Origin: Iphione sp. A-MEVVRFRX5 | Lineage: Eukaryota | Direction: 5' to 3' | Length of the DNA: 64,000 nt | Assembly (NCBI GenBank): GCA_976226885.1 | Contig: OZ320315.1 | Coordinates: 97,402,001 to 97,466,000, forward strand | Shown: in pieces, positions 1 to 64,000 of the stretch | How the letters are laid out: every line of letters begins with the position of its first letter | How positions within the stretch are numbered: the stretch's first letter is position 1 | The notes under the pieces: generated by a model | Told to the model about the DNA's origin: nothing | Seen by the model: only the letters and a program-made list of their open reading frames with translations | Database searches by the model: none | Made by a program: the position numbers and the translations under genes

Positions 1-302
1 ATGTCACCACAGAAAACTAGACCATATTCAATGATGGGGATCATGCTCGGTGCTATCAGTAAAGCTCTGCTTATCCCTACATACTTCTTTATCTCTCTAA
101 GGTGGCACAGTTTCAGGTAACCTTTGGTAGTCAGATTTTGTAGGTGTGATGCAAATTTTAACCTCTCGTCTTGTATCACTCCTAGTTCTTCCCCTTTGTA
201 TTGTAGTGTTTGCTTTGTGATTCTATTGCTGTATGTGAAGTAGTTTTTCATCCATCGAAAGTAGCGCCCGAGGTTCAAGTCCCTCAGTTTACACAATAGT
301 AC

Positions 303-1651
303 CTAATGGCATACGCTATCAAATGCTTTCTCAAAATCCACAAACACACAGGAAACATTATGCCCTTGGCTCAGGAGGCAGTGCATCTCATCTGTCAACT
401 TGCTGATTACTAGGCCAGTTCCTCTTGACTTCCGAAATCCATACTGCTTATTTGTTATCTCTAGATACGTGTAGATTCTGCTGTGGATTAGGTGCTCCAG
501 AACTTTGCTTGGGTAGTTGAGAATACTGATAGGCCTGTTATTACCCAGTAGGTTTTTGTTTCTTTTTTTGAATATCGGTGTAACTCTTGACCTTGTGGGT
601 ACTGTGGCATGGATAATCGAATTGTTAAACATATTAGTAAAAAACCTACTTTTGAGTATCATTAACTTCTGCACGTATGTCCCTCGGAGGCCACAGATTC
701 CACTGGCTTTCAACCCATTAACTCCTTTAGCTGCTTTAATCAGTTCGTCCTCAGAAAACCTAGGGAATGTCAGTTCGCTGTCATTAGGCCATGTGTGTGT
801 ATAACTCTGGTTCATCTCTAGTGCTATACATTCATGAACCGATTCATGAACTCTTTTTTCTTATTTCGATGCCTGATCTAAAAGTTGCGTATTCATCGAT
901 ATTCACCCAGGCTTATATATCAGCAGATACTCGTCTGGACTAAACAGGGCATTTCAAGTCTGCTACCTCCGTAATACTTGCCTCAATGATGTACCATACC
1001 TCATCCAAATCCGTCTTGCTTGCTAGCCCCTCCCAATCTAGTCTAGTAATTAGCTCAAGGAAATGTAGTGCTTTTACTGTCTGTATGTAGTGTGCTTTAA
1101 CTGTCCTGTTCAGCGTGCTTTTGATCATTTTGTGAACACTATAGCGTTTATCCTCCACTTGTACCCCCATTTCTCCTATTGCGCAGTTTGTCAAGACTAG
1201 GTCTATTTTAGTGGAGCTGGTTGCTCGGGGGGCGGTAGGCATTACATAGCAATAGCTTGTGTGTGTCCAATCAACATTGAGGCCAATTTTTTTTCTATAT
1301 TCTCAGTGATCCTACTCTTAGTGTCTATCAATTCAAAGCTGGGTGACAGTCGGTCAGCAATGTAGACTACGAGACCCCCTTCATTTTTCTATCTAGTCTA
1401 TGCATGGTGTAACCCGGTATTTCCAGTAGACCTGAGACTATGCCTTCTTGGAGCCATGTTTCCGTAAGCAGATATACATCACCTTTGTCTCTTGAGACCA
1501 TTATCAGAAATTCTTCCCAATTTTTTGTCAGACTGCATATAGATAGCAACATATTAAATGTAGACAGGATTTTTGTACAACAATCCCAAGATTTTGCATC
1601 AGCGTCAACGATGATAATGCATTTGTTGAGGATGTGTAATGCACTATGCAT
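303..1651 (-). pseudogene. Decayed CR1/L2-type LINE ORF2 (APE + N-half of RT), truncated
   Basis: APE motifs LLTETWL and IPGY..HRLDR at 1367-1560. RT motifs VTPIFKK, NRPISIL, QYGFRK and FVDFEKAFDSVCH at 303-815. Broken by stops and frameshifts. Confidence 0.85.
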
Positions 1652-1974
1652 ATGACTTGATGTTTGTGTGTGTATGTGGTGGTTTTTGATGGCATTTCAT
1701 TGGCTGAAAACATTGACAAGGGCAGTAAACATGAACATAGAGAATACAGCAGTTTTCTGATTGTGATTACATGCATAAGAGTATATCATATTCTGTTACT
1801 TATCTCGTTTTCTGTTGTTACCCCCATTGCTGTTATTGCTTGTACTCCCATAGTCTGATCATAGCTGTTTCAATATGGCCAACAGCCACCGGTAGCCATT
1901 GGCAGCAAAGGTGACAGCCGTCCCTGAGTCTTACATATCGATGACGCCAATGGCCATTGTTCCTACTGTTGATA

Positions 1975-2470
1975 GTTGACATTCAAGCTGAAAGCTATAA
2001 CCATACATACCACCAAAGTATTGGGATATCTCCAGATGAAGTTGATAAGCAAAATGAAACCTCCTGGGGATGGCCATATCTGATTGGCCATATCTTTCCA
2101 AGAAAAATGATAAAAAATTCAATTTTAAGTGGGAGATTATTTAAGAATTACTCATTTTAGAAAACCATTCAGTCGGGACTATGATGAAAAATGCTCAGGG
2201 GAAATATTTAAAGTAGCTAAATATTTTAAAAGGAAGGGCCTGCCAATCTATAAATTGATTGGCTTTCTGGATGAGCAAGTATCTGGAACATTCTACCAAG
2301 AGGAACTACAAAAAGTAGCTAAAAATGATTTTTGGAAGATAGAAAAAATTATCAAAGAAAAGGGCCATGGCCCAAACAAAATGGTATGTGAAGTGGCTCT
2401 ATTGGCCAAACAAATTCAACCAGTGGATCAAAGCATCAGAACTGCGGGATGTATAACTGATAAGGAATAT
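1975..2470 (+). pseudogene. Polinton/Maverick integrase C-terminus with chromodomain (fragment)
   Basis: YNHTYHQSIGISPDEV, GDYLRI...F...Y......EIFKV, SGTFYQEELQKV, and after a frameshift VKWLYWPNKFNQWIKASEL. These match the typical Polinton integrase tail and chromodomain. Confidence 0.75.
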
Positions 2471-3049
2471 CACAGTAGAAAGCTGACATTATTATTTTGT
2501 TATCCCTCTGGCCCCTGGCGAGCTATTAATTTAGTTGTAAACCATAGTGCATTGGTGGTTACTAATTGTAGTCAAAAGCTGGTTTTCTTCCCATAGGCTG
2601 GAATGGAAAAAGTCTATGCAAAAGTACCATATGCCTATGAGCCTTGGTAGTCATAGATGAATATTCCATATCCAAAGAAGTCACAGACAACTAATGGATG
2701 AAGAAAGCATTTCATTATCCCTTTATCCATGAGATGCGAGATGGCCACAAAGGATATTTGAGAAAAAGTCTATGTGGTTGTCCTTACTCTTCGAAGATCC
2801 TTCCAGATACAAAAAATAAAAATAAAGAAATAAAAAAAATGTATATAAAGACATTAGATTGACTTATTCCATAGTTAGATTATGCTAACAGAGGGGGAAA
2901 CATTAAGTGGACCCACTCTGTAGGCTTTGATAGGTAAGAGATGCTTGATATGGGGTGACCTTCACGTGGTAAGCATCGTCAGTAGTATGTTGTTTCATAT
3001 GAAGCTAACAACCCCATAACAATATTTCCCTTGGTGGGATTAAAAATAT

Positions 3050-3330
3050 TTGTGTAGGGCAATTCCCACTCCCTATCTGGGTTGGTGACACTTCATCATA
3101 TTTTTTCATAGGCAACTTGAATTTGTTGAGGAGGAGATTTGGAACCAGATAAATTTTGTTGTGAGTGGATATGTGGGCTCACCCCGAGCAGTACGAGACA
3201 TGAGATCATTAACTCCAGCAAAAATCAAAACCATGCAATATGATGGTAGCTCAACTTGATCAAGTTTAACACCAGGCTGAGCAAAGATAATAATTCTTAT
3301 GTTATTGAATGCCAGGTCATTGAGCAATCT
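3050..3330 (-). pseudogene. SGNH/GDSL-fold fragment
   Basis: RIIFAQPGVKLDQV...MVLIFAGVNDL resembles SGNH blocks II/III (PG...GxND). Frameshifted. Confidence 0.4.
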
Positions 3331-3489
3331 TTGAAGACAGTCAGGATTTTTGCAGTCAGGATTTTTGCAAGGGCTGATGGGTCTGCCATCGGTAAATTAG
3401 AATCAGATGGATAACTAATTAGATTTCACTCACTATATTGGATAATAATTCATGGAGCAGATTTTTTCCTGACCATTCTACAAGAGTAG

Positions 3490-4530
3490 GCATTTTCAAT
3501 CCTGCTGGTGCCAGCCTGGCCCAACCGGGCTTGGTTCAGCAGAGTGCTGCAGTTGGCTTATGCTCCGCCCCACTATTTTGCAAATCCAGGTTCAACACCC
3601 TGGACCATCTCGGTTGGCCGTCCAGTCTAGGGGCTATAAAAGTTATGGCCCTTCTTTGCTGAACGCAGTGTTAGACCGCAAAGATTTGTTGACTGCCACC
3701 TCTAGGGCAATGATGCTGTGTTCTTGGCAGCCAAAGACCCAGTTATTGTATAATACATACCTTAAAAGGTGGAATACTCTGTGTTTCCCGAAGAATTGAG
3801 ATCCACTGCATCCTACTCTTAAGCAGGGTATGCTTTCCTCATGACTATGTTCGACAGGGGTATCAGGTATAGTGCTTTGAACACGGCAAGAAGTGCTCTC
3901 TCGGCAATTTTTCCCATGTTTGATGGAGTTGCTTTTGGGAAGCATCCTGATGTTGTGAGGCTTCTCACTAGTTTTTTCAATGTAAGACCTCCTGTTTCCC
4001 GTGTAGACTATACTTGGGACATGTCCAAGGTGCTTGATTTCCTGAAATTGTGGGAACCTCTGTCTTCCATGCAATATGCTGCTTCTTTTGGCTACCAGCG
4101 GACTATTTGCAATATTCAGCTTTCAAGCATTCATGATACTGGAGATGGGTCTTTGCAAATTGTCTTCACCAAGACTCTGACACAATCCAGGAAGGGCAGG
4201 TGTGTCTCAAAGTTGAAGCTGATGCCTTTTGTAGCACAACCTAAAGTTTGTGTGGTGAGGTGTCTTAAAGAGTACATCTCAAGAACAGATACTTTGCATG
4301 ATAATCAGGGACATGATGCTCTTTTCATCTCCTTCACTAGTTGCCATAAGTTGGTGGCCACTGCCACATTGGCCAGGGGGACAAAAGAGGTCATGGCGTT
4401 GTCAGGTATTGACACGCAGGTGTTCTCCGCGCATTGCTAAGATGGGAATACCTTTGTCAGAAATTATGAAGAGGGGCATGTGCAGTCATGCTTATACCTT
4501 CAAGTTGTTGAAGGAGGACAGTCCTCCAAC
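3490..4530 (+). mobile_element. DIRS1-type retroelement 3' part: MT-like domain end + tyrosine recombinase, decayed
   Basis: ILLVPAWPNRAWFSRVLQL, SWQPKTQLLYNTYLKRW, YSALNTARSALS, FGKHPDVVR, YTWDMSKVLDFL, CVVRCLKEYISRT, GIDTQVFSAH, GIPLSEIMKRG. Confidence 0.85.
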
Positions 4531-4584
4531 ACGAGCCTCTTAAAGGTCAGAGGCAGGGACAGTTTAACCTGCTCTATTCTGTGC

Positions 4585-5330
4585 TTAATGAGAGCCTGGT
4601 GGGCAGATCTGGACTAGGGCATCCACCAGCGCATCTTGGGCAGACCTTGCCCTAGTGTGCTGCTCTGCTATGGGTGCCACTTGCTCTAGGGCTCTACACC
4701 CTGCGATCATGCCACCCATGATGTCGCCACCTATGCGCTGCAGTGTGCGCTCAGTGGTCTGATGATCTTTGTCCTGGAGATTAGTAAACAAGATATCATT
4801 CAACCGACACACCTGAAGGTGGTCAGTGCCCTCTGGAATCAAATATCTCTTCTGCACATTAGACAGATAGTCCAGCCTGAAGGGGTCCACCAGCTTCACC
4901 GAACAATCAGAAATTGCTGTTTGAAGTGGTGACCCCAACTCCTCTGTACTGGAACGAATCATCCAGCTTAAGCTCCTCCTCCTCCTCCTCCTCATCCCAC
5001 TCCTCTTCATCGGAGGCAGGATGTTGCTGCAGCCAATGCTGTTGCTGCTGTCTTTGCTGCAGTTGCTGCTCATGCTGCCGCTGCTGCTGCTCATGCCAGT
5101 ACTGCTGCTGTTGTTGCAGCACAGAACTCAGCAAATACGCAGTGTGATCCTGCTGCTGTCTCTGCTGAGACTGCAGGACCGCCTGCAGGTGTGACTGCAA
5201 CGACGCCTGGAGTTGAGCCATCATGGCCCAAGGGTCTGTCACAGGGGCCACCGGCGGCGGTGGAATGACAACTGGCACTGCTGGCGGAACGGCTCCATAT
5301 GAGGTGGCTTCATGGCCTTTGTGGATGGCT
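4585..5330 (-). pseudogene. DIRS-type gag-like ORF fragment with poly-Q/poly-E tracts (paralog of 13400-14470)
   Basis: LQRIGGDIMGGMIAGCRALEQVA...AQDALVDAL is nearly the same as the copy at 13.7 kb. CAG and GAG triplet runs at 4970-5160. Confidence 0.65.
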
Positions 5331-6149
5331 AATTTCACAATATTTTTCACTTTGAGATATATTTGACGAGCACAAATTGCGACATCTTCATTGATCCACA
5401 CCCCTGTACCACTGATATTTTGCTCAGATTTGCTTTGTTTTTGAATTTTTTCTCTGTCGCAGATGTTGATAAATTTAATGATATAGACGCTTCATTTGCA
5501 TTCTCCTGAGTGACTATTTTACAAATACTGTTGATCATATTTCTCTTGACTATTTTACAAACACTGTTGACCATATTTCTCTTTAAATCTGTGTCACTCT
5601 CATTTTGATGTATTTTTATATCTCCCTTAAGCACTAGTTTGTTGCACCTGCTTTTCATTTCAGCTAGAATGTGTTCATTTTTTAGCTCTTCGACTTCTTT
5701 CTTGCGTTGACAGAGACTAGGGAGTTGATCATGTAACTGAGGCCTGCAAAGTGTATGTGATCAGTAGGTTTTTTTTAGAGCCAAAGATATTGTTACATCA
5801 CACTGAACAGCTTGTTCACCGATTGAAATAGTTTTAATGCTCGTTCCTAAAATGTCAGTGGGTTGAAATGTCAGTGGGTTGATCAGATAGGTGTAGTAGA
5901 CTTATCGGGTGTGCATTGTATCTGATGCACTGTTGCTTTGTCCTGCGGAGCCCGCTCTGAGAGTGACTCATCAACACCAGTAGTGTCCACGCAGTCCTGC
6001 TCCTTCAAACGCTTGGAAGACTGTTGTGATTGTTTGACTCTGGTTTTTGTTGAATATACCTTTTTACCCATTGTGAAGATAGATAATCTGTGTGTGAAGG
6101 ATGACTGTTGTCACTTGTCCAAGTTATAAGGATTAGACACCAAAATAGA

Positions 6150-6450
6150 ACGAAAAACACCTCTCCCCATCTTTTGTTCAGGTCTTCCTGGGTTTCTTTT
6201 CTCATCTTGAGGTTCATGTCTTGGGTGAAACTACGACTCTTGTTTAATTCTGCTACATTACTAATCTGACTCTCAATGATGTGAGCTAGTACCATAAGAA
6301 GACAGCTGACCTCTTAGCAGCACTAACAGTGTGCTCCAGGTGTGCTATTACCTCATCTAGGATATTGTTGGCGTGGTCCCTCTTGATGTGATACATATGG
6401 TCACGGGTCGCTTCATCTTTCGTATACCCTGGTATAGCGACTTGACTCAC
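6150..6450 (-). pseudogene. Possible Ngaro/PAT gag fragment
   Basis: RDHANNILDEVIAHL...LAHIIESQI loosely resembles the gag helix pattern at 35.8 kb and 57.8 kb. Confidence 0.25.
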
Positions 6451-6615
6451 GCCGCTATGGAGAACTGAACTTTTTGCTTTTACTCGCAATGGAGAACTAA
6501 ACCTTTTGCTTTTACATTTTTGCATAATAAAAACTAGGCGGACAGAGTTCCTGGTGCAAGCTGCAGTATGTCACATGGCCTCATTCCAGGTATCGCTGGC
6601 ATTCTCTGACAGATC

Positions 6616-6642
6616 TGATTGATTGATTGATTGATTTTTATT
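6616..6642 (-). repeat. LINE 3' tail: AATAAA + (AATC)5
   Basis: Plus strand reads tgattgattgattgattgatttttatt, about 100 nt downstream of the ORF2 stop. Confidence 0.85.
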
Positions 6643-6740
6643 GTCAAAATTAACATCACCACGACGGAGCTCTTCCGTAATCGACAGTGTGTATCAGATA
6701 CAGAGTTGCGATATCTTATACTATATTTTACATAATTGTG

Positions 6741-9462
6741 TTACATTTTATTAATCATATTTTTAAAACCATGCATTGTTTTACAATCTCTTACATATAT
6801 TGGCAGTAAGTTCCACATATTGGCCCCCTTTTCAAACATCGACCTTCTTATAATACTGTTCTTGGATCTATACATTTTGATACATCTACCACATCCTTGT
6901 CTTGTTTTATTCAGTGATCTTATCAGAATTTGGCCTTTGATGACCAAGTAATGCATGCTTGTTATTGTGCCCCACCAAAGTCTTCTCTTCAGAGTATCAA
7001 TATCCATAGTCAGAATTGGGTTTTGCCAATTACCATCCATATTCTTACAGAACAGCATTCTAGCACTTCTTTTATAGGCTCTCTCTAGTTTTTCTAGGAA
7101 ACGCTTATTGGATCCTACTATTATGGGGGTCAAGTAGTCTATTTGGGGGTAAATGTACAGTTTAAAAAGCATAACATGGATTTTATGTGGGATATACCTT
7201 TTATATTTGCACAGGTTATACGCACTGTACCAGATATTGCTGATTGCCCTGTTTATGGTTTCTTTCCAAGAAAGGATTTCATTTATGATGTACCCCAGGA
7301 TTTTTAATGTACGTTCCCTTTTTAATGTATGTCCACTGTGTGATACAGAATTACATGTTGGTATTGCATTTTTTATAATACAAAAGGCACTTTTCTCATG
7401 GCTTATTATCAAATTATTTTTCTCACACCAGGTTATGGTGTGGGCGTATGCCTTTTCTATGTTTTCATGTAAATTTATAGGTGTCTCCCCAATGACAACA
7501 TATGTTATGTCATCTGTATATAGGGTGATTGATATGCCATCCGGCAGTCCTTCAGTGATATCATTGATACACATGGAGAATCCAATCGGCCTTGGGGTAT
7601 TCCAAATTTTTGATGTAATGTTTCTGATATACGATTATTTATTTCAACATATTGTTTTCTATTGTGGAAATAATCTTTTACTAATGAGATAATATTGCTG
7701 TCAGCCCCCTCTGCTTGTAGAATTTGTACCACCGTGTTACAATTGAGTAGATCAAATGCTTTTGTCAAGTCAAGTAGAACTTCAGTTATTGCTGTTTTAG
7801 TTGAACGGCCAGGTAGGAACCCATGTTGATGTTTAGACCAGAATTTTATATGGAATAGTTCCTCCCTCAGTTGACAACAGAATAGTTTCTCAAATATCTT
7901 CCCAGGCAGTGGTAGGTTACTTATTGGTCGATAGTTGTTGAGTGAAATTTTATGACCTTTTTTGTAAACCGGTACTATTCTGGCCTTCTTCCAAGCCTCC
8001 ATAAATCTCCCAGTGTGGAGCATATTATTAAAAATGTTTGTGATGTCATCTACAAGGATAGAGAATGCATCTTTAATCCATCGACTCTTCATTCCTGTCA
8101 TATTGCATGCCTAACTAATGTCAATTTTACTTAGTTGCTTTATTACATCTTCTGTAGTAAAGGAATGGAATCTCAGCACATCTTTCCCTCTGCGTTGTCG
8201 TCCAATCTTCGTGACCGGTCGGTTGGCGATAGACTTTTTAATTATTTCTATGAAGTGATTATTAAATGCATCTGGAATTTCACATGATAGCATATCAATA
8301 TTGTCTTCAATTATTGTAACTATATTTGAGTGACGCTTATTTCCAAAGAGGTTCTGAAGGGTTTCCCATAGTTTTGAAGTGTTTTTGTGGTTTTTCAGTA
8401 ATACAGAATTATAATACTGTTCATACTCTTTTTTCACTTAAAGTTTGACTTTTTTGTCAAGAAATCTATAAATATTGTAGGCATCCTCATCACGTTGATT
8501 TTTTGCCTTTTTATGAAAATATTTCCTGTCTCGGATAAGTTCTATTAGATTACTACTCAGTGGTACCGTCCTTTTCTTACTGTGTTTACCTGAGTTCCCT
8601 TTCCTTGCCCCTGCCATATTACCCAGTGCTTTATCGATTGCAGGCTTCATGCTGAGCCAGCTGGACTCTGGATCTCCAACATGGTGTGTGATGTCAGATC
8701 TGAATATTTGAAGTTGCTGTTTAATTTTGGTATATGAGTAGCTGGTAATATTGGTTGCTACAGCTACAGGGGCATTGCATAGATTTTTCCATTTGCACCT
8801 GTTTTTTATTGAGCCTGTATTCCTATGAGATTACTGTATGAGTTTACAATAGTAGTGGCATTATTGAACGCTAGGGTATTCATGAATATTAAGTCATTGA
8901 TTTTTTGGTTACCCACCGTAGTACTTCTGTTAATGAGTTGCATAAATCCTTGGTTTGACATGATGCATGATAACTTTTCTATTCGTGGATTTGTGGATAC
9001 CCAATTGATGCTTAAATCACCAATAATAACCACACGATCATTTACAATTGACTGCCCTCTATCAAGGAAGGATTTAAATTCGTTACAGAACTTACCCATG
9101 GGGCCATCTGGTGGTCGATATCGTACTACAACATAGAAGATTTTACATCTTCTAAACACTACACATACCGTTATACATTCAAATAGGTCACAGTTGATAG
9201 ATAGTTCACTGATAACATGTGCATTACACTCATTTCTGATATAGAGCAATATACCACCACCAAGTGATTTTTTCATTGAGACTCTATCTTGTCTAATCAC
9301 CTGGAATCCTTGTAGGCTTAACCGTGAGTCATCGATTTTGTGATTTAACCAGGTTTCAGTGAAGCATGTGATCATACACCTCGATGTTATGATATCATCC
9401 TGAATAATTTTTAATTTTTTAAAAATGCTTCTGACATTGTAATGGCATAGCATGAATTTCAT
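6741..9462 (-). pseudogene. Copy 1 ORF2, APE endonuclease + reverse transcriptase, several stops and frameshifts
   Basis: HYNVRS, FTETWL, GGGILLYI, IIGD (APE). WKKARIVPVYKKG, YRPISNLP, QHGFLPGRST, DLTKAFD, GIPQG, YTDD (RT). Confidence 0.92.
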
Positions 9463-9481
9463 AGCATAGGCAAACAGCGTC

Positions 9482-10018
9482 TTAGTACAGGTAACAATAG
9501 TTGTCAGTTAGAAACCTTTCAATGCGCCTTACCCATGTGTCGGTTACTCGATAGTCAATCTCGTCATCCTTGTTGATCAAGTCACCCCTAAACACTGCAT
9601 TTGTACCAACAATCACATTGACTGGAGAAGCTGTGTCTGGGGTCCCCAGTCCATTTCTATTGTTTATGGCCTCTACCAGGCAGTTATGGATGGAGAAATG
9701 CTTATTCAAGACGCGTTGCTCTGGGGATAGGTAGTTCGTGATTTCCCATAAGTCATAGTCAAGCACCATCTTACTGTCGTACCTTGGTCTCAGCCCCACT
9801 TGTGGATTATATAGGACCGTGTCGTAGAACCCTATATAGATGAAGGTGATGTCGACTCCCACCATCGATGTCTCATTGACTCTTTTGATGATGTCCTTGT
9901 ATTTCCCTTTGGGGATAATGATCATCGTCCAGTTGAAGTAGTCTCCAACGTAGTTTTCCACCAATCTGCCAAAATCTTGGCCCTGGGTGTCTGTTATAAA
10001 ATTGACCCTTGTTGGCAG
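9482..10018 (-). CDS. Copy 1 stand-alone SGNH/GDSL-fold ORF (CTG at the start position, internal in-frame deletion)
   Basis: The frame is open from 10018: LPTRVNFITDTQG...ITFIYIGFYD...ERFLTDNYCYLY. Homologous to 19881-20481. Confidence 0.65.
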   Translation of the reverse strand: MPTRVNFITDTQGQDFGRLVENYVGDYFNWTMIIIPKGKYKDIIKRVNETSMVGVDITFIYIGFYDTVLYNPQVGLRPRYDSKMVLDYDLWEITNYLSPEQRVLNKHFSIHNCLVEAINNRNGLGTPDTASPVNVIVGTNAVFRGDLINKDDEIDYRVTDTWVRRIERFLTDNYCYLY

Positions 10019-10639
10019 AATGAGCCTGCAAAAAAAATATGTAATTTTGCAGGCAGACTCTGAGTATGTCAGTTTTGAACGATATCACAGTTGGTCAGAG
10101 TGAGCTCCCCTCTGATTATTGTGAGTGCTTCTCCTATATAATTCCTACCAGGGCAGGTCCCGGCTGTGACCACCTCATCATACAAACCACACGCACTTCC
10201 ATATGTATTGTGATTTGAAATGTCTAAGATTTTCTTACCTTCGGTGAGTTTCAGATGATTGATGATTCCTTTCTCTTAGTATTTCAATGAGAGTGTCTTT
10301 CTCTGTGTTCTCCCAGTGATCTATGGTTTTGATTGTGGCTCTGTTGCGTCTTACCCGTGTTGGGTTTGCCGACTGTTGGATTTTTCGCGCTGCCTCTGGG
10401 TCATTACATAATCTTGCTTTTGTTACTTGCAATGCATGCTCAGCCGTCCTATGTTCCTCACCATATATGGTAACAGGCGTTGGGTGAAGCATTGATAATT
10501 TGCATGAAGGACCCCTGAATGTGAAAACGTCACTGTTAACAACCATGTTGGCATTTTCGAGCGTTAATCCATGTTGTAGTCTCTCGATTTTTGTGTGACA
10601 GTACAATACTCCTTCAATACATATTGATAGGGCGAAACC

Positions 10640-10674
10640 TTCGAATAAAAATATATTATTATTATTATTATCAG
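10640..10674 (+). mobile_element. 35-nt retro-insertion consisting only of AATAAA + (TAT)n tail, inside copy 1 ORF1
   Basis: ttcgaataaaaatatattattattattattatcag flanked by cc on both sides. Removing it restores GIVGFAL, matching GVSGLAL in copy 2. Confidence 0.6.
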
Positions 10675-11050
10675 CCTACTATGCCAGCTTTGAGGCCCTT
10701 CTTTCTAGCATGATGTGCTATATCATGCAAATTTTGATAAATCTGCCTTGCGTCTCTCGGCACATCCTCTCTTAGATAGATGTAGGCATACTCCTCACTG
10801 TCTCTCAGCTTGTATCTTTTGGAATAAATTTTGTTTCTTGCAGTGACAGTTTTGAACTCCACCTTCACCAGGCGCTCTCTGCCATGCTGGTATACTCCTA
10901 GCCACTCCACCGAGCTAATTTCATGTTCTTTGATTTCCCCATCAATCATATTAGCAATGTCGTAGATCGTCTCCTTTAAGTCGTATTTGGGGTTATCTGG
11001 GAGTCCTGACGCTATCAGATTTTTTCTCCTATCATATGTTTTCTTAGAAA

Positions 11051-11150
11051 GCTCATTATGAATTTGTGGTTTGGGCAGATCATTAGCGAGGGTTTTCACC
11101 TAGCTCATCATGAATTTGTGGTTTGGGCAGATCATTAGCAAGGGTTTTTT
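11051..11150. repeat. Tandem duplication, about 52-nt period, within copy 1 ORF1
   Basis: gctcattatgaatttgtggtttgggcagatcattagc occurs twice. Confidence 0.9.
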
Positions 11151-11704
11151 CCGGAATGTGTGTGTTAGTATGTTTGTGAGTGGCCTCATCTTCTGTTGGG
11201 GTGCATGGATCTGTCTTTGGGTTTGGATCGATTTAGATCTCCAGTTCAGCTACTCTGGCAGTCATTTCATTTAGTGTCCTGATTAGTGTTATGTTGTCAG
11301 TTAGTAGCTGTTTGATTAGGCAGTCTTGTTTGGAGATAGCTTTATCAGTCATGGTTCTGATTTTTTCCATCTGTTGTAAGATATGGATTTCATTGTCCAG
11401 AATGACTGATGGTATATTATTGAGATCTGAGTCATGGCTATTACCTTCAATACGTCGTTGCCCCGTGCAGTGCTCCTTGTCTTGGCTACCGTTCATGTTG
11501 GCACTGACGCCAGTCAGTGTGGGTGATAATTGGTGCCCACGCTCGTACTTCACGCGTAACGGTTGGTTTTTGAATTGTCTCAATTTACTATAGTATCTCC
11601 ACAACCTATCCCTATGTCATAATCAACATACAGTGTAATTGATGCCTCACCATTAAGGAACCGCAGCCTTCCAAATGTTATTCAGAGCCATCTTATGCTT
11701 TCAT

Positions 11705-11850
11705 TTAAGAACACACTTCACCTTTCTCCTAAATTCTTTTCGATCACATCCAGATAAGGAAGCTGGTAAGTGATTCCAATCCTTCGACCCCACATTTACA
11801 AAACTACTGGATACTGGATACTCGGTTTGGTTACCTTGATTTCTGATCAT
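11705..11850 (-). pseudogene. LINE ORF2 extreme C-terminus remnant
   Basis: SSFVNVGSKDWNHLPASLSGCDRKEFRRKVK-stop is a typical WNxLP LINE terminus. Confidence 0.55.
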
Positions 11851-12097
11851 GATGCCAACCCGGTTTTCCTACCTTTCTGTGCTACAAAAAGCCAAGCACA
11901 GTAAATCATTAATAAGCAGTAATTGTAAGTACCGGAGATGCATATTGTTGTCATCGCTCAACAAATAAGAGAACTAACTAACTAAATAGGTTGGGTTACT
12001 ACTCAGTGTATTTCTTTTTCATCACACTGGAAACGTACAGCAGTCTTTCTGACGTTGTTTTGTTTGAATCATACATACTTTTCGCAACATAACCCGA

Positions 12098-12434
12098 AAA
12101 TATCAGTAATCACATGAAATAACCATGAAAATAACAGAGAAAATGCTTGAACTTGGGCCCCGTCAGTAGGCCTCTTTATCATCATCTTAAAACTAACTCC
12201 CACACCCAACTGGTGTTGGAGGTGTTGTTGGGAGGGAGGTGGCAAACTTTCACTCTGGTGACCTCGCTGCTTCTGACGTACAGTGGTGTGGGGAGCCCTA
12301 AATAGCCACTATGATACAATAACCTGCTACTAGAGGGCCCCAGTAGCCAACCTATTGTCGCCATCACTCAACAAATATCAGTTATCACATGAAATAACCA
12401 GGAAAATAACAGAGAAAACACTTGATCTTGGGCC
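12098..12434 (-). repeat. Split direct repeats (B1-A2-B2-like 3' end of a Ngaro/PAT element)
   Basis: 62-nt repeat at 12098-12159 and 12373-12434 (about 5 mismatches), starting 20 nt after the YR stop codon. Confidence 0.75.
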
Positions 12435-12454
12435 AGCCATTCAAGTTCAAGAAG

Positions 12455-13789
12455 TTACGAGGCTTCTGCCATGAATCTCCTATGGGCTGCCTTCTTTGAA
12501 CTTAATTCTTGTGAAGTATAAACTAGAGTGGAGGGGGTAGCTACCCATGTACCCTGAGCTTTGATCTCCTCCAGGGTAGCCCCTATTTGCTGGAGGTGGG
12601 TAGCCCCCCCTCTCCTAAAACTATGTAGCGAATACATTTTTGGCTGGAGGCCCAGGGATGAGATCACGACCTTTAAAACTGAAGCAATAGTTTCGACCTG
12701 GAATGGTCTTTTTAACATCGGGTCGCGAAACAGAAGCTGAGGGTCCTCTGTTGTTGGTTCCGAACGGATCATGGCTTCTAGGAGGGCAGTTGGACAGTAC
12801 ATGGGGTTAGTCAAACGCAATTGGAAAATGGTTCTTTTAGTGTTAGTCGATATAGTCTTTGACCACTGAATGAGAACTGCTGTGTGATTCTCTGAAATAG
12901 TAATATCCTGGCGAGTAAGTTGTTTTGCGCAATCGTATTCCAAGAATCTTTTGACAAATACATTAGACTGTCTCAGCAAAGAGTGGTGGAGAAAACAGAA
13001 GATAGCCTTTAAGACCGTTGCTAAAGGGCCTAAGGCCTGACAATAGTCTATCATTAGTTTAAGCTGGTCGTACGTGACTGGGAGCTTTCGTAGGATCTGG
13101 TGGGTTGATGTCTTTCTGGCAACACTCAAGGGACTCCAGTTTTTCAATAAGGGTACAATTCTAGCTAATTTCCAACCGTCAGGAAAAACTGACTTATTCA
13201 CCATTGTTGTAAATCGGTCCAACATAATCATCAGGGTATCTTTTAACACAGCAGCAGTTATACCATCCAAACCAGATGGTTCAGTTTCAAATTCCACCAG
13301 GTTTCGGTCACAGTCAAAATCTTCCACTGTCTTGTTTACTTTTGCCCCATTTCCCAGCTTTTCAATGCTCTCAACAAGCCACCATGGCCCCTGCTCTTGC
13401 TCTGCCCTCTCCGGGAGTTTTTTGACCCCCCCTGATGAAGCAGCAGTGACTGGCTTCCTCTCTCTCTCTAATTGGCCCACTAAGGCCAAGTTCTCCTTCA
13501 CCTGCTTCACCTTCCCGAGGAGATCATCTCCAAACAGGAAGCGCGGTGAAGGAGGACAATCCTGGGACACCAGCCTTTTAAAAGCAGGAGGCAAGGATGG
13601 CTTGACCTCTTCCCTCCAGTGCTTAATTAAAGCCTGGTGTGCAGATCTGGCCAACACCAAAGCATCCACGAGTGCATCCTGTGCAGCCTTGGCCCAGGTG
13701 TAATGTTCCGCCATAGAAGCCACCTGTTCCAGAGCCCTGCACCTGGCAATCATTGCACCAATAACGTTGCCTCCAATACGCTGAAGCAT
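12455..13789 (-). CDS. 444-aa chimeric ORF: DIRS gag C-terminus + LINE RT fragment + Ngaro/PAT tyrosine recombinase catalytic domain
   Basis: aa 1-137 gag (FLFGDDLLGKVKQ). aa 138-217 LINE (VESIEKL, PSGLDGI, FPDGWKLARIVPLLK). aa 222-444 YR with R (LLRQSN), K (WSKT), HSFRR, GTW and Y intact. Confidence 0.75.
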   Translation of the reverse strand: MLQRIGGNVIGAMIARCRALEQVASMAEHYTWAKAAQDALVDALVLARSAHQALIKHWREEVKPSLPPAFKRLVSQDCPPSPRFLFGDDLLGKVKQVKENLALVGQLERERKPVTAASSGGVKKLPERAEQEQGPWWLVESIEKLGNGAKVNKTVEDFDCDRNLVEFETEPSGLDGITAAVLKDTLMIMLDRFTTMVNKSVFPDGWKLARIVPLLKNWSPLSVARKTSTHQILRKLPVTYDQLKLMIDYCQALGPLATVLKAIFCFLHHSLLRQSNVFVKRFLEYDCAKQLTRQDITISENHTAVLIQWSKTISTNTKRTIFQLRLTNPMYCPTALLEAMIRSEPTTEDPQLLFRDPMLKRPFQVETIASVLKVVISSLGLQPKMYSLHSFRRGGATHLQQIGATLEEIKAQGTWVATPSTLVYTSQELSSKKAAHRRFMAEAS

Positions 13790-14470
13790 ACACTCTCCTC
13801 AAAAAGTATCTCATTTAGCCTGCACACCTGGAAGTGCTCCTCTCCCTCTGGCCTCAAATGCCTTTTCATGATATCCGACAGGTAATCCGGCCTGAGAGGG
13901 TCCAACAACTTCACCAAGCAATGAAAGATCACCGGCTGAAGTGATGGCGCCAAATCAGGCCGAGCCCCCAATCAACTCAGTCCTGGAGCGGAGCTACCCT
14001 GAACCGTCATCCGGGTCTTGCTCCTCTTCCACCTCCTCTTCATCCTCATCCCAGTCCTCCTCCTCATCCCAGTCCTCCTCCTCAGAATCAGAATGCTGCT
14101 GCTGCTGCCAGTGCTGCTGCTGCTGTTGCAGCAATGAACTCAACAGCTGAGTAGTGTGCTCCTGCTGCCATCTCTGTTGGGACTCCAGCACCACCTCCAG
14201 GTGTGCCTGAGATGATGCCATCATGGCCCAATGGTCAGGAACAGCAGCAGGCACAACAGCTGGCAGAGCTGGTGGTACAGCAGGTAGCGCAGGTGGTGTG
14301 CACCCTACTGACACTGCAAGAACAGACTGCTGCCCGACTACTGTAGCTGGCAGAGTGGAAGAGGATGATTCCACCCTCGGGGCTGGCACCGATCCCATCA
14401 AACCTGTAAAGGTTTGGTAAACGGAAGTCTGGGGTGGAGGCTGCATGCCATGCCCGTCCACATAGTGACC
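13400..14470 (-). pseudogene. DIRS-type gag-like region with Q/E/D repeat tracts (paralog of 4585-5330)
   Basis: WAMMASSQAHL...QQEHTTQLLSSLLQQQQ..EEDWDEEED and VKLLDPLRPDYLSD..HFQVCRLNEILF match the 4.6-5.3 kb copy. Confidence 0.7.
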
Positions 14471-14479
14471 CCACGCAAA

Positions 14480-15150
14480 CCCGCAACTGTGATTCTCCCA
14501 GAGAGTTACTATCCGACTTTCTGTGAAACAGGCAAAAATCGGTAAGTGATCACTAAATCTTTCACTGACGTTTAGGAGTGATCTTTGCAACTACCTCTTT
14601 CATGCGTTGACGATTTAATGATCTGCCAAAAGCCATAACTGTTCGCCCAATAGTCACAATCTCTCTGCGGACCTGTCCAGTCAAGCCAATTCACATTAAA
14701 ATCACCAATCACGCTCACATCCTTCTGCCTCATTAACAGATTGTCCAGTATATCTAGAAATTCCATGACCCTACATGTGGTGATTGATAAGCAACCCCCC
14801 TGGTTTGCAGGTCACGGTATTCCCCCCAGTGGTCCAGAGTAACAATATTCAGTGATCACCTCAGTGAGATACTCCTGTCTGACATAGAGGGCAACACCTC
14901 CACCAGTCTTTTTTGCAGTCTTCGTCAAGTCCCTATTAAGTCAAAGATGTTCATAGCCCGGTAGTTCCATTATCCCTAAAGGCAATCCCTCCTTTAACCA
15001 TGTCTCAGTTACACCAAAGATATCAAAACTCTCGTGCCCTAACATTATTTCTAATTCGCCTAGCTTCCCTAACAAGCTACGACAGTTCCAGCGAGCTTTA
15101 ATCCAAAGGAAAAGAAAAGAAAACGATGCCATGATGTTATCCTTAAGCAC
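14480..15150 (-). pseudogene. LINE APE endonuclease relic
   Basis: WNCRSL, FGVTETWLK, LPGY, GGGVALYV, VIGDFNVNW, SDHLPI. Confidence 0.85.
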
Positions 15151-15504
15151 TTATGACAAGTTCATGTACAACTTTCTTGTGTACAGTCGGGTAGAATTCT
15201 CCATACAACCGACCTGCATTGCGGGTAACGGTCTAGTTACCAAGTTCATTTTCCTAACTGAATTATTAATCACTTCGTACAGATCAATTGTGGCTCTCAA
15301 AGGACTGTACACTTCCACATACACTTCTGAAACTGGGGCAAAGCCTATCCGTGCCTCTTCCTGTCCTTTCAACTTACAGGAAGAGGCATTGCACTGTGGA
15401 CATGGGACTTTAATGACCTCACTTTCATTAGGGGTAGCAAGTAAGACCCGGAAGCGTTCATACCTGATAGTGTCCTGCCATCTTACCTGATTTTGGTCTA
15501 CCAT
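15151..15504 (-). CDS. ORF abutting the APE start, possibly the C-half of an SGNH-like middle ORF
   Basis: RIGFAPV...VINNSVRKMN parallels TVVFLPI...LLNGLVETMN of copy 2. Its stop lies 18 nt before the APE Met. Confidence 0.3.
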   Translation of the reverse strand: MVDQNQVRWQDTIRYERFRVLLATPNESEVIKVPCPQCNASSCKLKGQEEARIGFAPVSEVYVEVYSPLRATIDLYEVINNSVRKMNLVTRPLPAMQVGCMENSTRLYTRKLYMNLS

Positions 15505-15776
15505 GCCAAATATGAGATTGGACCAATGCCATAAGGCCTGTCGTGTGGTGCTACAGCTTTCTCATCCCTTAGCATTGCTAAGAATGCAGAGATATACTCA
15601 TGATAGGACATATGGTCCCTATGTTTGTTTCTTTGTTTAGGTGTAGAGCATCCTCGTTTAGGTGTAGAGCATCCTTGTTTGTCTAAATGCATGTGAGGTC
15701 TTGCTATCAGTTGCCTGATACGAATATCAATATTACCTCTATTGTCCTGTGCATTGGATAGCCAAGGAGCCGTCAC
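15498..15776 (-). pseudogene. Ngaro/PAT gag fragment
   Basis: HMSYHEYISAFLAMLRDE resembles MTLSQYIAGLANMIRE at 57.9 kb. Contains a 21-nt duplication (GCSTPK x2). Confidence 0.45.
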
Positions 15777-16849
15777 GTTGAGGTATGTATCGATATAATG
15801 TTGGACGGCTGATCCCCTCTGTAGTTCTGCTGATGTGGGTACGTGGACAGTTCATGGTGTGTATGTGGCCTGGCCTGGGGCACTAGCAAAAGGAGGCAAA
15901 TGGTGAGGATTAACAGAGACATGATTATGACAAGAAAAACCTGGCTGGTGCTAGGGGAGATGCATAGTGTTGTTAGGCAAAATACCCTGTTGTCCCGGCG
16001 GGACACGAGCATTTAGTAGACTGCTTGTCAACGGGTTGTGTGCGCTGTCCTGAATAGACAACTGAACTGCTTGGGGTTCAGTAGAGCCTTGTTCTTGGGT
16101 CCCTGCATTCATTGTCTGCTGGGCAGATGTTGTATGCATGGCCTGTAGCGTGTCCACCGGTGTTGTTCCCGCCGAGGTAGTCTGACTCGTCTTACCAGTC
16201 GTCGCCGGCACGTGTTGGGGTATGGTCGGCTGGTTAGAACAGAATGGCATGGTTTGCCCTGCATTGAGGGTTTATATACTAATCTATTACATAAGGCCTG
16301 CACATAAGACCTGTACACGATCACCTCATAATGATTCGCCCTCCCTCGATGCCGTCACCATGTGGATACTTAGTTTACCCTGACAGACAAAGTCAGGCCT
16401 TACAAACATAGTGAGTAAATGATTGACGCCAGAAATACTTACTTTTTATCAGCATTGAATGTCATCGTACCATACAATCCCACACCGAATGATCTCAACT
16501 GATTGCAGATTGTCCCCGACGTCCATTAGAACTTTGCCACACAGATTGTTAGCCGGGCAATCTTCATTGTCTAGACGTTTTTCACAAAAGGAAAGTCCTG
16601 CCCCAAATATTATATTGCGCGTCGCTTTGACCTGTTCAAAGTAAAAGGTCTCTCACACTATTGTTCTGAGTTACCTTAGCAACAAGACCTTCTCGTACTA
16701 ACTTCTCTGCCTTCATTTTCCAGTCCTGAGACTTGTTTACCTGCTTCCCAAGAGATTTTGCATGAAAAGGATTTATCTCCCAATTAATGTGGTCGCCTAG
16801 GTCGTGGTCACCACTATCACGAGCACTCTCAGACTGTACATAGTGGTCC

Positions 16850-17005
16850 CCCAAGTCCAGATGCCAAGTGTTTGTGCTCTGGCAGCAGATAAGGTTTCAC
16901 ATCCTCTCTGCGGTATTTGTTGACATGTGAATTAACCAAAGCAATGATAAAGGCAAGATCAGTGAGCATTTTCCCTAGATCATTTACCCAATAGCCTTGA
17001 TCTGA
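16850..17005 (-). pseudogene. DIRS1 gag fragment
   Basis: DLAFIIALVNSHVNKYRREDVKPYLLPEHKHL matches the DIRS gag RRE.xKP.L motif. Confidence 0.5.
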
Positions 17006-17096
17006 ATGTTCATGTAATAATAATAATAATAATAATTTTATTGTCTCAAAAGTTCTTCTCATAGAAGATATTCATGATGGGACATTATACATTCAT

Positions 17097-19870
17097 TCAA
17101 TGTGTTACACGTAGGGTTCGGTAGAGTTCCTTCATACTTTTACAGTTACGTACATCAACTGGTAGTGAATTCCACCAGTGGTAACCAATTTCAAACAAAG
17201 ATTTGCGAATAATTCTGGCTTTTGAGTGATACATTTGAATTCTCATGTTTCTGCCAGCCCTCGTATTGGTTCTCTTATTAAGAGGTATCATGCCTTTTAA
17301 TACCAACATATGTACAAGTTTTATAGTGATGGATTTGATTCTTATGTCAAAATCATCGATTAGTCCTTTGTAGACAGGATTTTGGCAGTTACTATTTAGT
17401 TTTTTGCAAAGTATCATACGTGCACATCTGTTGTAGGCTCGTTTTACCTTATTGATGATGTTTTTGTTCATACCACAGATGAAGGGGGCGATATAGTCCA
17501 CAAATGGGTATATGAACAGTTTAAATAGTGTTACTCTAATTTCAAGGGGAAGGTATTTTTTCATTTTACATATGGTATACGAGGAATTCCACATACAACG
17601 TATAGCATTATTACATGTCTCTTTCCAATTTAGTTTTTCATTTACCACATATCCTAGTATTTTTAGATTGCTACAATGATTCAGTTTGCAGTGTTTTGTG
17701 AATTCTTCAGTGAATGTTGTACTATGGTTCCCTATAGTACAAAACAAGTTTTTTTCATTATTTACAATCAAATTGTGGCTTTTGCACCAAGCTGTCGAGT
17801 AATTATAAGCCATTTCTACATTTTTGAGTAGATCATGTGGGTCTGCACCTTTAACCACAAAAGTGATATCATCCGCATACAATGTTATTTTCATGTTTGG
17901 AATATTATCGGCAATACCATTTGTGTAGATCGCAAAACCAAGAGGGCCAAAGGTGCTGCCCTGTGGAATACCTGTATCCCGAGGTAACAATTTGGAATCA
18001 TAATTGTTTATCCTGACATATTGGTACCTATTAGCGAAATAATTTTTAATTAAGTCAATCATTGATTTATCCATACCTTCTGCATTCAGAATTTTTACAA
18101 TTAGCTCCTGGTTGAGGACATCGAACGCTTTGGTTAGGTCTAGGGCTACCACAGCCACCAAGTAACCATCATTAATATAATCCATACAGTTACGTAGTAT
18201 ATTTGCCATGGCTGTTTTTGTCGATCTGCCAGGTATGAACCCATGTTGATATGGTGACCAGAATTCTGTCTCAAACAACTGTGATATTAATTTTTGACAA
18301 AAATTTTTTTCAAATATTTTACCAGGTAACGGTAGATTACTTATGGGTCTATAACTCATGATAACATCTTTTTTCCCTCTTTTATGAATCGGTACTATTC
18401 TGGCAATTTTCCAGGTATCAACATATTCACCTGTTCGTAAGATAGTATTATACAATAATGTTAAAGGGTACAAAGATATTTTGAATGCATCTTTGAGGAT
18501 TTTGCTGTTCAAACCAGTTATGTTACTAGATTTGTTAATATCGATATTACTCACCACCTTCATTACCTCTGTTGGGGTGAATCCATGTATTTGGACATTG
18601 CCAACTCCTCGCCTCATTGGATGTACCTGTAGTTCTGGCATGTTAGTTGTGATATCTTTTATTATATTAGTAAAGTAAGTATTAAAGGTATCAGGTACTT
18701 CATTATCCGCAACCGGCTTACCATCTACCATGAGTGTGATCTTCTCATCACGACTTTTGCCTCCAATAAGTCGATGCAATACCTGCCATAATTTCTTTGG
18801 ATTCTTTTTCGAACTAAGTATTTGATTGTGGAAGTGGTTCTCATATAGTTTGTATAGTTCATTTTTAACCTTATTGTCAAGGAACCTGTAGATATTTTTA
18901 TCATCTTCCAGGTGAAATTTTTATATTTACGTAAGAAGTACCTGCGATCTTTAATTAATTCTGACAGATAACAATTGATTTTTACAATTCTCCTAGAGCA
19001 AGATTTTGCACGCTTACGTGCTGCTGTACTGAGCTGCCCAACACATTTCCTGATTATTTCTAATATATTATCCCATAATTGATTTGGGCCTTGGTCGTAG
19101 TTGATTTTGTCTAGTTCAGGTAACATTATGTTTTGAGTTTCTCATAGCTGTAGTCCGAAAATAAAATATTGGATTTTGATTCACATAGTGGATTTTTGTA
19201 TTTTACCCCAGTCTTATAAGTTTATTTCACTCCTAGGTGATCACTATAGGATGTACTCGTAATCGCGGCACCATGTAGAGAGTAATGATTGGCAAATATC
19301 AAATCATTTATGGCCTCACCATTTACCATAGTGCTTGTGGTTATCAGTTGGGATAGATTAAAAGGCAGGAAAGTTTCAGTCAGAGATTTCGTGTTTGATT
19401 CATTAACACCCCAGTTAACATTGAAATCACCTATGATTATTATGCGTTCATGGTCAGACGGTCCCCATTTTTGTAGTAGGTCTTTGAATGCTGTAACGAA
19501 ATTACATACCAAGCCACTAGGTGGCCTATATAGTACAAGTACATTTATAGGTTTGCATTTGCTGTAGGTTAATTTGAAGGCAAGTAATTCAAAAAGGTCC
19601 CTATTAACGCATAGCTCAGGCAGCAGGATAGATTTACATATGTCTGTAATATATACCAATATGCCGCCACCAGTCCTTTTTTGAATAGAGTTCCTGTCTT
19701 GTCTTAGGATATGATATCCAGGTAGATGGAGGCACGTGTCGTCGATGTTGCACTTGAGCCATGTTTCAGTTAGACAAGTCACAGTATTCAAAGAGTCAAT
19801 AATGTCATCCTGGATAATTTTTAATTTTCGTATAATGCTTCTTACATTATAATGATGGATTGTCATTTTC
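17097..19870 (-). pseudogene. Copy 2 ORF2 APE-RT (CR1/L2-like), stops and frameshifts in the linker
   Basis: HYNVRS, LTETWL, IIGDFNVNW, SDH. A 560-aa open RT segment contains GIPQGSTFGP and LYADD. Confidence 0.95.
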
Positions 19871-19880
19871 ATCACGATAT

Positions 19881-20481
19881 TTAGTAAGCAAAACAATAGT
19901 TGTCCACCAAAAACCTTTCTAGCTCCTCTAGCCATTGGTCAGTTACGTATCCTGGTACATCTCCGAAGGGGCTTACTAGATCATCGTTGAACACAATATA
20001 GTTCCCAATTATTTGATTAATTGGAGAGCAGGTGTCTGGCGTGCTAAAGCCGTTGTTGTTGTTCATGGTCTCTACCAGTCCATTGAGAAGAGCAATATGA
20101 TAATTTAAATCTCTTTGGGTACGAGTGAAGGGGCCATCTATAGCCATCCCATGGATTGGTAGGAAAACTACGGTGTGACTGTAGGGTTTGAAGAGGCTAT
20201 GGACGATCGAGGTCATATCCTCCCATAGATCGTACTGTAGCGGAAGAGAGGTGGAATATCTAACTACAGGTTGGTCCCCTTCATATGCTATAAGATTATT
20301 AAAGCCCAAATAAATAAACGATACATCAACACCCAGTTGTGGTATATTGTTGAGATTATCCAAAACCGGCAGCAGGCATCACTATGCTTGTCCACTCAAA
20401 GCGGTCTCCAAATACATATTCGGCCAATCGCCCCAGCTCGTGTCCTTGGACATCGGTGATGAAATTCACTCTAGGTCCCAT
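19881..20481 (-). pseudogene. Copy 2 SGNH/GDSL-fold ORF, one frameshift near 20365
   Basis: MGPRVNFITDVQG...VSFIYLGFNN...ERFLVDNYCFAY. ATG at 20481. Confidence 0.7.
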
Positions 20482-20563
20482 CGTGTGACAGTCCTGATGA
20501 AAAGGTAGATAACATTGCATTCAGATGTTGTATAGTCGACTTCGTTGGGATGATATGTCACCA

Positions 20564-22129
20564 TTAATGTTTTGTGATAATTCCACCCCTGATCATGGTA
20601 AGCGCAAGCCCTACATAGTTACGACCAGTGTATGTGCCTGTGACCAGGCTATTGTCTTTCAAGCTACATGCACTACCATATGTACAATGTCGTGATACTT
20701 CAATCAGGGTCTTACCTCTCGTGAGCAGGAGTTGATCTCTTATGTCGTCTTGTTGGTGATTCCTAGCAGTTAGTATTGCACTGAGTGTATCAAGCTCTAT
20801 GCCTTCCCACTCTGTAGTGGTTTTCACTGCGTCTCCGATGCGTCTGGCCTCATATGGGTGGGGAGTGAGTACGATTTTTTCTGCTGCCAGAGTGTCATTG
20901 CACGTTTGAGCCTTGGTATACTGCAGCGCATGCTCTGCCGATTTAAAAATTTCTCCATTGTACTCAAGGGGGAGGGGGTATAGGGGGGACAGCTTACAGC
21001 TGGCACCCCGAAACGCAAGCAAGTCGTCTGTGTCAACTATATTCGCTGATTCCCATGTTAATCCCTCGGGTAGTTGGTCGAGTGTATTGGGGTTGTATGT
21101 AACACCGTCCACTCGTAGCGCCAACCCCGAGACTCCTGATTTTAATCCCTTTTGTCTTGCAAGCCCCGCTATGTCTTGTAGTTTCAAGTAGGTAGCTGAA
21201 GCGTTTTTCGGTATATCCTCTCTTATATATACAAACGAATATTCCTCAATATTTTTTAGCTTATGTCATTTTGAATAAATAGCGTTTCGTGCTTTTGTGG
21301 ATGTGAACTGAATTTTCACCAGTCTTTCTCTCCCTGGTAGGGCTTTTCCAAGTCTTTTTATGCCTAAGACGTTTACCTCAGTGATAGCGCTATCTATTGA
21401 GTTAATGATGTCATACACTGCCTCATTAAGATTATATTTATCACTGTCAGGTAATCCCTGTAGAATAAGGTTGTCTTTCCTGCTTAAAATTTCTTTCTGT
21501 AGTTCGTCATAGTCAGGGTGCTCGGATCTAACTGTGTTCTCAGTAGTAATATGGATAGTATTTTCGGTGAGTGGTGGTGCCGTGTTAGCTGATTCATGTT
21601 CCTCATCCATTGTACTATCTTGGTTAACAGGAGAATAGTGTTTGCCCATACTCATTTCAATTTCTGAGATACGGTCCATGGCTGTATTGAGTAGGTTCAT
21701 TAAGTCCCTATTATCCTCATGCAATTTTTTAATGATGGAGTTTTGAGCATTTACCAAATTCTCAGTATTCTCCTGTATTTTCTTCATTTGAATAAGGATA
21801 TATCTTTCATTGTCGAGCACAGTCCCTAATATCTCATCTTGTATACAGATGTGTGGTTTACCTTCACGGGGTTGACCTTCCGTGCGGGGTCCCTTAGGCA
21901 CAGGCCGGCGTCTCATGCTGCTCAGGTCCGTGTCAGCGGGCGATTTTACAGTAGGGCGCACGTAGTTCTCACTTGCCATATCACCGTTACGCTGTGGTAC
22001 ATCCAACGATACCGATTTGGCCCCCAATTTAACTGTTTCCTTTGGTTTTTCACTGTTTCCTTGCTTGTAACGTCTTGTTCTTCTTCTTTCCTCCAACTTT
22101 GTCGTTTTGCAGGTTTTGGTTAATGCCAT
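20564..22129 (-). pseudogene. Copy 2 ORF1 (521 codons, single in-frame TGA at 21266-21268): coil + RRM/CTD + NADAR
   Basis: The two ORF-track pieces are in the same frame (AIYSK*HKLKNIEEYSFVYIREDIP). NADAR about 21030-20567: SAEHALQYTKA, PYEARRIG, EWE, LLLTRGKTLIE, GRNYVGLALTMIR. Confidence 0.9.
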
Positions 22130-22199
22130 AATATCGACTTAACGGTACATTCTTAGGGAGCGCTCGACAGACACGTCTTAACACCATGACGACTTTCCA

Positions 22200-22980
22200 T
22201 AAACGGGGTGCCAGCTGTACCAGTGCAATTGTTTTGGTTAGAGTAGCAATAGCCACAACACACTCCCCCTGTATTTTCTGAGAGAAACGATTCCGAACTT
22301 TGACATCTTTAGGCAAGGAAGCCCAAATGGCCTCGTTTATTTTGGTATTTTTCAACCAAGAAGAGTTCGAGGGTGGGGGATAACCTTTGTAGAGATTCAA
22401 AAACCCTTCCGAAGAAATAGGCGATGAAAAACACTGATCTATGAAGTGAACCACCTTTGCAGATGCTGGTGGCCCCACTAGTGGATCTGAAGCCAAATGG
22501 GAAGTGGCCACATCCAAGAAATCATCATCGCCTCGAGTAGTTTCCTCCTGAGAAGTAGAAGGAACCTTAGGTTGAGGGGTTTCCTGATTTGGGACAGACT
22601 CTTGTTCTACCACATGAGGGTGAGGTAGTTCAGACTTAGAACCAGGCTGAGACGCAGAGTCTTCATGAGAGGACTCATCATCTGATACCTGGTGGTCAGG
22701 ACGTTGAACTGACTATGCATATCCAGACCCAGCAAAGGCAGCCACTGTATCCGCTATAGAGTTAATACCGTCCGAGAGATTTTACCCAGACTGCAGTTCC
22801 TTATGCCTGAGTCAAAACGAGAAGTTATAGTGCAAATAGATGAATAAAGCTGCTAAAATAGGGTCTGAAGCAGTTGGGGAAACAGAAGTAGAAGTAGAAG
22901 GGATAGGTTCGTTCTGAATAGGAACCACGTTTTGGACCTGCACCGGTACGCTGATGGTGATTATACGTAATACCATAGAC
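22200..22980 (-). pseudogene. DIRS1 gag fragment
   Basis: GPPASAKVVHFID...YKGYPPPSNSSWLKNTKINEAIWASLP...SQKIQ is a typical DIRS1 gag segment. Confidence 0.65.
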
Positions 22981-22999
22981 CCCAATATTCAGCCCACGA

Positions 23000-23400
23000 A
23001 CTGAGGCCCCGGGGCCCTAACTGCAGGCCAATGAAGCTATCAATTGTAGCTGTTTATTCCTTTCGACTCTGGACTCGTGTAGAGCTTCCCTCAGGTAGAC
23101 ATTTTTAGCCCTAACGATCCGTTTCAGGTCAGCGGCTTTGATGAGAATGCTATTCCTTGCGTCGACACAGGTAAGTCTCGCTAGGACACTACGCGGTTTG
23201 TTCCCTGGCCTACCCATGCGTGTCGCACTTAGGAGTGAATCGGCATTATAGTCAGGGTCCAGTTTCTTGAGTAGAATGTTCACTGTGTCCCAAGCTGTGA
23301 CGTTGTCTTGTTTAGCTAGATTGTCAACAAGTTCTGTTTTCTCACATCCGATTCAAGATTCATTATGCTACTCGAATTCCTTCCAGCTAGCTGTCTGATT
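23000..23400 (-). pseudogene. Fourth L1-type RRM ORF1 fragment, cut before the NADAR position
   Basis: DVRKQNLL..., TRMGRPGNKPRSVLARL..ARNSIL...VYLREAL parallels the RRM of copies 1-3. Confidence 0.65.
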
Positions 23401-24759
23401 TGTGAATTTTTCTGATTTATTTCACCTGACAGTTTGTCTAGATGTCCTTCCATTTCAAATTTCCAGGCTTCGTCCTTCTTCACCAGCTCATAATTTTAAG
23501 CTAAGCCATCTGCCGATGCTTCTATCACTTTTAAACTTTTCTCCAACTCAGTTATTTTTTGGCAGGCTATTACTGTCTCATCGAGCCGGCTTTTAATCGA
23601 GGCAAGTGTCAGGGTAATTGACGATTGGTTCTCAGACAGTAGTCTCAGGGATTGCTTCATTTCAAACAGATCGGACTTATCACCATTTCAATTTGGGTCA
23701 TTCATATCTCCCCGGTCATTTGGCCAAGGGATTACAGTTAATTCAACATATGTTTTATCTGGATTATCCGGAGAAGGAGGGCTACTAACCTAAGAAGTCA
23801 CATCACTTGCCCTGTGGCGTTAGACCAGACATCTCTGTTTCGACCTATTGTATCATGGAACGGGAAATATTGGCCATAGCACCCAGCGGAGCTGTATTTC
23901 AGAGCAGGGCTCGTAAAGCAATGTTGGTAGTTCAATAGAGCTATGACTGGAAATTCCAGGCATATCATGGCCCGTATCTCCAGTCAAGGTAGCAGAATTT
24001 CTCTCTGATCTGGTCTGCATCCGGTTGGTTGGTTTTCCTTTCACTGGCATCTTTTTCCTAGCTGTATTATAAGTCGACTTTCTACTCGCTAGCTGCCATT
24101 TTTGAATCTTTAGTGTGTTCATAGTGTTTGTATCCTCAGCCCTATGCCGCTCGACCTCTGAGGCCTCCTCTCCGTCATTGTTAGCACGTGTCTGCTTACA
24201 CGGTGTTGAACAGGACATGAGTTTCTGTGTTGGGGAGAGAAGAATGGAGCAATGTAGTATCATTGCAACCTGGCGATGCCAGATCTAACAGGTTGTCAAG
24301 AGTGCTATCAAGCCTCACATTCAGTGTGTTTTTCCCCCTCCAATGTCAGGTTCAAAATCAAAAGTGCACTCTCTTTCTATATCGAACCTTTCAATTAACA
24401 TAGTTAGGAGTGCACTTTAGTAATATCTCCTAATAGTTGACTTGATGGAGTCTACTAGAGTGTAGAGCGGTAAGTGTCGTTGAGACCAGAACAGATTCAA
24501 TTTTGTCAGCAGTGGTCTACTGGTCACTGACCAGTTAATGCTAGATTTCTTGCTGTATAGTTCTTACCACTTTGGTGCTAACAGCCGTTGGTTTGTCGTC
24601 ATCCAGTCCGGGAAATTTCAGGTTTGCACCTTCCTTCTCACCGTCCTCATTTTCTTGCTCCATTTCTGGATACATCCGCGTCATTAATTTGATAGTGTAC
24701 AATATTTACATATGACCAGGGTCCAACAAATTTACAATTTAATGATATGAAATGAGGAA

Positions 24760-26060
24760 AGAGTAATAATACACAATACCAATAACATCTGAAAATGAGA
24801 AATACGTAATTCAACTACGTAGTTAAACTGGTCGGAACAGTCTCACTAAATAATGTAACCTAAATTTGACCAAAATTAAACAATATGATTCAGTATAAGT
24901 TCACTGTCATACATAATGTGAATTAATCAGACCTAGCATTCAATCTACATGAACGTTTTCAGACCTGTACCTACTCATGACTTGCTCTTTAAGCAATTTC
25001 TCAAGTTTTACAGTGTTCAAATCACATTTGAGATACCTCGGAAGTGAAGTCCACATTTGCATACCTCGATAGATCAGAGAATTTCTGTATATTTCACGTT
25101 TCACCTTTTCCAATCCCCCTAGGGATAATCTAGAATACCTTGTTTCCCTTAAATTTTTCTTATATATATATTATATTATATATGAACGAAGTTTCTTTGC
25201 ACATTTTTTTATAGATGTTGATTAATTGAATGTCACTTCATTGCTTTAAAGGTAATAGGTGCAAATACGCCTCAGTGTCACCTCAAATTCATTCATGTTA
25301 TTTGATATTGTTGGAATTAAAAAAACACCTGTACTCTGCAATTGACTGTATGTATGCCTTCAATAATGTAACCAATGTGTCCCTGTCAATTGAAGGTATC
25401 ACATTTTCGAAGATTGATTACACTTCCAAATAACACATAACTCAGTTTTCTTCTGCAGCTGTCAAGGCACTTGTATATAGAACAGTATCGTCTGCATGCA
25501 ATACAATATTGCCCTATTTAATGTACGTTTCAATGTCATTTACAAAAATGCTAAAAAGCATAGGTCCGAGAGTGGAGCCCTGAGGGACCCCACATCTTAT
25601 GATACCTTCTCATGATTCAAAACACAGACTGAAAGATAGGTAATTCCTGAACCACGTTCTCACACCTGCCAAACCCCAACTTGTAATCTGTTCTAATAGT
25701 ATCTGATGATTGACTGAGTCAAATGCTTTACGAAAGTCAATGAATATAGCTCCGACCAACAGATTATTATTTATAAAATATAATCTGTTAGCAGCCTTAG
25801 AGCTGTCCCTGTGCTATAATTTCGATGGAATCCATGTTGATAATTACTAAGTTGATTGTTCTGTACACAAAATTCATCACCTGTTCAAAACCATAGGTTT
25901 CAATTATTTTGGCAAATACATTTAGTACACTTCTTGGTCTATAGTTTGATACTTCAGTCAATTATTAGCTTACAAGATGATACTTTGAAAGGTCTACTTG
26001 CTTGCAGAATCGCACAAATTGATTTTTGTGATAGCCAATATTAGAAGGTGTGTTAATATT
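24760..26060 (-). pseudogene. 5'-truncated CR1/L2-type LINE RT relic
   Basis: Manual minus-strand translation: NYRP.SVL, QHGF, FIDFRKAFDSVNH, GVPQGSTLGP, LHADD. Confidence 0.85.
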
Positions 26061-26101
26061 AATTTTTGCAAACGATATATTTGTAGTCAAATGATAACTA
26101 C

Positions 26102-26205
26102 CTCTCTCGGGGTGATATGTCCTGTGGGGAAGAGCAGCACTGGTCCAACCTGCAGGCAACTCTCTGGCAGAACATATGCACATGTGGGGCACCGTCGCAT
26201 AATCA
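26102..26205 (-). other. Putative 104-nt coding exon (AG...GT), homolog of 54180-54283
   Basis: ttgacag|TG ATT ATG CGA...GAG|gtagtt encodes IMRRCPTCAYVLPESCLQVGPVLLFPTGHITPRE. Confidence 0.45.
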
Positions 26206-26959
26206 CTGTCAAGTAGGGTAACTTTGAACTGTGATTGTAACATGTTGAATCGATTTTAACTTTTCTTGTATGAAACACTACTCGCTTATATAGTGTGGTA
26301 ATGCACACGTGGTCGTTCTGGTTGATTTCACTCATGATGACTCGCCCTATTCATGCCGTCACCTTTAACTGAACACATGCAGTACCTGCTGTATTAATAT
26401 ATCTTGGCAATTGTATTATGGTATCGTTAGCTATGTCACCAACTGAATGTTGAATACTATAGTACATATCTAATGTTACCTCCCGAACACTGAAAGCCAC
26501 AATTGACTACACATACAACAACAAACATGTGGTCCTTTCTGAATTCCCACACAAAAACGGTGACCACACTGTTCCAACTGAACTTCTTTCGATTCTGGTT
26601 TTGAAAATTCCTTATTTGAACCTTTGTGAAGTTTACTATTCTGTCGTTTTGTGTCTACTTGTACTTCAGATATGCTATTTTTTGTCCTTGACTTTGTAGT
26701 AGGCTTTGAAACCTAAACAAAAACCTACTGGTGACCTTACATATGGTTCTTTTTTCATGGGGTATTACCATACCATACTCCTTGGTACAAGTCTCCCACC
26801 ACTGTGCACGTTTTCGGTAACAAGTCTATAGTTACCTCCAATACAATCACCGGGCTACTCATTTTGGGGGGAGTCTTTCTCGGAGTCCTTCTTGGGGACG
26901 CTCTTTGCCCTTTCTTGCCTTTGGGCACAGTATTTGTTGACGAAGCATGCCTTGCAAAA

Positions 26960-29900
26960 AAAAGAGCCATGTGACAGCACACAGTGCCTTAAGTTGACAT
27001 CTGACAAGCGGGATCTGTAAGGTGCGTTCCCGAAACTGGATCGTCTTGGTCACTCTCACCTGGAGCAACACACCGTAGCTGGTGAAAACGACATCCCCCC
27101 TGGTCAGCGGGTGGAACTCCGAGTCTTGGGACTTGAATATGTTTGACTTGCGGAGCAGGCTGCGAAAACACACGCAGACAGCGACCCAGGTGAGCCACTG
27201 GGTCCGATCAGACAGGTCAACATGGTGAAACATAGCTAGCAAATGGGAAGGGAACAGCGGGTACTTGAAACACACCTGGCAGCCTAGTTCCCTTTTTAGG
27301 CCACGCAGAAGAAACTGGATGCTGACCTCCTCCCTGAAGGTGTGGGGTAGACCCGCCTTCTTGTGCATCCAGATGACTCCAGACAGGTAGTTGTCAATGG
27401 TAGCGAAGGACAGGTCACTCGACAGGAAGGCGAGAAACCGCGCCACTGTCAAGGTAGAAGCAGGCAGTGCTGTGAGGTGGTGGGCACTGCAAAAATCGAA
27501 GAAACGTTTCCACTGCGAAGCCCTCGTCCTGTTAGTCTACATGGCAAAGGCACAGGACATGAGGAATCTGCGTCTGTTGTCGATCGCACCCAGGTCTGCA
27601 ACACAGGACATAAGGGTCAACACGTGACAACCCAGATGTGGAGCTGCGTGACAGACAGTCAGCAATAATGTTGGCTTGGGTAGGGATATACCTAGCAGTG
27701 ATTCGGAAATTAAACATCGCCGACCACCAGAAAACCTGATGGAGTATGGTCATGCACACCGGTTCATGAGACGTCCCTTTGTTGATAGCATGCTTCAGTC
27801 CCATGTTGTCCGTGTATAAGACTACATGCCTGGCACGCCATCTCGCAGCCCACCTGGCTGTCGCCATTAGCACCGCTGCCGCTTCTCTAGGAAAAATAGA
27901 GCTGCTACATGACTGTGGGAGGCCCACATCCAAGTGGTGGTGATGTCCCGCCGGGGGCTCCGCCACAAATGCCTCAGTGTGGTTGTCGACAAAGTTACCC
28001 CGTAACCAGTCGCCACACCAGGTTGCCCGTAACCTTCCAAGCTGGCATCCGTCTTGACACAATCGACAAGTGAATCGTGGTGAACGATGATCTTAGCTGA
28101 TCTGTTGAACACTGCGGTGAATTGCGACCACCATTCATGTCCATATGGAATTCACGACCAAGGCGTACCCTGCCAGCCTTGCTTCTCTGGGCGATGCCCA
28201 GTGTATCGATGATTCTGTGACAGAACGTTCTGCCCCCTTGAACCACTGACGCACAGTGGTTGAGCAAGCCCACGACACGTTGTAGCTGGCGAGTAGATGC
28301 CCTCTGTCGACCTGTGAAGAACTGCAGGTCCTTATGCAGGGCTTCTAGTTTGTGCGCAGGAAGATGTAATTGCATGTTGACCGTGTCCACCTTAATGCCA
28401 AGGAAAGTGCACACTTGCAATGGGGAAGTCAATTTCCCCCAGCTGATGTAGAAGCCCAAGTCTCTCAGCAGACCTATGGCAATCTGTTGATGGTCGACAC
28501 ATTCCTCCCTAGTGGGGGCCGCTATGAAGAAATCATCCAGATAGTTCACACACGAGACCCCTCTACGTGCCAGACGCGTTTAATGAAGCAACTGATATGG
28601 TGAAAGAGACAGGGAGCTGCCCTGGTGCCAAAACATACACAATTGTCCCTCAGGTAATAGTCGGTCCCCCCGAACTGCCACTTTAGACCTTGATACGACC
28701 TTTCTGTAGGGTGAACATTAACTGACCTGTAAGCAGATTTGATATCGATACAGCATGCGTAGTAGCCAGGGCCGATGACATCCGCCACCTGGTCAATCCT
28801 CGCGAAGGAGAATGTTTCTGTGGTGGCGTTCATGTGGCTGTTGATGGATATCCCTTTGGGCCTGCTACAGTCTGTGATGGGGCGAACACCCCCCCCCTTC
28901 TTTGGGACGGCTCCCAACGTGTGTATCTGCTTTGGTTTGTACGTCAGGACCGTGAGCTTGTCTTCCTCGATTTCCGACTGCAACAGGCGCGACAGGAATT
29001 CTCCATCGTCGTTGCTCCGACACGACTTGTAGTTTTCCACTTCATACTCTTCGATCATTGTGTGAGGATCAATCATGCGAAAACCGTAGGCTACCCCATC
29101 TAAAAGGTAATGCCCGTCTGGATCTTGACCCTCCTGAATTTCTCTGTGCCAGGCTCGGAGGCGTAGCTGGCTTCGTACCCCCCCCGATGGAGTTGGTGCT
29201 GCCTGCGCCCCAGGCTGACCGGAGGTTAGGATCGCCATAAATCAACATAATGTCCGGAGATGACACCACACTAGAAAAACCTCCTGATTTGACAATCCTG
29301 GCACCACCAAGCCTGTTTAGCTGGCCCGTGACTCCTCCTCCTTCTTCTTGGATGGACATTCTGAAACCTTATGTGATTTTCTGCAAGACGAACACACGTG
29401 CAGTCTGCGGCAGTTGGTGAAGGTGCATTCCCTCTTGTTAAACTGCCAGCACACGTCTTGGGGGAAACTCTCCCACTCCTTGCCCCGGCGCCTCTCCCTG
29501 TTCGACCTTGGAAACACTGGATCACCGGATAGGTAATAGGCAACACTGTCGGTGTCCGCTACGACCCAATCCGCCAATTCGCCCGTGAGCACCTTGGTTG
29601 TCACTGCATGCTCATACCTCACCAGGTTCTCTGCGGTGTAGCCCCTCTTGGACCCTTCAAACATAACAAACCTAAGATGATTCAGGTAACCCGCCATAGG
29701 AAGACAACATTTCATAATATAGGCCAGAACGCTTGACATGCCGTAAAACAGCTCACCGAGTTGAAGTCGCTCATGGGGAACGTCTCTTGGTACATGGACT
29801 TTGGGATGGAATCTGCTTGCGGACTTCTGCTTCCCATCGGAGTGAGCCTCTATATCCACAGCATTCTTGTCCTCGTTGAATGGTGATTCCAAGATCCCTG

Positions 29901-30420
29901 CCTCAGGGAACCTGAAGCCCTGGCTTGTTGTCGAACTATGGCGTGGGCCGCCAGATCGCCCGTTGTGCTTGGCGGGAAAGGTCGATGCGTCCGGCTCGAT
30001 GCTGTCGCGGTTCCCCCCGTTGTTCCTGTTCCCCGCATGTATGCCCCGGTAAGTAATACGCAATTCTTCCAATTTCTTCCTAAGCCTGGCCTCCTCCAAC
30101 TCTTGTACCACTGCGATCCGGGCTTCCTGCTCCTCTACCTGCTTTTAAAGCCATGACAGGTATTCCAGCGTGCCCTGTGCTGGTTCCTTGCTCTGGTTAA
30201 TGTCCGGGTCTTGACCAAAAATACTCTTGTTCGTCGCCAGATTCTCCCCCAGGTCTCCACCCATAAGACCAGTGGTAGAGTTCAGCAAGGCATAAATTTG
30301 CCTGCACTCTGACCTGACCGCGGGACGATGACAATCGCCACACGCACTGCAGTTCATGCTCATGAGGATAGCAAAGCAAAAATTCGAATGACTAATGGCA
30401 GTTGAGGGTGCCAAGCATAC
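26960..30420 (-). mobile_element. Ngaro-type tyrosine-recombinase retrotransposon (gag, RT, RNase H, YR), frameshifted, 3' truncated
   Basis: gag CWQFNKREC..C...H.CSSC...H...EC. RT IDIKSAYR, FG...AP, YLDD. RNase H TDASLEG, YTDNM, NIIADCLSR. YR LLRKSN, TKTIQF, lacking the HxxR end. Confidence 0.9.
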
Positions 30421-30929
30421 ATATATAGCAGTGGGGAGGCGCCACCTGACGTATTCCTCTCCGAATTATATGCGCGTATACCCAAACATACGCTAGGCAT
30501 TTACCGGGGTGGCGTCAGGTTTGGACTTGCGTTTCTTGCATTCCCTCTTTTGGTTCAGGGACAAGAGGATCTCTATACCCACCTCCAGCTTGGAGATCCG
30601 GTCTTCGAGTGGAGGATTGATGGGCTTCCAGTCCGGCAGTTGTCCCAAGAACCCTTGCGGTGTTCCTGGAGCAGGGTCCTTGAAGGTTCCAGCCTTAGGA
30701 TCCTTGGGAGTTCCCATGTTGTGATCCTTTTTTGTGCCATTGTAGGCCTGCTACAATGGTTATTGTTCAGTGGCACTGCTGACAGTTGTATCATTACCAA
30801 CACAGACACAGTGTTGGGATAAACAATACATATTACAGGTAAACAACATCACAGCAGTCTGGCAATAAATAAAGGTAGTGAGACAGGTATAAACGTAAAA
30901 ATAAAGTAAATGAAGAATGTTGTAGCGCA

Positions 30930-31250
30930 GCCCTAACGGCTGCAGGGGTAACATGAGGGGGATAGGCGTGGACCCCGTCAGATCTCCAGTACCCTCTTTC
31001 CATGACCTGTCAAAGCTCAGCTGTTGCGCAGCTTCCAGCATCATGGAGCTGCTTTCTTGATCTTACTCTCCTCTTTTATCTGCTTGGAAACTTTTCGTAC
31101 AAGGCAGAACACGAACTCCTGCCTTTCGTGTACTATCATCTTTGTGATGGCCTTGCTCTCCATGCAGTAAGTGGGCAATGGCCTGATCCCACATGACCAT
31201 AGGGTGGTCATCCCATTGATCGCAAGTTAATCAAGACATTACCCAAGGAT
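30930..31250 (-). pseudogene. Possible SGNH hydrolase C-terminal relic
   Basis: One frame reads RGYWRSDGVH (SGNH block V DxxH). Heavily decayed. Confidence 0.3.
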
Positions 31251-32850
31251 GTTGGGCTTGGCCGCTGCTTCTAGGCTATTGTAGCCTAGCCGCCATAGTC
31301 TTTTGGCTTGCTCTGACAGGTTTTCATCTGAGCTGGTCTCTTATGTCTTTTCTTGAGAGTGCCAGCAGGACATCTATTTGACTCTGGGGAAAATAACAAA
31401 ATACTTCTGTTTCACACACAGCTACTCATGAAAATATTTCAACCTTTCATTACACTCATACACCCAGCATCAAAGAAAGTTAATGTCATGATACATCTTG
31501 ATAGACCCTGGCATCAGTGCCCCCTCCCTCACCAGGGGTCTTATGTCACAGCATTTAATCAGACTTCAAAGTAAGATAATTAGGCACTTAATGTATGATG
31601 CATTACTACATGTAGTCAACCTGTACCTATGCATCTAGGGAGGTTAGACCTACTTACTTGTAGCCCCTTGTCATCAGCAGTGTCTTCACCTTGTTCCTAA
31701 ATATGGAAATATATAGTTTATATGCTAGAAGAGGCTAGAGAGAGAGTGAGTGTGTGGGGGGTGTCTCTTGATTGTGGGGGAGGACAATAGGCACATTGTT
31801 CCAAGGCCCTTGCAAGTACTGCGACTGATGCATTGTGCCTCATGAGACCATCCCCCGAAAGACTCCAATGTTCTGCCTCAGGCTGATGTGACTCTGGAAG
31901 CAGCAGATATGGCCAGTAACGAAGTAGTCCCACCAAGTCAAGTGGCTTAACTGACTCTTTGGCCATGGCCTCAACAAACGCAAGAGAATGAGGCCATAAA
32001 CCTTTGCTCTGGAGTCAAAGTTTCCTCTCTTATTGGTGGCCAGCGAATCTTCACATCGGTTTGGATATCTCTCATATAGTGGGTCTGCACTGTACCAGAG
32101 TAGGGAGGTAGACTTCCATCTAACATCTCCCTACCCCACAAATAATGCCCAGTTTTCCCCTTTGGAATAGATGCCTCCTGTGACGTAGCCTGCTGCGGTA
32201 GCTGTCCCTGCGTGGCTGTTGGTTGCACAACCTGTAAATGCCTCCCTCAATTCTCTCCAACCCAGCATTGATGGTGGTGGCAGACTATGGCAACGCTGTC
32301 TAGTTTCTTGTTCGTGAATAATCACATCGTCTGGTTAACCTGGTTCATCTGGTATGGGAGTCCTGCCGTGACTGCATGTGGTCCTTGACATGCACTCCAT
32401 CCTGTTTGTGTGTATCATTGGAATTAGTATTTTCCTGGTCAGAGCTATTGCCAGGCTTGTTGTAGTTCCCTCTATATGTTTCCATGGCATGTGGTCTGTA
32501 AAATGAAATAAAATAATTGAAATAGTGTGGTAAGATAGGCCACTTGTGCCTGTGACAGACCAGTGTTTATTTCAGTTGACTGGTGTACATAGAGAAAGAG
32601 GCTGAGACGCTAACTGCATTGCTATATATATATGTGTGTGCTCAGTCGTTCCCTCCCTCACAATACCTTTGCATAACATGCCTTGATCTTCAGCGGTGAG
32701 AATGACATTGTTGCCAGCTGCAAAGTCCATCATGATAAGCTCCACCGTTAGGTGCATCAGTTTGTAGTTCTTTTTCTTTCAATGTGACATGAGCACAAAT
32801 ACAGTTGTATCACACATGAGAAGACAACATGAAGTGTGGCAGATACGAAG

Positions 32851-35800
32851 AGCTTTATTCATTCTTCATTTGATCATTTCTAGACCTTGGAATTACCTTA
32901 CATCTTTACAGTAAGCATACATCTTTTTCCTTGAACATATATACACTGCCATACATCTCAGACCATTAAACAGTGCACTGGGACTCATACATCATCATAC
33001 AATAGGTATACCTCCATCAGACCTGCTGTGGGGTGGGTGGTGGTCATTCAAATCCAGCGGCCAACGGTTAACTAACAGCTTTATTCATTCTTCATTTGAT
33101 CATTTCTACACCTTGGAATTACCTTACATCTTTACAGTAAGCATACATCTTTTTCCTTGAACATATATACACTGCCAGGCAAACTCAATTAGCAGCCACA
33201 GGCTGGGCAGCTTGCTTTAGCAGTTTTGCTGCCTGCCACAAGTCCTCCTCTCTTCTGGTATACACCAGAACAGAGGGGGCTGAGGCCCGCATGCCCTGCG
33301 CCATAATCTGTTGGATAGTGGCGCCTGCCTTCTGAAGTGACACTGCACCCCCCCTCCTAAAGCTATGGAGTGAAAACTTAGAGGGGTCTAAGCCTAGATT
33401 TCTGTTTATTAGAGAGAATGTGTCGGCTAATTGCTTTGTGGTGATCGGGCACATGGTGTATACATCTGTGAACAACGCCTGTGTGTTACTCAATTTTGGA
33501 ACTAGCTTAAACATCTCCGAGAGGGCTCAATGAGGGCATGTAGCTGTATCTGTCTTTGGCAGGTATAACACTCTTTTATTGTTCTTATTGATAGTCTTTG
33601 ACCATTTTACCTGTATAACAACCGAGTCGTCTGTAAGATTTACGTCTGCTAGGGTCAAATGTTTCCCTTCATCAAATAGATGAGGCTGTCTAGGGGCTAG
33701 GTTCGACTGTCATAACAGCGAGTAAAACAACACCATATACGCTGCCTTGAGTACAATACCCACCAAGCCTGTAGATGTCAGGTAATGAACTATTTTTGTC
33801 AAGTGATCATGGTCAACTGGGGCCCTTCTGTTTATTACATGTGGGGACCTCTTATGGATTGCCTTAATTGCAGCCTGTACGAACACATTTTGACCTACGC
33901 TATCTGGAAGGCCTAGCCTCTTCAAGGCTGTTCTTACATTCGAAAGATATTGGGATATTACACTAGGTGACAAGTTCTGTAAGTCCAAGTATTCCAAGAA
34001 TATCAGAATTATGTTGTAGTCTACATTATATCGGTCTATTTTGTAGAATATGCAGAAATGCAGATATGCAGCTGCCCTGACTGCGAGTGGACGAAGGTGA
34101 CAATCTGCAAACAGACTTATGCATTAAGGATTTGATCCAACATGCCCTTTCTTGGGAACAACCTATTAACATTGGCACGCCTCAGGAACTGTGTGACAAT
34201 AGCATGGTGTTTCCTGGAGACATACATTCTTGATAGTGCATCTGGTATTACCAACTCCCTGCCGGGTACATGTGTGAACTTCAGAGATATCTGTCTCTGC
34301 ATAGCTACCGTCCATGCAAACCTAACCGGAGCAGCTAACTCAGGATCTCTGGGAGTAAGGGCTGACATCGTACAAACTGTAGCCATGTTGTCCGAATGGA
34401 CTTCAACAAGTGAACCCGGGGTCAGCTTTGTTGTCATCATTGACACTGCCAAAGCTAAGTTAATGGCCTCTAGCTTGCTTATCGTACGGTCCTTAATATG
34501 AGTGTTGGGTATTGCATAGAAGTATGTATCTGAAATTGCCCCAAAACCTTCTAGACAAGCATCGACTCTTATTGTTCTAGCTATTACATTAGAAGGGAAG
34601 AACTGTACCCAATTATAGATTTGCAAGTAAAAGGATGAGAGACGTGTACCAAACGGTAGGGACAAGTCAAAGTAATACATTTCTTCGATCATGAACACCA
34701 GTAGTGGCCAGTCCAAGGGGTCAATTTTGAAATTTCTGTAGGCGCGGCTTATGTCTATAGTAGCAATGTAGGCTTGGTTACCAAAATCACACAAGTCTAG
34801 AGCTAGCTCATGCGGGGAGGGGAGCGTCATGCTGTACTGGATGTTATATAAGAAGTGTGGGGGTATGCCATTGTTTACACCCAACGCTGATAAGTCAATT
34901 ACAACCCTTCTCTTCGTAGGTTCATTCTTCGGCCTGGTTAGTATGGGGCTGCAAGCATAGTAGGTGAATGGGGGGTTCTTGGATGGTGGTGATATAGCTC
35001 TACCTGCCAATTCTTCATCAATATAGGCCTTAAGGTGCTCTGGATAAGTTACTGCTGAATGGTAATTTTTTATTTGCACATTTGGAACCATCGGTTTGAC
35101 ATATCCCAATTGAAAACCATATTCTATCCCATCTCACAGTATCTTATCCATTGGGCTTTCTGCACCAATTAATTCTAGCCAGAGGGGAACATAAAGATCA
35201 GACTCGAGGGGTATCCTGCATTCATATGCGTTGGGGAGACCTGTGGAGCGGACACTATTGTATGTACGTTGTAGCAGAGGGCATTTTTTTCTGCAAGAAA
35301 GAAGGCCAGTTAGTAACTCTTGCATATATCAAAGCAATGTTAGATACAGGAGCACATTCAATATGAGGAGCATTCAATAGAGTGTCTATGTCATGTTCAA
35401 GTGGTGGCTCATGTGTGTCCTCGGTGCAGCTAGGCTCTACTGGTCGGTCTGGTGACGCCATCCGTCCCTGTTGTAGTTTTTTGACTCCTGTCGTGAGTCT
35501 AACCTAGCCACCCTTTTCTTGTGCCGACACTGATCCAATTTGTGGTCCAGTGTTTTGCTGTACATGGTATAACAGAAAGCACAACAGTGTAGCATCTTTG
35601 AAGCTTGTTGTAGGTGCTCCGTCTTCTCAGAACACTTGCCCGTCTGCCAGACAGTGCAGGGTGCAGATACTTCCTTCTCATCCGCTTTAACCTTCGTCTC
35701 CTTCATGTGAGCATGAACTGCCTTCGTCTTCATCTTCTCTATTTTAATATCCTCCTTCCACTCAATCTGACCCGCCTGGAGTGAGCCACATAGCTCGGTT

Positions 35801-36323
35801 ACCCATTGTGATATGGCTGGCCACTCTAACGACTCTGTCTCTTCGACTACCTCCCTCAAATGTGATAACAGCTAGTTGCCCTGTCCTGGCACATCCCTAT
35901 CGTACCAGCAACATATTGATAGAAGCTAAGCTTCCCCAATTCAGCTTTTTCTCCCTTTGGGAGGTGTACATAACTAGAGGGGTTCTTTTTATGAAGCTTC
36001 TTACCTGCTGCTGGTACAATATCGGGATATAGGGTGGCCAGTAGCTGCTGTAAATGAGGTCCTGCTGTCGCCTTGAGTAGCTCTGCGTTCGGCGTGTCGG
36101 TGGTGCCATTGTCCTCGCTGTCATCCTGCAGGTCCTCGTCCAGTTCCTCGTCCTGGTCGTCATCATGTCCTGCCTTGCAACGAGTGACAATAGTTGATCG
36201 TCTATTCCCTCTTCAATCATCTGCAGGCATCTAACTATATCATCAAGCAATTTTGCCTGCTCTGCCAGCTGTGCTTCTGCCATTCTGCGTTCATTCAAAT
36301 CCAGTGGCCAAGGGTTAACTAAC
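32851..36323 (-). mobile_element. Ngaro/PAT-type YR retroelement with split direct repeats, RT core deleted, YR interrupted by stops
   Basis: 101-nt repeat at 32851-32951 and 33077-33177 (1 mismatch). 33-nt match between 33044-33076 and 36291-36323. gag Cys/His knuckle 35437-35859, RT/RH 34117-35109, YR 33185-33997 with HSFRR. Confidence 0.88.
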
Positions 36324-37144
36324 CCAGGTGTGTCACGCGAATCGCCTTATAATTGGCAGCTGCATAGTCGCCACCTAGCGTGATAACCTTGAACCACGTA
36401 GTTCACCAGCCATCTGCTTCAAGTTCTACTTCATGGAGGGAAGCCTGATATAACCACAACTAAACAAACAGTGCTTTATTATCTTAAAGGTTATTTTCAT
36501 GTCCTCCTCTAAAATCCATAATGAAGGATGTCCTTAAACAGCCATTAGACCAGAACTTTGTCATGTGGCTGCCTGTGCCAAGTTGGCTGGGCCAAGCTGG
36601 CAGCCATCGGGGGAGCTCTCCTGCTGTAGTTGTATTCATCACCTGTTCATATAAACCCGTTTCCATAACCCTCCTCTAGTCATATACCTTCCAACAGTCT
36701 TAGGTGATCACTGATTCCTGGACTGGTTGGTCCTCAACTGTAACAAGGAAACGCATGTCATTCATTACTATGATTACGTCTGTAATACTTCCTCTTGCCT
36801 TCATCTATCTCCACTACAATACCAGGACCACAAATCTGATGGTTTTCCTTCTTTATGATAGCAACACACTCATCCTCCCAGAAAACGTTGTATCGGTCAA
36901 CAACAAACCTGGACCCTCCTCCCCTCAACTTGAGAACTTGCCTTGGTTCCTTGGTTTCATTTCGGTCAGTGGTTTTGTTGAGTCTCTTACCAAAGTGTCA
37001 GTTTCCACTGCATACACACACTGCACAAGCCCTGAAAATATTCTCCAGCTACAGCCATTTGCACAAACTGCTGGGTTCCCTGCATGGTTCTGCTATATGG
37101 TCACACAGAATGTATGAATATGTACACATCAGGTTAACATATGA

Positions 37145-37440
37145 TAGGGTTTGCAACTGTTGTGGTGAGTTTCCTTTCCTCTTTTCGTATCGTTGAGTCC
37201 AAAAATTTTATTTGTTCTGTGCTTCGTTCAATGAAAAATTTCGCATTACTTCTCGCCTGTTGTAGGGTTCTCGAGAAGGAGTTGTTTCTTTTCCCCATGA
37301 CGCCATATCATGAAAATGTAATCTATGAGCCTGAGCCATAGATCTGGTTGTGGGTCATTGTTATGCACAAATTCTTCCTCGAAGTCATTCATTTATATAT
37401 TCGCATATGTGGGGGCCACTCTAGTGCCCATCACGGTGCC
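37145..37440 (-). pseudogene. Penelope-like element RT fragment
   Basis: Manual translation: MGTRVAPTYANI*MNDFEEEFV, LWLRLIDYIFMIWRHGE, FFIERSTEQIKFLDSTI. Confidence 0.8.
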
Positions 37441-38994
37441 CCCCCCCCCCCACTTCTAAGATACATGTAGTATTTCTCGTCAACATTACTTCTAGCAGTT
37501 TTATGATTGTTGAGTTAATTGGGGTGGTTTTACCGCTTCTGTATTAGTCTATGAAGCTACGAGTGGCTTTCAGACCCTCATCATTTGGGATAAAAGGATT
37601 TATGGGAAGTGACAAGTTTAGCGGGGGAACTGGTGCCCGACGGCTCCCGAAGTGCTTCTCAGGTGCCGGGGGCGGGCGTTTGGGTGCTGGCTGTGGTTTC
37701 AGATTCAGATTCAGATATGTTTATTGAGATCTCCGCACATGTTTACAGAGCTTTCCACAGCAATAGGAAATGAATACAAGGATAAATTTAATAACAACGG
37801 TACAAGAAGATAGACATCTTGATTTGGTAATACTTACAATATCAATTAATTGATCAAACACAGTAATGGATGTGAAATAGTACAAACAAAGAAGCAGTAA
37901 TGAAATAGAGAATAATACAGTATGGATAAATACCAAAGGGCGACACTCTGAATCTCTGAATTAATCACAGTAAGCTAAATATACCTACTCCCTCCTCAAA
38001 TTCCACATACATTTCAACAAATTCAAAAATGACATGACAATCGGTAAAGTTTTAAATATGTAGGGAGCCGTTATGCGTAAAAAATGCATATTAACCATCA
38101 TCTAACTCCATATGGCAGTATGATTTTAAACACAATACCAATTGCATAGTAGCATACGGGCAGACTTGATGTCACAATAATGAATAGATTAAGTAAGAAT
38201 TAAAGAGCTTTGATTGATTGACAGTATTAATGTAGAATAAGCATGTCCCTACAGTAAGCAACAACAGATCCGATTGGAGACAATCTTAAAGTGAGATATC
38301 ATGATATCAAAAGTATTCACAGTTAAGCCCAATATGCCACGTCATTCATCACTAATGTAGAACGTTTACCAGCTTCATAAGTCACATAGCAACAGGTTGA
38401 AAAAAAGCTTGACACGTAAGGAAATGTAGTAAGTAGCAAAAGACACACATACCACCACCAAATTCAATGCAGGACAACAAGTCAGACACAAGATAGTTTG
38501 AGGAATAAATATACTAGTACAGTTAGTGCTATCATTACAAATAGTGTCTCACGTTTTCATTGATGTTCGAAGAAAACTACTAGTGTACACACACAAAAAA
38601 AAAAAGTACAGCAAGTGGAAGATAATTCAATATTTAGTGATGTTCACAACGAGCCAAGAGCCATACTTCATCTCTCATATACCTGGATCTAGCCCGGAAT
38701 ATCCATAAATGTAGCATCTCCAAATCAATATGACATTCTGGGGGCTGTGCATGATTTCTCAATCTCACAGAAAAAAACTTATCACAACCTGAATTAAAAA
38801 ATAAGAAGACGATAATTGAAAAGTAATATAGTGAGATAGAGACACTCTTCCACTTGTGCAGAGTTTGATTACATATGGTCATGTAACAATTGTTCCTTTG
38901 GTTCTTTAATTTACATGGTTCATAACGTATCCAGTTTAAACTGTTCAACTTTTTGGCCATCATGGATAGCAACAGCACAATATCCATCACAGAT

Positions 38995-41751
38995 TTAAAT
39001 ACAGAATTTGTCAGGAACCCTTTTGCCAAGCTTTACACTGGGAGGTAATGCGTTCCATTTGACAGTCCCCTTGTAGCGGAGCGACTTGGCATACATAGCA
39101 CTGGTTGGTTTGCTGACATCTCCACACAAAGTCTGTCCTAGTCTCGTCATCGTCTTGATCTTAGAGGGTATAAGACCAAGACACATCAACTTATGCATAC
39201 ATTGCATACCTCGCATAGCAATCAAATCCTCTATCCTGGGGACATCAAATCGGTCATGTAGTACACGGGCAGGTAGGTAGTTTCTTACCTGGAGGCAGAC
39301 CCTAGCACATTTATGTATAAATGATTGTAGTCGGATTCTCTGTGACACACTAATAGCATATAGCATAATAGCATGAAAATTGACATGGGATAGCACTAAG
39401 GATACAAACAATTGTTTTCTAGCTGAGACCGGTAGCAGATGCTTGGTTCTGCCTATATGTAGGGCTGCCAACCACATCTTCTTTTTTAGGGCTTTAATTG
39501 TTAAGGTACACTTCAACTGACTGTCTACAAAGTAGCCTAGGAGAGTACAATTTGTCACCATTTTTAATTGTGCACCACCCAGAACTAGATCCAAGTCAAC
39601 ACCTGCTGCTCTTCCCACTTGTAGGTAGGAACACTTGGCAGCACTCAAGATAAGTCCAGTGTTTTTACTCCATTCAGAAACAGCTTGAATTACCTGTGAG
39701 CAACGATCACGAAGGAGCAGCAGATCCCTAGCAGCAATAGTTATAGACAGGTCGTCAGCATAAATGGTCGGTTTACAGAAGTTCGGTAAGTGTTGGACAA
39801 CATCATTAATTACAAGGATAAATGCATTCGGCCCAATGATTGAGCCCTGAGGCACGCCATGCTTAACAGGTTTAACAGTCGATATTTCACCCCTACACTT
39901 TACTCTCTGATGCCTGTCATCTAAATAGCTACTAAAAAACCTCCTAGTGCGAGGACCAACTCCTAGTTTTGCTAATTCAGATAATATTTTGCCATGCGGG
40001 ATAGTGTCAAAGGCCTTTTTAAAATCAAACATTAATATTGAGGTATATAGTCCTCGGTTGCAATACTCTTGAGCTTCCCCTATGATTGTCATGATAGCAG
40101 TTTCAGTTGATCTCAGACCCCTGAAACCATGCTGCGCTATATGTAGCAGTCCCTGTGCCTCAATCCAAGCCATCATCTTTCCCATCACCCATGCTTCTAA
40201 GATCTTCCCAGGAAGTGGGAGTATGGTGATTGGGCGGTAGTTTGCAATGTCTTCTCTGTTCCCCTTTTTGAACACCGGTGTTACTATCCCTTGTTTCCAT
40301 GACCCAGGGAAGGAGCCAGCTAACACACACCTGACGAACACCAAGGTTAGGAAGGCATGGAATCTGATTAATACTGGTTTTAAGATTTTTGTCGGGACAC
40401 CTTCAATTCCAGAAGGTTTAGTTAGTTTCTGTTTGTTAACAAGAGCAACAACCTCCCTTGGTTCTGGAATAGGAAGCTCAAACTGTTGCCCTGTCACACT
40501 GTCAACACATTCATACTCCTTTCTCGACCCGTCAACCAGCTTGTCCACCTCACTAATGAAGAAGTCATTAAAACAGTCCGCTAATCCCTTATTCCCACTA
40601 ATAATGTTCACAGCACTCGGTAGGGTGTTCTTATTACCCGCTCTTCCCGTCACCTCATTTAGCACTGCCCATGTCTTCCTGGAGTCACCTTGTGCCTCGC
40701 TAAGCCTACTATGCCACCATGCCCTCCTTTCTGATTTTAAGGCCTTCTTCACTTTCCTATCAAGATGCTTATAAATTCGCAAGTCATCCAATGAGCCAAA
40801 CATTCTCCATTTTTTGAAAAAGTATTCCCTATCTTTACGAAGGCTATTTAAACCAGCACTTGGTTCAAAATTGCCCTTATCTAGCCTCACCTTCCTACAT
40901 TTTTCTGGACAAGACGATGCCAGCTCCTCTTTTAGTCTGACTTCAAACTCATCCCATCTCAGTGTAGGGTCTCCTTCCATTTTGCCTACCCCATACTCCT
41001 CTAAGGTTTCACACAAATCTGGCACATCTACCTTCCCCCATTCTCTGTATGACTGGGTTTCTACACTACGGAAGCCCCCACCCTTTTTAATGGTGACAGA
41101 TACAGGGAGATGATCACTAAGGTGAAGAGAGCCCACCTCCGACCCCCTATGGTCATCGAAGTTCACCCAGAGGTGATCAAGGCATCTGTCCGACTCTATC
41201 ATTGTGGACTCTGTTACTAACTGTCTTAGTCCCCTCCCATGCAGGTAATTTGCCACCCCCAATCCTGCTTTGCATGTATTGGAGTAATGGTAGTTGAAAT
41301 CCCCACCCACTACCCTGTCACTCCTCCTCAAGTTAAAGAAATCTTTCATGGCATTGTCAATAGCATGCACAGAATCCGCAGCCCTGTCCCCTGGCGGCCT
41401 GTACACACAGAGTAGTTCGATTGGGCGCCTCATTCCTGCCTTTAGTTTTATCCCTAGAATTTCTGTTAAAGAGTCTGCAACTGCTAGCACTTTACTGTCT
41501 AACAAGTTGTAATGTGATCTGTAATAGATTATCAGTCCCCCACCCTTCTTCTTACAGGTAGGGGGCCTGTCCGCCCTGATTGCACTATACCCTGGAATAT
41601 CTACACTGCTGTCCAAGTTGTTACCCGATAGCCAGCTTTCCGTTATTCCACATATATCAACACCCTCCTTATACAGATATTCAGCCAAACAATTTTTCTT
41701 CTTTGCTAAGCTTCTTATGTTATAGAACATTACTTTGATGCCCGGGGCCAT
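38995..41751 (-). CDS. Intact 918-aa APE endonuclease-reverse transcriptase
   Basis: YNIRS, ITESWL, GGDFN, CLDH and SDH (APE catalytic set). NYRPI, QHGFR, DFKKAFD, GVPQGS and YADD (RT). Confidence 0.96.
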   Translation of the reverse strand: MAPGIKVMFYNIRSLAKKKNCLAEYLYKEGVDICGITESWLSGNNLDSSVDIPGYSAIRADRPPTCKKKGGGLIIYYRSHYNLLDSKVLAVADSLTEILGIKLKAGMRRPIELLCVYRPPGDRAADSVHAIDNAMKDFFNLRRSDRVVGGDFNYHYSNTCKAGLGVANYLHGRGLRQLVTESTMIESDRCLDHLWVNFDDHRGSEVGSLHLSDHLPVSVTIKKGGGFRSVETQSYREWGKVDVPDLCETLEEYGVGKMEGDPTLRWDEFEVRLKEELASSCPEKCRKVRLDKGNFEPSAGLNSLRKDREYFFKKWRMFGSLDDLRIYKHLDRKVKKALKSERRAWWHSRLSEAQGDSRKTWAVLNEVTGRAGNKNTLPSAVNIISGNKGLADCFNDFFISEVDKLVDGSRKEYECVDSVTGQQFELPIPEPREVVALVNKQKLTKPSGIEGVPTKILKPVLIRFHAFLTLVFVRCVLAGSFPGSWKQGIVTPVFKKGNREDIANYRPITILPLPGKILEAWVMGKMMAWIEAQGLLHIAQHGFRGLRSTETAIMTIIGEAQEYCNRGLYTSILMFDFKKAFDTIPHGKILSELAKLGVGPRTRRFFSSYLDDRHQRVKCRGEISTVKPVKHGVPQGSIIGPNAFILVINDVVQHLPNFCKPTIYADDLSITIAARDLLLLRDRCSQVIQAVSEWSKNTGLILSAAKCSYLQVGRAAGVDLDLVLGGAQLKMVTNCTLLGYFVDSQLKCTLTIKALKKKMWLAALHIGRTKHLLPVSARKQLFVSLVLSHVNFHAIMLYAISVSQRIRLQSFIHKCARVCLQVRNYLPARVLHDRFDVPRIEDLIAMRGMQCMHKLMCLGLIPSKIKTMTRLGQTLCGDVSKPTSAMYAKSLRYKGTVKWNALPPSVKLGKRVPDKFCI

Positions 41752-42675
41752 TCTGGTGGAGAAGTAGGGACAACAAGACTTTTGGCAGTAAATGCAGAAT
41801 CAAGGTATCACAGGTCGTAGCTGCCACTCACTGATTACCATCCAATATCCTATCTGCACATAGTACAGGACTTTGGTTCAATACTAGCATTGTACGATGC
41901 TACAGTATCTCCCTAGTTAGAAGGAGGAAAAAGGGGGGGTAGAACTGAAGCTAGTACAAAAATAGACAGACTAGTATAATGTGCCGATTTCTAATTTATA
42001 CATGATTCATACGGGAAAATACAGGTGTTAGAGGTACTAAAGCAGTATCACAAGTATTTAGGGACTATGGAAAGTTACTTATGGCCAACTGCACCTCAGA
42101 AAATGTTACATGAGATGCAGCATCAGGGGTATTAAAATAAAGTACAATATTAGCGATTGCTATGTAGACACATATGAATATGCAAATCACAAAATCTCGG
42201 ATGAAACTTTCTGGATAAATGTCAATAGTTCGTAATCACAGATTGTTTGCTGATTGTCGTAGCTACCATACACCAATAATAGTTGAGTGCAAAAAACACT
42301 TCTTGGCAAAAGCACCTAGAGTAATACTTTCACTATATCTGGATTAATTGGTAAATACAACTAACACCTTTTATATTTGCCTTTCTCAGGGTAACAAGCT
42401 CCTTAATGATCAATGTACAGCCTATTACCTGAATAGATAGTGATCAGAAAGAACTTGGGTATACAGGTACAATAGTAAATGGAATCACAGTTCAGATTCA
42501 GTCTTTTCCAACGTTAGAGGTGAGTAATCAGTAGGTTCGAAATAAACAAGATACAGATGGTATTGGGTGCTCTCCCGGATGGGTATCTGTCAGGAAACAA
42601 TTTTCTAGATTATGAGTCTACAAAAAAACACACTCTGTGTGCCAGGCCTGTGTATATGATCATTAGGCCAAAATC

Positions 42676-43392
42676 CTACCAGTGAACTTGATGCAGGGCA
42701 CCATTGTTGCTGACGTGGAAGTGTCCATACATCCTAATATACTCATGGAGGAATTGTCTTATGGTGTAACTCCAATCGTTCAACGTCCCCATCTTTGGGG
42801 TGAAGCCATCTCCCTCAAGACGATCAAAGTAGTTGTAGATTTCACCGGCAGATGGGATGCTAACTGGCTGTGCCAAAGTACATGGAAACATGCCGATAGC
42901 ACTAGAAGACGCTTCACATCTCAAGTTGAGAATGGTAACCGCAGCATCCAACTTGAACTGTTCATCCTCATCCTCCATGTCAGGCTCCATTCGTCCTAGA
43001 TCCACACTTGCAGCTGGACAGCATACCACATGGGGGCCTCCATTCGGGGCCTTGCCACACAGGTCATAGATCCTCTGCATGTATTTCTCCAGGTAATCAC
43101 TATACGTAGCAGGGGAACCAGTGCTCACGGACCACTGGCCCGTTTCGTTGATGACCCAGTCATCCATGCCAGAGCTGATGAGAATCAGATGGAATTGACT
43201 AACATCAGTATACAAAAGCCACCTGCATATTTTTCTGTATGATGCCCTCCTCATCGATACCAAGTGGATTCGGGTCGGCGGTAACAAGTGCAGCACATCC
43301 TCTAACAACTTGAAAGCAGGTGCGCTCCTCCTGTCACTTAGAACTAGGATACGAGTCTTGTGGCTTGCCGAACCCGCTGGCGGATGTTCCAT
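42676..43392 (-). CDS. Stand-alone SGNH/GDSL-fold protein, 238 aa from Met 43392
   Basis: RILVLSDRRS (block I-like), LILISSGMDD (block III-like), EGDGFTP..LNDWSYTIRQFL (block V-like). Confidence 0.7.
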   Translation of the reverse strand: MEHPPAGSASHKTRILVLSDRRSAPAFKLLEDVLHLLPPTRIHLVSMRRASYRKICRWLLYTDVSQFHLILISSGMDDWVINETGQWSVSTGSPATYSDYLEKYMQRIYDLCGKAPNGGPHVVCCPAASVDLGRMEPDMEDEDEQFKLDAAVTILNLRCEASSSAIGMFPCTLAQPVSIPSAGEIYNYFDRLEGDGFTPKMGTLNDWSYTIRQFLHEYIRMYGHFHVSNNGALHQVHW

Positions 43393-43491
43393 CTTTCGCA
43401 CTAGCAAGGGAGAGAAAAACACATATCATAGCCTACACATCTGAATGCGATTGCCTGAGATCCGGATGCATATGAAGATACAGGCTCTAAA

Positions 43492-44664
43492 TTATGCTTG
43501 CATCAGTTCTGATCGAATTTTCATTAGCACTTCACCCACAAGGTTTTTGCCTTCTCCCCTCAGGAGCTCATTGGGATTGCTAAACACGACTTTGTTGTTG
43601 CCAGTCCCTAGATCTAGGTCACGGTCGACGTAAGCGATCAATTTGTTTCCTGTCGTCATCAAGAAGGTTTTAACAGTCGGATTGGCATTAATTACGGCTC
43701 TGTAGACTTTATCAACTATTACCTTTGAATTTGAGTCCCATTCTTGATTCTTCTTGACAGATATATTTGCTTTTCTCACCGCAGATAAGCTAGTTGCGTT
43801 TCGAACGTTGCGCTCCAGTTTTAGATCTGGTACTGCACGAGAGCGGAGGTGATGGATAGCAACTTCCGGCAAGTCGTAGTGTTTACCTTCTATCTCCACC
43901 GGCCCTAGAGAATTAGGCGCAAATAGGTTGTTGTCAGCATCAAACAGGAACTCCTTGTCATTTTCCCAGGTGCTAGCTGTATTGTCACATAGGAATTCGG
44001 GGAGGTAAGTCTTGTCAAGAGGGGAGAAACGTTCACCGTCGAGTAACAGGTCGACTCCCCTGACAGTCGCCTTGCTGCCGTGTTCCCTTGCCTTTCGTGC
44101 TAGACGTTGCTGCGTAGTATTATAGTCAACAGCAGACATGGGGAGATCCTCTTTTATGTAGATTTGACGTGTCGATTCGTTCTTAATTAGCTTAAAGCGG
44201 GCTTTCAAGATGGTGTTGCGTGTTTCAATCGAGTCAAGCAGCACGCCAACCCTTAGCCTGTCTTTATTTACATTGTGACAGTGACAGTCAATAACTTCAC
44301 TCTCTCTGATGTTCGCAGTGTTCTTTAACAATTTGCGAACATAGCACTTCAGATTCTGCTTCTCAGCCACAGGAATTCCTTCTATTGTTATTTTCCTGCA
44401 GCGGTCATTGACTTCTAATCTTGTCAGTTCCAGCTTAGCCTTAGCCTGTTTTACCAACCCAAGGTGTACTGGATCACAACAGGCAGCAGACACAGATATC
44501 ATGGAAGAACCAGCAGGAACAGAGCTGAGAGAGCATTCTACTACCCCAGCACTGTCTTGCCGAGCCCTTTTTGATGATCTACTCCCAGAGGAGGATCTTT
44601 TGGCTCTTTTTTGCTGCCTAGGCTGCTCAGATGACATGTCCATAACTGAAGAAGCCAAATCCAT
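43492..44664 (-). CDS. ORF1p: basic N-terminus + L1-type RRM/CTD + divergent NADAR-fold domain
   Basis: RCRKITIEGIP...ETRNTILKARFKL..IYIKEDLP (RRM/CTD). aa ~250-400 has VEIEGKHY, QEWDS, FLMTTGNKLI, GEGKNLVGEVLMKIRSEL (NADAR). Confidence 0.85.
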   Translation of the reverse strand: MDLASSVMDMSSEQPRQQKRAKRSSSGSRSSKRARQDSAGVVECSLSSVPAGSSMISVSAACCDPVHLGLVKQAKAKLELTRLEVNDRCRKITIEGIPVAEKQNLKCYVRKLLKNTANIRESEVIDCHCHNVNKDRLRVGVLLDSIETRNTILKARFKLIKNESTRQIYIKEDLPMSAVDYNTTQQRLARKAREHGSKATVRGVDLLLDGERFSPLDKTYLPEFLCDNTASTWENDKEFLFDADNNLFAPNSLGPVEIEGKHYDLPEVAIHHLRSRAVPDLKLERNVRNATSLSAVRKANISVKKNQEWDSNSKVIVDKVYRAVINANPTVKTFLMTTGNKLIAYVDRDLDLGTGNNKVVFSNPNELLRGEGKNLVGEVLMKIRSELMQA

Positions 44665-45129
44665 GATAACAATAAACAACAAATGACACAAAATCAACAA
44701 AGCAAAGCTGAAAATACTCCTTTTGATGATCCTGGTAAGAAAATAGTATCACAATTTACCTTTACCCTATCTAGCTTCTGCAGGAAGTCTGGTATGTCTT
44801 GTATGTAAGATTTAGTTCCCTTGATGATAGGTTTCAAGAGTGATGGCTTGGGGGATTCAGGAAGTAGTTGCCTGGCTATCTCCCACGGGATTTCGTCTTC
44901 TTGTTGGAGGTGTGTAATTAGTGTCTTTATACTCTATACCAGGGTCAGTTTCCAGTGTTTGTCACTGAGTTGTCTCACCCCTTCCATTCTGTTTTCTTCT
45001 GCACCCCATACAAGGTGCCCAACGACAACCAACGGCAAAAAAAGAAAAAGGCTGTAGGTGGCTAAGGTGGCTACAGTGGGTGGTACTCCACACTACAGAC
45101 TAGTTGGGGGTGGTCAGTGCAAGATGCAT

Positions 45130-45860
45130 CAGACTAGGGCTGTATCGTAATGAACCAGCAAAATGGCTACTGCATGGTCTGTCCATTTGTGCACATCTTT
45201 TTGAGCCCCAACAGACAATGGTCCTGTTTGCAATGGGTAGCAGTCCTAGGACGACCTGTCACTTGAGTGCAGCAAGTCCTCTATGCGCAACAATGGAGGT
45301 GACCTTTCAATGCCAATTTTTTCTGACATGGTTCAGGAGCTCAAAAACAAGCCAGTCACAAGTGCCAATCTCTTGCACCTATTTAGGTGGACTTGAAGGT
45401 TGCAGATGTTTGACTCCGTCGTCACATAGTATAGTACTGCCGCATGCATACAGGATATGGTGGAGCACAAGAGCCTTGAATAAGACCAACCGTGCATTGA
45501 TGGGCAGCCTGTTCTTTACACAACCACATCTTCTATTAGACCTCTTTAATTCTGACTTTAAACTTTAGGTGGGCATCCACTGTATAACCAAGGAGATGCT
45601 GGGCCATGTCTCTTTCCATTTTTTTTCTTGCCACCTAAAGTGATATCTAATGGGATGCCAGCTGCCTTCACAGGTGGAATAAAGCGGCACTTCTTGGTAC
45701 TCACCACCAGCCCAGCTCAGTCGCACAACTTATGGACTGCATCAATCATGTTTTGAATCACACCTCGTAACTTCAGTAGGTCCATCGAGTCAGCAACCAC
45801 TGTCCCACAGGATGTCAAAGGGAGCATATTAACTATATCCTTTATCACCAAGTTATCACT
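45130..45860 (-). pseudogene. LINE RT C-terminal relic related to copy 3
   Basis: DLLKLR..IDAV...GLVVSTKKC...LDITLGG..LLGYTVDAHLK..KMW aligns to the C-terminus of 38995-41751. Confidence 0.7.
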
Positions 45861-46339
45861 TCCTTTCTCAATGGTTTACTCATCTGTATAGCACTATGTA
45901 TGCCAATAGTGACGTTTAAGTACCTGTAGTAACTTGTTGCAGGAATCCCTTTTCCAGTCCAGTATTTCTATGGTCAAGGTGTCCTTCTCATTCCCGTCCT
46001 CATCAATGATCATGTCTGGGTCCACAGATCATCTTCTATAGAAGACACGGTAAGCAGGGTGTTCTCTGAAGAATAATTAGTAATTTGTTAGAACCCCCTT
46101 TGGATGCACCTCGTAGGTTAATCCCTTCTGTGCGATTATTTTGTGTGCAACCACACACTCATTGTGTATGTATCTCATACGCAATCTTTCTCATTTCTGA
46201 AATAACAACCAATATCATAGTTATACATACTGGCAGAGAATTTCCTGGTCCATTCCCTTGAAGCAGAACTGTGTCATTGTTCTGTCTGTTTTACTATTGT
46301 TTTTCCTAAGCACTTGTGATTGGTGATTCCGAGTGTTTG

Positions 46340-49300
46340 CTTTCATTCTCCTCTTCTCTTCTCAAATTGAATCGAAGATGAGAATGCCTAGTCTGAAAGG
46401 TAAAATGGGTTTGTTTCACAACTTAGTTGTGACTCTTAACTACATTCGCATATTTTCAACAAATTCACATCAGAGCATGACTGTTTTATCACTATTTCTT
46501 TGGACTCATACCTTCTCAACAGCATCTTTCATGAACACTGGGTGCCTCACTCTGGGGTAGCATATCACAACCAGGAACCATTGACTCCTGCAGACGTGAT
46601 AGGGTTATTACGCAAAATACAGTGGAAATTGTTGTTGAAGGGATGTTGCTTTATATCATATTCAGCCTGAATGCAAATACTACAAGGTCACAGAAATGCA
46701 TGAATCAGACAAATTACAATTATATACCTCTGACTCAACTGGGAGATTCCACCCAACCACCTCTAAGAAAATGAATTTGTAATCATACTACGTACAAGAT
46801 TAGCACCACTAAAGAAAGCTTTTTGTCGCAATATCTGAAAAACAATTCCTCTTCTCTTCTCATCTCAGATTGAATCAAAGATGAGGATGCCTGGTCTGAA
46901 AAGTAAAATGGGTTTGTTTCACAAGCTGGTTGTGACTATATTAAAATATTTTCAACAAACTCACATGAGAGCATGACTGTTTTATCACTATTTCCTTGGA
47001 CTCATCCATTCTCAAGAGCATCTTTGAGTAGCACTAGGTGCTTCAGTCTTGGGTAGCATATCACAACCAGAAACCAGGGACTCCTGCAGACATGACAGGA
47101 TCACAGAAATACATGAATCATACAAAGTACAATTATATATGTCTGACTCAAACCATTGCCCTTGAGATTTGTTAAATGCCAGTGGAAGAATAAGCTGAAT
47201 ATGTGAGTTCTTGTACAATCCTCTTCTGACAATATCTCATAGAAAATGTATTTGTGGAAAGAAAGGGTTCAGAACAGATAAGTAAAAATTACGCAGAATA
47301 CAGTGCCTAAAAAATGCTTCAAACACATCTACACTTGTAAATGTAGATCAATGTAGAGAGAGCTACTTGATTTCCTTTCCATATAAGACTTATGAATTGT
47401 AGGAAGGATTACTGCACTTCTTCTATTTACTACCTGGTACTCTTCTACAAGAATTGATATGTTCACTCATACACATGCCAACATATAAAGTACAAAACCC
47501 GGAGATTCGGCCCAACCACCCCTGACCTAAGAAAATGAAATTGAGCGACTTTGCAATCATACTACTTACAAGACTAACACCACAAATCTTCACTAGATTG
47601 GAATATTTTCAACAAACTCACATGAGAGCATGACTGTTTAATCACTATTTCCCTGGAGTCATCCCTTCTCAATGGCATCTTTGAGTAGCACTAGGTGCTT
47701 CAGTCCTGGGTAGCATATGACAAACAGGAACTGGTGACTCTTGCAGACATGACAGGATCACAGAAATGCACGAATCATACAAAGTACAATTATATACATC
47801 TGACTCAAATCATCACCCTTGTGATTTATTAAATGCCAGTGGAAGAATAAGTTGAATATGTGAGTTCTTGTATCATCCTCTTTCTGACAATATCTCATAG
47901 AAAATGTATTCATGGAAAGAAAGGGTTCAGAACAGATAAGTAAAAATCCCAGAGAATTCAGTGCCTAAAAAATGCTTCAAACACATCTGCACTAGTAAAT
48001 GTAGAGCAATGTAGAGGGAGCCACTGGATTTGCTTTCCATATAAGGTTATGAATCTTAGGAGGGATTACGGCAATAAGCACAAAACCGGGAGATTCCACC
48101 CAACCATCTCTGACCTAACAAAATGAAATTGAGTGGCTTTGCAATGTTACTACTTACAAGACTAGCACTACTAAAGAAAACTTTTTGTAGCAATATCTGA
48201 AAAATAATTCCTCTCCTCTTCTCTTCTTAAATTGAATCAAAGATGAGAATGCCTAGTCTGAAAGGTAAAATTGGTTTGTTTCACAACTTGGTTGTGACTC
48301 TTAACTACATTCGCATATTTTCAACAAATTCACATCAGAGCATGACTGTTTTATCACTATTTCCTTGGACTCATACCTTCTCAACAGCATCTTTCATGAA
48401 CACTGGGTGCCTCACTCTGGAGTAGCATATCACAACCAGGAACCAGTGACTCCTGCAGGCGTGATAGGGTTATTACGCAAAATACAGTGGAAATTGTTGT
48501 TGAAGGGATGTTGCTTTATATCATATTCAGCCTCAATGCAAATACTACAAGGTCGCAGAAATGCATGAATCAGACAAATTACAATTATATACCTCTGACT
48601 CAACTGGGAGATTCCACCCAACCACCTCTAAGAAAATGAATTTGTAATCATACTACGTACAAGACTAGCACCACTAAAGAAAGCTTTTTGTTGCAATATC
48701 TGAAAAACAATTCCTCTTCTCTTCTCATCTCAGATTGAATCAAAGATGAGGATGCCTGGTCTCAAAAGTAAAATGGGTTTGTCTCACAAACTGGTTGTAA
48801 CTACATTCAAATATTTTCAGCAAACTCGCATGAGAGCATGACTGTTTTATCACTATTTCCTTGGACTCATCCATTCTCAAGAGCATCTTTGAGTAGCACT
48901 AGGTTCTTTCAGTTTGGGTAGCATATCACAACCAGAAGCCAGTGACTCCTGCAGACATGAGAGGATCACAGAAATACGTGAATCATACAAAGGACAATTA
49001 TATATGTCTGACTCAAACCATTGCCCTTGTGATTTTTTAAATGCCAGTGGAAGAATAAGTTGAATATGTGAGTTCTTGTATGATCCTCTTCTGACAATAT
49101 CTCATAGAAAATGTATTCATGGAAAGAAAGGGTTCAGAACAGAATTCTGTGTCTAAAAATGCTTCAAACACATCTGCACTAGTAAATGTAGAGCAATGTA
49201 GAGGGAACCACTGGATTTGCTTTCCATATAAGGTTTATGAAATTCTGGGAGGGATTACTGCAATTCTTATATTTACTACCTGGTACTATTCTACAGGAAT

Positions 49301-49640
49301 GATATTATTAATTCATAAACATGCAAATATACACAGCACAAAACTGAGAGATTCCACCCAACCACCTCTGACCTAACAAGATGAAATTGAGCCACTTAGT
49401 AATCATACTTACAAGACTAGCACCACTAAAGAAAGCTTTTTGTCTCAATTTCCTAAAAAACAATTCCTCTTCTCTTCTCATCTGAGTTTGAATCAAAGAT
49501 CGGGATGTCTGTACATGAGAGTATGACTGTTTCATCACTATTTCCTTTGAGTCCTCCCTTCTGAAGAGCATCTTTGATGAGCACTGGGTGCCTTAGTCCA
49601 GGACAGCATATCACAACCAGGAACTCCTGAATAACAAACC
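46340..49640 (-). repeat. Higher-order tandem array (about 6 subunits, about 1.87-kb duplication) of decayed SENP6/7-like C48 SUMO-protease exons
   Basis: Repeated minus-strand segments read YIFYEILSEEDCTRTHIFSLFF, tctgcag|G-SHWFLVVICY and tttcag|A-PGILIFDSI*. Anchors at 46378/48242 and 46880/48746 are about 1865 nt apart. Confidence 0.78.
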
Positions 49641-50149
49641 AGACAATCATTTAGCTTGTACCCAGTTGACGTTTTGTACTATCTAAAGTTATGTCAAGGA
49701 ATTATTTTAATATTTTATTCATGGTCTCTTTGAAAACAGATACACCTTTTAGCTCTATAACCCGCGCTGCCGGACAGAAATGGATCCCAACCATGGTCTT
49801 GTACTACTTGTGTATTATTCACCTGTTGTGGTGCCTAACCAAGGTGTGGGCATGTCCTGGTTTGTATTGTGGACCACAAACTCATTGATTTTACTGATAG
49901 CGTTGTTAATAATCATTGCAAATGCGAATCTACTGGGGTTATCACATTTCCATTCGGGAAAAACCCAAATGGTTTTGTCTAAACAAACATACTATTAGTA
50001 TCTAAACTATGTACACCCTCCTTTTCCCCAATATAAAAACAATAAAGCCCGATGAGACAACTGTCGAAACCGTGTCATAAGTGCCAAAACACAGCCATAA
50101 ACTCCAGTAATCTGAATCAATAAATGATTCACTACCTTACCCCCTTGAA

Positions 50150-50430
50150 ACAGGAAGTTGGCAGTACCAAGGCAACAACAACAATGCTAACATATATAAC
50201 AGTTGCCTGTGAGCTGGCTGGACCACTGACTGGGTTCATTGAGGAAAGGGCTTAGCTGCGTTTCACAAAGTTCCATTCGGGAGGAGGAAGTAGTCAAGTC
50301 ATTGCTACCACCAAGAATTGTCATTATTTGGTTTGGGCTGGAAAAGCCATGATTAACCACCGTATCGACAATTTGTGGAAGCTTTCTTCCTGGAAAGTAG
50401 TGAACATTTACTAGAAAGTATTCATTCCGC
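50150..50430 (-). pseudogene. SGNH-fold fragment
   Basis: Manual translation: VNVHYFPGRKLPQIV...IMTILGGSNDL (PG...GxND). Confidence 0.45.
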
Positions 50431-50484
50431 TTTCATTCATTTCGTAATCCATATTTCTCCGATGAAAATCTGCAAAGGTCGCTG

Positions 50485-50580
50485 CTCCTCTGGCCCTCAT
50501 GTCATTGAACCAGAGGAGGAGGGCCTTCTCCAGGTCCAGGTTTGTATAACTTCCTGTTTGTTTTGTCCCATGCATGAAAA
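50485..50580 (-). pseudogene. pogo/Tigger (CENP-B HTH) transposase fragment
   Basis: GSYTNLDLEKALLLWFNDMRAR matches the LExAL..WF...R motif. Confidence 0.55.
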
Positions 50581-50748
50581 CTTGGAATAGACTGGTCACT
50601 TGAACAGCTGCCTAGTGTTTCAATGTAAACAAAATTGATACCTTCGGGATGTTGTTCTGTTAGACTGCATATGCGCCAGGGGATGTTTTAAGTACAAGTC
50701 ACTTATTTCCACAGTATTATAATTTCACTTAACGTCGACATTTGTGGC

Positions 50749-50924
50749 AATATCGCTAGGGTCTGGGTCGAGGAATCTTGTTAGGGGTAATATCGCTAGG
50801 GCCTGGGTCGAGGAATCTTGTTAGGGGTTTGAATATGTTGTGTAGAGTGATAAGGGTGGCGCTCTCCAGGCCTTCTGGGTCGAGGAATCTTGTTAGGGGT
50901 TTGAATATGTTGTGTAGAGTGATA
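50749..50924. repeat. Nested short duplications (40-nt tandem pair plus about 50-nt repeat)
   Basis: ctgggtcgaggaatcttgttagggg occurs three times. Confidence 0.9.
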
Positions 50925-53900
50925 GGCCTTCCTTAAAGCTTATAGGAAGTGTAGCTTTCGGGTCTTCACGTCCACGTTCGCGCTTATGTTGGCACCTCTG
51001 CTGGGTTCGCCTTTACGGAGGGATCTGGGACCTCCCAGATTGAGCAAGGGAAAAGGGTCTTGGTTCTGGTTAGCTGGCAAGTGCAACGGGACGATGTTGC
51101 CTTAGTGATTCCTTAATGCGCTACATCTCTTCTCGAGCATGTATATTATCTTAATACACATAAGTCTGTTCTAAGACTTGTCATCTCCCTTAAAAAAGAT
51201 GGCCAATCGGATGGTAAGGATACTGCTTAGCAGGATGAGTGCAATGCTGTCAGCTAATCGGGCATCGTTCTGTGATGGCTCATCCCAGCTAACACAGAAA
51301 CGTGTTTAGAACGCTCTAAAAACATTGTATAACACATTCTAAAGATCCTGGGCCTAGGCATTTTTTGGTGAGGCCTCCTCCTTGGCCCCCTTTTCTGGCC
51401 TCTTGGGCTTCTGGCATGGTCTGTCATCTCCCCCGGTGAGACGTGCTTTCTTCATACACTCATGCCCGGGTGGGGGCACTCTTATCCAAGGGTTGCAGGG
51501 TGCCCAAGCCCCGCAATTGCCCCCCAGAGGTTCTTCTCAGGATTAGTAACCCAGGCTCTACATGATGGTGGTCCAGTCGTTCCTGGTGGCCCCAATGCAT
51601 ACCTGCCTCACATGGTGGATTAGCGGTGTGGGACCCTGCCCTTCGTTTCGTTTCATTGTATCTTTAATCAGGAATACTTTCACCTATCATCATGACAGGG
51701 TTCTTCCATATTCTCCTGTGGTAGCATGCTACTATCTATTATTAAGAATTAAGCTCCGGGAGGCTGTTTGCCTGGTGTTCAGTATGGCTAGCATGGTTTG
51801 GAGTAGGCCTATGCATGGCCTCCTGTCCCTCACTGCTCTCCCGATGATGGTCATACATTGTCTTCGGGCCACCCCAATCAGCACGGGACAAGGCCTGGTG
51901 GAGGGCCTCAGACTCCCTGTCAGAGTGACCTGCTATGCTGTGCTTGGAGGACTTTGTCCTGGAGTGCTGAGGATTATGCTGTCGACATCTGAGGTAGTCT
52001 GTTGAATGGGGTGGTCTGGCTCGATGTAGTCTGATCTCTGGGTGGTCTGGCGCTAAAATATGCACTCTGCTATTCACTAGTTGGCCACTATTCACTCTTT
52101 CCTTCACCTTTTCTGCCATAATGCCCTTCCACTCCTGGTCATTATGGACCATTTTATTAGACGAATTTATCAGCGAGGTTGTCTTGAATTAAGATAAGAA
52201 ACAATTTTATTCAATCATCCAACAATCACCTCCAAGAGGCGGTATTAAGAGTGTGGAAGGGAAGATACATGGGATATGTGCAAATACAATTTGATTATGT
52301 TGAGTACAATAGTAGGTAATATCAATTAAATTTTGCAACACTTAATTCGGTGACATGAAGTAGTAATAACACAGGCAAGTAATTCACACAGGATTGCAGG
52401 AAATTACAACAATTTAAATAACCGCTAACTAAAGGTTGCTATAATTCAAATGTGACATCAGTTTAAAATCAACCATTGATTCAGCACTTCTTCACATTAC
52501 ATCAAGACTACACAGACTTTCTTACTAGTTCATTTCTTTGTTTGGGTATGGATAAAACATCATCATCATGCATTTTGGTGTTCAGCTCATGTTCTTTAGG
52601 CAATAATGTAAGCAGATGAAGGTTGTGAATTATGTTAAGAGAATTATGTTACAGAACTCTGTAGCATATTGTTACTCCTACCATATTTTTTTGACCTGAC
52701 ATGGTCAATTGCTAGTGCTCAATCTTAAAGCCTCTGTATCCTGATCAGGTAATTCGAATGTACTGTTAAGTAATCAACTTGAGGCATGATTTTTTATATA
52801 GTATGATTCGATCATGACAATTGAAGTGAAATCGCTTTCTGTATAACATGTTATATTGATCAAATCTTATTTGCTTCAAGGTTGAATTTTATTCTCTTTT
52901 AAATTATTACCCCTAAATAGGTATACTGATCAGCATACGGAAGTACTTCCTTGCCCAAGAGTTGAATATGAGAATGTATGCATCCTCAGCCAATCAGATT
53001 GCTATAAACCATGACAGTCACGGTTCTTTTTGTTTACATTGGTACGTTTGCGTTGGAAACAGTGAGAGAAATGCATGCATTGGATTGTGGCATGCAAGAG
53101 ATACTCTCACCAGCTGAATGTAGCTATGATAGTTTATGCTTCTTTCGAGAGTTTCTTTATAGTAGTAACGCTTTATATATCTTTTATTTAAGTAATGCAG
53201 CAACACAAATCGTATGGAACAGTATAAGTAAGTAATGAATCCAAAATTAAAAGCGAAAGTCGTTTCGTTGCGGCTTGAAGATTAATTAGTTTGTCAATTA
53301 GGCATCACGTTTTGACCTTCATTTATGAAATAAGAAATTTAATCTTTAACAGAACACATTAAACATGAACTTAATGTTAGAATTCGAAGAGGTCCTTCAA
53401 AAGAGACAGACATCTTGATGCCTTTTCAAACTCTGGAAATGATGTAAAATATTAATCAATAGAATGTAAACAGACAATAACATGACAGGGATAGAGAAGG
53501 AAGAAAGAGAAAGAGGAGAAAGAGGAAATACATTACAGGTATACCTCTCTTAGTAAAGCTGTATTCAGAAAGATTACAATTTAATTTAAAATTTCTTGAT
53601 AGATGCAGTATATATTTTCATCAGTTAGCATTTTTTCCAGTAAAATATGAAGAACACAAAAATATGAAGACCACAAAGAGATTTTCTCAGAGGATTTGGT
53701 AAAGGAAATATACCTGAATAAATCCAGCATTTCTCCATTAAATATTGATAAACTTGTAAGATTCTTGGTCACTGATAACTGGCGGAGTACCAGGACCATG
53801 ACTCGGTATAAAATATTTTTGTTGGGTAACTAATTGTTTTTATAAAAGTGTATTTATTATGTTGGTGAAATTCTGATGGGGAATATAATCTCCTAGGGCG

Positions 53901-54179
53901 AACACATACCTTACGCAGTGAAATGCTTTAATACATCATGGATAGTATCTAACCTTTTTTACTTCAAAAGTGTCCTTTCGAGGCAAATATTTAGTTTATT
54001 ATATGTAGAAGTATTTAGACCCAGATCGTATTTGATTTTTATTGAAAATTATAGTGCATATTATAATCTATAGTGTAAGAGCAACATAATCCAATTTGAA
54101 GTATCGACCTTACATCTTAGATGAAGCAAGACTGTCGTATGCATCACGAAATGGCGCAAACTTCTTAAATGGTGCTTAC

Positions 54180-54283
54180 CCATCTTTGGACAAATTGTTC
54201 CAGAGGGATGTCCTGGAGTGGTCCTGCAATCTCCAATGTATACATGAGGATATAACCGCAATTGGGGCATCTGCGCATTAGAA
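54180..54283 (-). other. Putative 104-nt coding exon (AG...GT), homolog of 26102-26205
   Basis: tttctcctttctcag|TT CTA ATG CGC...TGG|gtaagc encodes LMRRCPNCGYILMYTLEIAGPLQDIPLEQFVQRW. Confidence 0.5.
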
Positions 54284-55014
54284 CTGAGAAAGGAGAAACT
54301 GATTTTATTTCATTATTTAGTAACAGCATTAAGTGCAAATAGACCATTACGTTTACAAACGACAGCACTCATCGAAGTTATTGAAACCGAGCAGTCATGG
54401 ACGTGCTAAACATGTCTAAGAAGACGTGCATTATTGTGCCACACCGAACCTATAAACAACAACACAGGGCTGGTGTAAACTTAGTGGATTTTTTTCTTTG
54501 ACACTAGAAGTGTACCTAAACATATACATGGACGCTGCGGGTTTTTAACTCAACTGCGATACATAGCCATACAATATGACAAAAAGGCGTCTTACAAATA
54601 TAAAGCAAGTGTTGTTGTGGGGTGGCGGATGGTTAACGCTCTAAACGGTGCGGCTACCTCTCTCTGAGCTTCGTTGTGCGCGACTGGTTCCTTATATACC
54701 CGGCACTACTACGGGTTTCTAAGCCAAATGCGATACATAGCCCAAGCCCTAGGAAATTACGAGGACTCTGCCTGTCTTTTGCGGGCTGAGGCCTGGCGAG
54801 AACTAAGTTCCTGTGATGTGTATAGCAATGCCGAGGGAGTGGCCTCCCAGGTTCCTTGTGCTTTTATTTCTTCCATAGGGGCTCCTAATTCTCTGAGGTG
54901 GGTGGCCCCCCCTCATCTAATGCTATGCAGGGAAAATTTTGGAGGGATCGTATCCTAGTGATTTGTTAATTACCCGAAGAATGGCCGAAACTGCAGATGC
55001 CTGAAATGGACGTT

Positions 55015-58000
55015 TTAATATCGGGTCTTGAAATAGGGGTTGTAGGGGTTGTACATGTTTTCTAACAGAGCGGTTGGACAGCATACTGGATTATCTAACC
55101 TTGGGATGAAAATGATCCTACATGTATTACGGGTAATGGTCTTCGACCATTTTATATTGACCAATGAGCTCTTAGGGCCAAATTCGACATCCTGTCTAGT
55201 GATCTGCTTCAGGCAATCATACTCTCCGAATTTCTTAAGAAATACATTTGATTGGCGGACAAGCGAGTAAGGCAACGTACTGAAAATGGCTTTTAGCACA
55301 ACTGCTAGCGGGCCCATGCTCTGACAAAACTTGATTATCTGCTTATAGTGTTCGTAATTGATTGGCAATTTACGTTGTACAGCGTGGGGGGAAGTCTTCA
55401 TGATGGCTGTCAGGGCAGTGGTGACCTTGTAGTGTGTACATGTGCCTAGACTGTTTTTATCGTCCACGATATTCATCATCGTTCTAAGCGCGGAGACGTG
55501 TTGCTCAACGACGGTTGGTGTATAGTGTATATTAAGATATTCTATATACAGACACATGTGATCAGGGGTAATTGGCTCCATTGGGAGATTGAAATGTGCA
55601 AAAAAGCCCAAGGCTAGTTTAAACATTCGTAGTTGCGCCCTATGCGTTGCTGGTGTAACACTCTGCGTCTGGCGAATTGCTGCTTTCTTTGCTAGGTTAA
55701 ATAGCCTGGGGTGTGGAAGTTAAAAATTGTAAAATAGTTAACATCAAAATGTGTTGGAACTACTTTTGTATATAAGAGAACTGGTTGAGAAATCTTTTAA
55801 ACACAGCCTTGTATTTTGGAGGGCCATCTTGTCGTGACAAGGCATCTGCATAGAACATCTGAACCTGGAATGTGCTTATAAGTATTATACATTTGATGGG
55901 TGGTTTGAGTATACCATATTGCTCTTGCAACTGTTAGTAGGATTGGGTCCTTTGCCCGGCCGTACACGCATGCATCAATGGTGGCGTGATTATCGCAATA
56001 TACAATAATGGATGGATATTTGATTCCTATTAACCTGATTGCTAAGACAACATTGATGGCTTCGAGCTGCGAAATATGGTACTTAGCCGCGCCCTTGGAG
56101 AGCCTGTAGATATAATACCAATCGGAGGTGTACGCTCCCCCTGCACTAAGGGAGGCGTCACAAAATAGTTCCATTGCTGGTACTGTTGGGACAATAGGGG
56201 AGATACCATTACATTGTCCTAAAGATCGGATAAACCACATTAAATCTTTCCTACTTTCGCTAGTAATAGTACAATGAGTTGATCTATCAGCAATATCTTG
56301 TCTGTATTGTTCTAATAGGCAACCTACAAACAATCTGGCCGGGGTCACGCATCACGACATGAAATTTACAAGGCCAAGAAGTTTTTGCATCTTTTGATAT
56401 GTAACCTTCTTACGATCAAGTGTTTTGTCTTATTAGCGACAAAGCTTCGTCAGTTTCTTCTTGCAGGATTGAGATCTGTAATACGTTGAGATCAAACATA
56501 ATACCAAGCCATCTGATTGCTCTCGTCGGGGGCGTGATCTTGTCTTCTGCTAAGGTGAGCCCCAGCGAACAAAGTCGACTGTTGTGTGAAAGGCGGCCAC
56601 AGCATTGGAGTGGCCATACGTAAAAAACAGAAAGTCGTCAAGGTAGACGAAGCTTCCTATGTTCAGAGTGGATTTGAGATGAGATAATATACGCTGAGTC
56701 AGTTTCTTATCCAAGTAATAACCATGGTTGAATAAAATAACAACAAAGGCCAGTCAAGAGGGTCTACTGCGAAATGCCGATAGACCCTCGTCTAGCGACC
56801 GCAGGTACAAATCATTGTTATTATGTGCAATGACACGTGTTAAGTCATTGGTGGAGGGTAAAACGACTTTGGCATATGAATTGAAATAATTTTCTGAAGG
56901 GATCTGACCGTTCACACCTCTAAATGAGAGGTCAATAATGATACGCCTTTTGCTTGGGTCCTGTTTTGGTCGGGTTATAATTGGGCTGACTGTGGACCAA
57001 TGGTCGAAGGGGGGAGTGCTAAATGGGCCTGAGATGGCGTCTTGTTCTAATTCTTCTTTACATATCCCTGTAATGCCTGGGGAAAGGCCATAGTGGACAC
57101 AAAATTTTGTTCGGTTTCAAAATGGTTTGGGCCACCCTGGTATCCTAAGGGGAACCCATATAACAACTGGTTGTAAAGAAATCTATCTAAATATGAGTTA
57201 TCATCCAACATGCTGTGACATGCTTGGAGACACAGAGGAGAATGGAGGACGAGTTTAGCTTCGAGCTGGTTTGGGCACCCGGTCGCTCGTACTCTGGAAT
57301 AGACAAAATGGTCAGTTATGGGAACGACATTTAGGATATTTGGCCATGACAAGAGATGCTGGATTGTCATAGAGTCGTAGTCAGGGGGTCCTGGGGGCTG
57401 TGTTTCTGCTCCTGCGAAGTGTGTAAGCTCGGCCGTCTAAGGTTCCCACTCATCACTGCCACTCGTCTGTCCGTCTTCATTGTGGTTGTGGCTGGTCGGA
57501 CGTCTGTCTGGGTGGTTGAAGATTCTTCCGCAAACGGCATACTTCGAGCAGGTGCTCGAATTTCCTATTGGAATGGTAGAAACAGATGGAACAACAATGT
57601 AGCATTGTTAGCGAGTCTGAATTATCGTGCTTTTCTGTGCATGTGGCGGAAAGCCACTTTGGGCAGATGACGACGCAGTCTTTCTTGGGGCCTATGGTCT
57701 TGAGTCGACACATCAACTCAAGGTAAGCATTGATGGCCCTTGATTTGGCCTGTTGGATAACGTGCTTATTCGACCATGCAAACCTCTTTGTCTCGTAGGT
57801 GTACCACAACTCGGCCGCCCACTTGCGAAGGGGGGGGCCAAGGAATGGATATGCTCTCTTCCGCAATTTCAGCTAAGTGTGAGAGAAGTAACTCTTTGGG
57901 AGCATCTTTATAGTTTGGTTCTCGTATCATGTTTGCAAGGCCGGCAATATACTGTGATAATGTCAATTTTTCAATATCTGGGGCTTCACCCTTTTGAAAG

Positions 58001-58420
58001 TAAATGTAGGTGGCCGGAAAGAGAATTTTTTTCTTCTTGCCTCCTGCTGGAAAGGCACCCAGGTAGATGAGGCTTGAAAGTTGGTGGAATTCGTCGTTTG
58101 CCTCGCTCCTGAGCTAGTCTGGGGCCAGATATGTCTCGTCCTCCTCCGACTCCTCAGACTGCGTGGCCTCGCCGCCATCTTGGTCGATAAAGCCATGTGG
58201 TTTCGCCTCTGCGCCGTTTGGTGTGTGCATGGTGTCGTCTTTCTTCGTCTTTGTTGCCGGGTTGGTCGTATCTGTCTTCTTTCTCGTCTGTTTCTTGACT
58301 TTTTCGAAGTCGCTCTCAAGTATTTTAACCTGAGCTAGCGCGTTTTTGAGTTGAGACTTAATCAGAAATGTACAAGTTTCAAAAGACAGATTGTGTACAT
58401 GAATTAGTTGGGATTCCCTC
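55015..58420 (-). mobile_element. Ngaro/PAT-type YR retroelement, decayed, YR truncated before HxxR
   Basis: gag Cys/His knuckle 57477-57866. RT with VYLDD near 56635. RNase H CDASL, YCDN. YR LVRQSN and WSKT, close to the YR at 12455-13130 and 33.2-34.0 kb. Confidence 0.87.
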
Positions 58421-58834
58421 AATATTGGTGTTTTTGTGTTTAGTCATACGACTTATGATACGAGCAACTTCATTCTTAGTGTTTTTAGTTAGAATAAAAT
58501 TATTGGCAGAGCCTTTTCCTGGAGTGATCCACTACAGTGTCAGGAAGTTGCTGATCAATGGACGGGGTAATAAAATTTCAAAAATTCAAATTTCATATCG
58601 TTTATTGAGACACAATGTCACTTTACAAAGTGATTCCCAGAATGCGGTCAAGTAGAGAAAAAATCATGAAGTTTATACCTCGCATGAAAATAGTATAGAA
58701 GTTTTGTAGCTCCCAGCTACCAAATCAATTTCCCCTTGGTTATGGCCTTTATTCATCTGCAATGGCCCGGGGGATCATCTTCCAATAACCAATTACTGTT
58801 CGATTTAGCCTATTCCCTGTCTGTCCCTGTAGAA

Positions 58835-59330
58835 TCTTTTGATTTCACCTTTAAACGCTCCCTTATCCAGCTTCCTTATCAAAAGGGGTATTGCATTCCA
58901 ATTACGAATTCCGTGGCATAAGAAGCCCCTCTGGTATACTGCACAGTTCACCTTCTCAACCCTGAGATCATTATGTGTCCCCTTTCTTGATTGTTCATGT
59001 CATGTATCATCAGATTACAAAAATACCACATTCTTTCTATACCAGCAACACCATTTCTTTCCATCCACACAAAAAACCTTTATTCTTGTAACAAACCCAT
59101 TCATGAAACACTGTCTTACAGAATCAACTACCACTTCCTCCTTTACTACTTGCATGATCTCCAACCCATGATGAACAATCGGTAATAGACATTACAACGG
59201 TCTAACACCCATTTTGCCCAAGCTAATAAACTTGTCGTCCTAATTTGCTTAATCATATTGTCGACGCAGATCTTAAACGCTAGCTTTTCATCCAACCTGT
59301 ACCCTAGATAATAAAACTCCCTTACTCTCT
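58835..59330 (-). pseudogene. 5'-truncated LINE RT C-terminal relic
   Basis: Manual translation: EFYYLGYRLDEKLAF...; GFLCHGIRNWNAIP...FKGEIK. Confidence 0.65.
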
Positions 59331-60572
59331 CTAAACTGTGTTGCCACTACACAGCTCATAGGGTCATGTAGATGATCTGTAGAAGTATATGCCAACACAT
59401 TGTCCTTGTCACCTTATTTTTAATCAGATGTAATACAAAATACCATATTCCAGGAGTGTGATACTCTTCAGCCAGAAAAAAGACTCTTGCTCAGCCTGAT
59501 ACTATTACAGCAGTAGGACATAGTGATGTCAAAAGTAAAAATGATGTAAAAGTACATAAATTATGGAATTATCATCTACATGCAAAAATTGGACAGTTGA
59601 TTATGACACGCCAAGGGAGAAAAAACATTGAAGGGAAGAAATACAATCAGTTCTGCACTCATAATGACAGACATGTTGGAGGCTGAAGTTGTACAACTGT
59701 ACAACCCACTGTTTTTACTATATGAGGGCAGTTATTGACTGTTGAGATTCCTAGGAGACTGGGATTGTTTACAACGGTTTGCCAAGTGTTTTTATGCCTC
59801 AATTCTACTGGTCTATATCATGTAACATTATATATAATATCACATATCCTATATAAATATTGTAACCAGAGTGGTGTTTTAGCTGGTGAGCATATGTTTC
59901 TGCCAAATCATTGTGCATTCTAGAAAGAAGACAGGACACATAAATGCATGGCATATGTTTTATTTTTGTAACAATGTTGTATTTATACAGTAAAGGAGGG
60001 TTAAGTTGTAAGAAGTTGTTAGAAGAATATATCATAAGATTTCATATTTTTCTTCATCAACAGCTTCATCATAAAAAATCTGAATGATTTCCATGTCGTT
60101 ACAATGAGTATCGGCTTGGAATCATCTATTTCTAGAATGATTGGGTCATCTTGTGTGCCCATGCCAGAATACCTGGCTTGAGTTGGTGTGATTAGCTCGT
60201 ACCATGGTTCGTCTGGAATGTCACTGTCAGTGTTGTCATCATAATCCTCCAACATGGATGTCTCCCATTCCTCATCACTGATTGTGATTTGGTCTTTTAC
60301 CTCCAATGGAGAGAAAAAGCTTTAAGTACAGCTTATTTGAAGCTGATTAAACCCATGTAACAATATACTAATCTAAATCTAAGATTATTTTCGGTAAAAA
60401 TCCCACACATGTCATAGTTATTGTAGAGAGTAATTCAGATACAGAGGCATAAATATAAGACTAAAAAGGAATGACTAGAAACCTGAAATAAGTGAAACAT
60501 ATATATTACCCATCTTCAAACTTAACTTGTCACTTAATATTAAACCTACTGCCTTTAAGATTTTAAATGTTG

Positions 60573-61560
60573 TCATCTACTTTTCTGTGTACATTGTGCA
60601 GAGGCTCTGGAGTCTTCTGTAAGTTTTATGTATTGGAGCTTCCTCCTAGGTAGCAAGGTCATCTGTAGGTTGATAAGTTTGGCTTCTCTGTGCAGTAATA
60701 GCACTAGCCAATAAAGGGTCAGGTTGTTCTTTGGTGCTGTTCTGTTCAGGTGCAAGTGCCATCCCTCCACAGCGTTGTTGGTTCTGATGGAGTGCCCAAA
60801 GACATGACATACAGATGGTGGCCATACAGAGTCGTTGATCAAGGTTCTTTTGATGTATTCTAGAGCTGGTTAACTGCTTTAATTGTTACAGCAAGTACCC
60901 GCAACTCCTGAAAGGCCTGTTCAATGTGTGTATCTGGCAGGAATGGCAGGGCCATTACTTGCCAGAAGTAGTGGTGTGTTGCCTGATGTGTCATGTTGAT
61001 TTGTTGTAGACCCAAGGTTTGGATCTTCCTCCATACTGATTGTGTCCAATGGAGCATACAGCCCTTGACATCAGCAGTAGGCAGCACTTCAACAGCTTCC
61101 AACAGCTAGCTTCAAAATCCATGACTACTCGCTTCACTGCTAGGTGCTCTGTTGGCAGTTTCTTGATGATCTTCTTCAGCACCTGCTTGTAGTCCTTTTT
61201 CTCTGGGTGTAACATAAGCACGAACATACACAGCACTTGTTTCTTCAAGTTGTCCCCTTGATGAAGGAATCCATTGATGGACCACAGCTGAACAAATGGA
61301 TGTCAGATGATCTTGAAGGTACAATCCATGTAGCAGTTATGCACTGGCTCAGCATCTCTATCTGCTGACTTGTAGCAAAGATCATGTTCATGTTGTCCTG
61401 TTAAAATCGATATAGAAGTGAGTCCTTGGACATAATTTGGCTCCCCAGGCACCAGACCAGCACGTTGTCAGGTGGCTGCCTGTTCCAAGTTGGCTGGGGC
61501 ACTGAAACAGTTATTGATCAACTTTATTATATTGGGGCTTGCATTCTTTAAGAATTTCTT
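60573..61560 (-). pseudogene. Mutator/MULE DDE transposase relic
   Basis: MDCTFK, VMDFEA, GCMLHWTQSVWRKIQTLGL, MALPFLP, RTNNAVEGWH. The 5' side is cut by the LINE tail at 61592. Confidence 0.85.
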
Positions 61561-61591
61561 TTTTCTTTAGGATATCCAAAGCCCTGGTTAG

Positions 61592-64000
61592 GTATTGTAT
61601 TGTATTGTATTCTTTATTTCGGAATCTCTGTTTACAGACAAAGCTTTTCACCCGAAAGCCAAGTTCGGGCACTTACTTAGAGGATGTGATTTATAATAAT
61701 TAAGGTAGTAATGAGAACATTCAAGACTGAGATAGCCATTAACCGGTCATGAGTAAATACTTAATAACCTGATCAGTGACGTTAGCGCTATGCAATCAAC
61801 TATACAAGCTGTACAAAAGTGAATCGACATCTGAGGCATGTAATAAAGATGAGAACAATCAGTCAAAATATTCTATCCTTTGTCACAAGTGAATAAGAGA
61901 ACAAAATAGACATCGTCTTGGCTTATTACAAATATTGCACAATGTACTCTTTCTTAGTATAGCGATCACAAAAGTACAAAAGTCACTTAAAAGTACGTTT
62001 CGGCTAATTGCAGATACAAAACAAATTGACACTGTTGAAGTCATTATATATATTGCCTGACGTACTCACCTAGAATAGCAATCACAGTTGGCATTTTAAA
62101 TATTTGGTTCGGCTAATTACAAGTATTGCACCAATACTCTCTTAATAAAGTGATCACAGTTGGCAGTTAAGATACTGGTGTTACACTCGTAATTTGGTCA
62201 AATAGCACTAGGTGTATCCAGTATGGCTGAGGTGTCGGATGGTAACAGCCATCAAATCACAGGCACAATCGTGTAATAGGATATCCCAATATACTCTCTT
62301 GCATGGGGTATCACAGATTGGTTGTCTACACACACACAATCACATTCCATTCATTCATAGCCCCATTCACACTACATACTCAATTACACAAACAGTTATA
62401 CATACTCATCTCATACCATTTTTCCATCTACGCCAGTCGCACTCTTTTAGCACCTTACCCAACTTTACCTGGTTTGGAAGTTCACTCCAACTTGCTACCC
62501 CTCTGTATCTCAATGATCTAGCAAATCTCATCGAGCGGGGCCTGCACACTTTCCCTCGCGTTCTGCTACCCATTCGTGTTTTGGTACCCAATCCCTTCGG
62601 TAGGAGCTCCAACCGCATCAGCTTGTGCACTACCGCAGTCCCCCTATATTCGATCATGTCGAAGACCCTGTCCATACCTAGCCTCCGTTGTAGATTTGTA
62701 GCACTCTGACCATCCTTAGTGATCAGTGCAGCTCTCACACAACGGTTTAGAGTGATCTGTAGCTTCACTTTGTTCGAGTAGCTAACCCCGAACAACAGCC
62801 CAGCTGTGTAAACCAGATGAGTTAGCACTAGTGCTCTGAATAGCATTAGCCTCACATGAAGGGGTACCCAATGTTTTATTCTGGCAATCTGCGTAGACGC
62901 TCTCCACATTTTGGCCGACGTGTTGCGGATCGCACCACCGTAGTCGAGTTTTGAATCAATGTCAAACCCCAGGAGTTTTACATTGGTTGATGCCGCTAGT
63001 TTAGTTTCGCCTATTTTCAAATCAAGGTCGAGACCAGTGGCAGTACCAAGGGGCATGTGTACGCATTTAGTAGAGCTTAGTAGGAGACCGTTGTCGCTGC
63101 ACCAATTTACAACGGAGTCAAGAGCTCGTGCCGCTTGGCTTCTCAATCGCATAAGGTCCCGCGCATGCACCAGGACAGTTAGATCATCTGCATAAAGCAC
63201 CGCTGATGCTTGGTTGGGGAGCACAGCTGTAACTGAGTCCACTACAAGGTTAAAACCTAACGGGCCAAACACCGACCCTTGCGGTACCCCATGGCAGACC
63301 ACTCTTTTGCTCGACTCGCTGTCGCCACACCTGACAAACTGACTCCTATCAGTGAGGTAGCTACTGATCATTGCCAGTAAGTTTTTACCACCCCCCACCA
63401 TCCGCAGCCGATAGAGTACATTGTCCCTGCTCACTAAGTCAAAGGCTTTTTTTAGATCGAATAAAAGCCAACATACGTACTCTTTTTGGTTAATCAGCTC
63501 TTGTGTGTCACATACGAGCTTTGCGGCCGCTGTTTCTGTACTGAACCCCTCCCTGAAGCCGTGTTGCATCATGCTGAGACTACTTTGCCGGGTCAAGTTG
63601 TTATTGATTTCCTGGCAGAACCACTTCTCACACAACTTACCAGGGAGGGGCAGTATCGACACAGGACGGTAGTTTGTCAAGTTGTTGGGGTCCCCTCCTT
63701 TGTGAATTGGACAAACCCGTGCCGTTTTCCATGCTCTGGGATATCGTCCTGTAGCATAAATCTGCTCAAATGTCCATGAAAGGAATGCTGCATGTCTAAG
63801 AAGAATTGGCTTGAGGATCCTAGTTGGGATCCCACTGAGCCCGGATGATTTTTCTATGGACACCCTCTGGACAATTTTCCTGACTTCATCAGGAGTCGGT
63901 GGGCGGATATCAAAGGTTTCGCCACGTGCGGTTGTTGATATATGCACTGGAGGTGTCCATGGCTGGCTTAACCTATCAACTGAGTCTACAAAATGGTTGT
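61592..64000 (-). mobile_element. LINE related to copy 3 (open RT to window edge, about 0.8-kb 3' UTR, AATAAA + (AATAC)4 tail)
   Basis: RT ORF of 513+ aa with GVPQGS and YADD. C-terminus SLRYRG..W..LP..VKLGK as in copy 3. Tail at 61592-61611. Confidence 0.92.

What the first reader, a model, noticed from the sequence alone, without database searches (positions are those of the whole stretch)
1..64000. Extreme strand bias of TE and gene fragments: candidate uni-strand piRNA-cluster / TE-trap locus
Seen: about 28 recognisable units (LINEs, DIRS, Ngaro, Penelope, MULE, Tigger, SENP-like exons) lie on the minus strand. Only the Polinton scrap (2.0-2.5 kb), the DIRS YR (3.5-4.5 kb) and a 35-nt tail lie on plus. 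From 4.6 kb onward essentially everything is minus, including DNA-transposon and host-gene fragments whose orientation is not set by a shared insertion mechanism. Fragments abut with abrupt junctions. Established: uni-strand piRNA clusters such as Drosophila flamenco accumulate TE fragments antisense to cluster transcription. Inference: this locus is transcribed on the plus strand as an antisense silencing library.
Basis: partly seen in the sequence, partly recalled or inferred. Interest (0 to 1): 0.8.

Follow-up and report, generated by a model that had tools for sequence, protein, structure and literature searches.

The report
Co-oriented retroelement pile-up, cause unproven
A 64-kb stretch packed with jumping-gene remains really does have nearly all of them pointing the same way, but sequence alone cannot show that it is a small-RNA "silencing library" rather than an ordinary long transcribed or insertion-biased region.

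Summary
The strand bias is real. Strand-symmetric tests found 13 separate retroelement units on the minus strand: 9 LINE copies or fragments and 4 Ngaro/DIRS-type tyrosine-recombinase (YR) retroelements. One YR fragment lies on plus (two-sided p about 0.002). About 40 kb is assigned to minus and about 1 kb to plus. Stop-free stretches of 200 aa or more number 19 on minus and 2 on plus. Self-BLAST rules out duplication as the cause.

Penelope, SENP-like exons and the 35-nt tail were not found. MULE and Tigger are seen by eye only. The "Polinton scrap" is unverified. The plus-strand YR is confirmed.

The piRNA-cluster reading cannot be tested from sequence. I could not obtain flanks, the organism, RNA data or a genome-wide background. 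Known ordinary causes give the same pattern: loss of sense-oriented LINE and LTR elements from long transcription units, and same-orientation insertion of LINEs into LINE-rich DNA. At p about 0.002, a 1-Gb genome would yield tens of such windows by chance.

My estimate is about 0.45 for a long plus-strand transcription unit of ordinary kind, 0.13 for a uni-strand piRNA cluster, and the rest for insertion bias or chance. Interest is modest.

The parts
1..1700 (-). La: LINE fragment covering the endonuclease through most of the RT (LINE profile 18-821). It runs off the left end of the window. The ORF2 remnant is broken at least 3 times (1 in-frame stop join, 2 frame changes).
   Evidence: Pfam RVT_1; tblastn; LINE profile; break counts
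2129..2593 (+). Its identity is not established.
   Evidence: No Pfam family; no PDB match; AF2 mean pLDDT 38.7, unusable
3473..4440 (+). Tyrosine-recombinase fragment of a DIRS-like family (profile 1-250 of 304). It is cut at its C-terminal side where it meets Lb. It is the only verified plus-strand unit.
   Evidence: the search for homologous proteins gave 12 hits, best E 5.8e-27 at 38% identity, carrying PF00589; local profile E 1e-51. In a relative's contig the gene follows an RT.
4441..5244 (-). Lb: internal LINE fragment corresponding to the EN-RT linker of the Ld family.
   Evidence: 64% nucleotide identity over 762 nt to 13547-14244, in direct orientation; protein matches of 60-73%
6616..11650 (-). 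LINE#1: near full-length LINE with a NADAR-domain ORF1 region, EN and RT, and an (ATCA)n 3' tail at 6616-6636. ORF2 is broken at least 4 times (2 stop joins, 2 frame changes). The 5' limit is approximate.
   Evidence: Pfam RVT_1 and NADAR; LINE profile 12-947; tail; break counts
12098..13129 (-). Yb: 3' half of a Ngaro-type element. It holds the YR C-terminal two thirds and a 62-nt direct repeat pair at 12098-12159 and 12373-12434.
   Evidence: Pfam Phage_integrase; homologues including a Mytilus 'Tyr recombinase'; YR profile 117-315; repeats
13121..17014 (-). Ld: 5' part of a LINE (EN, linker, start of RT). It is cut off in the RT and joined in frame to Yb. The EN remnant has at least 2 in-frame stops. 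The 5' limit is taken as the end of the LINE#2 tail.
   Evidence: tblastn EN and RT N-terminal hits; LINE profile; break counts
17015..22712 (-). LINE#2: near full-length LINE with a NADAR ORF1 region, EN and RT, and an (ATT)n tail at 17015-17036. ORF2 has at least 1 frame change. The element may reach about 23.35 kb.
   Evidence: Pfam RVT_1 1.7e-26, Exo_endo_phos_2, NADAR 3.5e-17; LINE profile 13-944; tail
24943..25961 (-). Lf: RT C-terminal half of another LINE lineage (profile 521-951). It is broken at least 4 times.
   Evidence: tblastn at 41-46% identity to database LINEs; LINE profile; break counts
26862..30465 (-). F: DIRS/Ngaro-type retroelement with RT, RNase H and YR in that order. 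The RT/RH has at least 2 frame changes. The 5' limit is not determined.
   Evidence: Pfam RVT_1 and RVT_3; YR profile; RT/RH profile 164-675
32845..36675 (-). G: Ngaro-type element with RT/RH, YR and split direct repeats. A 33-nt repeat lies at 36291-36323 and again at 33044-33076, between two 107-nt repeats at 33071-33177 and 32845-32951. The RT carries one internal deletion. There are at least 3 in-frame stop joins.
   Evidence: Pfam Phage_integrase; repeats; 3407 relatives, the best of which matches Ty3 RT/RNase H; RT/RH profile
38210..44748 (-). LINE#3: apparently complete LINE. ORF2 is 934 codons (EN+RT) without a break. Upstream lies an ORF with a NADAR domain. The probable (TCAA)3 tail is at 38210-38221.
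   Evidence: Pfam RVT_1 6.6e-30, EN, NADAR 1.5e-11; 180 homologues, best 27% identity; LINE profile 10-935; tail
46347..49650 (.). Tandem array of six units of 496-712 bp at 81-97% identity. No orientation can be assigned.
   Evidence: Self-BLASTN; the repeat finder
54535..58440 (-). H (main piece): Ngaro-type element collinear with G, with RT/RH, YR and a 3' repeat pair at 54535-54568 and 54709-54742. The RT/RH has at least 5 frame changes and the YR at least 1 stop join.
   Evidence: Collinear protein matches to G; YR profile; RT/RH profile 140-662; repeats
58808..59346 (-). Li: 3' end fragment of a LINE RT (profile 750-951), lying inside the interruption of H.
   Evidence: LINE profile
60022..61336 (-). 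MULE-like transposase remnant, recognised by eye only. It also lies inside the interruption of H.
   Evidence: Translations. No Pfam family; no PDB match
61390..61590 (-). H (5' piece): matches the 5' part of G. It is separated from the main piece by about 2.9 kb of inserted DNA.
   Evidence: BLASTP of 61391-61510 against 36487-36675, 56% identity, E 3e-7
61592..64000 (-). LINE#4: 3' part of a LINE with an (AATAC)n tail at 61592-61611. The RT part of ORF2 is open for 530 codons up to the right end of the window.
   Evidence: Pfam RVT_1 6.1e-29; LINE profile 417-936; tail

Best explanation
The window is a retroelement pile-up. At least two thirds of it is recognisable LINE (NADAR-ORF1, probably Tx1-like) and Ngaro/DIRS-type YR retroelement DNA. 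It derives from at least 13 copies of several lineages and very different ages, all reading on the minus strand, with a small plus-strand block near the left end.

The most likely cause is orientation-dependent survival inside a long plus-strand Pol II transcription unit of ordinary kind, such as a large host-gene intron or a long non-coding transcript. Sense-oriented LINE and YR retroelements bring their own termination and polyadenylation signals and A-rich coding strands. These truncate the host transcript, so such insertions are lost. Antisense copies are tolerated and accumulate.

Insertion-level effects probably add to this. LINEs enter LINE-rich DNA preferentially in the same orientation. 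At least one junction (Ld/Yb) looks like a same-orientation chimera or nested insertion.

SHOWN: the elements, their orientation, their range of ages, and the absence of duplication. INFERRED: that the plus strand is transcribed and that selection acted on orientation.
For: 1. The bias is real and strand-symmetric tests agree.
2. It spans elements of very different decay. LINE#3 ORF2 and the visible LINE#4 ORF2 have no break. LINE#1, Lf and H carry 4-6 or more breaks. A persistent cause fits this better than one burst.
3. It is not duplication. Self-BLASTN gives 6.7 kb of direct matches, almost all in one tandem array, and the LINE copies are only 27-46% identical in protein.
4. The biased elements are exactly the classes (LINE, retroelements) for which antisense bias inside genes is documented (PMC3088655, PMC3517506). 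The LINE sense strands are A-rich: AT skew on plus is negative in 27 of 32 2-kb bins.
5. All units are CpG-depleted with a TpG/CpA excess (CpG o/e 0.18-0.76). This is consistent with long-term germline methylation, which in animals with mosaic methylation marks transcribed gene bodies. The evidence is weak because the taxon is unknown.
6. A rough prior-times-likelihood estimate favours a gene-type unit (for the likelihoods). The priors come from my own knowledge: roughly a third of an animal genome lies in transcription units, and about 1% in piRNA clusters.
Against: No exon, promoter or host-gene fragment was found on the plus strand. Polyadenylation hexamers are not depleted on plus (AATAAA observed 32, expected 26). 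A 64-kb stretch with no detectable exon needs a very long intron. The reported intronic antisense bias in mammals is moderate, and at p of 0.65-0.75 the probability of 13 of 14 is only 0.02-0.08. The observed bias is stronger than that and is closer to what flamenco-type clusters show.
Confidence: 0.45

Rival explanations
1. Uni-strand piRNA cluster or TE trap. The plus strand is transcribed from an upstream promoter into a long precursor that is processed into antisense piRNAs. Antisense insertions are retained because they silence their families.
For: TE density is very high (at least 41 kb of 64 kb assigned). Several unrelated families of different ages share one orientation. The degree of bias (13 of 14) fits a flamenco-like share of about 0.87 better than an intron-like share (likelihood 0.30 against 0.02-0.08). 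Strand bias plus TE enrichment has successfully nominated flam-like clusters in Drosophila (PMC10643416) and in Aedes (PMC7161354).
Against: There is no evidence of transcription or small RNAs. No LTR/Gypsy elements were detected, whereas in flam-like clusters Gypsy alone drives the bias (PMC10643416). Most elements here are long, near full-length and arranged end to end rather than as nested short fragments, and one LINE is apparently intact. The prior is low because such clusters cover about 1% of a genome or less. The claimed DNA-transposon and host-gene support was not verified.
Confidence: 0.13
2. Insertion-level bias without any role of transcription. New LINEs integrate preferentially in the same orientation as the LINE-rich, strand-skewed DNA already present. 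YR retroelements integrate next to or into related copies head to tail. RNA-level chimeras give same-orientation junctions. The run then grows by self-reinforcement.
For: In human intergenic DNA, L1-into-L1 insertions are 21,559 sense against 9,899 antisense (PMC2836564, Table 3). The Tx1 group, to which NADAR-ORF1 LINEs have been assigned in oyster (PMC12477816), is rich in target-specific families (PMC4494074). One 447-codon open frame runs seamlessly from a LINE RT into a Ngaro YR. G and F lie head to tail. H carries two nested same-orientation inserts. In an unrelated contig a DIRS-like element sits inside a LINE in the LINE's orientation.
Against: At a share of 0.69 the probability of 13 of 14 is only 0.035. 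The four LINE 3' junctions share no target motif, and no matching microsatellite lies at the 5' ends. I know of no mechanism linking LINE and YR-element orientation. The LINEs mostly abut rather than nest.
Confidence: 0.25
3. Chance. Orientations are random, and this window is one of the expected extreme windows picked out by a scan of many windows.
For: The two-sided p is 0.0018, or about 0.02 if only about 10 events are independent. A 1-Gb genome would give about 28 such windows at p of 0.0018. The finding was selected because it is extreme.
Against: The expectation assumes every window is equally TE-dense. The ORF-length asymmetry (19 vs 2 at 200 aa or more) and the profile hits (24+7+12 vs 0) are consistent across the whole 60 kb. 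La and LINE#4 run off both ends, so the run may be longer.
Confidence: 0.12
4. Tandem or segmental duplication of one oriented block.
For: All self-matches are direct.
Against: Self-matches total 6.7 kb and lie almost entirely in the 46.3-49.7 kb tandem array. The LINE and Ngaro copies differ by more than 35% in DNA and are 27-57% identical in protein.
Confidence: 0.01

Closest known systems
Drosophila flamenco and flam-like uni-strand piRNA clusters (PMC10643416); the unidirectional EVE-rich cluster of Aedes aegypti (PMC7161354)
   Same: A TE-dense locus in which nearly all recognisable insertions share one strand. Several unrelated families and ages are involved. The run extends beyond both window ends.
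   Different: Flam-like loci are 227-1085 kb. They are enriched in Gypsy/ERV LTR elements, which alone carry the bias. They have a defined promoter and were validated by small-RNA sequencing. Here no LTR/Gypsy element was detected, the elements are LINEs and Ngaro-type YR retroelements that are mostly long and lie end to end, and there are no expression data.
Antisense orientation bias of LINE and LTR elements inside gene introns (PMC3088655, PMC3517506, PMC1794541)
   Same: The same element classes show the bias. The cause would be persistent, acting on old and young copies alike.
   Different: No host exon or gene was found here. The reported intronic bias is moderate, while the bias here is 13 of 14.
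Sense-orientation bias of nested L1/Alu insertions (PMC2836564)
   Same: LINEs co-oriented with neighbouring LINE DNA, with a strongly A/T-skewed strand composition.
   Different: The documented effect is about 2:1 and concerns L1-type endonuclease targets. The LINEs here have microsatellite tails, their target preference is unknown, and they mostly abut rather than nest.
Tx1-group LINEs with a NADAR-domain ORF1 (oyster families noted in PMC12477816)
   Same: Three LINEs here, and two relatives in another assembly, carry a NADAR domain in the ORF upstream of EN/RT ORF2.
   Different: Clade placement was not tested. The best database relatives are only 27% identical.
Ngaro elements of the DIRS order
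   Same: RT/RNase H followed by a tyrosine recombinase. G shows split direct repeats: one short repeat near the 5' end recurs between two copies of a 3' repeat.
   Different: G lacks the middle of its RT. H and Yb show only the 3' repeat pair.

Membership tests
Uni-strand (flamenco-type) piRNA cluster | Abundant 24-32-nt, 1U-biased small RNAs arising almost only from one strand | not testable with these tools
   No RNA data. The organism and locus were not identified.
Uni-strand (flamenco-type) piRNA cluster | Long precursor transcript from a discrete Pol II promoter at one end | not testable with these tools
   The window starts inside a LINE (La).
Uni-strand (flamenco-type) piRNA cluster | TE enrichment with most insertions on one strand | tested here: met
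   13 verified units on minus against 1 on plus, and about 40 kb against 1 kb. Whether minus is antisense to transcription is unknown.
Uni-strand (flamenco-type) piRNA cluster | Enrichment of Gypsy/ERV LTR elements, which carry the strand bias (criterion and result of PMC10643416) | tested here: not met
   Pfam on 117 stop-free segments found no integrase (rve), gag or LTR-type pol. The retroelements are LINE and YR types. This speaks against flam-like in the strict sense, not against a piRNA source locus in general.
Intronic antisense TE accumulation | Location inside a transcription unit, with TEs antisense to it | not testable with these tools
   No annotation or flanks. Plus-strand frames of 100 aa or more gave no family.
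Intronic antisense TE accumulation | Bias carried by LINE and other retroelements that bring termination signals | tested here: met
   All 13 verified minus units are LINE or YR retroelements.
Same-orientation LINE-into-LINE insertion bias | Nested or adjacent LINEs share orientation, with a common endonuclease target at the 3' junctions | tested here: inconclusive
   9 of 9 LINE units are co-oriented. The four 3' junctions show no shared motif, and no convincing target-site duplications were found.
Tx1-like LINE with NADAR ORF1 | AP-type endonuclease plus RT in ORF2, and a NADAR domain in the upstream ORF | tested here: met
   Relatives' loci L002 and L004 show the same order.
Tx1-like LINE with NADAR ORF1 | Phylogenetic placement of the RT in the Tx1 group | not tested
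   No named reference sequences were available. The assignment rests on a statement in PMC12477816.
Ngaro (DIRS order) | RT/RNase H followed by a tyrosine recombinase | tested here: met
   F, G and H.
Ngaro (DIRS order) | Split direct repeats (A1 ... B1-A2-B2) | tested here: met
   G shows the full pattern. H and Yb show only the B-type pair.

The most novel reading that the evidence does not exclude
The locus is part of a flamenco-like uni-strand piRNA source in a poorly sampled animal. The closest named relatives of its elements are from molluscs and a coral. The locus would be built from NADAR-ORF1 LINEs and Ngaro elements rather than Gypsy/ERVs. That would show that antisense TE-trap loci of this design are not confined to arthropods or to LTR elements.
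Probability: 0.12. Interest if true: 0.6.

Novelty: new member of a known kind. Interest (0 to 1): 0.3.

Why it matters
If small-RNA data showed one-strand piRNA production here, the locus would be a rare example of a flamenco-type trap outside insects. It would be dominated by LINE and tyrosine-recombinase retroelements, which would help in asking how such traps arise. If not, it is one more instance of the known orientation filtering of retroelements in transcribed or LINE-rich DNA. Its use would then be mainly as annotation: NADAR-ORF1 LINEs, one of them apparently intact, and Ngaro elements in an under-sampled genome.

Tried and rejected
1. Flanks and organism. Exact-protein look-ups of three window ORFs found nothing on record. 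That ruled out testing flanks, gene context or a genome background.
2. Duplication. Rejected by self-BLASTN.
3. Pfam. I used all 12 searches on 117 stop-free segments from both strands. No MULE, DDE_1/Tigger, Peptidase_C48 (SENP), GIY-YIG/Penelope or Polinton-type family was found. Only RT, EN, RNase H, YR and NADAR appeared, all on minus.
4. PDB sequence searches. Five open segments gave nothing: the G RT remnant, the two plus ORFs, the Tigger-like piece and the MULE-like piece.
5. Structure. The AF2 single-sequence model of 2129-2593 had mean pLDDT 38.7. I did not run the fold search on it because the matches would be meaningless.
6. Target-site duplications for LINE#1 and LINE#2. Only 8-9-mers at chance level were found. 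No shared microsatellite lies at the 5' junctions.
7. Polyadenylation hexamers. They are not depleted on plus beyond what composition predicts.
8. Rfam and tRNA scans found nothing.
9. Background from relatives' loci (L001-L004). These are too TE-poor to serve as a baseline. They hold one neighbouring LINE in opposite orientation and one nested DIRS-like element in the same orientation.
10. IMG/VR scan with the Polinton-like ORF.

Slip to report. While checking the frame relation of adjacent pieces of one decayed LINE fragment, I worked out in my reasoning where two in-frame stops lie. I stopped, do not repeat the places here, and afterwards printed counts only. The stop-free segment coordinates used as query references in tool calls and printed by earlier scripts are bounded by stops by construction. 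The report gives only the outer bounds of elements and domains.

Full report
THE WINDOW. It is 64,000 bases with no N and about 42% G+C. CpG observed/expected is 0.49. T exceeds A on the plus strand in 27 of 32 2-kb bins. No tRNA or Rfam family was found. Three window ORFs are not on record in the public assembly index, so I could recover neither the organism nor the flanks. The closest protein relatives are only 27-38% identical. The few that carry names come from Porites, Schistosoma, Diaphorina, Mytilus and Patella. The source is a poorly sampled animal, possibly a lophotrochozoan. That is a guess.

CHECKING THE OBSERVATION. The strand asymmetry shows up without any annotation. Stop-free segments on plus versus minus number 25 vs 62 at 100 aa or more, 2 vs 19 at 200 aa or more, and 0 vs 6 at 300 aa or more.

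I scanned all 87 segments of 100 aa or more against Pfam. Fifteen of the 62 minus segments carry RVT_1, Exo_endo_phos(_2), RVT_3, Phage_integrase or NADAR. None of the 25 plus segments carries any family. Thirty more segments of 60-99 aa from the unassigned regions (18 minus, 12 plus) gave nothing.

Pfam is insensitive on decayed copies, so I fetched relatives and built local profiles. I ran these equally on all six frames.
- 124 LINE and YR proteins gave 1171 tblastn HSPs, all on minus.
- A LINE profile hit 24 segments, all on minus.
- A Ngaro-type YR profile hit 7 segments, all on minus.
- A DIRS/Ngaro RT/RNase H profile gave 12 hits, all on minus.

The frame at 3823-4437 finds PF00589 proteins at E 6e-27. 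A profile of those relatives covers 3473-4437 and nothing else on plus. In a relative's contig that recombinase follows an RT, so the family is DIRS-like.

WHAT IS THERE. Domains group into elements as follows.

Nine LINE units, all on minus:
- La (1-1700) runs off the left end of the window.
- Lb (4441-5244) is an internal fragment.
- LINE#1 (6616 to about 11650) is near full length.
- Ld (13121-17014) is a 5' part.
- LINE#2 (17015 to about 22712) is near full length.
- Lf (24943-25961) is an RT C-terminal half.
- LINE#3 (38210-44748) appears complete.
- Li (58808-59346) is a 3' RT fragment.
- LINE#4 (61592-64000) runs off the right end.

Four Ngaro/DIRS-type YR retroelements, all on minus:
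- Yb (12098-13129) is a 3' half.
- F (26862-30465) has RT, RNase H and YR in that order.
- G (32845-36675).
- H (54535-58440, plus a 5' piece at 61390-61590).

The large open frame of G and H was left open by Pfam and PDB. An exhaustive profile search found 3407 relatives. The best of these matches Ty3 RT/RNase H among solved structures, so the frame is an RT/RH remnant. G lacks the middle of its RT. G has the split direct repeats typical of Ngaro. H and Yb have the 3' repeat pair.

H is interrupted by about 2.9 kb. That insert holds Li and a stretch that looks like a MULE transposase by eye only. Neither Pfam nor PDB confirms the MULE.

A 3.3-kb tandem array of six units of 496-712 bp lies at 46.35-49.65 kb.

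LINE 3' ends carry microsatellite tails: (ATCA)n, (ATT)n, probably (TCAA)3, and (AATAC)n.

- LINE#3 ORF2 (934 codons) and the visible part of LINE#4 ORF2 (530 codons) have no break.
- LINE#2 ORF2 has at least 1 frame change.
- La has at least 3 breaks.
- LINE#1 ORF2 has at least 4.
- Lf has at least 4.
- The EN of Ld has at least 2 in-frame stops.
- The RT/RH of F has at least 2 frame changes.
- G has at least 3 stop joins and one internal deletion.
- H has at least 6.
The run therefore holds both young and old copies.

'About 28 units' counts domains of the same element separately. I count 13 verified units on minus and 3 unverified: the MULE-like stretch, a possible Tigger-type HTH at 50414-50611 seen by eye (nothing in PDB), and a LINE scrap at 45382-45564. 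One unit is verified on plus and one is unverified (2129-2593). I found no Penelope, no SENP-like exons and no 35-nt plus-strand tail. About 28% of the window has no assignable orientation.

IS IT MORE THAN CHANCE? The two-sided binomial p is 0.0018 for 13 vs 1. It is 0.0005 for 12 vs 0 from 4441 onward. It is about 0.02 if same-orientation chimeras and tandem junctions reduce the independent events to about ten. At p of 0.0018, a 1-Gb genome cut into equally TE-dense 64-kb windows would give about 28 such windows by chance. The bias is striking for one window but is not decisive proof of any mechanism.

Duplication is excluded. Self-BLASTN finds 6.7 kb of direct and 0 bp of inverted matches, almost all in the tandem array. 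The LINE and Ngaro copies are only 27-57% identical in protein.

MECHANISM. Four explanations remain.

(a) Long plus-strand transcription unit of ordinary kind. Sense-oriented retroelements would be lost, as documented for LINE and LTR elements in mammalian introns (PMC3088655, PMC3517506, PMC1794541). Four points favour it:
- The biased classes are the right ones.
- The bias covers all ages.
- The LINE sense strands are A-rich.
- All units are CpG-depleted with a TpG/CpA excess, which fits long-term germline methylation.

Four points count against it:
- No exon was found.
- Polyadenylation hexamers are not depleted on plus.
- The intron would have to be very long.
- The bias is stronger than the mammalian figures suggest.

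(b) Uni-strand piRNA cluster. The degree of bias fits best (likelihood 0.30 at a share of 0.87, against 0.02-0.08 at 0.65-0.75). Strand bias plus TE enrichment has nominated true flam-like loci (PMC10643416). But the prior is low. There is no expression evidence. No Gypsy/LTR element is present, whereas Gypsy alone carries the bias in flam-like clusters. The elements are long and lie end to end, unlike the nested scraps typical of such clusters.

(c) Insertion-level bias. L1-into-L1 insertions are 2.18:1 sense in human intergenic DNA (PMC2836564, Table 3). NADAR-ORF1 LINEs have been assigned to Tx1 in oyster (PMC12477816), and Tx1 is rich in target-specific families (PMC4494074). The window shows a seamless in-frame LINE-to-Ngaro junction, a head-to-tail G/F pair, and same-orientation nested inserts in H. 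An unrelated contig shows a DIRS-like element inside a LINE in the same orientation. But the four LINE 3' junctions share no target motif, and no target-site duplications could be established.

(d) Chance, as computed above.

WEIGHING. I combined rough priors from my own knowledge with the likelihoods. The estimates are about 0.45 for (a), 0.13 for (b), 0.25 for (c), 0.12 for (d) and 0.01 for duplication. Explanations (a) and (c) may act together. Explanation (b) is a special case of (a) that only RNA data can separate.

COMPARISON WITH KNOWN SYSTEMS. The locus works like, or at least looks like, a flamenco-type cluster in one respect only: TE density with one-strand orientation. The defining features cannot be tested here. 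These are one-strand 1U small RNAs and a promoter-driven precursor. The Gypsy/LTR criterion of flam-like loci was tested and is not met. I therefore do not file it as a member, though a piRNA source of another composition stays possible. As an instance of orientation filtering or insertion bias of retroelements, it is a new example of a known phenomenon.

VERDICT. The interpretation cannot be decided from sequence. Interest is 0.3. The decisive evidence is descriptive: locus placement and annotation, stranded small and long RNA mapping, and a genome-wide run-length background.

RULES. Break places are not listed. I met no N stretches and no human-like contig.

Noticed in passing
window 10238-10675, 20567-21265, 43495-44748 (all minus); loci L002 6890-8107 and L004 8706-9752: Three diverged LINEs (27-46% identical in ORF2) each carry a NADAR domain (PF08719; E 2.8e-6, 3.5e-17, 1.5e-11) in the ORF upstream of EN/RT. 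The closest database relatives, from one ENA assembly, show the same layout. The only mention I found is a remark on oyster Tx1 families in PMC12477816. The role of NADAR in LINE ORF1 is unknown.
   Followed up: partly
window 12458-13798 (minus): A single unbroken 447-codon frame runs from a LINE RT N-terminal stretch directly into the C-terminal two thirds of a Ngaro-type tyrosine recombinase. It is a seamless same-orientation junction of two unrelated retroelements. It could be a template-switch chimera or a nested insertion followed by deletion.
   Followed up: partly
window 38210-44748 (minus): LINE#3 looks complete. Its ORF2 has 934 codons with EN and RT and no break. A 418-codon upstream frame holds the NADAR domain. 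It is the youngest-looking element in the window.
   Followed up: partly
window 46347-49650: A tandem array of six units of variable length (496-712 bp, 81-97% identity) with a higher-order period of about 1.86 kb. It lies just upstream of the 5' side of LINE#3. Its origin (satellite or element-associated repeats) is unknown. It has the lowest CpG o/e in the window (0.18).
   Followed up: partly
window 32845-36675 against 54535-58440: G and H are collinear Ngaro-type elements. G lacks the middle of the RT domain (profile positions about 376-533), while H keeps it in pieces. G may belong to a non-autonomous deletion lineage.
   Followed up: partly
locus L001 (ENA ERZ26222911 contig), 1761-10240: In an unrelated assembly, a DIRS-like element (RT/RH plus YR) is nested inside a LINE just after the EN domain and in the same orientation as the LINE. 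This echoes the LINE/YR junctions in the window. It is a single case.
   Followed up: no
window 6616-6660 and 17015-17060 (minus strand): LINE#1 and LINE#2 share a short conserved motif just before different microsatellite tails, (ATCA)n and (ATT)n. LINE#3 probably ends in (TCAA)3 and LINE#4 in (AATAC)n. Tail type varies among related lineages.
   Followed up: no

Follow-up and report, generated by a model that had tools for sequence, protein, structure and literature searches.

NADAR domains have been described in retroelements before. Several Repbase Tx1 LINE families of the oyster Crassostrea gigas have an ORF1 that appears to contain a YbiA-family NADAR domain (PMC12477816; Genome Biol 2025), and like the elements reported here, they are non-LTR retrotransposons that carry this domain on the ORF1 protein. 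These oyster proteins contradict an earlier note on this DNA, which knew of no described LINE ORF1 with NADAR. The published account of them is one sentence and a supplementary alignment, without architecture, distribution, active-site analysis, or function, and we compared the oyster families with our elements by that description. The same paper reports an Ectocarpus Gypsy lineage with a NADAR domain at the N terminus of Pol. This is likewise a retroelement that gained a YbiA-family NADAR, but it is an LTR element rather than a LINE and carries the domain in Pol rather than in ORF1p, and the acquisition was presumably independent.

The ORF1 protein itself has known counterparts. Type II ORF1 proteins are known from the L1, CR1, L2, and R1 clades, and human LINE-1 ORF1p (2YKO/2YKP, 2LDY), which is of this type, stops after the C-terminal domain (CTD), whereas the ORF1 of our elements continues with a NADAR enzyme domain of roughly 150 residues. 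The esterase-type ORF1p of ZfL2-1 (CR1/L2/RTEX/Penelope; PMC3905857) resembles our elements in that an SGNH-fold protein is encoded upstream of ORF2 and an enzyme-type domain is found among the accessory proteins. However, the ZfL2-1 esterase is catalytically active and fused to a coiled coil inside an ORF1 protein without structured RNA-binding domains (PMC3905857), while the SGNH-like protein of our elements lacks the catalytic Ser and His and has an ORF to itself, the second, which follows an ORF1 of the RRM type.

E. coli YbiA (2B3W), a Phytophthora nicotianae NADAR (8BAU), and the phage and DarT1-associated NADARs share their fold and Pfam family with the LINE domain. The known NADARs stand alone, whereas the LINE NADAR is fused to an RNA-packaging protein; phage and LINE NADARs are alike in being carried by a selfish element. 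Both YbiA-family and eukaryotic proteins are among the NADARs reported to hydrolyze ADP-ribose linked to guanine or cytosine in DNA and RNA, and the same reports give no activity on thymine-linked ADP-ribose. E. coli YbiA is also reported to act on a metabolite (riboflavin intermediates), and the chemistry of the family is therefore not restricted to ADP-ribose.

Three diverged elements share one gene order

The window analyzed is a 64,000-nucleotide stretch of contig OZ320315.1 from Iphione sp. A-MEVVRFRX5. Element A occupies positions 17015-22129, and all of its parts are on the minus strand. Its ORF1 starts with an N-terminal part (21269-22129) that contains a basic N terminus, a coiled coil, and most of an RRM; the family profile shows its homology to L1 ORF1p. 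The C-terminal part (20564-21265; family profile, 232 bits) completes the RRM and continues through CTD-like strands to the NADAR domain. The NADAR ORF (20564-21187) and the coil/RRM ORF share a reading frame, in which one stop codon (21266-21268) stands between them, which shows that ORF1 is broken in this copy. An SGNH-like middle ORF (19881-20520) begins at an ATG near 20520 and has a frameshift near 20360-20380. ORF2 comprises an apurinic-type endonuclease (APE) part (19222-19935; Pfam Exo_endo_phos_2, 32 bits), a linker piece (18725-19126) that differs in frame from both of its neighbors because of frameshifts, and a reverse transcriptase (RT) part of 560 codons (17097-18779; Pfam RVT_1, 94 bits), which has a C-terminal WN.LP motif and no CCHC. 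The element ends with a (TTA)n microsatellite tail (17015-17036), just before which stands GACAATAAAA. Position 22200, given in the earlier note as the other boundary, does not fix the 5' end. Element A is a dead copy: its ORF1 has a nonsense codon, its middle ORF is frameshifted once, and its ORF2 contains two or more frameshifts.

Element B (about 6616-11604, minus strand throughout) is a decayed, dead copy with the gene order of element A: a coil (11233-11604), an RRM (10671-11099), a NADAR domain (10072-10730), an SGNH-like ORF (9485-10084), an APE (8806-9462), an RT (6741-8437), and a (TCAA)n tail (6616-6636), which is the same type of ending as in element A. All three ORFs of element C, also on the minus strand, are open. 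ORF1 (43492-44700; 402 codons, first ATG at 44664) encodes a short coiled coil, an RRM, a CTD, and a NADAR domain (about 43504-43905; Pfam NADAR, 45.3 bits), and it is followed by an intact SGNH-fold middle ORF (42676-43422, first ATG at 43392). A stretch of 924 nt (41752-42675) in which every minus-strand frame contains stops separates the middle ORF from an intact APE-RT ORF2 (38995-41751; 918 codons, both domains matched by Pfam), and no second copy of this stretch was found within the window. The ends of element C were not found, and 38995-44700 spans its ORFs.

By tblastn, amino acid identity to element A is 43-52% for element B and 25-28% for element C, and the order coil-RRM-NADAR, SGNH-like, APE-RT is present in all three diverged elements, as the earlier note had described; Pfam confirms the APE and RT domains, and the assignment to non-LTR retrotransposons is supported. 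Alignment of the ORF2 proteins with human L1 ORF2p was restricted to the RT core (38 bits), and no C-terminal CCHC was present, a result that we take to be weak for an element of the L1/Tx1 group.

ORF1 is an L1-type protein with an appended NADAR domain

The NADAR ORF of element A matched Pfam NADAR (PF08719) at 64 bits (E = 2.5e-17) over about 20585-20968, above the curated cutoff of 35.1 bits, which the domain of element C also exceeded. All of the NADAR motifs quoted before for element A are present, EVSRHCTYG included. Compared with solved structures, the family profile matched NADAR 8BAU (E = 1.6e-37), YbiA 2B3W (E = 1.4e-31), and, over coil, RRM, and CTD, human LINE-1 ORF1p 2YKP/2YKO (E = 4.6e-18). 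An AF2 model of element C ORF1 (pLDDT 86.5) matched 8BAU and 2B3W (TM 0.67, normalized to target length) and also the human LINE-1 ORF1p trimer. The profile and fold comparisons that the earlier note had proposed thus both bear out an ORF1 that ends in NADAR, and the model matches indicate an L1-type coiled coil-RRM-CTD protein with NADAR appended. Individual ORF1 proteins from the window did not reach Pfam Transposase_22.

The fusion is widespread. In an exhaustive search, 225 protein clusters aligned across the RRM-to-NADAR span at E <= 0.001, and Pfam NADAR was matched by 100 of the 101 clusters tested. This span can be aligned in full between elements with only about 27% identity in the RT. 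RRM, CTD, and NADAR share one open frame in element C and in the external loci L002, L006, L007, and L008. Outside the window, two sequencing samples gave five loci (L001, L002, L005, L006, and L007) in which an APE-RT ORF lies downstream of the NADAR-bearing ORF1, and NADAR-bearing ORFs are linked to retrotransposon genes there as well; in L008, from a third sample, a NADAR-bearing ORF1 was present and no APE-RT Pfam match was found among the downstream genes. The LINE ORF1-NADAR fusion is real and widespread, yet it had already been mentioned briefly for oyster elements in 2025.

The middle ORF has an SGNH fold without catalytic residues

The middle ORF had no Pfam match. Nevertheless, a model of the element C protein (pLDDT 68.5) gave 56 Foldseek matches at E <= 0.001, and all 50 of those listed have a GDSL/SGNH fold, which supports the earlier assignment of this ORF as SGNH. 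Block I and block V read ITDVQG and DDLVSP in element A, with neither Ser nor His, and LSDRRS and DGFTP in element C. The catalytic Ser and His are absent from the ORF in elements A, B, and C, while relatives from another genome retain SDS...DGxHP. The window proteins are therefore unlikely to be esterases, and by analogy with the OSK domain of Oskar, each is most likely a noncatalytic binding module.

The NADAR active site is conserved in the family and atypical in the window

We aligned 156 sequences (150 search hits plus six taken from the window and from loci that we fetched). E43 is present in 151, K50 (as K or R) in 149, W89 in 151, E125 in 144, D130 (as D or N) in 142, and W133 (as W, F, or Y) in 151. 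The catalytic Glu/Lys/Glu set, which the LINE family at large has in common with YbiA-family hydrolases and whose positions are reported from mutagenesis to matter in NADARs, is thus kept in more than 92% of the sequences.

All three window copies are atypical by this pattern and, relative to YbiA-family hydrolases, unusual at D130 and W133 (A and B) or at E125 (C). Element A has His for D130, Tyr for W133, and Glu for R93 and retains the equivalents of E43, K50, and E125. The E-x4-D-x2-WG motif is indeed altered in element A, as had been cautioned, but the catalytic Glu is retained and the changes are Asp to His and Trp to Tyr. Element B has the same His and Tyr, together with Asp at the E125 position. 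Because the H..YGSAC variant is common to A and B, it was inherited and is not a product of recent decay. In a solved NADAR complex, the D130 and W133 positions contact pyrophosphate, and the substitutions suggest altered ligand handling in the A/B lineage. Element C has Tyr at E125, the defining Glu, and Leu at W133, and its domain may be capable of binding only.

In the comparison of A with B, synonymous differences have reached saturation (pS 0.71-0.88), and the nonsynonymous difference is 0.33-0.36 for NADAR and 0.34 for RT. Between these two copies, NADAR is thus under as much constraint as the RT.

Proposed function of the NADAR domain

We propose that these are autonomous APE-type LINEs whose L1-type ORF1p carries a C-terminal NADAR N-glycosidase that removes base-linked ADP-ribose as a counterdefense, and we give this proposal about an even chance. 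The NADAR would travel in the ribonucleoprotein particle in many copies per RNA and would strip ADP-ribose from guanine or cytosine bases of the element RNA, the cDNA, or single-stranded target DNA; ADP-ribosylated bases left in place would block reverse transcription or translation. Such an activity would counter pierisin/CARP-1-type ADP-ribosyltransferases that act on bases, much as phage NADARs neutralize DarT1. Enzymes of this type are found in marine invertebrates; CARP-1 homologues are reported mainly from bivalves and also from Cnidaria, Porifera, and Bilateria. That base-linked ADP-ribose is removed from RNA and DNA of the element is our inference only.

The domain might instead process RNA of the element itself or some NAD-derived group, for example, an NAD-derived cap or an ADP-ribose-type RNA-end product, as housekeeping in the life cycle. 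Processing of RNA intermediates has been put forward for the elements of Ectocarpus and the oyster, with reference to an association of viral NADARs with RNA processing (PMC12477816); the superfamily name is said to reflect links to NAD and RNA processes, and the domain sits on an RNA-binding protein. We nonetheless find this doubtful, since most LINEs manage without NADAR (none in a survey of 448 Jockey-superfamily ORF1s), and the NADAR reports cited demonstrate reversal of base ADP-ribosylation as the activity on nucleic acids and RNA-end or NAD-cap processing for no member.

It is also unlikely, in our estimation, that the NADAR of the window lineages is noncatalytic, an ADP-ribose or nucleotide reader or a structural part of the particle kept after the loss of catalysis. 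The substitutions at the defining Glu and the Trp in element C, those at ligand-contacting positions in A and B, and the Asp of B speak for such a role, and the adjoining SGNH-like ORF, without Ser and His in three copies, shows that pseudoenzymes occur in these elements. Against this stand the three catalytic residues retained in element A and the set kept across the family. Moreover, Asp is reported to be the working residue at the E125 position of DarT1-associated NADARs, and phage NADARs with His in place of the family-defining Glu there are reported to be active, so substitutions in this region need not abolish catalysis.

The weakest part of the earlier interpretation is its link to PARPs, by which the NADAR would erase or read ADP-ribosylation that PARPs place on the insertion intermediates of LINEs. 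[quoted passage not shown] However, the linkages that PARPs form with protein side chains or terminal phosphates differ in their chemistry, NADAR activity is documented in the reports cited only on N-glycosidic guanine- or cytosine-linked ADP-ribose and on no PARP product, and NADARs are reported to be absent from vertebrates, where the interplay of PARP and L1 was studied; we regard this reading as very improbable. Published phylogenies that list animal NADAR "genes" without transposon context might suggest a host gene or captured host exon merely lying beside LINE fragments, but this reading of the NADAR ORF is refuted by the one-frame fusion in element C and four external loci, the alignment of the RRM-to-NADAR span across diverged RTs, the same order in A, B, and C with two more ORF1 fragments in the window, and the APE-RT ORFs downstream in five external loci.

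Element A lies within an older relative

A fourth copy of this ORF1 type, the older element E, is represented by two fragments that flank element A on the minus strand. An RRM-CTD fragment lies upstream of A (23020-23352; profile positions 117-222, E = 2e-11), and a NADAR fragment in two pieces with a frameshift (16452-16896; profile positions 298-418, E = 8e-14 and 6.5e-06) directly adjoins the tail of A. The two fragments are colinear, which places element A inside the ORF1 of element E. The family profile also detected a weak fifth fragment of the same ORF1 type in the window.

Organization of the NADAR-bearing elements

Element A, a non-LTR retrotransposon, occupies positions 17015 to 22129 on the minus strand of the window. 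Its ORF1 (521 codons, 20564 to 22129) carries one in-frame stop at 21266 to 21268, the middle ORF (19881 to 20520, minus strand) contains a single frameshift, and ORF2 lies in three minus-strand frames, with the APE endonuclease at 19222 to 19935, a linker at 18725 to 19126, and the reverse transcriptase (RT) at 17097 to 18779. The element ends in a (TTA)n tail at 17015 to 17036, preceded by GACAATAAAA. We found no flank of at least 9 nt common to both sides of A that would represent a target-site duplication.

When pieces of A were used as tblastn queries, two further elements, B and C, were detected on the same strand and in the same order, with matches far beyond chance. This result agrees with the claim of an earlier note, made from the sequence alone, that the same architecture occurs in three diverged elements. 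Element B (approximately 6616 to 11604) is heavily decayed, ends in a (TCAA)n tail, and is 43 to 52% identical to A in the tblastn-aligned domains, with the middle ORF at 37 to 45%, depending on the alignment. At the 5' edge of the RRM ORF piece of B, positions 11050 to 11148 contain 1.9 tandem copies of a 52-bp unit (95% match). Element C (38995 to 44700) is 25 to 28% identical to A and has three open ORFs: ORF1 (402 codons), the middle ORF (248 codons), and ORF2 (918 codons). The RRM and NADAR domains of C share one frame in ORF1, and its ORF2 matched the Pfam families Exo_endo_phos, Exo_endo_phos_2, and RVT_1 (105 bits), placing the APE endonuclease and the RT in a single ORF2; Pfam also detects both in A, where frameshifts separate them. 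The ends of element C were searched for and not found.

The spacing between the middle ORF and ORF2 differs among the elements: the two overlap in A, lie about 20 nt apart in B, and are separated in C by a 924-nt stretch (41752 to 42675) in which every minus-strand frame is interrupted by stops. We found no second copy of this stretch in the window or in external loci from sequencing samples (L001 to L008). The window has no runs of N, and Rfam and tRNA scans of it were empty. A bacterial promoter and terminator scan was set aside as irrelevant to a eukaryotic element.

A profile of the RRM-NADAR ORF1 family detected a fourth, older ORF1 copy, element E, with its RRM-CTD half at 23020 to 23352 and its NADAR half at 16452 to 16896, both on the minus strand. 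Since the two halves are colinear and lie one on each side of A, element A, together with about 870 nt of unassigned sequence (22130 to 22990), is embedded in this older ORF1, so that one member of the ORF1 type is nested within another. The 870 nt upstream of A resembled neither B nor C nor any other part of the window, and a 187-codon ORF at 22050 to 22613, between the ORF1 start of A and the older copy, had no Pfam hit. The same profile also gave a weak ORF1-family match at 4910 to 5491.

Identity of ORF1 and placement of the elements

Pfam NADAR (PF08719, curated cutoff of 35.1 bits) matched ORF1 of A with 64 bits (E = 2.5e-17) and ORF1 of C with 45.3 bits; the NADAR fragment of B reached just 28.8 bits because a frameshift cuts the domain. 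Searched against the PDB, the family profile matched the Phytophthora nicotianae NADAR 8BAU (E = 1.6e-37) and YbiA 2B3W (E = 1.4e-31), as well as the LINE-1 ORF1p structures 2YKP/2YKO (E = 4.6e-18), over chain residues 3 to 174 spanning the coil, RRM, and CTD, and 2LDY (E = 4e-12). An AlphaFold2 model of the C ORF1 protein (127 aligned relatives, mean pLDDT of 86.5) shows a YbiA-like helical fold, and homology between A and C extends across the entire span. When we compared the model with the PDB using Foldseek, 8BAU and E. coli YbiA 2B3W were matched with a probability of 1.0 and a target-normalized TM score of 0.67. A second group of matches comprised the human LINE-1 ORF1p trimer 2YKO/2YKP/2YKQ (TM, 0.46 to 0.62) and its RRM-CTD 2LDY, and the third consisted of generic RRMs. 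The motifs quoted in the earlier note are present, and its proposal that ORF1 ends in a NADAR domain, for which it had named HMMER and Foldseek/AlphaFold comparisons as the check, is confirmed by profile and, in the C model, by fold.

Single ORF1 proteins from the window missed the threshold of Pfam Transposase_22, and a phmmer search of the PDB with the A NADAR piece alone found nothing, whereas matches were obtained with the canonical L002 domain and with the family profile. Taken together, the family profile matches and the C model indicate that ORF1 is a type II L1-like ORF1p with a C-terminal NADAR added, running from a coiled coil through one RRM and a CTD to the NADAR domain. Type II ORF1p occurs in the L1, CR1, L2, and R1 clades (PMC4120745), so the ORF1 type does not fix the clade of the window elements.

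ORF2 from the window matched human L1 ORF2p with 38 bits in the RT core only. The C-terminal CCHC is absent from ORF2 of this type, which has a common C-terminal [YF].G...WN.LP motif. Some members end in a microsatellite, others in AATAAA and an A-run. The weak L1 match, the WN.LP motif, the lack of a CCHC, and the tails may fit a CR1/L2-like placement better than a Tx1 placement. The labels that we weighed were Tx1, after PMC12477816, and CR1/L2-like, from the WN.LP motif, the tails, and the association with SGNH.

An SGNH-like fold without the catalytic Ser and His in the middle ORFs of the window

The earlier note had assigned an SGNH domain to the middle ORF. The fold stands, in that 56 Foldseek matches at E ≤ 0.001 were obtained with a model of the C middle-ORF protein (pLDDT of 68.5), the best 50 of the 56 all being of the GDSL/SGNH fold, with a top TM score of 0.69. 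However, a Pfam search of the middle ORF returned no family, and the catalytic Ser and His are lost. All three window copies lack the nucleophile Ser of block I and the His of block V: the two blocks read SDR and DGFT in C, TDV and DDLV in A, and TDT and GDLI in B. Searching with a middle-ORF profile, we identified 21 relatives, each about 216 residues long, with the SGNH-like blocks ILIVSDSRG, GAT, AGICS, and DG[ILV]HP, and the relatives from another genome (L001 at 4407 to 4841 and proteins P0274 to P0293) keep SDS and DG[ILV]HP. Judged by these residues, the window proteins can best be seen as pseudo-esterases akin to the noncatalytic SGNH domain of Oskar (PMC3905857). Within this LINE group, some lineages may have a working esterase and others an inactive one.

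Across L001 to L008, the middle-ORF profile matched L001 and the window only, with no match in L002 or L005 to L008, showing that the three-ORF layout is not universal in the family. In L002, L006, and L007, ORF1 and ORF2 are separated by 0.8 to 1.1 kb with no detectable middle ORF.

Distribution of the fusion and its prior description

A word-indexed protein search with the C ORF1 found nothing. An exhaustive search of 1.84 billion representatives identified 225 clusters at E ≤ 0.001, most of them 380 to 580 residues in length with one continuous alignment that starts at the RRM and reaches the NADAR C-terminus, and Pfam NADAR matched 100 of the 101 sequences tested. We then considered the linkage to ORF2 at the external loci, of which L001, L002, L005, and L007 are from sample ERZ25767047, L006 is from ERZ26222911, and L008 is from ERZ25069853. 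A NADAR-bearing ORF1 lies directly upstream of a 949- to 982-residue APE-RT ORF in L001, L002, L005, L006, and L007; L008 also has a NADAR-bearing ORF1, followed by short fragments without an APE or RT Pfam match. The L002 ORF1 aligned to that of A from the RRM through the NADAR domain (E = 1.5e-29), while the best external RTs, that of L002 included, are about 27% identical to the C RT. That ORF1 is still alignable over this span at such RT divergence argues that the fusion is old relative to the divergence of the elements. Immediately upstream in L002, positions 1 to 2008 encode a Gypsy-type Pol (RT, RNase H, and integrase), which is just neighboring transposable element content.

These data bear out the earlier structural reading of ORF1, the middle ORF, and ORF2, in domain identities, order, and APE-RT linkage. 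Its suggestion that no LINE ORF1 with a NADAR domain had been described does not hold, since a study of Ectocarpus transposable elements (Genome Biology 2025, PMC12477816) notes, in one sentence, what appear to be YbiA-family NADAR domains in ORF1 of several Tx1 LINE families, listed in Repbase, from the oyster Crassostrea gigas. The same study describes a Gypsy lineage with NADAR in Pol, and it was the one relevant paper that full-text searches on NADAR in LINEs or transposons brought up. The fusion itself is already in print, and what is new here is not its first discovery but its breadth, the active-site data, and the architecture, together with the L1-type domain context, the pseudo-esterase middle ORF, and the nesting of A in an older copy.

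Conservation of the NADAR active site

We mapped reference residues from the P. nicotianae NADAR-ADP-ribose complex and from mutagenesis of the E. coli C7 NADAR (PMC11543638) onto 156 aligned family members, using P. nicotianae numbering. E43 is Glu in 151/156 sequences, W89 is Trp in 151/156, and E125 is Glu in 144/156. The remaining positions vary more: K50 is Lys in 120 and Arg in 29 of the 156, D130 is Asp in 101 and Asn in 41, and W133 is Trp in 121, Phe in 21, and Tyr in 9.

Compared with this conserved family active site, the window NADARs are atypical and have derived sites. The first Glu and the Lys seven residues on are present in A (AEHALQYTK) and B (AEHALQVTK), and C has Glu and Arg at these positions. 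Element A keeps E43, K50, W89, and E125 (IEVS) and has His at D130 (2/156), Tyr at W133 (9/156), and Glu at R93. Element B has the same H..YGSAC string as A and an Asp at the E125 position, and C combines the Arg at K50 with Tyr at E125 (3/156), Asp at D130, and Leu at W133. The intact D130/W133 pair of the E-x4/5-D-x2-WG motif, which makes pyrophosphate contacts, is found in none of A, B, or C. Because the H..YGSAC variant is common to A and B, it is a lineage trait and not the decay of one copy. PMC11543638 and PMC11125620 classify NADARs by the residue at E125, with Glu marking the YbiA family, Asp the BC4488 type, and His the phage type; this definition places A in the YbiA family, and C lacks the defining Glu.

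Synonymous sites are saturated between A and B (pS, 0.71 to 0.88), which makes a dN/dS ratio unusable, and we therefore compared nonsynonymous differences across domains. These were 0.33 to 0.36 for NADAR, 0.34 for the RT, and 0.37 for APE. The earlier note had held that an absence of purifying selection on the domain would count against its reading; the NADAR value equals that of the RT, and this comparison of two sequences indicates that purifying selection on NADAR is as strong as that on the polymerase.

Possible function of NADAR in the elements

The usual view of LINE ORF1 proteins is that they are chaperones that package RNA. A 2013 study described the SGNH esterase as the sole case of an enzymatic function in an ORF1p (PMC3905857), and a survey of ORF1 domains in 448 elements does not list NADAR (PMC4120745). 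A second class of ORF1p enzyme, represented by hundreds of clusters with conserved catalytic residues, suggests that some retrotransposons must undo chemical modification of nucleic acids.

A mechanism can be proposed that starts from the observed domain identities, their order, the APE-RT linkage, and the conserved catalytic residues. ORF1p would coat the element RNA, with a NADAR domain riding on every subunit. The domain would scan the RNA, and then the cDNA and nicked target during target-primed reverse transcription, for base-linked ADP-ribose and would remove what it found. The chemistry has support in the literature: according to PMC11543638 and PMC11125620, hydrolysis of guanine-linked, not thymine-linked, ADP-ribose on DNA is common to NADARs of the YbiA family, of eukaryotes, and of phages and to those associated with DarT1, and a 2026 study extends the hydrolysis to cytosine and to RNA (PMC12945103). 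That study describes CARP-1-type guanine ADP-ribosyltransferases as exclusively eukaryotic, occurring mainly in bivalves and also in Cnidaria, Porifera, and Bilateria.

Two main alternatives to removal of ADP-ribose from element nucleic acids have to be considered. The domain could have a housekeeping role in RNA processing, or it could act as a noncatalytic reader, a role that the active-site residues make a candidate for C and possibly for A and B. The scenario of the earlier note, in which NADAR acts against PARP activity, is less plausible than counteraction of base-directed enzymes, as the literature that we examined reports no NADAR activity on PARP products and NADARs are reported, in PMC11543638, to be absent from vertebrates.

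A broader proposal, which we consider unlikely, is that NADAR-LINEs are an old, widespread invertebrate lineage with its own eraser of nucleobase ADP-ribosylation, that base ADP-ribosylation of the pierisin/CARP-1 type is a eukaryotic defense against retroelements, and that the LINE NADAR is the counterdefense, with the corollary that many "animal NADAR genes" of current phylogenies are transposon ORF1s. If true, this would be a eukaryotic mirror of DarT1 versus the phage NADAR. The NADAR phylogenies in PMC11125620 show mollusc, cnidarian, arthropod, and other "animal NADARs" as host proteins, and given the 225 clusters of ORF1 type, some published "animal NADARs" may be transposon ORF1s.

Neighboring sequence

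Other mobile element sequences are present in the window. A 513-codon ORF at 62406 to 63947 (minus strand) encodes another LINE RT (RVT_1, 102 bits) that is 31% identical to the A RT and shares the C-terminal motif; the ORFs upstream of it would fall outside the window. A 444-codon ORF at 12455 to 13789 (minus strand) matched the tyrosine recombinase family Phage_integrase with 25 bits, just under the cutoff, and may belong to a DIRS/Ngaro- or Crypton-type element. Between 26859 and 30111 (minus strand), successive ORFs match RVT_1 and the RNase H-like family RVT_3 weakly and probably represent the remains of a retroelement from a different class. A-related pieces of APE or RT sequence, all short, were found at 318 to 758, 13142 to 13345, 14593 to 15093, and 25487 to 25789, marking the region as a pileup of LINE debris.

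What the first reader, a model, noticed from the sequence alone, without database searches (positions are those of the whole stretch)
37698..44700. Apparently intact, potentially active three-ORF element with a degenerate NADAR
All three ORFs are open and the APE/RT catalytic motifs are intact, unlike nearly everything else in the window. Its NADAR keeps the fold pattern and the terminal GKNLVG.VLM.IR motif but has lost the EH..Q..K residues (PEVAIHH), and the LIE position reads LIAYVD. Copies 1 and 2 keep EH/Q/K, so the family may contain both enzymatic and pseudo-enzymatic (binding or decoy) versions. This is the best template for experiments.
Basis: partly seen in the sequence, partly recalled or inferred. 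Interest (0 to 1): 0.82.

Follow-up and report, generated by a model that had tools for sequence, protein, structure and literature searches.

The report
Intact three-ORF LINE carrying a NADAR domain
This is a real, structurally intact jumping gene (a LINE retrotransposon) whose RNA-binding protein ends in a NADAR (ADP-ribose-processing) domain that has lost one key catalytic residue; this pairing has been noted only once in passing in the literature, and it hints that some animal retrotransposons deal with ADP-ribose marks on nucleic acids.

Summary
The observation largely holds. On the minus strand, 44664-37698, lie three open frames:
- ORF1, 390 aa, with a Pfam NADAR hit above the curated cut-off.
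- A 238-aa middle ORF with no detectable relatives.
- A 918-aa endonuclease/reverse-transcriptase ORF with intact motifs.

The element ends in AATAAA plus (TCTGAA)3.

Two older, broken LINEs in the window (24-28% identical) show the same order of NADAR ORF, small ORF and APE-RT. The three-ORF layout is therefore a trait of the group.

The claim of a degenerate NADAR is only partly right. In the family alignment the first catalytic Glu is kept (E267) and the Lys is Arg (R274). What is clearly lost is the last-strand Glu that defines YbiA-type NADARs (A344). Mutating that residue abolishes activity in published work.

"Potentially active" is doubtful:
- A 924-nt non-coding spacer with 10 ATGs separates the middle ORF from ORF3, against 8-19 nt in the sister copies.
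- No target-site duplication was found.
- The 5' end is undefined.

NADAR domains in LINE ORF1 were already noted for oyster Tx1 elements in 2025. I rate this a new variant of a known kind, of moderate interest.

The parts
37698..37716 (-). 3' terminal simple repeat (TCTGAA)3, the end of the element
   Evidence: TRF. The sequence changes abruptly to GC-rich flank after it. All four LINEs of this group in the window end the same way, each with its own unit.
37717..38994 (-). Long (about 1.28 kb) T-rich 3' UTR with AATAAA at 37725-37720
   Evidence: Stops in all frames, GC 0.34 and negative codon log-odds in all frames. Sequence read. No significant RNA structure at the 3' end (z = +1.1 to +1.4).
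38998..41751 (-). ORF3, 918 aa: apurinic-type endonuclease (about 41730-41101) plus reverse transcriptase (Pfam RVT_1 40263-39619); stop at 38997-38995
   Evidence: No C-terminal CCHC knuckle. A at -3 and G at +4 around the ATG.
41752..42675 (-). 924-nt non-coding spacer between the middle ORF and ORF3; origin unexplained (insertion, internal-initiation region or intron)
   Evidence: 16-21 stops per frame, GC 0.38 and 10 ATGs. No repeats or target-site duplication around it. No similarity elsewhere in the window. No structure signal (z = -0.15). A donor-like site lies at 42679 and an acceptor-like site ends at 41753.
42679..43392 (-). Middle ORF, 238 aa, orphan; stop at 42678-42676
   Evidence: Coding-like. 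No Pfam, NCBIfam or PDB sequence hit. No word-search hit. The only hit in the 1.84-billion-protein search is a spurious repeat protein. The AF2 model is unusable, pLDDT 37.
43393..43491 (-). 99-nt spacer between ORF1 and the middle ORF, with 4 ATGs; a pyrimidine tract plus TAG ends at 43401
43495..44664 (-). ORF1, 390 aa from the first ATG: disordered N-terminus, long helices, an RRM-like alpha/beta unit (about 44472-44020) and a C-terminal NADAR domain
   Evidence: The weak top Foldseek matches are the L1 ORF1p trimer (E=0.04) and YbiA (E=0.1, prob 0.82).
43504..43905 (-). NADAR domain (PF08719). Key codons: E267 at 43866-43864, R274 at 43845-43843, W309, A344 at 43635-43633, D349
   Evidence: Pfam. 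The family profile hits YbiA 2b3w at 5.6e-9 and P. nicotianae NADAR 8bau at 5.5e-4. Alignment A1. Positions.
44665..44760 (-). Short 5' UTR with an uncertain 5' boundary (somewhere in this stretch)
   Evidence: Upstream of about 44760 the frame reads as part of another reverse-transcriptase gene. No target-site duplication fixes the junction.

Best explanation
This is one structurally intact, probably recent insertion of an endonuclease-type non-LTR retrotransposon (LINE). It belongs to a group that occurs at least four times in this window.

The group's layout is tricistronic:
1. ORF1: a coiled-coil and RRM-type RNA-binding protein whose C-terminal module is a YbiA-type NADAR domain.
2. A small second ORF of unknown fold. 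It may be a non-catalytic derivative of the SGNH esterase seen in CR1, L2 and RTEX ORF1 proteins.
3. An APE-RT ORF that copies the RNA into the genome by target-primed reverse transcription. Priming would be at an AAUAAA plus short-repeat 3' end.

Inferred function: NADAR enzymes remove ADP-ribose from guanine and cytosine bases in DNA and RNA. A NADAR riding on the LINE ribonucleoprotein would therefore protect or process the element's RNA or cDNA against host nucleic-acid ADP-ribosylation. That would parallel phage NADARs and viral macrodomains.

In this lineage the active-site helix has diverged (only the Glu is kept, and Lys is Arg) and the last-strand catalytic Glu is Ala. Hydrolysis by the known mechanism is therefore probably lost. 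The domain would persist as a structural or ADP-ribose/nucleic-acid-binding module.

Shown: the ORFs, the domains, the residue states, the shared layout and the 3' end.
Inferred: the role of NADAR, loss of activity and recent mobility.
For: - ORFs and domains.
- NADAR: Pfam score above its cut-off. The family profile hits YbiA at 5.6e-9 and 8bau at 5.5e-4. Copy B's NADAR scores 64 bits.
- Residue mapping.
- Catalytic roles come from PMC11543638 and PMC12945103. There the equivalent Glu changed to Asp or Gln gives complete loss of activity.
- Six of the eight residues of the active-site helix differ from copies A and B. That argues for long divergence rather than one fresh lesion.
- Same gene order in copies A and B, with a NADAR ORF, a small ORF (A versus B: 37% identity, E=2e-34) and APE-RT lying 8-44 nt apart.
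- AATAAA plus a simple-repeat tail in all four related LINEs.
- The flanks on both sides read as successive parts of one older RT gene on the same strand, so the 7-kb block behaves as a single insertion.
- The middle ORF is coding-like.
- All three ATGs have A at -3 and G at +4.
- Literature context: NADAR in ORF1 of oyster Tx1 LINEs (PMC12477816), and CARP-1-type DNA ADP-ribosyltransferases concentrated in bivalves.
Against: - Only one copy is available, so there is no copy number, no dN/dS and no insertion polymorphism. All searches outside the window found nothing.
- No target-site duplication was found and the 5' end is undefined.
- The 924-nt spacer with 10 ATGs is unlike the sister copies and could block ORF3 translation.
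- The AF2 models are poor (pLDDT 53 and 37). The NADAR fold is therefore supported by sequence profiles, not by a confident model, and Foldseek gave nothing at E<=0.001.
- HMMER's pairwise alignment gives a different reading of the first Glu.
- The effect of Lys to Arg is unknown.
- The flanking-RT reading rests on motifs that Pfam could not confirm on the short pieces.
- The counter-defence role is by analogy only.
Confidence: 0.55

Rival explanations
1. The NADAR of this element is still an active glycohydrolase. E267 and R274, with a nearby acidic residue (D347 or D349) replacing the missing last-strand Glu, would act on the same or a different ADP-ribosylated substrate.
For: - E267 is retained, there is a basic residue at the Lys position, and D349 (equivalent to D130) and W309 (equivalent to W89) are kept.
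- NADAR subfamilies already use Asp or His in place of the Glu.
- The domain is maintained in an open frame with its C-terminal hallmark motif.
Against: - In SCO5665 even Glu to Asp at this position abolishes activity.
- In DarT1-associated NADARs the substitute Asp lies two residues before the Glu position, where this protein has Leu.
- W133 is Leu here.
Confidence: 0.2
2. This is a dead or crippled copy. The ORFs are open only because the insertion is young. The 924-nt spacer is a later insertion or rearrangement that uncouples ORF3. A344 may be a private lesion. The copy would then say little about a 'pseudo-enzyme lineage'.
For: - Sister copies have 8-19 nt where this copy has 924 nt.
- The spacer has stops in all frames and 10 ATGs.
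- There is no target-site duplication.
- No second copy is available to show that the features are shared.
Against: - No repeat, target-site duplication, tail or similarity marks the spacer as a foreign element.
- Its composition matches the element's own 3' UTR.
- The nearest RT relative (62406-63998) also has a long 3' UTR of about 800 nt, so long non-coding segments may be a lineage trait.
- The active-site helix differs at 6 of 8 positions, which is not a single hit.
Confidence: 0.25
3. The 924-nt spacer is an intron. Splicing from the donor-like GT at 42679 to the acceptor-like AG at 41753 would place the middle ORF's new stop (TGA) directly against the ORF3 ATG. That would restore the compact arrangement of the sister copies in the mRNA.
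For: - The donor-like site CTG|GTAGGA overlaps the stop codon.
- A 16/20 pyrimidine tract plus CAG ends 1 nt before the ATG.
- Only 13 donor-like and 7 acceptor-like sites occur in 7,063 nt.
- The sister-copy gaps are 8-19 nt.
Against:
- A LINE copied from spliced RNA would lose the intron.
- A similar pyrimidine tract also precedes the middle-ORF ATG without a matching donor. That fits an internal-initiation signal as well.
Confidence: 0.12
4. The locus is a chance juxtaposition of two elements. ORF1 plus the middle ORF would come from one unit and the APE-RT ORF, with its 3' UTR, from another.
For: - The long non-coding gap between them.
- The middle ORF of this element is not demonstrably homologous to those of copies A and B.
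Against: - The same order of NADAR ORF, small ORF and APE-RT appears in two independent, diverged copies.
- ORF3 starts with a complete endonuclease rather than a 5' truncation.
- The spacer contains no tail or junction signature.
- The flanks appear to belong to one interrupted RT gene.
Confidence: 0.06

Closest known systems
Tx1-classified LINE families of the Pacific oyster (Repbase) whose ORF1 proteins carry a YbiA-family NADAR domain (noted in PMC12477816)
   Same: A non-LTR retrotransposon with a NADAR domain in ORF1. The paper suggests a role in processing the RNA intermediate.
   Different: - I could not compare sequences because no Repbase copy was available.
- ORF3 here is short (918 aa), lacks a C-terminal CCHC knuckle and ends in a simple-repeat tail. 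From my knowledge that fits CR1/L2-like elements as well as Tx1, so the clade is unresolved.
- The paper describes neither a separate middle ORF nor a missing catalytic Glu.
Ectocarpus Gypsy lineage with a NADAR domain at the N-terminus of Pol (PMC12477816)
   Same: A retroelement that independently carries a YbiA-family NADAR.
   Different: That is an LTR element with the domain fused to Pol, not to an RNA-binding ORF1. Its nearest relatives are bacterial.
L1-type (type II) ORF1p: coiled coil, RRM, C-terminal domain
   Same: Long helices followed by an RRM-like alpha/beta unit in the AF2 model. The top, weak Foldseek hits are the human L1 ORF1p trimer.
   Different: There is no Pfam Transposase_22 hit. 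The C-terminal part is a NADAR domain. The model is of low confidence.
SGNH esterase of CR1, L2, RTEX and Penelope ORF1 proteins (ZfL2-1; PMC3905857)
   Same: An accessory enzyme-like module sits just upstream of the APE-RT ORF. The middle ORFs show an alternating beta/alpha prediction and motif remnants (GxND-like and DGxxP..G-like). Copy B's middle ORF gives a faint Lipase_GDSL_2 hit at E=0.17.
   Different: - There is no significant sequence or structure match.
- The Ser and His of the triad are absent in all three copies, as read.
- The module is a separate ORF rather than part of ORF1.
Stand-alone NADAR hydrolases: E. coli YbiA (2b3w), P. nicotianae NADAR (8bau), DarT1-associated and phage NADARs
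   Same: The same domain family by profile. The first Glu, the Trp of the EW motif and the C-terminal G-x-N-x-[LV]-G motif are conserved.
   Different: The domain is fused to a LINE ORF1 protein. Lys is Arg, the last-strand Glu is Ala, and W133 is Leu.

Membership tests
APE-type non-LTR retrotransposon (LINE) | Reverse transcriptase with motifs A-E, including the catalytic Asp residues (YADD) | tested here: met
   RVT_1 at 6.3e-30. PDB hits to L1 ORF2p at 2e-9 and to R2 at 1e-6, with motifs A and B aligned. YADD is at residue 664.
APE-type non-LTR retrotransposon (LINE) | N-terminal apurinic-like endonuclease with catalytic N, E, D, N, D, H | tested here: met
   Exo_endo_phos_2 scores 26.9 bits (cut-off 27.4) and Exo_endo_phos 21.8 bits (cut-off 24.5). 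The motifs YNIRS, ITESW, GGDFN, LDHLW and SDH sit at the expected spacing. Assigning them to catalytic residues rests on my knowledge of the family, because no PDB alignment was obtained.
APE-type non-LTR retrotransposon (LINE) | Defined 3' end (poly-A or simple-repeat tail) with variable 5' ends and target-site duplications | tested here: inconclusive
   The tail is present: AATAAA plus (TCTGAA)3, shared in form by three related copies. No target-site duplication was found and the 5' end was not fixed.
APE-type non-LTR retrotransposon (LINE) | Multiple dispersed copies in the genome | not testable with these tools
   There is no second copy at DNA level in the window, only diverged relatives. 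The source genome is not available, and the collections searched gave nothing.
NADAR superfamily (PF08719) | Significant match to the family profile over most of its length | tested here: met
   45.3 bits against a cut-off of 35.1, covering profile positions 28-162 of 163. The family profile hits YbiA at 5.6e-9 and 8bau at 5.5e-4.
NADAR superfamily (PF08719) | YbiA fold (helical core flanked by small sheets) | tested here: inconclusive
   The AF2 mean pLDDT is 53, and 42-75 per ten-residue block across the domain. Foldseek matches YbiA at E=0.1, prob 0.82, and finds nothing at E<=0.001.
NADAR superfamily (PF08719) | Conserved catalytic Glu and Lys of the first core helix (E43 and K50 in P. nicotianae; E88 and K95 in E. 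coli C7) | tested here: inconclusive
The family alignment gives E267 kept and R274 in place of Lys. HMMER's pairwise alignment places Ile at the Glu position.
YbiA family within NADAR | Glutamate in the last strand (E125 in P. nicotianae; 'LIE') | tested here: not met
   Ala344 in this element, Glu in copy B and Asp in copy A.
SGNH esterase ORF1 module of LINEs (type IV ORF1) | Profile match to GDSL/SGNH families and the Ser-Asp-His triad with Gly and Asn of the oxyanion hole | tested here: not met
   There is no Pfam, NCBIfam or PDB match for this element's middle ORF. The only signal is E=0.17 for copy B. The nucleophile and His positions are not conserved. The fold could not be modelled.
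Tx1 versus CR1/L2 clade assignment | Placement of the RT in a reference phylogeny; for L1/Tx1, a C-terminal CCHC motif in ORF2 | tested here: inconclusive
   No CCHC motif is present. No reference RT set was available, so no phylogeny was built. The PDB holds only L1 and R2 relatives.

The most novel reading that the evidence does not exclude
A group of animal LINEs fights, or exploits, ADP-ribosylation of nucleic acids. Their ORF1 proteins carry a NADAR module to strip host-applied ADP-ribose from LINE RNA or cDNA. One candidate source of that mark is the CARP-1-type DNA ADP-ribosyltransferases, which are concentrated in bivalves. This lineage would have converted the enzyme into a non-catalytic reader or decoy. 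In addition, the element may carry a genuine intron between its second and third ORFs, which would be highly unusual for a LINE.
Probability: 0.12. Interest if true: 0.8.

Novelty: new variant of a known kind. Interest (0 to 1): 0.5.

Why it matters
NADAR enzymes were shown only in 2023-2026 to erase ADP-ribose from guanine and cytosine in DNA and RNA. Their roles in animals are unknown. A LINE ribonucleoprotein that carries such a domain suggests that nucleic-acid ADP-ribosylation is a layer of host control over retrotransposition, matching what phage NADARs and viral macrodomains do for viruses.

This window offers a natural comparison. Copy B has canonical catalytic residues, copy A has Asp at the last-strand position, and the intact element has Ala there. 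These could be tested biochemically.

The middle ORF has no detectable relatives, and the tricistronic layout adds to the known diversity of LINE accessory proteins. The case is limited by there being a single copy and no source genome.

Tried and rejected
**Searches that found nothing**
- Word-index protein searches of ORF1, the middle ORF and the NADAR domain alone: no hits.
- Exact look-up of all ORFs: absent.
- Full HMMER search of the middle ORF against 1.84 billion representatives: one hit, a 775-aa repetitive bacterial-type protein matched in five repeats, which I judged spurious.
- Metagenome and viral contig scans with ORF1 and ORF3: nothing. The alignments were too divergent to use as queries.
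- Literature search for DUF1768 with retrotransposons: nothing.

**Structure and profile attempts**
- AF2 of ORF1 with a 6-row alignment: pLDDT 53. Foldseek gave only weak matches.
- AF2 of the middle ORF: pLDDT 37, not searched further.
- PDB sequence and profile searches of the middle ORFs: nothing, or a chance hit. NCBIfam: nothing.
- hhalign of this element's middle ORF against those of copies A and B: E=0.21.
- PDB alignment for the endonuclease: none.

**Sequence features looked for and not found**
- Rfam scan of the element, for example for 5' ribozymes: no match.
- Repeats or a target-site duplication around the element and the spacer: none.
- RNA structure at the 3' ends and in the spacer: not different from shuffles.
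- Pfam confirmation of the flanking RT pieces: failed because the pieces are short. No paralogue with an empty site exists in the window.

**Considered and rejected**
- The middle ORF as a chance ORF.
- The window being vertebrate. NADARs are reported absent from vertebrates, so no human-sequence issue arises.

Full report
**What is there.** On the minus strand the region holds three open reading frames in series.
- ORF1 runs 44664-43495: 390 aa from the first ATG. The 402-aa version in the finding starts at a TTG.
- A middle ORF runs 43392-42679 (238 aa).
- ORF3 runs 41751-38998 (918 aa).
- They are separated by 99 nt and 924 nt.
- A 1.28-kb 3' UTR follows. It ends in AATAAA (37725-37720) and (TCTGAA)3 (37716-37698), after which the sequence changes abruptly.

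All three ATGs have A at -3 and G at +4. ORF3 is by far the longest ORF in the window.

**Domains.** Pfam finds the following:
- NADAR (PF08719) at the C-terminus of ORF1: E=1.4e-11, 45.3 bits against a cut-off of 35.1, covering profile positions 28-162 of 163.
- RVT_1 in ORF3 at 6e-30.
- Two endonuclease models in ORF3, just under their cut-offs.

The RT aligns with human L1 ORF2p and R2 proteins in the PDB, with motifs A (FDFKKAFD) and B (GVPQGS) in register. YADD is present. The endonuclease motifs are present at the expected spacing. I read them against my knowledge of the family, because no PDB alignment was obtained. There is no C-terminal CCHC knuckle.

The AF2 model of ORF1 is of low confidence (pLDDT 53). 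It shows long helices, an RRM-like alpha/beta unit and a helical C-terminal domain. The weak top Foldseek matches are the L1 ORF1p trimer (E=0.04) and YbiA (E=0.1, prob 0.82). Nothing is significant.

**Relatives in the window.** tblastn finds two older, broken elements on the same strand. Copy B lies at about 17097-22129 and copy A at about 6741-11100. Both are 24-28% identical to this element.
- Both have an ORF1 with an RRM-like part and a NADAR domain. Copy B's NADAR scores 64 bits in Pfam.
- Both then have a small ORF (A versus B: 37% identity, E=2e-34), followed by APE-RT.
- Their gaps are short: 8 and 19 nt before the APE ATG, and about 44 nt after ORF1 in copy B.
- A fourth, very decayed NADAR relic lies at about 16506-16863.
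- The nearest RT relative (39% identity) is cut by the window end at 63998.

All four elements end in AATAAA followed within a few bases by 3-7 copies of a 3-6-nt unit that differs in each element.

One caveat applies. This element's middle ORF is not demonstrably homologous to those of copies A and B (BLASTP E=0.2, hhalign E=0.21). The MAFFT alignment is colinear.

**The NADAR active site.** Published work defines the catalytic residues as follows.
- A Glu and a Lys seven residues apart on the first core helix: E43 and K50 in P. nicotianae, E88 and K95 in E. coli C7.
- An acidic residue in the last strand: E125 in YbiA-type proteins, Asp in DarT1-associated NADARs and His in phage NADARs (PMC11543638 and PMC11125620).
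- In SCO5665, changing that Glu to Asp or Gln abolishes activity (PMC12945103).

The residue states in this window are:

| Position | This element | Copies A and B | Source |
|---|---|---|---|
| First-helix Glu | E267 kept | Glu | |
| His after the Glu | Val | His | |
| Gln | His | Gln | |
| First-helix Lys | R274 | Lys | |
| Last-strand Glu | A344 | Glu in B, Asp in A | |
| W89 equivalent | W309 kept | not assessed | |
| D130 equivalent | D349 kept | not assessed | |
| W133 equivalent | Leu | not assessed | |

The first four rows come from the ungapped family alignment, P-E-V-A-I-H-H-L-R against A-E-H-A-L-Q-x-T-K. HMMER's pairwise alignment to YbiA inserts a 3-residue gap and loses the Glu. 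The ungapped reading is more parsimonious, and it fits the modelled helix start at P266.

The His and Gln are not essential. The active P. nicotianae enzyme has Gln and Met at those positions.

Six of the eight helix residues differ from the sister copies. That points to long divergence rather than one recent hit, but a single copy cannot show whether A344 is fixed.

**The middle ORF.** It is coding-like.
- Its 238 codons exceed the maximum of 197 seen in 300 simulated sequences.
- Its codon log-odds is +0.18 in frame against -0.27 and -0.42 out of frame.

It has no match anywhere:
- Pfam, NCBIfam and PDB sequence or profile searches.
- The word search.
- The full search of 1.84 billion representatives, where the single hit is a repeat artefact.

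AF2 failed, with pLDDT 37. Three things suggest a catalytically dead SGNH-esterase derivative, like the esterase of CR1, L2 and RTEX ORF1 proteins (PMC3905857):
- motif remnants;
- an alternating beta/alpha prediction;
- a faint Lipase_GDSL_2 hit for copy B at E=0.17.

This is a lead, not a result.

**The spacer and activity.** The 924 nt between the middle ORF and ORF3 have 16-21 stops per frame, GC 0.38 and 10 ATGs. They show no repeat, target-site duplication or similarity that would mark an inserted element. They have no excess RNA structure.

Sister copies have 8-19 nt at this point. This is the main reason to doubt the "potentially active" label.

One post-hoc observation stands out.
- A donor-like site overlaps the middle ORF's stop codon.
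- A pyrimidine tract plus CAG ends 1 nt before the ORF3 ATG.
- Such sites are rare in the element: 13 donor-like and 7 acceptor-like in 7,063 nt.
- Removing the stretch would leave TGA directly followed by ATG.
- A similar tract precedes the middle-ORF ATG.

This could mean an intron or an internal-initiation signal. Only RNA data can tell.

**Boundaries and context.** No target-site duplication was found. The flanks read as successive parts of one older reverse-transcriptase gene on the same strand.
- Upstream lies a KPII.G... segment.
- Downstream lie IPNDEGL and then G.VMG..VAP.YAN and LIDYIF segments.

The 7-kb block therefore behaves as one insertion. Pfam could not confirm the short, decayed pieces. 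The 5' end lies somewhere between 44665 and about 44760. Every LINE or RT match in the window is on the minus strand.

**Comparison with what is known.** The only paper in the searchable library that links NADAR to transposable elements reports two things: a NADAR domain in an Ectocarpus Gypsy lineage, and divergent NADAR domains in ORF1 of several Repbase Tx1 LINE families from the Pacific oyster (PMC12477816). The association itself is therefore not new.

I could not obtain those sequences or build an RT phylogeny, so the clade (Tx1 or CR1/L2-like) is open.

NADARs are reported absent from vertebrates, so the window is from a non-vertebrate. The organism was not identified.

By analogy with phage NADARs and viral macrodomains, the most likely role is handling ADP-ribose on the element's RNA or cDNA. 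CARP-1-type DNA ADP-ribosyltransferases are concentrated in bivalves. An oyster nidovirus also encodes NADAR and macro domains. Both facts make a host-parasite conflict over this modification plausible, but this is inference.

**Verdict.** The element is real and intact. It has a genuine NADAR domain that lacks the YbiA-type catalytic Glu. It is a new variant of a barely described kind. Interest is moderate, limited by the single copy, the unexplained spacer and the lack of a confident structure.

The breaks in copies A and B are described only.

Noticed in passing
window 1-64000: Every LINE or RT match to ORF3 in the window (ten segments) is on the minus strand, and most long ORFs are too. 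This is a one-strand pile-up of retroelements of several kinds, reminiscent of a unistrand piRNA-cluster-like region.
   Followed up: no
window 44697-44933 and 37249-37699 (minus strand): The two flanks of the element read as consecutive parts of one older, decayed reverse-transcriptase gene: a '..KPIIKG..DFLQKL' segment upstream, and '..IPNDEGL..', 'G.VMGTRVAPTYAN' and 'LIDYIFMIW' segments downstream. The LINE therefore appears nested in another retroelement in the same orientation. Pfam could not confirm the short pieces.
   Followed up: partly
window 45115-45851 (minus strand): A 5'-truncated fragment of another LINE RT (C-terminal third, 27-56% identity over three pieces) lies just upstream of the element.
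   Followed up: no
window 16506-16863 (minus strand): A fourth, heavily decayed NADAR remnant with the C-terminal G..N.LG..LM motif lies upstream of an endonuclease fragment at 14578-15090.
   Followed up: partly
window 37698-37725; 17015-17050; 6616-6650; 61592-61625: All four related LINEs end in AATAAA followed within 1-5 nt by a short simple repeat, with a different unit in each: (TCTGAA)3, (TTA)7, (ATCA)5 and (AATAC)4.
   Followed up: yes
window 43378-43401 and 41753-41776 (minus strand): Pyrimidine-rich tracts ending in YAG lie 8 nt and 1 nt upstream of the ATGs of the middle ORF and ORF3. Only 7 such sites occur in the 7-kb element. They could be splice acceptors or internal-initiation signals.
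   Followed up: partly
window 12455-13789 (minus strand): An open 444-aa ORF has a sub-threshold Phage_integrase (tyrosine recombinase) match at E=1.6e-5, which suggests a DIRS- or Crypton-like element.
   Followed up: no
window 26859-30111 (minus strand): A string of ORFs gives weak RVT_1 and RNase H-like (RVT_3) matches. This is another, unrelated retroelement.
   Followed up: no
window 10654-10671 and 11050-11148: ORF1 of copy A is interrupted by a (TAT)6 microsatellite. A 52-bp unit is tandemly duplicated near its 5' part.
   Followed up: no
window 61612-62405 (minus strand): The closest RT relative of ORF3 (39% identity, cut by the window end at 63998) also has a long 3' UTR of about 800 nt. 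Long non-coding segments may therefore be typical of this sub-lineage.
   Followed up: partly

What the first reader, a model, noticed from the sequence alone, without database searches (positions are those of the whole stretch)
46340..49640. Tandem array built from decayed SENP6/7-like SUMO-protease catalytic exons
What looks like a satellite translates on the minus strand to YIFYEILSEEDCTRTHIFSLFF (47251-47185; also near 47.9 and 49.1 kb), SHWFLVVICY (exon starts 46587, 47083, 47740, 48452, 48948, about 49626) and PGILIFDSI (46392, 46895, 48257, 48760). These match the Ulp2/SENP6-7 motifs YL.LEKL..ED..R.HIFSSFF, HWFLAV.CFP (catalytic His) and CIL..DSL (catalytic Asp), and keep splice-acceptor context. 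It is therefore amplified genomic, not retrocopied, DNA. It is co-oriented with the TEs. SUMO is required for piRNA-guided transcriptional silencing in flies and some transposons carry C48 proteases, so this could be an antisense small-RNA source against a deSUMOylase or the remains of a TE-captured gene.
Basis: partly seen in the sequence, partly recalled or inferred. Interest (0 to 1): 0.72.

Follow-up and report, generated by a model that had tools for sequence, protein, structure and literature searches.

The report
Tandem array of dead SENP exons
A 3.3-kb stretch holds six tandem copies of a broken piece (three exons with their short introns) of a SENP6/7-type SUMO-protease gene, lying among transposons that all face the same way; it cannot make a protease and is most likely inert repeated DNA, although it resembles a fly locus that makes small RNAs against just such a gene.

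Summary
Window 46347-49626 (minus strand) is a six-unit tandem array of 496-712 bp units, organised as a roughly 1.87-kb higher-order repeat present twice. It carries three exon types of a Ulp2/SENP6-7-class C48 protease gene. Exon HMMs built from real SENP6/7-type genes hit only the array in the whole window: A, E 3e-8; B, all six copies, E 1e-6 to 1e-3; C, weak. The acceptor sites of B and C lie at exactly the intron position and phase found in many real genes, so this is genomic DNA and not a retrocopy. The piece is dead. The exon carrying the W-T/DIF/PINE motifs and the Cys-box exon are missing. Stop codons are shared between copies. The catalytic His survives in 3 of 6 copies. Exons and introns have diverged equally (87.2% against 87.8%). 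No parent gene could be found because the organism has no close relative in the collections. All eight or more TE insertions in the window share the array's strand. The small-RNA idea is untested, but it has a close precedent in the Drosophila petrel/pirate locus. It is most likely an inert amplified pseudogene fragment.

The parts
46347..49626 (-). Whole tandem array: six units, in the minus-strand order B C L A | B C S | B C L A | B (C deleted) L A | B C S | B C(truncated). L is the long spacer and S the short spacer.
48949..49626 (-). Unit u1 (long). It lacks the two stop codons shared by u2-u6. It has a 6-nt deletion that removes the His-Trp codons and a deletion of about 75 bp covering the B-C intron, which creates a 65-aa ORF (49456-49650).
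48453..48948 (-). Unit u2 (short, 496 bp). It lacks exon A through a 350-bp deletion and carries an 83-bp insertion.
47741..48452 (-). Unit u3 (long, 712 bp).
47084..47740 (-). Unit u4 (long). Exon C is deleted apart from its last ~17 nt.
46588..47083 (-). Unit u5 (short). It is the partner of u2, at 93-100% identity by segment.
46347..46587 (-). Unit u6, cut off inside exon C. It is the partner of u3, at 97-98% identity over exon B and the B-C intron (89% over the 45 nt of exon C it keeps).
49019..49116 (-). Exon A copy 1 (YIFYEILSEEDHTRTHIFNLFFHWHLKNHKGN). A pyrimidine tract lies upstream, but GA stands in place of the AG acceptor. The donor is G|GTTTGAGT.
47811..47909 (-). Exon A copy 2, frameshifted by a 1-nt insertion. 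The donor is lost (GAT).
47154..47251 (-). Exon A copy 3 (YIFYEILSEEDCTRTHIFSLFFHWHLTNLKGN). It gives the best match: HMM E 2.6e-8 and PDB SENP7 E 0.033.
49515..49626 (-). Exon B copy 1 (His-Trp deleted; EFLVVICCPGLRHPVLIKDALQKGG...).
48830..48948 (-). Exon B copy 2 (SHWLLVVICYPN*...). His is intact and the acceptor is ctgcag|G.
48334..48452 (-). Exon B copy 3 (SHWFLVVICYSRVRHPVFMKDAVEKV*). His is intact.
47622..47740 (-). Exon B copy 4 (SHQFLFVICYPGL...). His is kept and Trp is lost. The acceptor has mutated to caa.
46965..47083 (-). Exon B copy 5 (SPWFLVVICYPRL...), with His changed to Pro.
46469..46587 (-). Exon B copy 6 (SQWFLVVICYPRV...), with His changed to Gln.
49413..49509 (-). Exon C copy 1 (DIPIFDSNSDEKRRGIVF*...). 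There is no stop after DS., and the copy is fused to exon B.
48661..48760 (-). Exon C copy 2 (PGILIFDSI*DEKRRGIVFQILQQKAFFSGASL). The acceptor has mutated (ttgag|A) and the donor is GTACGT.
48158..48257 (-). Exon C copy 3 (LGILIFDSI*EEKRRGIIFQILLQ...). The acceptor is tttcag|A and the donor is GTAAGT.
46796..46895 (-). Exon C copy 5 (PGILIFDSI*DEKRRGIVFQILRQKAFFSGANL). The acceptor is ttttcag|A.
46347..46392 (-). Exon C copy 6, truncated. The array ends here.

Best explanation
The array is a tandemly amplified, non-coding relic of a genomic fragment of a SENP6/7 (Ulp2-class, Peptidase C48) gene. The ancestral unit of about 0.7 kb held part of an upstream intron, exon A (the helix with the H-I-F-S-x-F-F motif), a 71-nt intron, exon B (catalytic His, HWFLVVICYP), an intron of about 75 nt, exon C (catalytic Asp, PCILIFDS, here with Cys changed to Gly) and part of the downstream intron. 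The unit was already dead before most of the amplification. The coding segment between A and B (RVxxWT..DIF.KDF..PINE) had been deleted, and two stop codons are shared by units u2-u6. Unequal crossing-over then produced units, a short variant lacking exon A, and finally a three-unit higher-order repeat that was duplicated once. This series of events is inferred. The copies now drift neutrally and are strongly CpG-depleted. The array makes no protease. The most likely present role is none. It sits in a TE-dense stretch where every TE points the same way, so any transcript that is antisense to the TEs would also be antisense to these exons. That point is an inference.
For: Array anatomy. Family assignment: PDB hits are to SENP7 only, for exon A (E 0.033) and for the exon B profile (E 0.19, residues 132-144). 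tblastn with a Pfam-verified C48 protein (L025, Peptidase_C48 E 8.8e-32) finds only the array in the 64-kb window (E 3e-5 and 5e-4). tblastx to many real SENP6/7-type loci covers exons A, B and C. Exon HMMs give A at E 2.6e-8, 3e-7 and 4e-3, B in all six copies at E 1e-6 to 1e-3, and the four C copies as the four best hits in the window. Genomic origin: the B acceptor AG lies 4 nt before the His codon, as in 20 of 27 loci. The C acceptor AG lies 1 nt before the Pro codon, as in 11-12 loci, with near-identical nucleotides to L005. A pyrimidine tract lies at the conserved exon A boundary. Decay: exon identity is 87.2% against 87.8% for introns. There are shared stops and His is lost in 3 of 6 copies. 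CpG o/e is 0.18 against 0.49 for the window. No pre-A, X or Cys-box exon exists anywhere in the window.
Against: No parent gene was found, so neither the origin (dispersed duplicate or dead gene in place) nor the similarity to a living target is known. Inertness is a default and not a result, because no expression or small-RNA data exist here. Exon A is more alike between copies (94%) than its surroundings (about 88%), but this rests on only three pairs. Exon C alone is statistically weak (E 0.6-1.4).
Confidence: 0.7

Rival explanations
1. The array is a petrel-like small-RNA source. It lies in a one-strand piRNA cluster transcribed from the plus strand, and it yields piRNAs antisense to a living Ulp2-type SUMO-protease gene and represses it.
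For: At least 8 of 8 TE insertions with Pfam support share the minus strand with the array (binomial p about 0.008). The array consists of local repeats of a host-gene fragment between TEs, as at the Drosophila Y-linked petrel locus, where more than 20 local copies of the Ulp2-like gene CG12717/pirate give antisense piRNAs that silence it (PMC8168559).
Against: There are no small-RNA or expression data. The copies differ from each other by about 12%, whereas piRNA targeting at petrel works at about 92% identity and does not affect the paralogue velo. No parent is known. Only about 300 nt of exon per unit is available, and there are only six units. There are no inverted copies that could form a hairpin RNA.
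Confidence: 0.15
2. The fragment was captured and carried by a transposon (Helitron-like, Pack-type or similar) and the array is the remains of that element.
For: The neighbourhood is TE-rich. TEs that carry C48 domains are known: oomycete Cryptons (PMC3212892) and Helitron-like elements (PMC11417382). The fragment is partial and rearranged, as captured fragments often are.
Against: There are no terminal inverted repeats and no transposase or Rep-helicase ORF at the array. The unit occurs nowhere else in the window. The sequence and the intron positions are those of host SENP6/7 genes, not of an intronless TE ORF. A tandem arrangement is explained more simply by unequal crossing-over.
Confidence: 0.08
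3. The array is the corpse, in its original place, of a SENP6/7 paralogue whose middle exons were duplicated internally and whose other exons were destroyed by TE insertions.
For: One metagenome (contigs Ga0194135) holds at least four distinct SENP6/7-type genes, so paralogue turnover does occur in this family. The unit keeps real introns.
Against: No other exon of the catalytic domain lies within 46 kb downstream or 14 kb upstream.
Confidence: 0.07
4. The array is an ordinary satellite whose likeness to C48 is chance, or it is a processed retrocopy.
For: Pfam gives no Peptidase_C48 hit for any single stop-free piece.
Against: Two exon types independently return only SENP7 in the PDB. Exon HMMs reach E 1e-6 to 1e-8 and hit only the array. 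The acceptor positions and phases are identical to those of real genes. Introns are present, so it is not a retrocopy.
Confidence: 0.01

Closest known systems
petrel locus / pirate (CG12717) of Drosophila melanogaster (PMC8168559)
   Same: Fragments of an Ulp2-class SUMO-protease gene have been duplicated locally many times between TEs, have lost coding potential, and lie in a TE-rich region.
   Different: petrel holds nearly the whole gene in more than 20 copies over 200 kb and is shown to make antisense piRNAs. Here there are six units of three exons in 3.3 kb, nothing is known about RNA, and the parent gene is unknown. The host is not a drosophilid: the window is CpG-depleted and holds an element with a tyrosine-recombinase ORF.
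Su(Ste) and AT-chX repeats of Drosophila (gene-derived tandem repeats that give piRNAs against Stellate and vasa)
   Same: They are tandem repeats derived from host-gene sequence.
   Different: Those repeats have been tested functionally. This array has not.
Living SENP6/7 (Ulp2-type) genes, for example the gene on metagenome contigs L028 and L010
   Same: The motifs occur in the same order. The same three intron positions are used: before exon A, 4 nt before the His codon, and 1 nt before the Pro of PCIL. The 'ICYP' variant is shared, and identity to exon A is 52%.
   Different: The array lacks the pre-A exon, the W-T/DIF/PINE segment, the Cys box and everything else. It has stop codons and lost catalytic residues.
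C48 domains carried by transposons (oomycete Cryptons, Helitron-like elements, plant MULEs)
   Same: A C48-related sequence lies among TEs.
   Different: [quoted passage not shown] Here the sequence is Ulp2/SENP6-7-like, split by host-type introns, and has no transposase beside it.
Higher-order-repeat satellites and tandemly duplicated pseudogene fragments
   Same: There is a unit of about 0.5-0.7 kb, a three-unit higher-order repeat, and neutral divergence.
   Different: Copy number in the window is low (six units). The unit is recognisably gene-derived.

Membership tests
Peptidase C48, SENP6/7-Ulp2 subfamily (as a gene relic) | Significant sequence similarity to the catalytic-domain core | tested here: met
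   Exon HMMs give A at E 2.6e-8 and B at E 1e-6. tblastn with Pfam-verified L025 gives E 3e-5. The PDB returns SENP7 only.
Peptidase C48, SENP6/7-Ulp2 subfamily (as a gene relic) | Pfam Peptidase_C48 gathering score | tested here: not met
   No Pfam hit for any of ten stop-free pieces, even at E up to 10.
Peptidase C48, SENP6/7-Ulp2 subfamily (as a gene relic) | Subfamily signature (HIFSSFFY helix; HW[FY]L[AV]V[IV]C[FY]P; PCIL..DS) | tested here: met
   All three motifs are present in order. Only SENP7 is hit in the PDB. The same motifs are found in 30 metagenome loci.
Peptidase C48, SENP6/7-Ulp2 subfamily (as a gene relic) | Family-typical intron positions and phases | tested here: met
   The B acceptor is 4 nt before the His codon (20 of 27 loci). 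The C acceptor is 1 nt before the Pro codon (11-12 loci). The exon A boundary is at the conserved site but its AG is lost.
Functional C48 protease | Complete His-Asp-Cys triad and an open reading frame | tested here: not met
   His is present in 3 of 6 B copies. Asp is present. There is no Cys-box exon in the window. Every unit contains stop codons, and the W-T/DIF/PINE segment is missing.
Gene-fragment array in a piRNA cluster (petrel / Su(Ste) / AT-chX type) | Local tandem copies of a host-gene fragment in a TE-rich region | tested here: met
Gene-fragment array in a piRNA cluster (petrel / Su(Ste) / AT-chX type) | Strand-biased TE content, as in one-strand clusters | tested here: met
   At least 8 of 8 TE insertions are on the minus strand.
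Gene-fragment array in a piRNA cluster (petrel / Su(Ste) / AT-chX type) | Small RNAs antisense to a living parent gene of high identity | not testable with these tools
   No small-RNA data are available, and no parent was found.
Processed pseudogene (retrocopy) | Introns absent, exons joined at splice junctions | tested here: not met
   Introns with GT..AG ends are retained between A-B and B-C in most units. The fusion in u1 is an imprecise deletion and runs on into the next intron.
Transposon-borne C48 | C48 ORF inside an element with a transposase and defined termini | tested here: not met
   No ORF, transposase or terminal repeat lies at the array. Genome-wide copy number could not be tested.

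The most novel reading that the evidence does not exclude
In an animal far from Drosophila, fragments of an Ulp2-class SUMO-protease gene have been amplified inside a one-strand, TE-antisense piRNA cluster and feed small RNAs against the living deSUMOylase. That would be a second, independent origin of the petrel/pirate arrangement. It would suggest a recurrent conflict between the piRNA machinery, which depends on SUMO, and SUMO removal.
Probability: 0.12. Interest if true: 0.75.

Novelty: new member of a known kind. Interest (0 to 1): 0.4.

Why it matters
As it stands, this is a well-documented example of how a few exons of a housekeeping gene can turn into a small satellite, and that is ordinary genome decay. 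It would matter if the array proved to be a small-RNA source. The only well-studied case of piRNAs silencing a SUMO protease (pirate, in D. melanogaster) involves the same gene subfamily and the same kind of locus. A second, independent case would make small-RNA control of deSUMOylation a testable general theme.

Tried and rejected
- **Tandem Repeats Finder:** TRF does not see the array because the period exceeds 500.
- **Pfam on pieces:** ten stop-free pieces gave nothing.
- **PDB with other queries:** phmmer with the 65-aa fused B-C ORF gave nothing. The 59-position B-C profile was diluted by the variable loop.
- **Word search:** exon A found no candidates.
- **Full representative search:** the 39-aa exon A query gave one hit, P0001 (E 9e-4). 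It is a 180-bp satellite ORF on metagenome contig L001 with no DNA similarity to the array. The score is inflated by three repeats, so I rejected it as spurious.
- **The search for related loci:** exon A against metagenome contigs found nothing.
- **Alternative exon C start:** I supposed that exon C starts at CCAG|GC, which would give 'S-CILIFDS'. I rejected this because real genes place the acceptor 1 nt before the Pro codon, as the array's ttttcag|A does.
- **Remnant of the missing exon:** I supposed that the tail of the exon A ORF (LSQTYIIVLCMIH) was a remnant of the missing exon. The test was not significant (p = 0.2).
- **Other scans:** inverted repeats or TIRs around the array, none. Rfam, none. 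Bacterial promoter and terminator scans are irrelevant to a eukaryote.
- **Identifying the organism:** an exact look-up of the LINE ORF found nothing. The best relatives of the LINE ORF2 are only 27% identical.
- **Joined model:** I did not build or search a joined (spliced) A+B+C model. Exons were searched one by one by reference, and in scripts the unspliced six-frame translation was read with X at stops.
Full report
**1. The observation.**
Reading the minus strand of 46000-50000 and comparing the region with itself shows a direct-repeat array confined to 46347-49626. Start-to-start spacings are 496-712 bp. A 1.4-kb block (46347-47732) recurs at 48212-49625 with 87.6% identity. Nothing else in the 64-kb window resembles it. 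Tandem Repeats Finder reports nothing here because its longest period is 500. The window contains no N.

- Exon A starts at 49116, 47909 and 47251.
- Exon B starts at 49626, 48948, 48452, 47740, 47083 and 46587.
- Exon C starts at 48760, 48257, 46895 and 46392, and an altered fifth copy is fused to exon B at about 49509.

**2. Anatomy.**
A multiple alignment of the six units gives, on the minus strand: u1 (B, C, long spacer, A), u2 (B, C, short spacer), u3 (B, C, long spacer, A), u4 (B, C deleted, long spacer, A), u5 (B, C, short spacer) and u6 (B, C truncated).
- The short units u2 and u5 differ from the long ones by a 350-bp deletion that removes exon A, plus an 83-bp insertion.
- u1-u2-u3 and u4-u5-u6 are the two copies of a three-unit higher-order repeat. 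By segment, u2/u5 are 89-100% identical, u3/u6 89-98% and u1/u4 84-96%.
- Units u2-u6 share a TGA after '..E(N/K)G' in exon B. Four C copies share a stop after 'FDSI'.
- u1 lacks both stops, but it has lost the His-Trp codons through a 6-nt deletion and has lost the B-C intron through an imprecise deletion of about 75 bp. This makes the only sizeable ORF in the coding frame of these exons (65 aa, 49456-49650).
- The catalytic His codon survives in u2, u3 and u4 only.

**3. Is it C48?**
No single stop-free piece reaches any Pfam model. The pieces are 32-68 aa, so that is not surprising. Other tests are clear.
- Against 177,635 distinct PDB sequences, exon A returns only SENP7 (3eay and 7r2e, E 0.033, residues 57-92). 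A profile of the six exon B copies also returns only SENP7 (E 0.19, residues 132-144). Two independent queries hitting the same protein in the right order cannot be chance.
- A degenerate DNA pattern for HW[FY]L[AV]V[IV]C[FY]P found 30 loci in metagenome contigs, where about one match was expected by chance (my estimate). These are real SENP6/7-type genes from eukaryotic DNA in those samples.
- Two intronless ORFs among them are Pfam Peptidase_C48 at E 8.8e-32 (L025:324-2930:-) and E 2e-26 (L013).
- tblastn with the L025 catalytic region against the whole window finds only the array (E 3e-5 and 5e-4). Everything else is at E above 1.
- tblastx of the array against the loci aligns exons A, B and C with many of them. 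Examples are L009, L028 and L006, and L022 for all three exons.
- Exon-specific HMMs built from the loci and searched against 1284 six-frame pieces of the window hit the three A copies (E 2.6e-8, 3e-7, 4e-3) and all six B copies (E 1e-6 to 1.4e-3). The four C copies are the four best C hits, but they are weak (E 0.6-1.4). The next best hits elsewhere are at E above 2.

**4. Genomic or retrocopied?**
- In 20 of 27 assessable loci the acceptor AG lies exactly 4 nt before the His codon. Six loci have no intron there and one differs. The array has ctgcag|G AGT CAC TGG at the same place and in the same phase.
- In 11-12 loci an acceptor lies 1 nt before the Pro codon of (R)PCIL..DS. The array has ttttcag|A CCA GGC ATC CTC ATC TTT GAT TCA, against cctttcag|A CCC TGC ATC CTC ATC TTC GAC TCC in L005.
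- At the 5' side of exon A, six genes (L003, L006, L009, L018, L019, L028) have an acceptor 1 nt before the Tyr codon. The array has the pyrimidine tract at that spot, but with GA or AA in place of AG.

The unit is therefore intron-bearing genomic DNA and not a retrocopy. The gene on contigs L028 and L010 has the same three introns and the 'ICYP' variant. It is the closest relative I could find, but it is not the parent, because there is no DNA-level similarity beyond the exons.

**5. What is missing, and how decayed is it?**
Real genes carry 'R.H.RV..WT..(I/V)(D/N).F.KDF...P(I/V)NE' between A and B, either as the end of the same exon or as a separate exon. In the array, only 71 nt lie between A and B, beginning with GT and ending with AG. 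A and B do not join in frame. The translated tail after exon A is not significantly like the missing segment (p = 0.2).

The window also contains no pre-A exon (FLNDVIIDFYLK) and no Cys-box exon. Identity between copies is 87.2% in exons and 87.8% in introns and spacers, so there is no coding constraint. Exon A alone is higher (94%), but this rests on three pairs only. CpG observed/expected is 0.18 in the array against 0.49 for the window, which fits old, methylated DNA.

**6. Surroundings.**
The window is a mosaic of retroelements.
- Two LINEs have APE and RT domains (38995-44700 and 17097-22613).
- Further RT fragments lie at 303-815, 6741-8101, 26859-29238 and 62406-63947.
- An element with a tyrosine-recombinase ORF lies at 12455-14590, with a relative at 4509-5244.

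All of these are on the minus strand, like the array. That is at least 8 of 8, two-sided binomial p about 0.008. No plus-strand ORF shows a TE domain.

The array has no flanking inverted repeats, no Rfam match and no meaningful plus-strand ORF. The organism could not be named, since the best relatives of the LINE ORF2 are only 27% identical. NADAR-domain ORF1s like those seen here have been noted in Tx1 LINEs of the Pacific oyster (PMC12477816). That is a weak hint of a mollusc-like host and no more.

**7. Explanation.**
The best-supported reading is an inert relic. A genomic fragment of a SENP6/7-type gene, already disabled, was amplified by unequal crossing-over. It is now drifting in a TE-dense, probably methylated region. 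The following are shown:
- the family of origin;
- the genomic (intron-bearing) nature of the copy;
- the lack of coding capacity;
- the neutral divergence;
- the higher-order structure.

The order of events is inferred, and so is the lack of function.

The Y-linked petrel locus of D. melanogaster consists of more than 20 local copies of the Ulp2-like SUMO-protease gene CG12717/pirate between TEs. It produces antisense piRNAs that silence the parent but not its paralogue velo (PMC8168559). The one-strand TE orientation here fits such a cluster. However, the units are about 12% apart, no parent is known, and there are no RNA data.

TE capture is possible, and C48 domains do occur in Cryptons and Helitron-like elements. 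Nothing in the sequence supports it here, and the host-type introns argue against a TE-borne ORF.

**8. Searches that found no parent.**
- The word search with exon A found nothing.
- The full representative search gave one spurious satellite ORF.
- The search for related loci found nothing.

**9. Housekeeping.**
- I built no joined (spliced) model and searched none. Exons were searched one at a time by reference. In scripts the unspliced translation carried X at stops.
- Among the fetched loci, L023 is an intronless, mammal-like SENP6 coding sequence. From memory of the human protein it differs at many loop positions, so I did not take it for human. It appears in the first comparisons. I left it out of the final HMMs and the intron table and did not search for more of it.
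- None of the other loci looks human.

**10. Verdict.**
The origin from SENP6/7 exons, the decay, the genomic nature and the co-orientation with the TEs are supported. The functional readings are untested. This is a new member of a known kind: a gene-fragment tandem array in TE-rich DNA. It is of moderate interest because of the parallel with petrel/pirate.

Noticed in passing
window 1-64000: Every TE ORF with Pfam support lies on the minus strand: 303-815, 6741-8101, 12455-13789, 17097-22613, 26859-29238, 38995-44700 and 62406-63947, plus 4509-5244, which is similar to 13547-14244. That is at least 8 of 8, p about 0.008. The layout resembles a one-strand piRNA cluster, but this was not tested.
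   Followed up: partly
window 43492-44700 and 20564-21187 (minus strand): Two diverged LINEs each carry a NADAR-domain ORF upstream of the APE/RT ORF. The ORF2s are 28% identical and the NADAR ORFs 25%. The domain therefore looks like an old part of this LINE clade. NADAR ORF1s have been mentioned for oyster Tx1 LINEs (PMC12477816).
   Followed up: partly
window 49456-49650 (minus strand): In unit u1 the B-C intron is replaced by 6 nt (GTACAG), which fuses exons B and C into a 65-aa ORF without the two stops shared by the other units. The deletion is intron-sized but not a clean splice junction, and the copy runs on into the next intron.
   Followed up: partly
L002, L010/L028, L011/L012, L027 (contigs Ga0194135_...): One metagenome holds at least four distinct SENP6/7-type genes with short introns. 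Some unidentified eukaryote therefore carries an expanded family of these proteases.
   Followed up: no
L001 (ENA ERZ19566176 scaffold_156412), protein P0001: This is a 180-bp satellite called as a 284-aa protein. Its repeat 'LSADSDC..RHCFKI.LWW.RTN' mimics exon A closely enough to reach E 9e-4 in the full search. It has no DNA similarity to the array.
   Followed up: yes
L023 (ERZ786672 NODE-347): An intronless 1160-aa, mammal-like SENP6 coding sequence sits in a metagenome assembly. It is presumably host cDNA or contamination. I did not take it for human and did not pursue it.
   Followed up: no
window 50749-50828 and 53642-53677: Two small tandem repeats lie near the array (40 bp x 2 and 17 bp x 2.1). 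No link to the array is apparent.
   Followed up: no
window 46347-49626: CpG observed/expected is 0.18 in the array against 0.49 for the window and 0.37-0.64 in 8-kb bins. The array looks older or more heavily methylated than the neighbouring TEs.
   Followed up: partly
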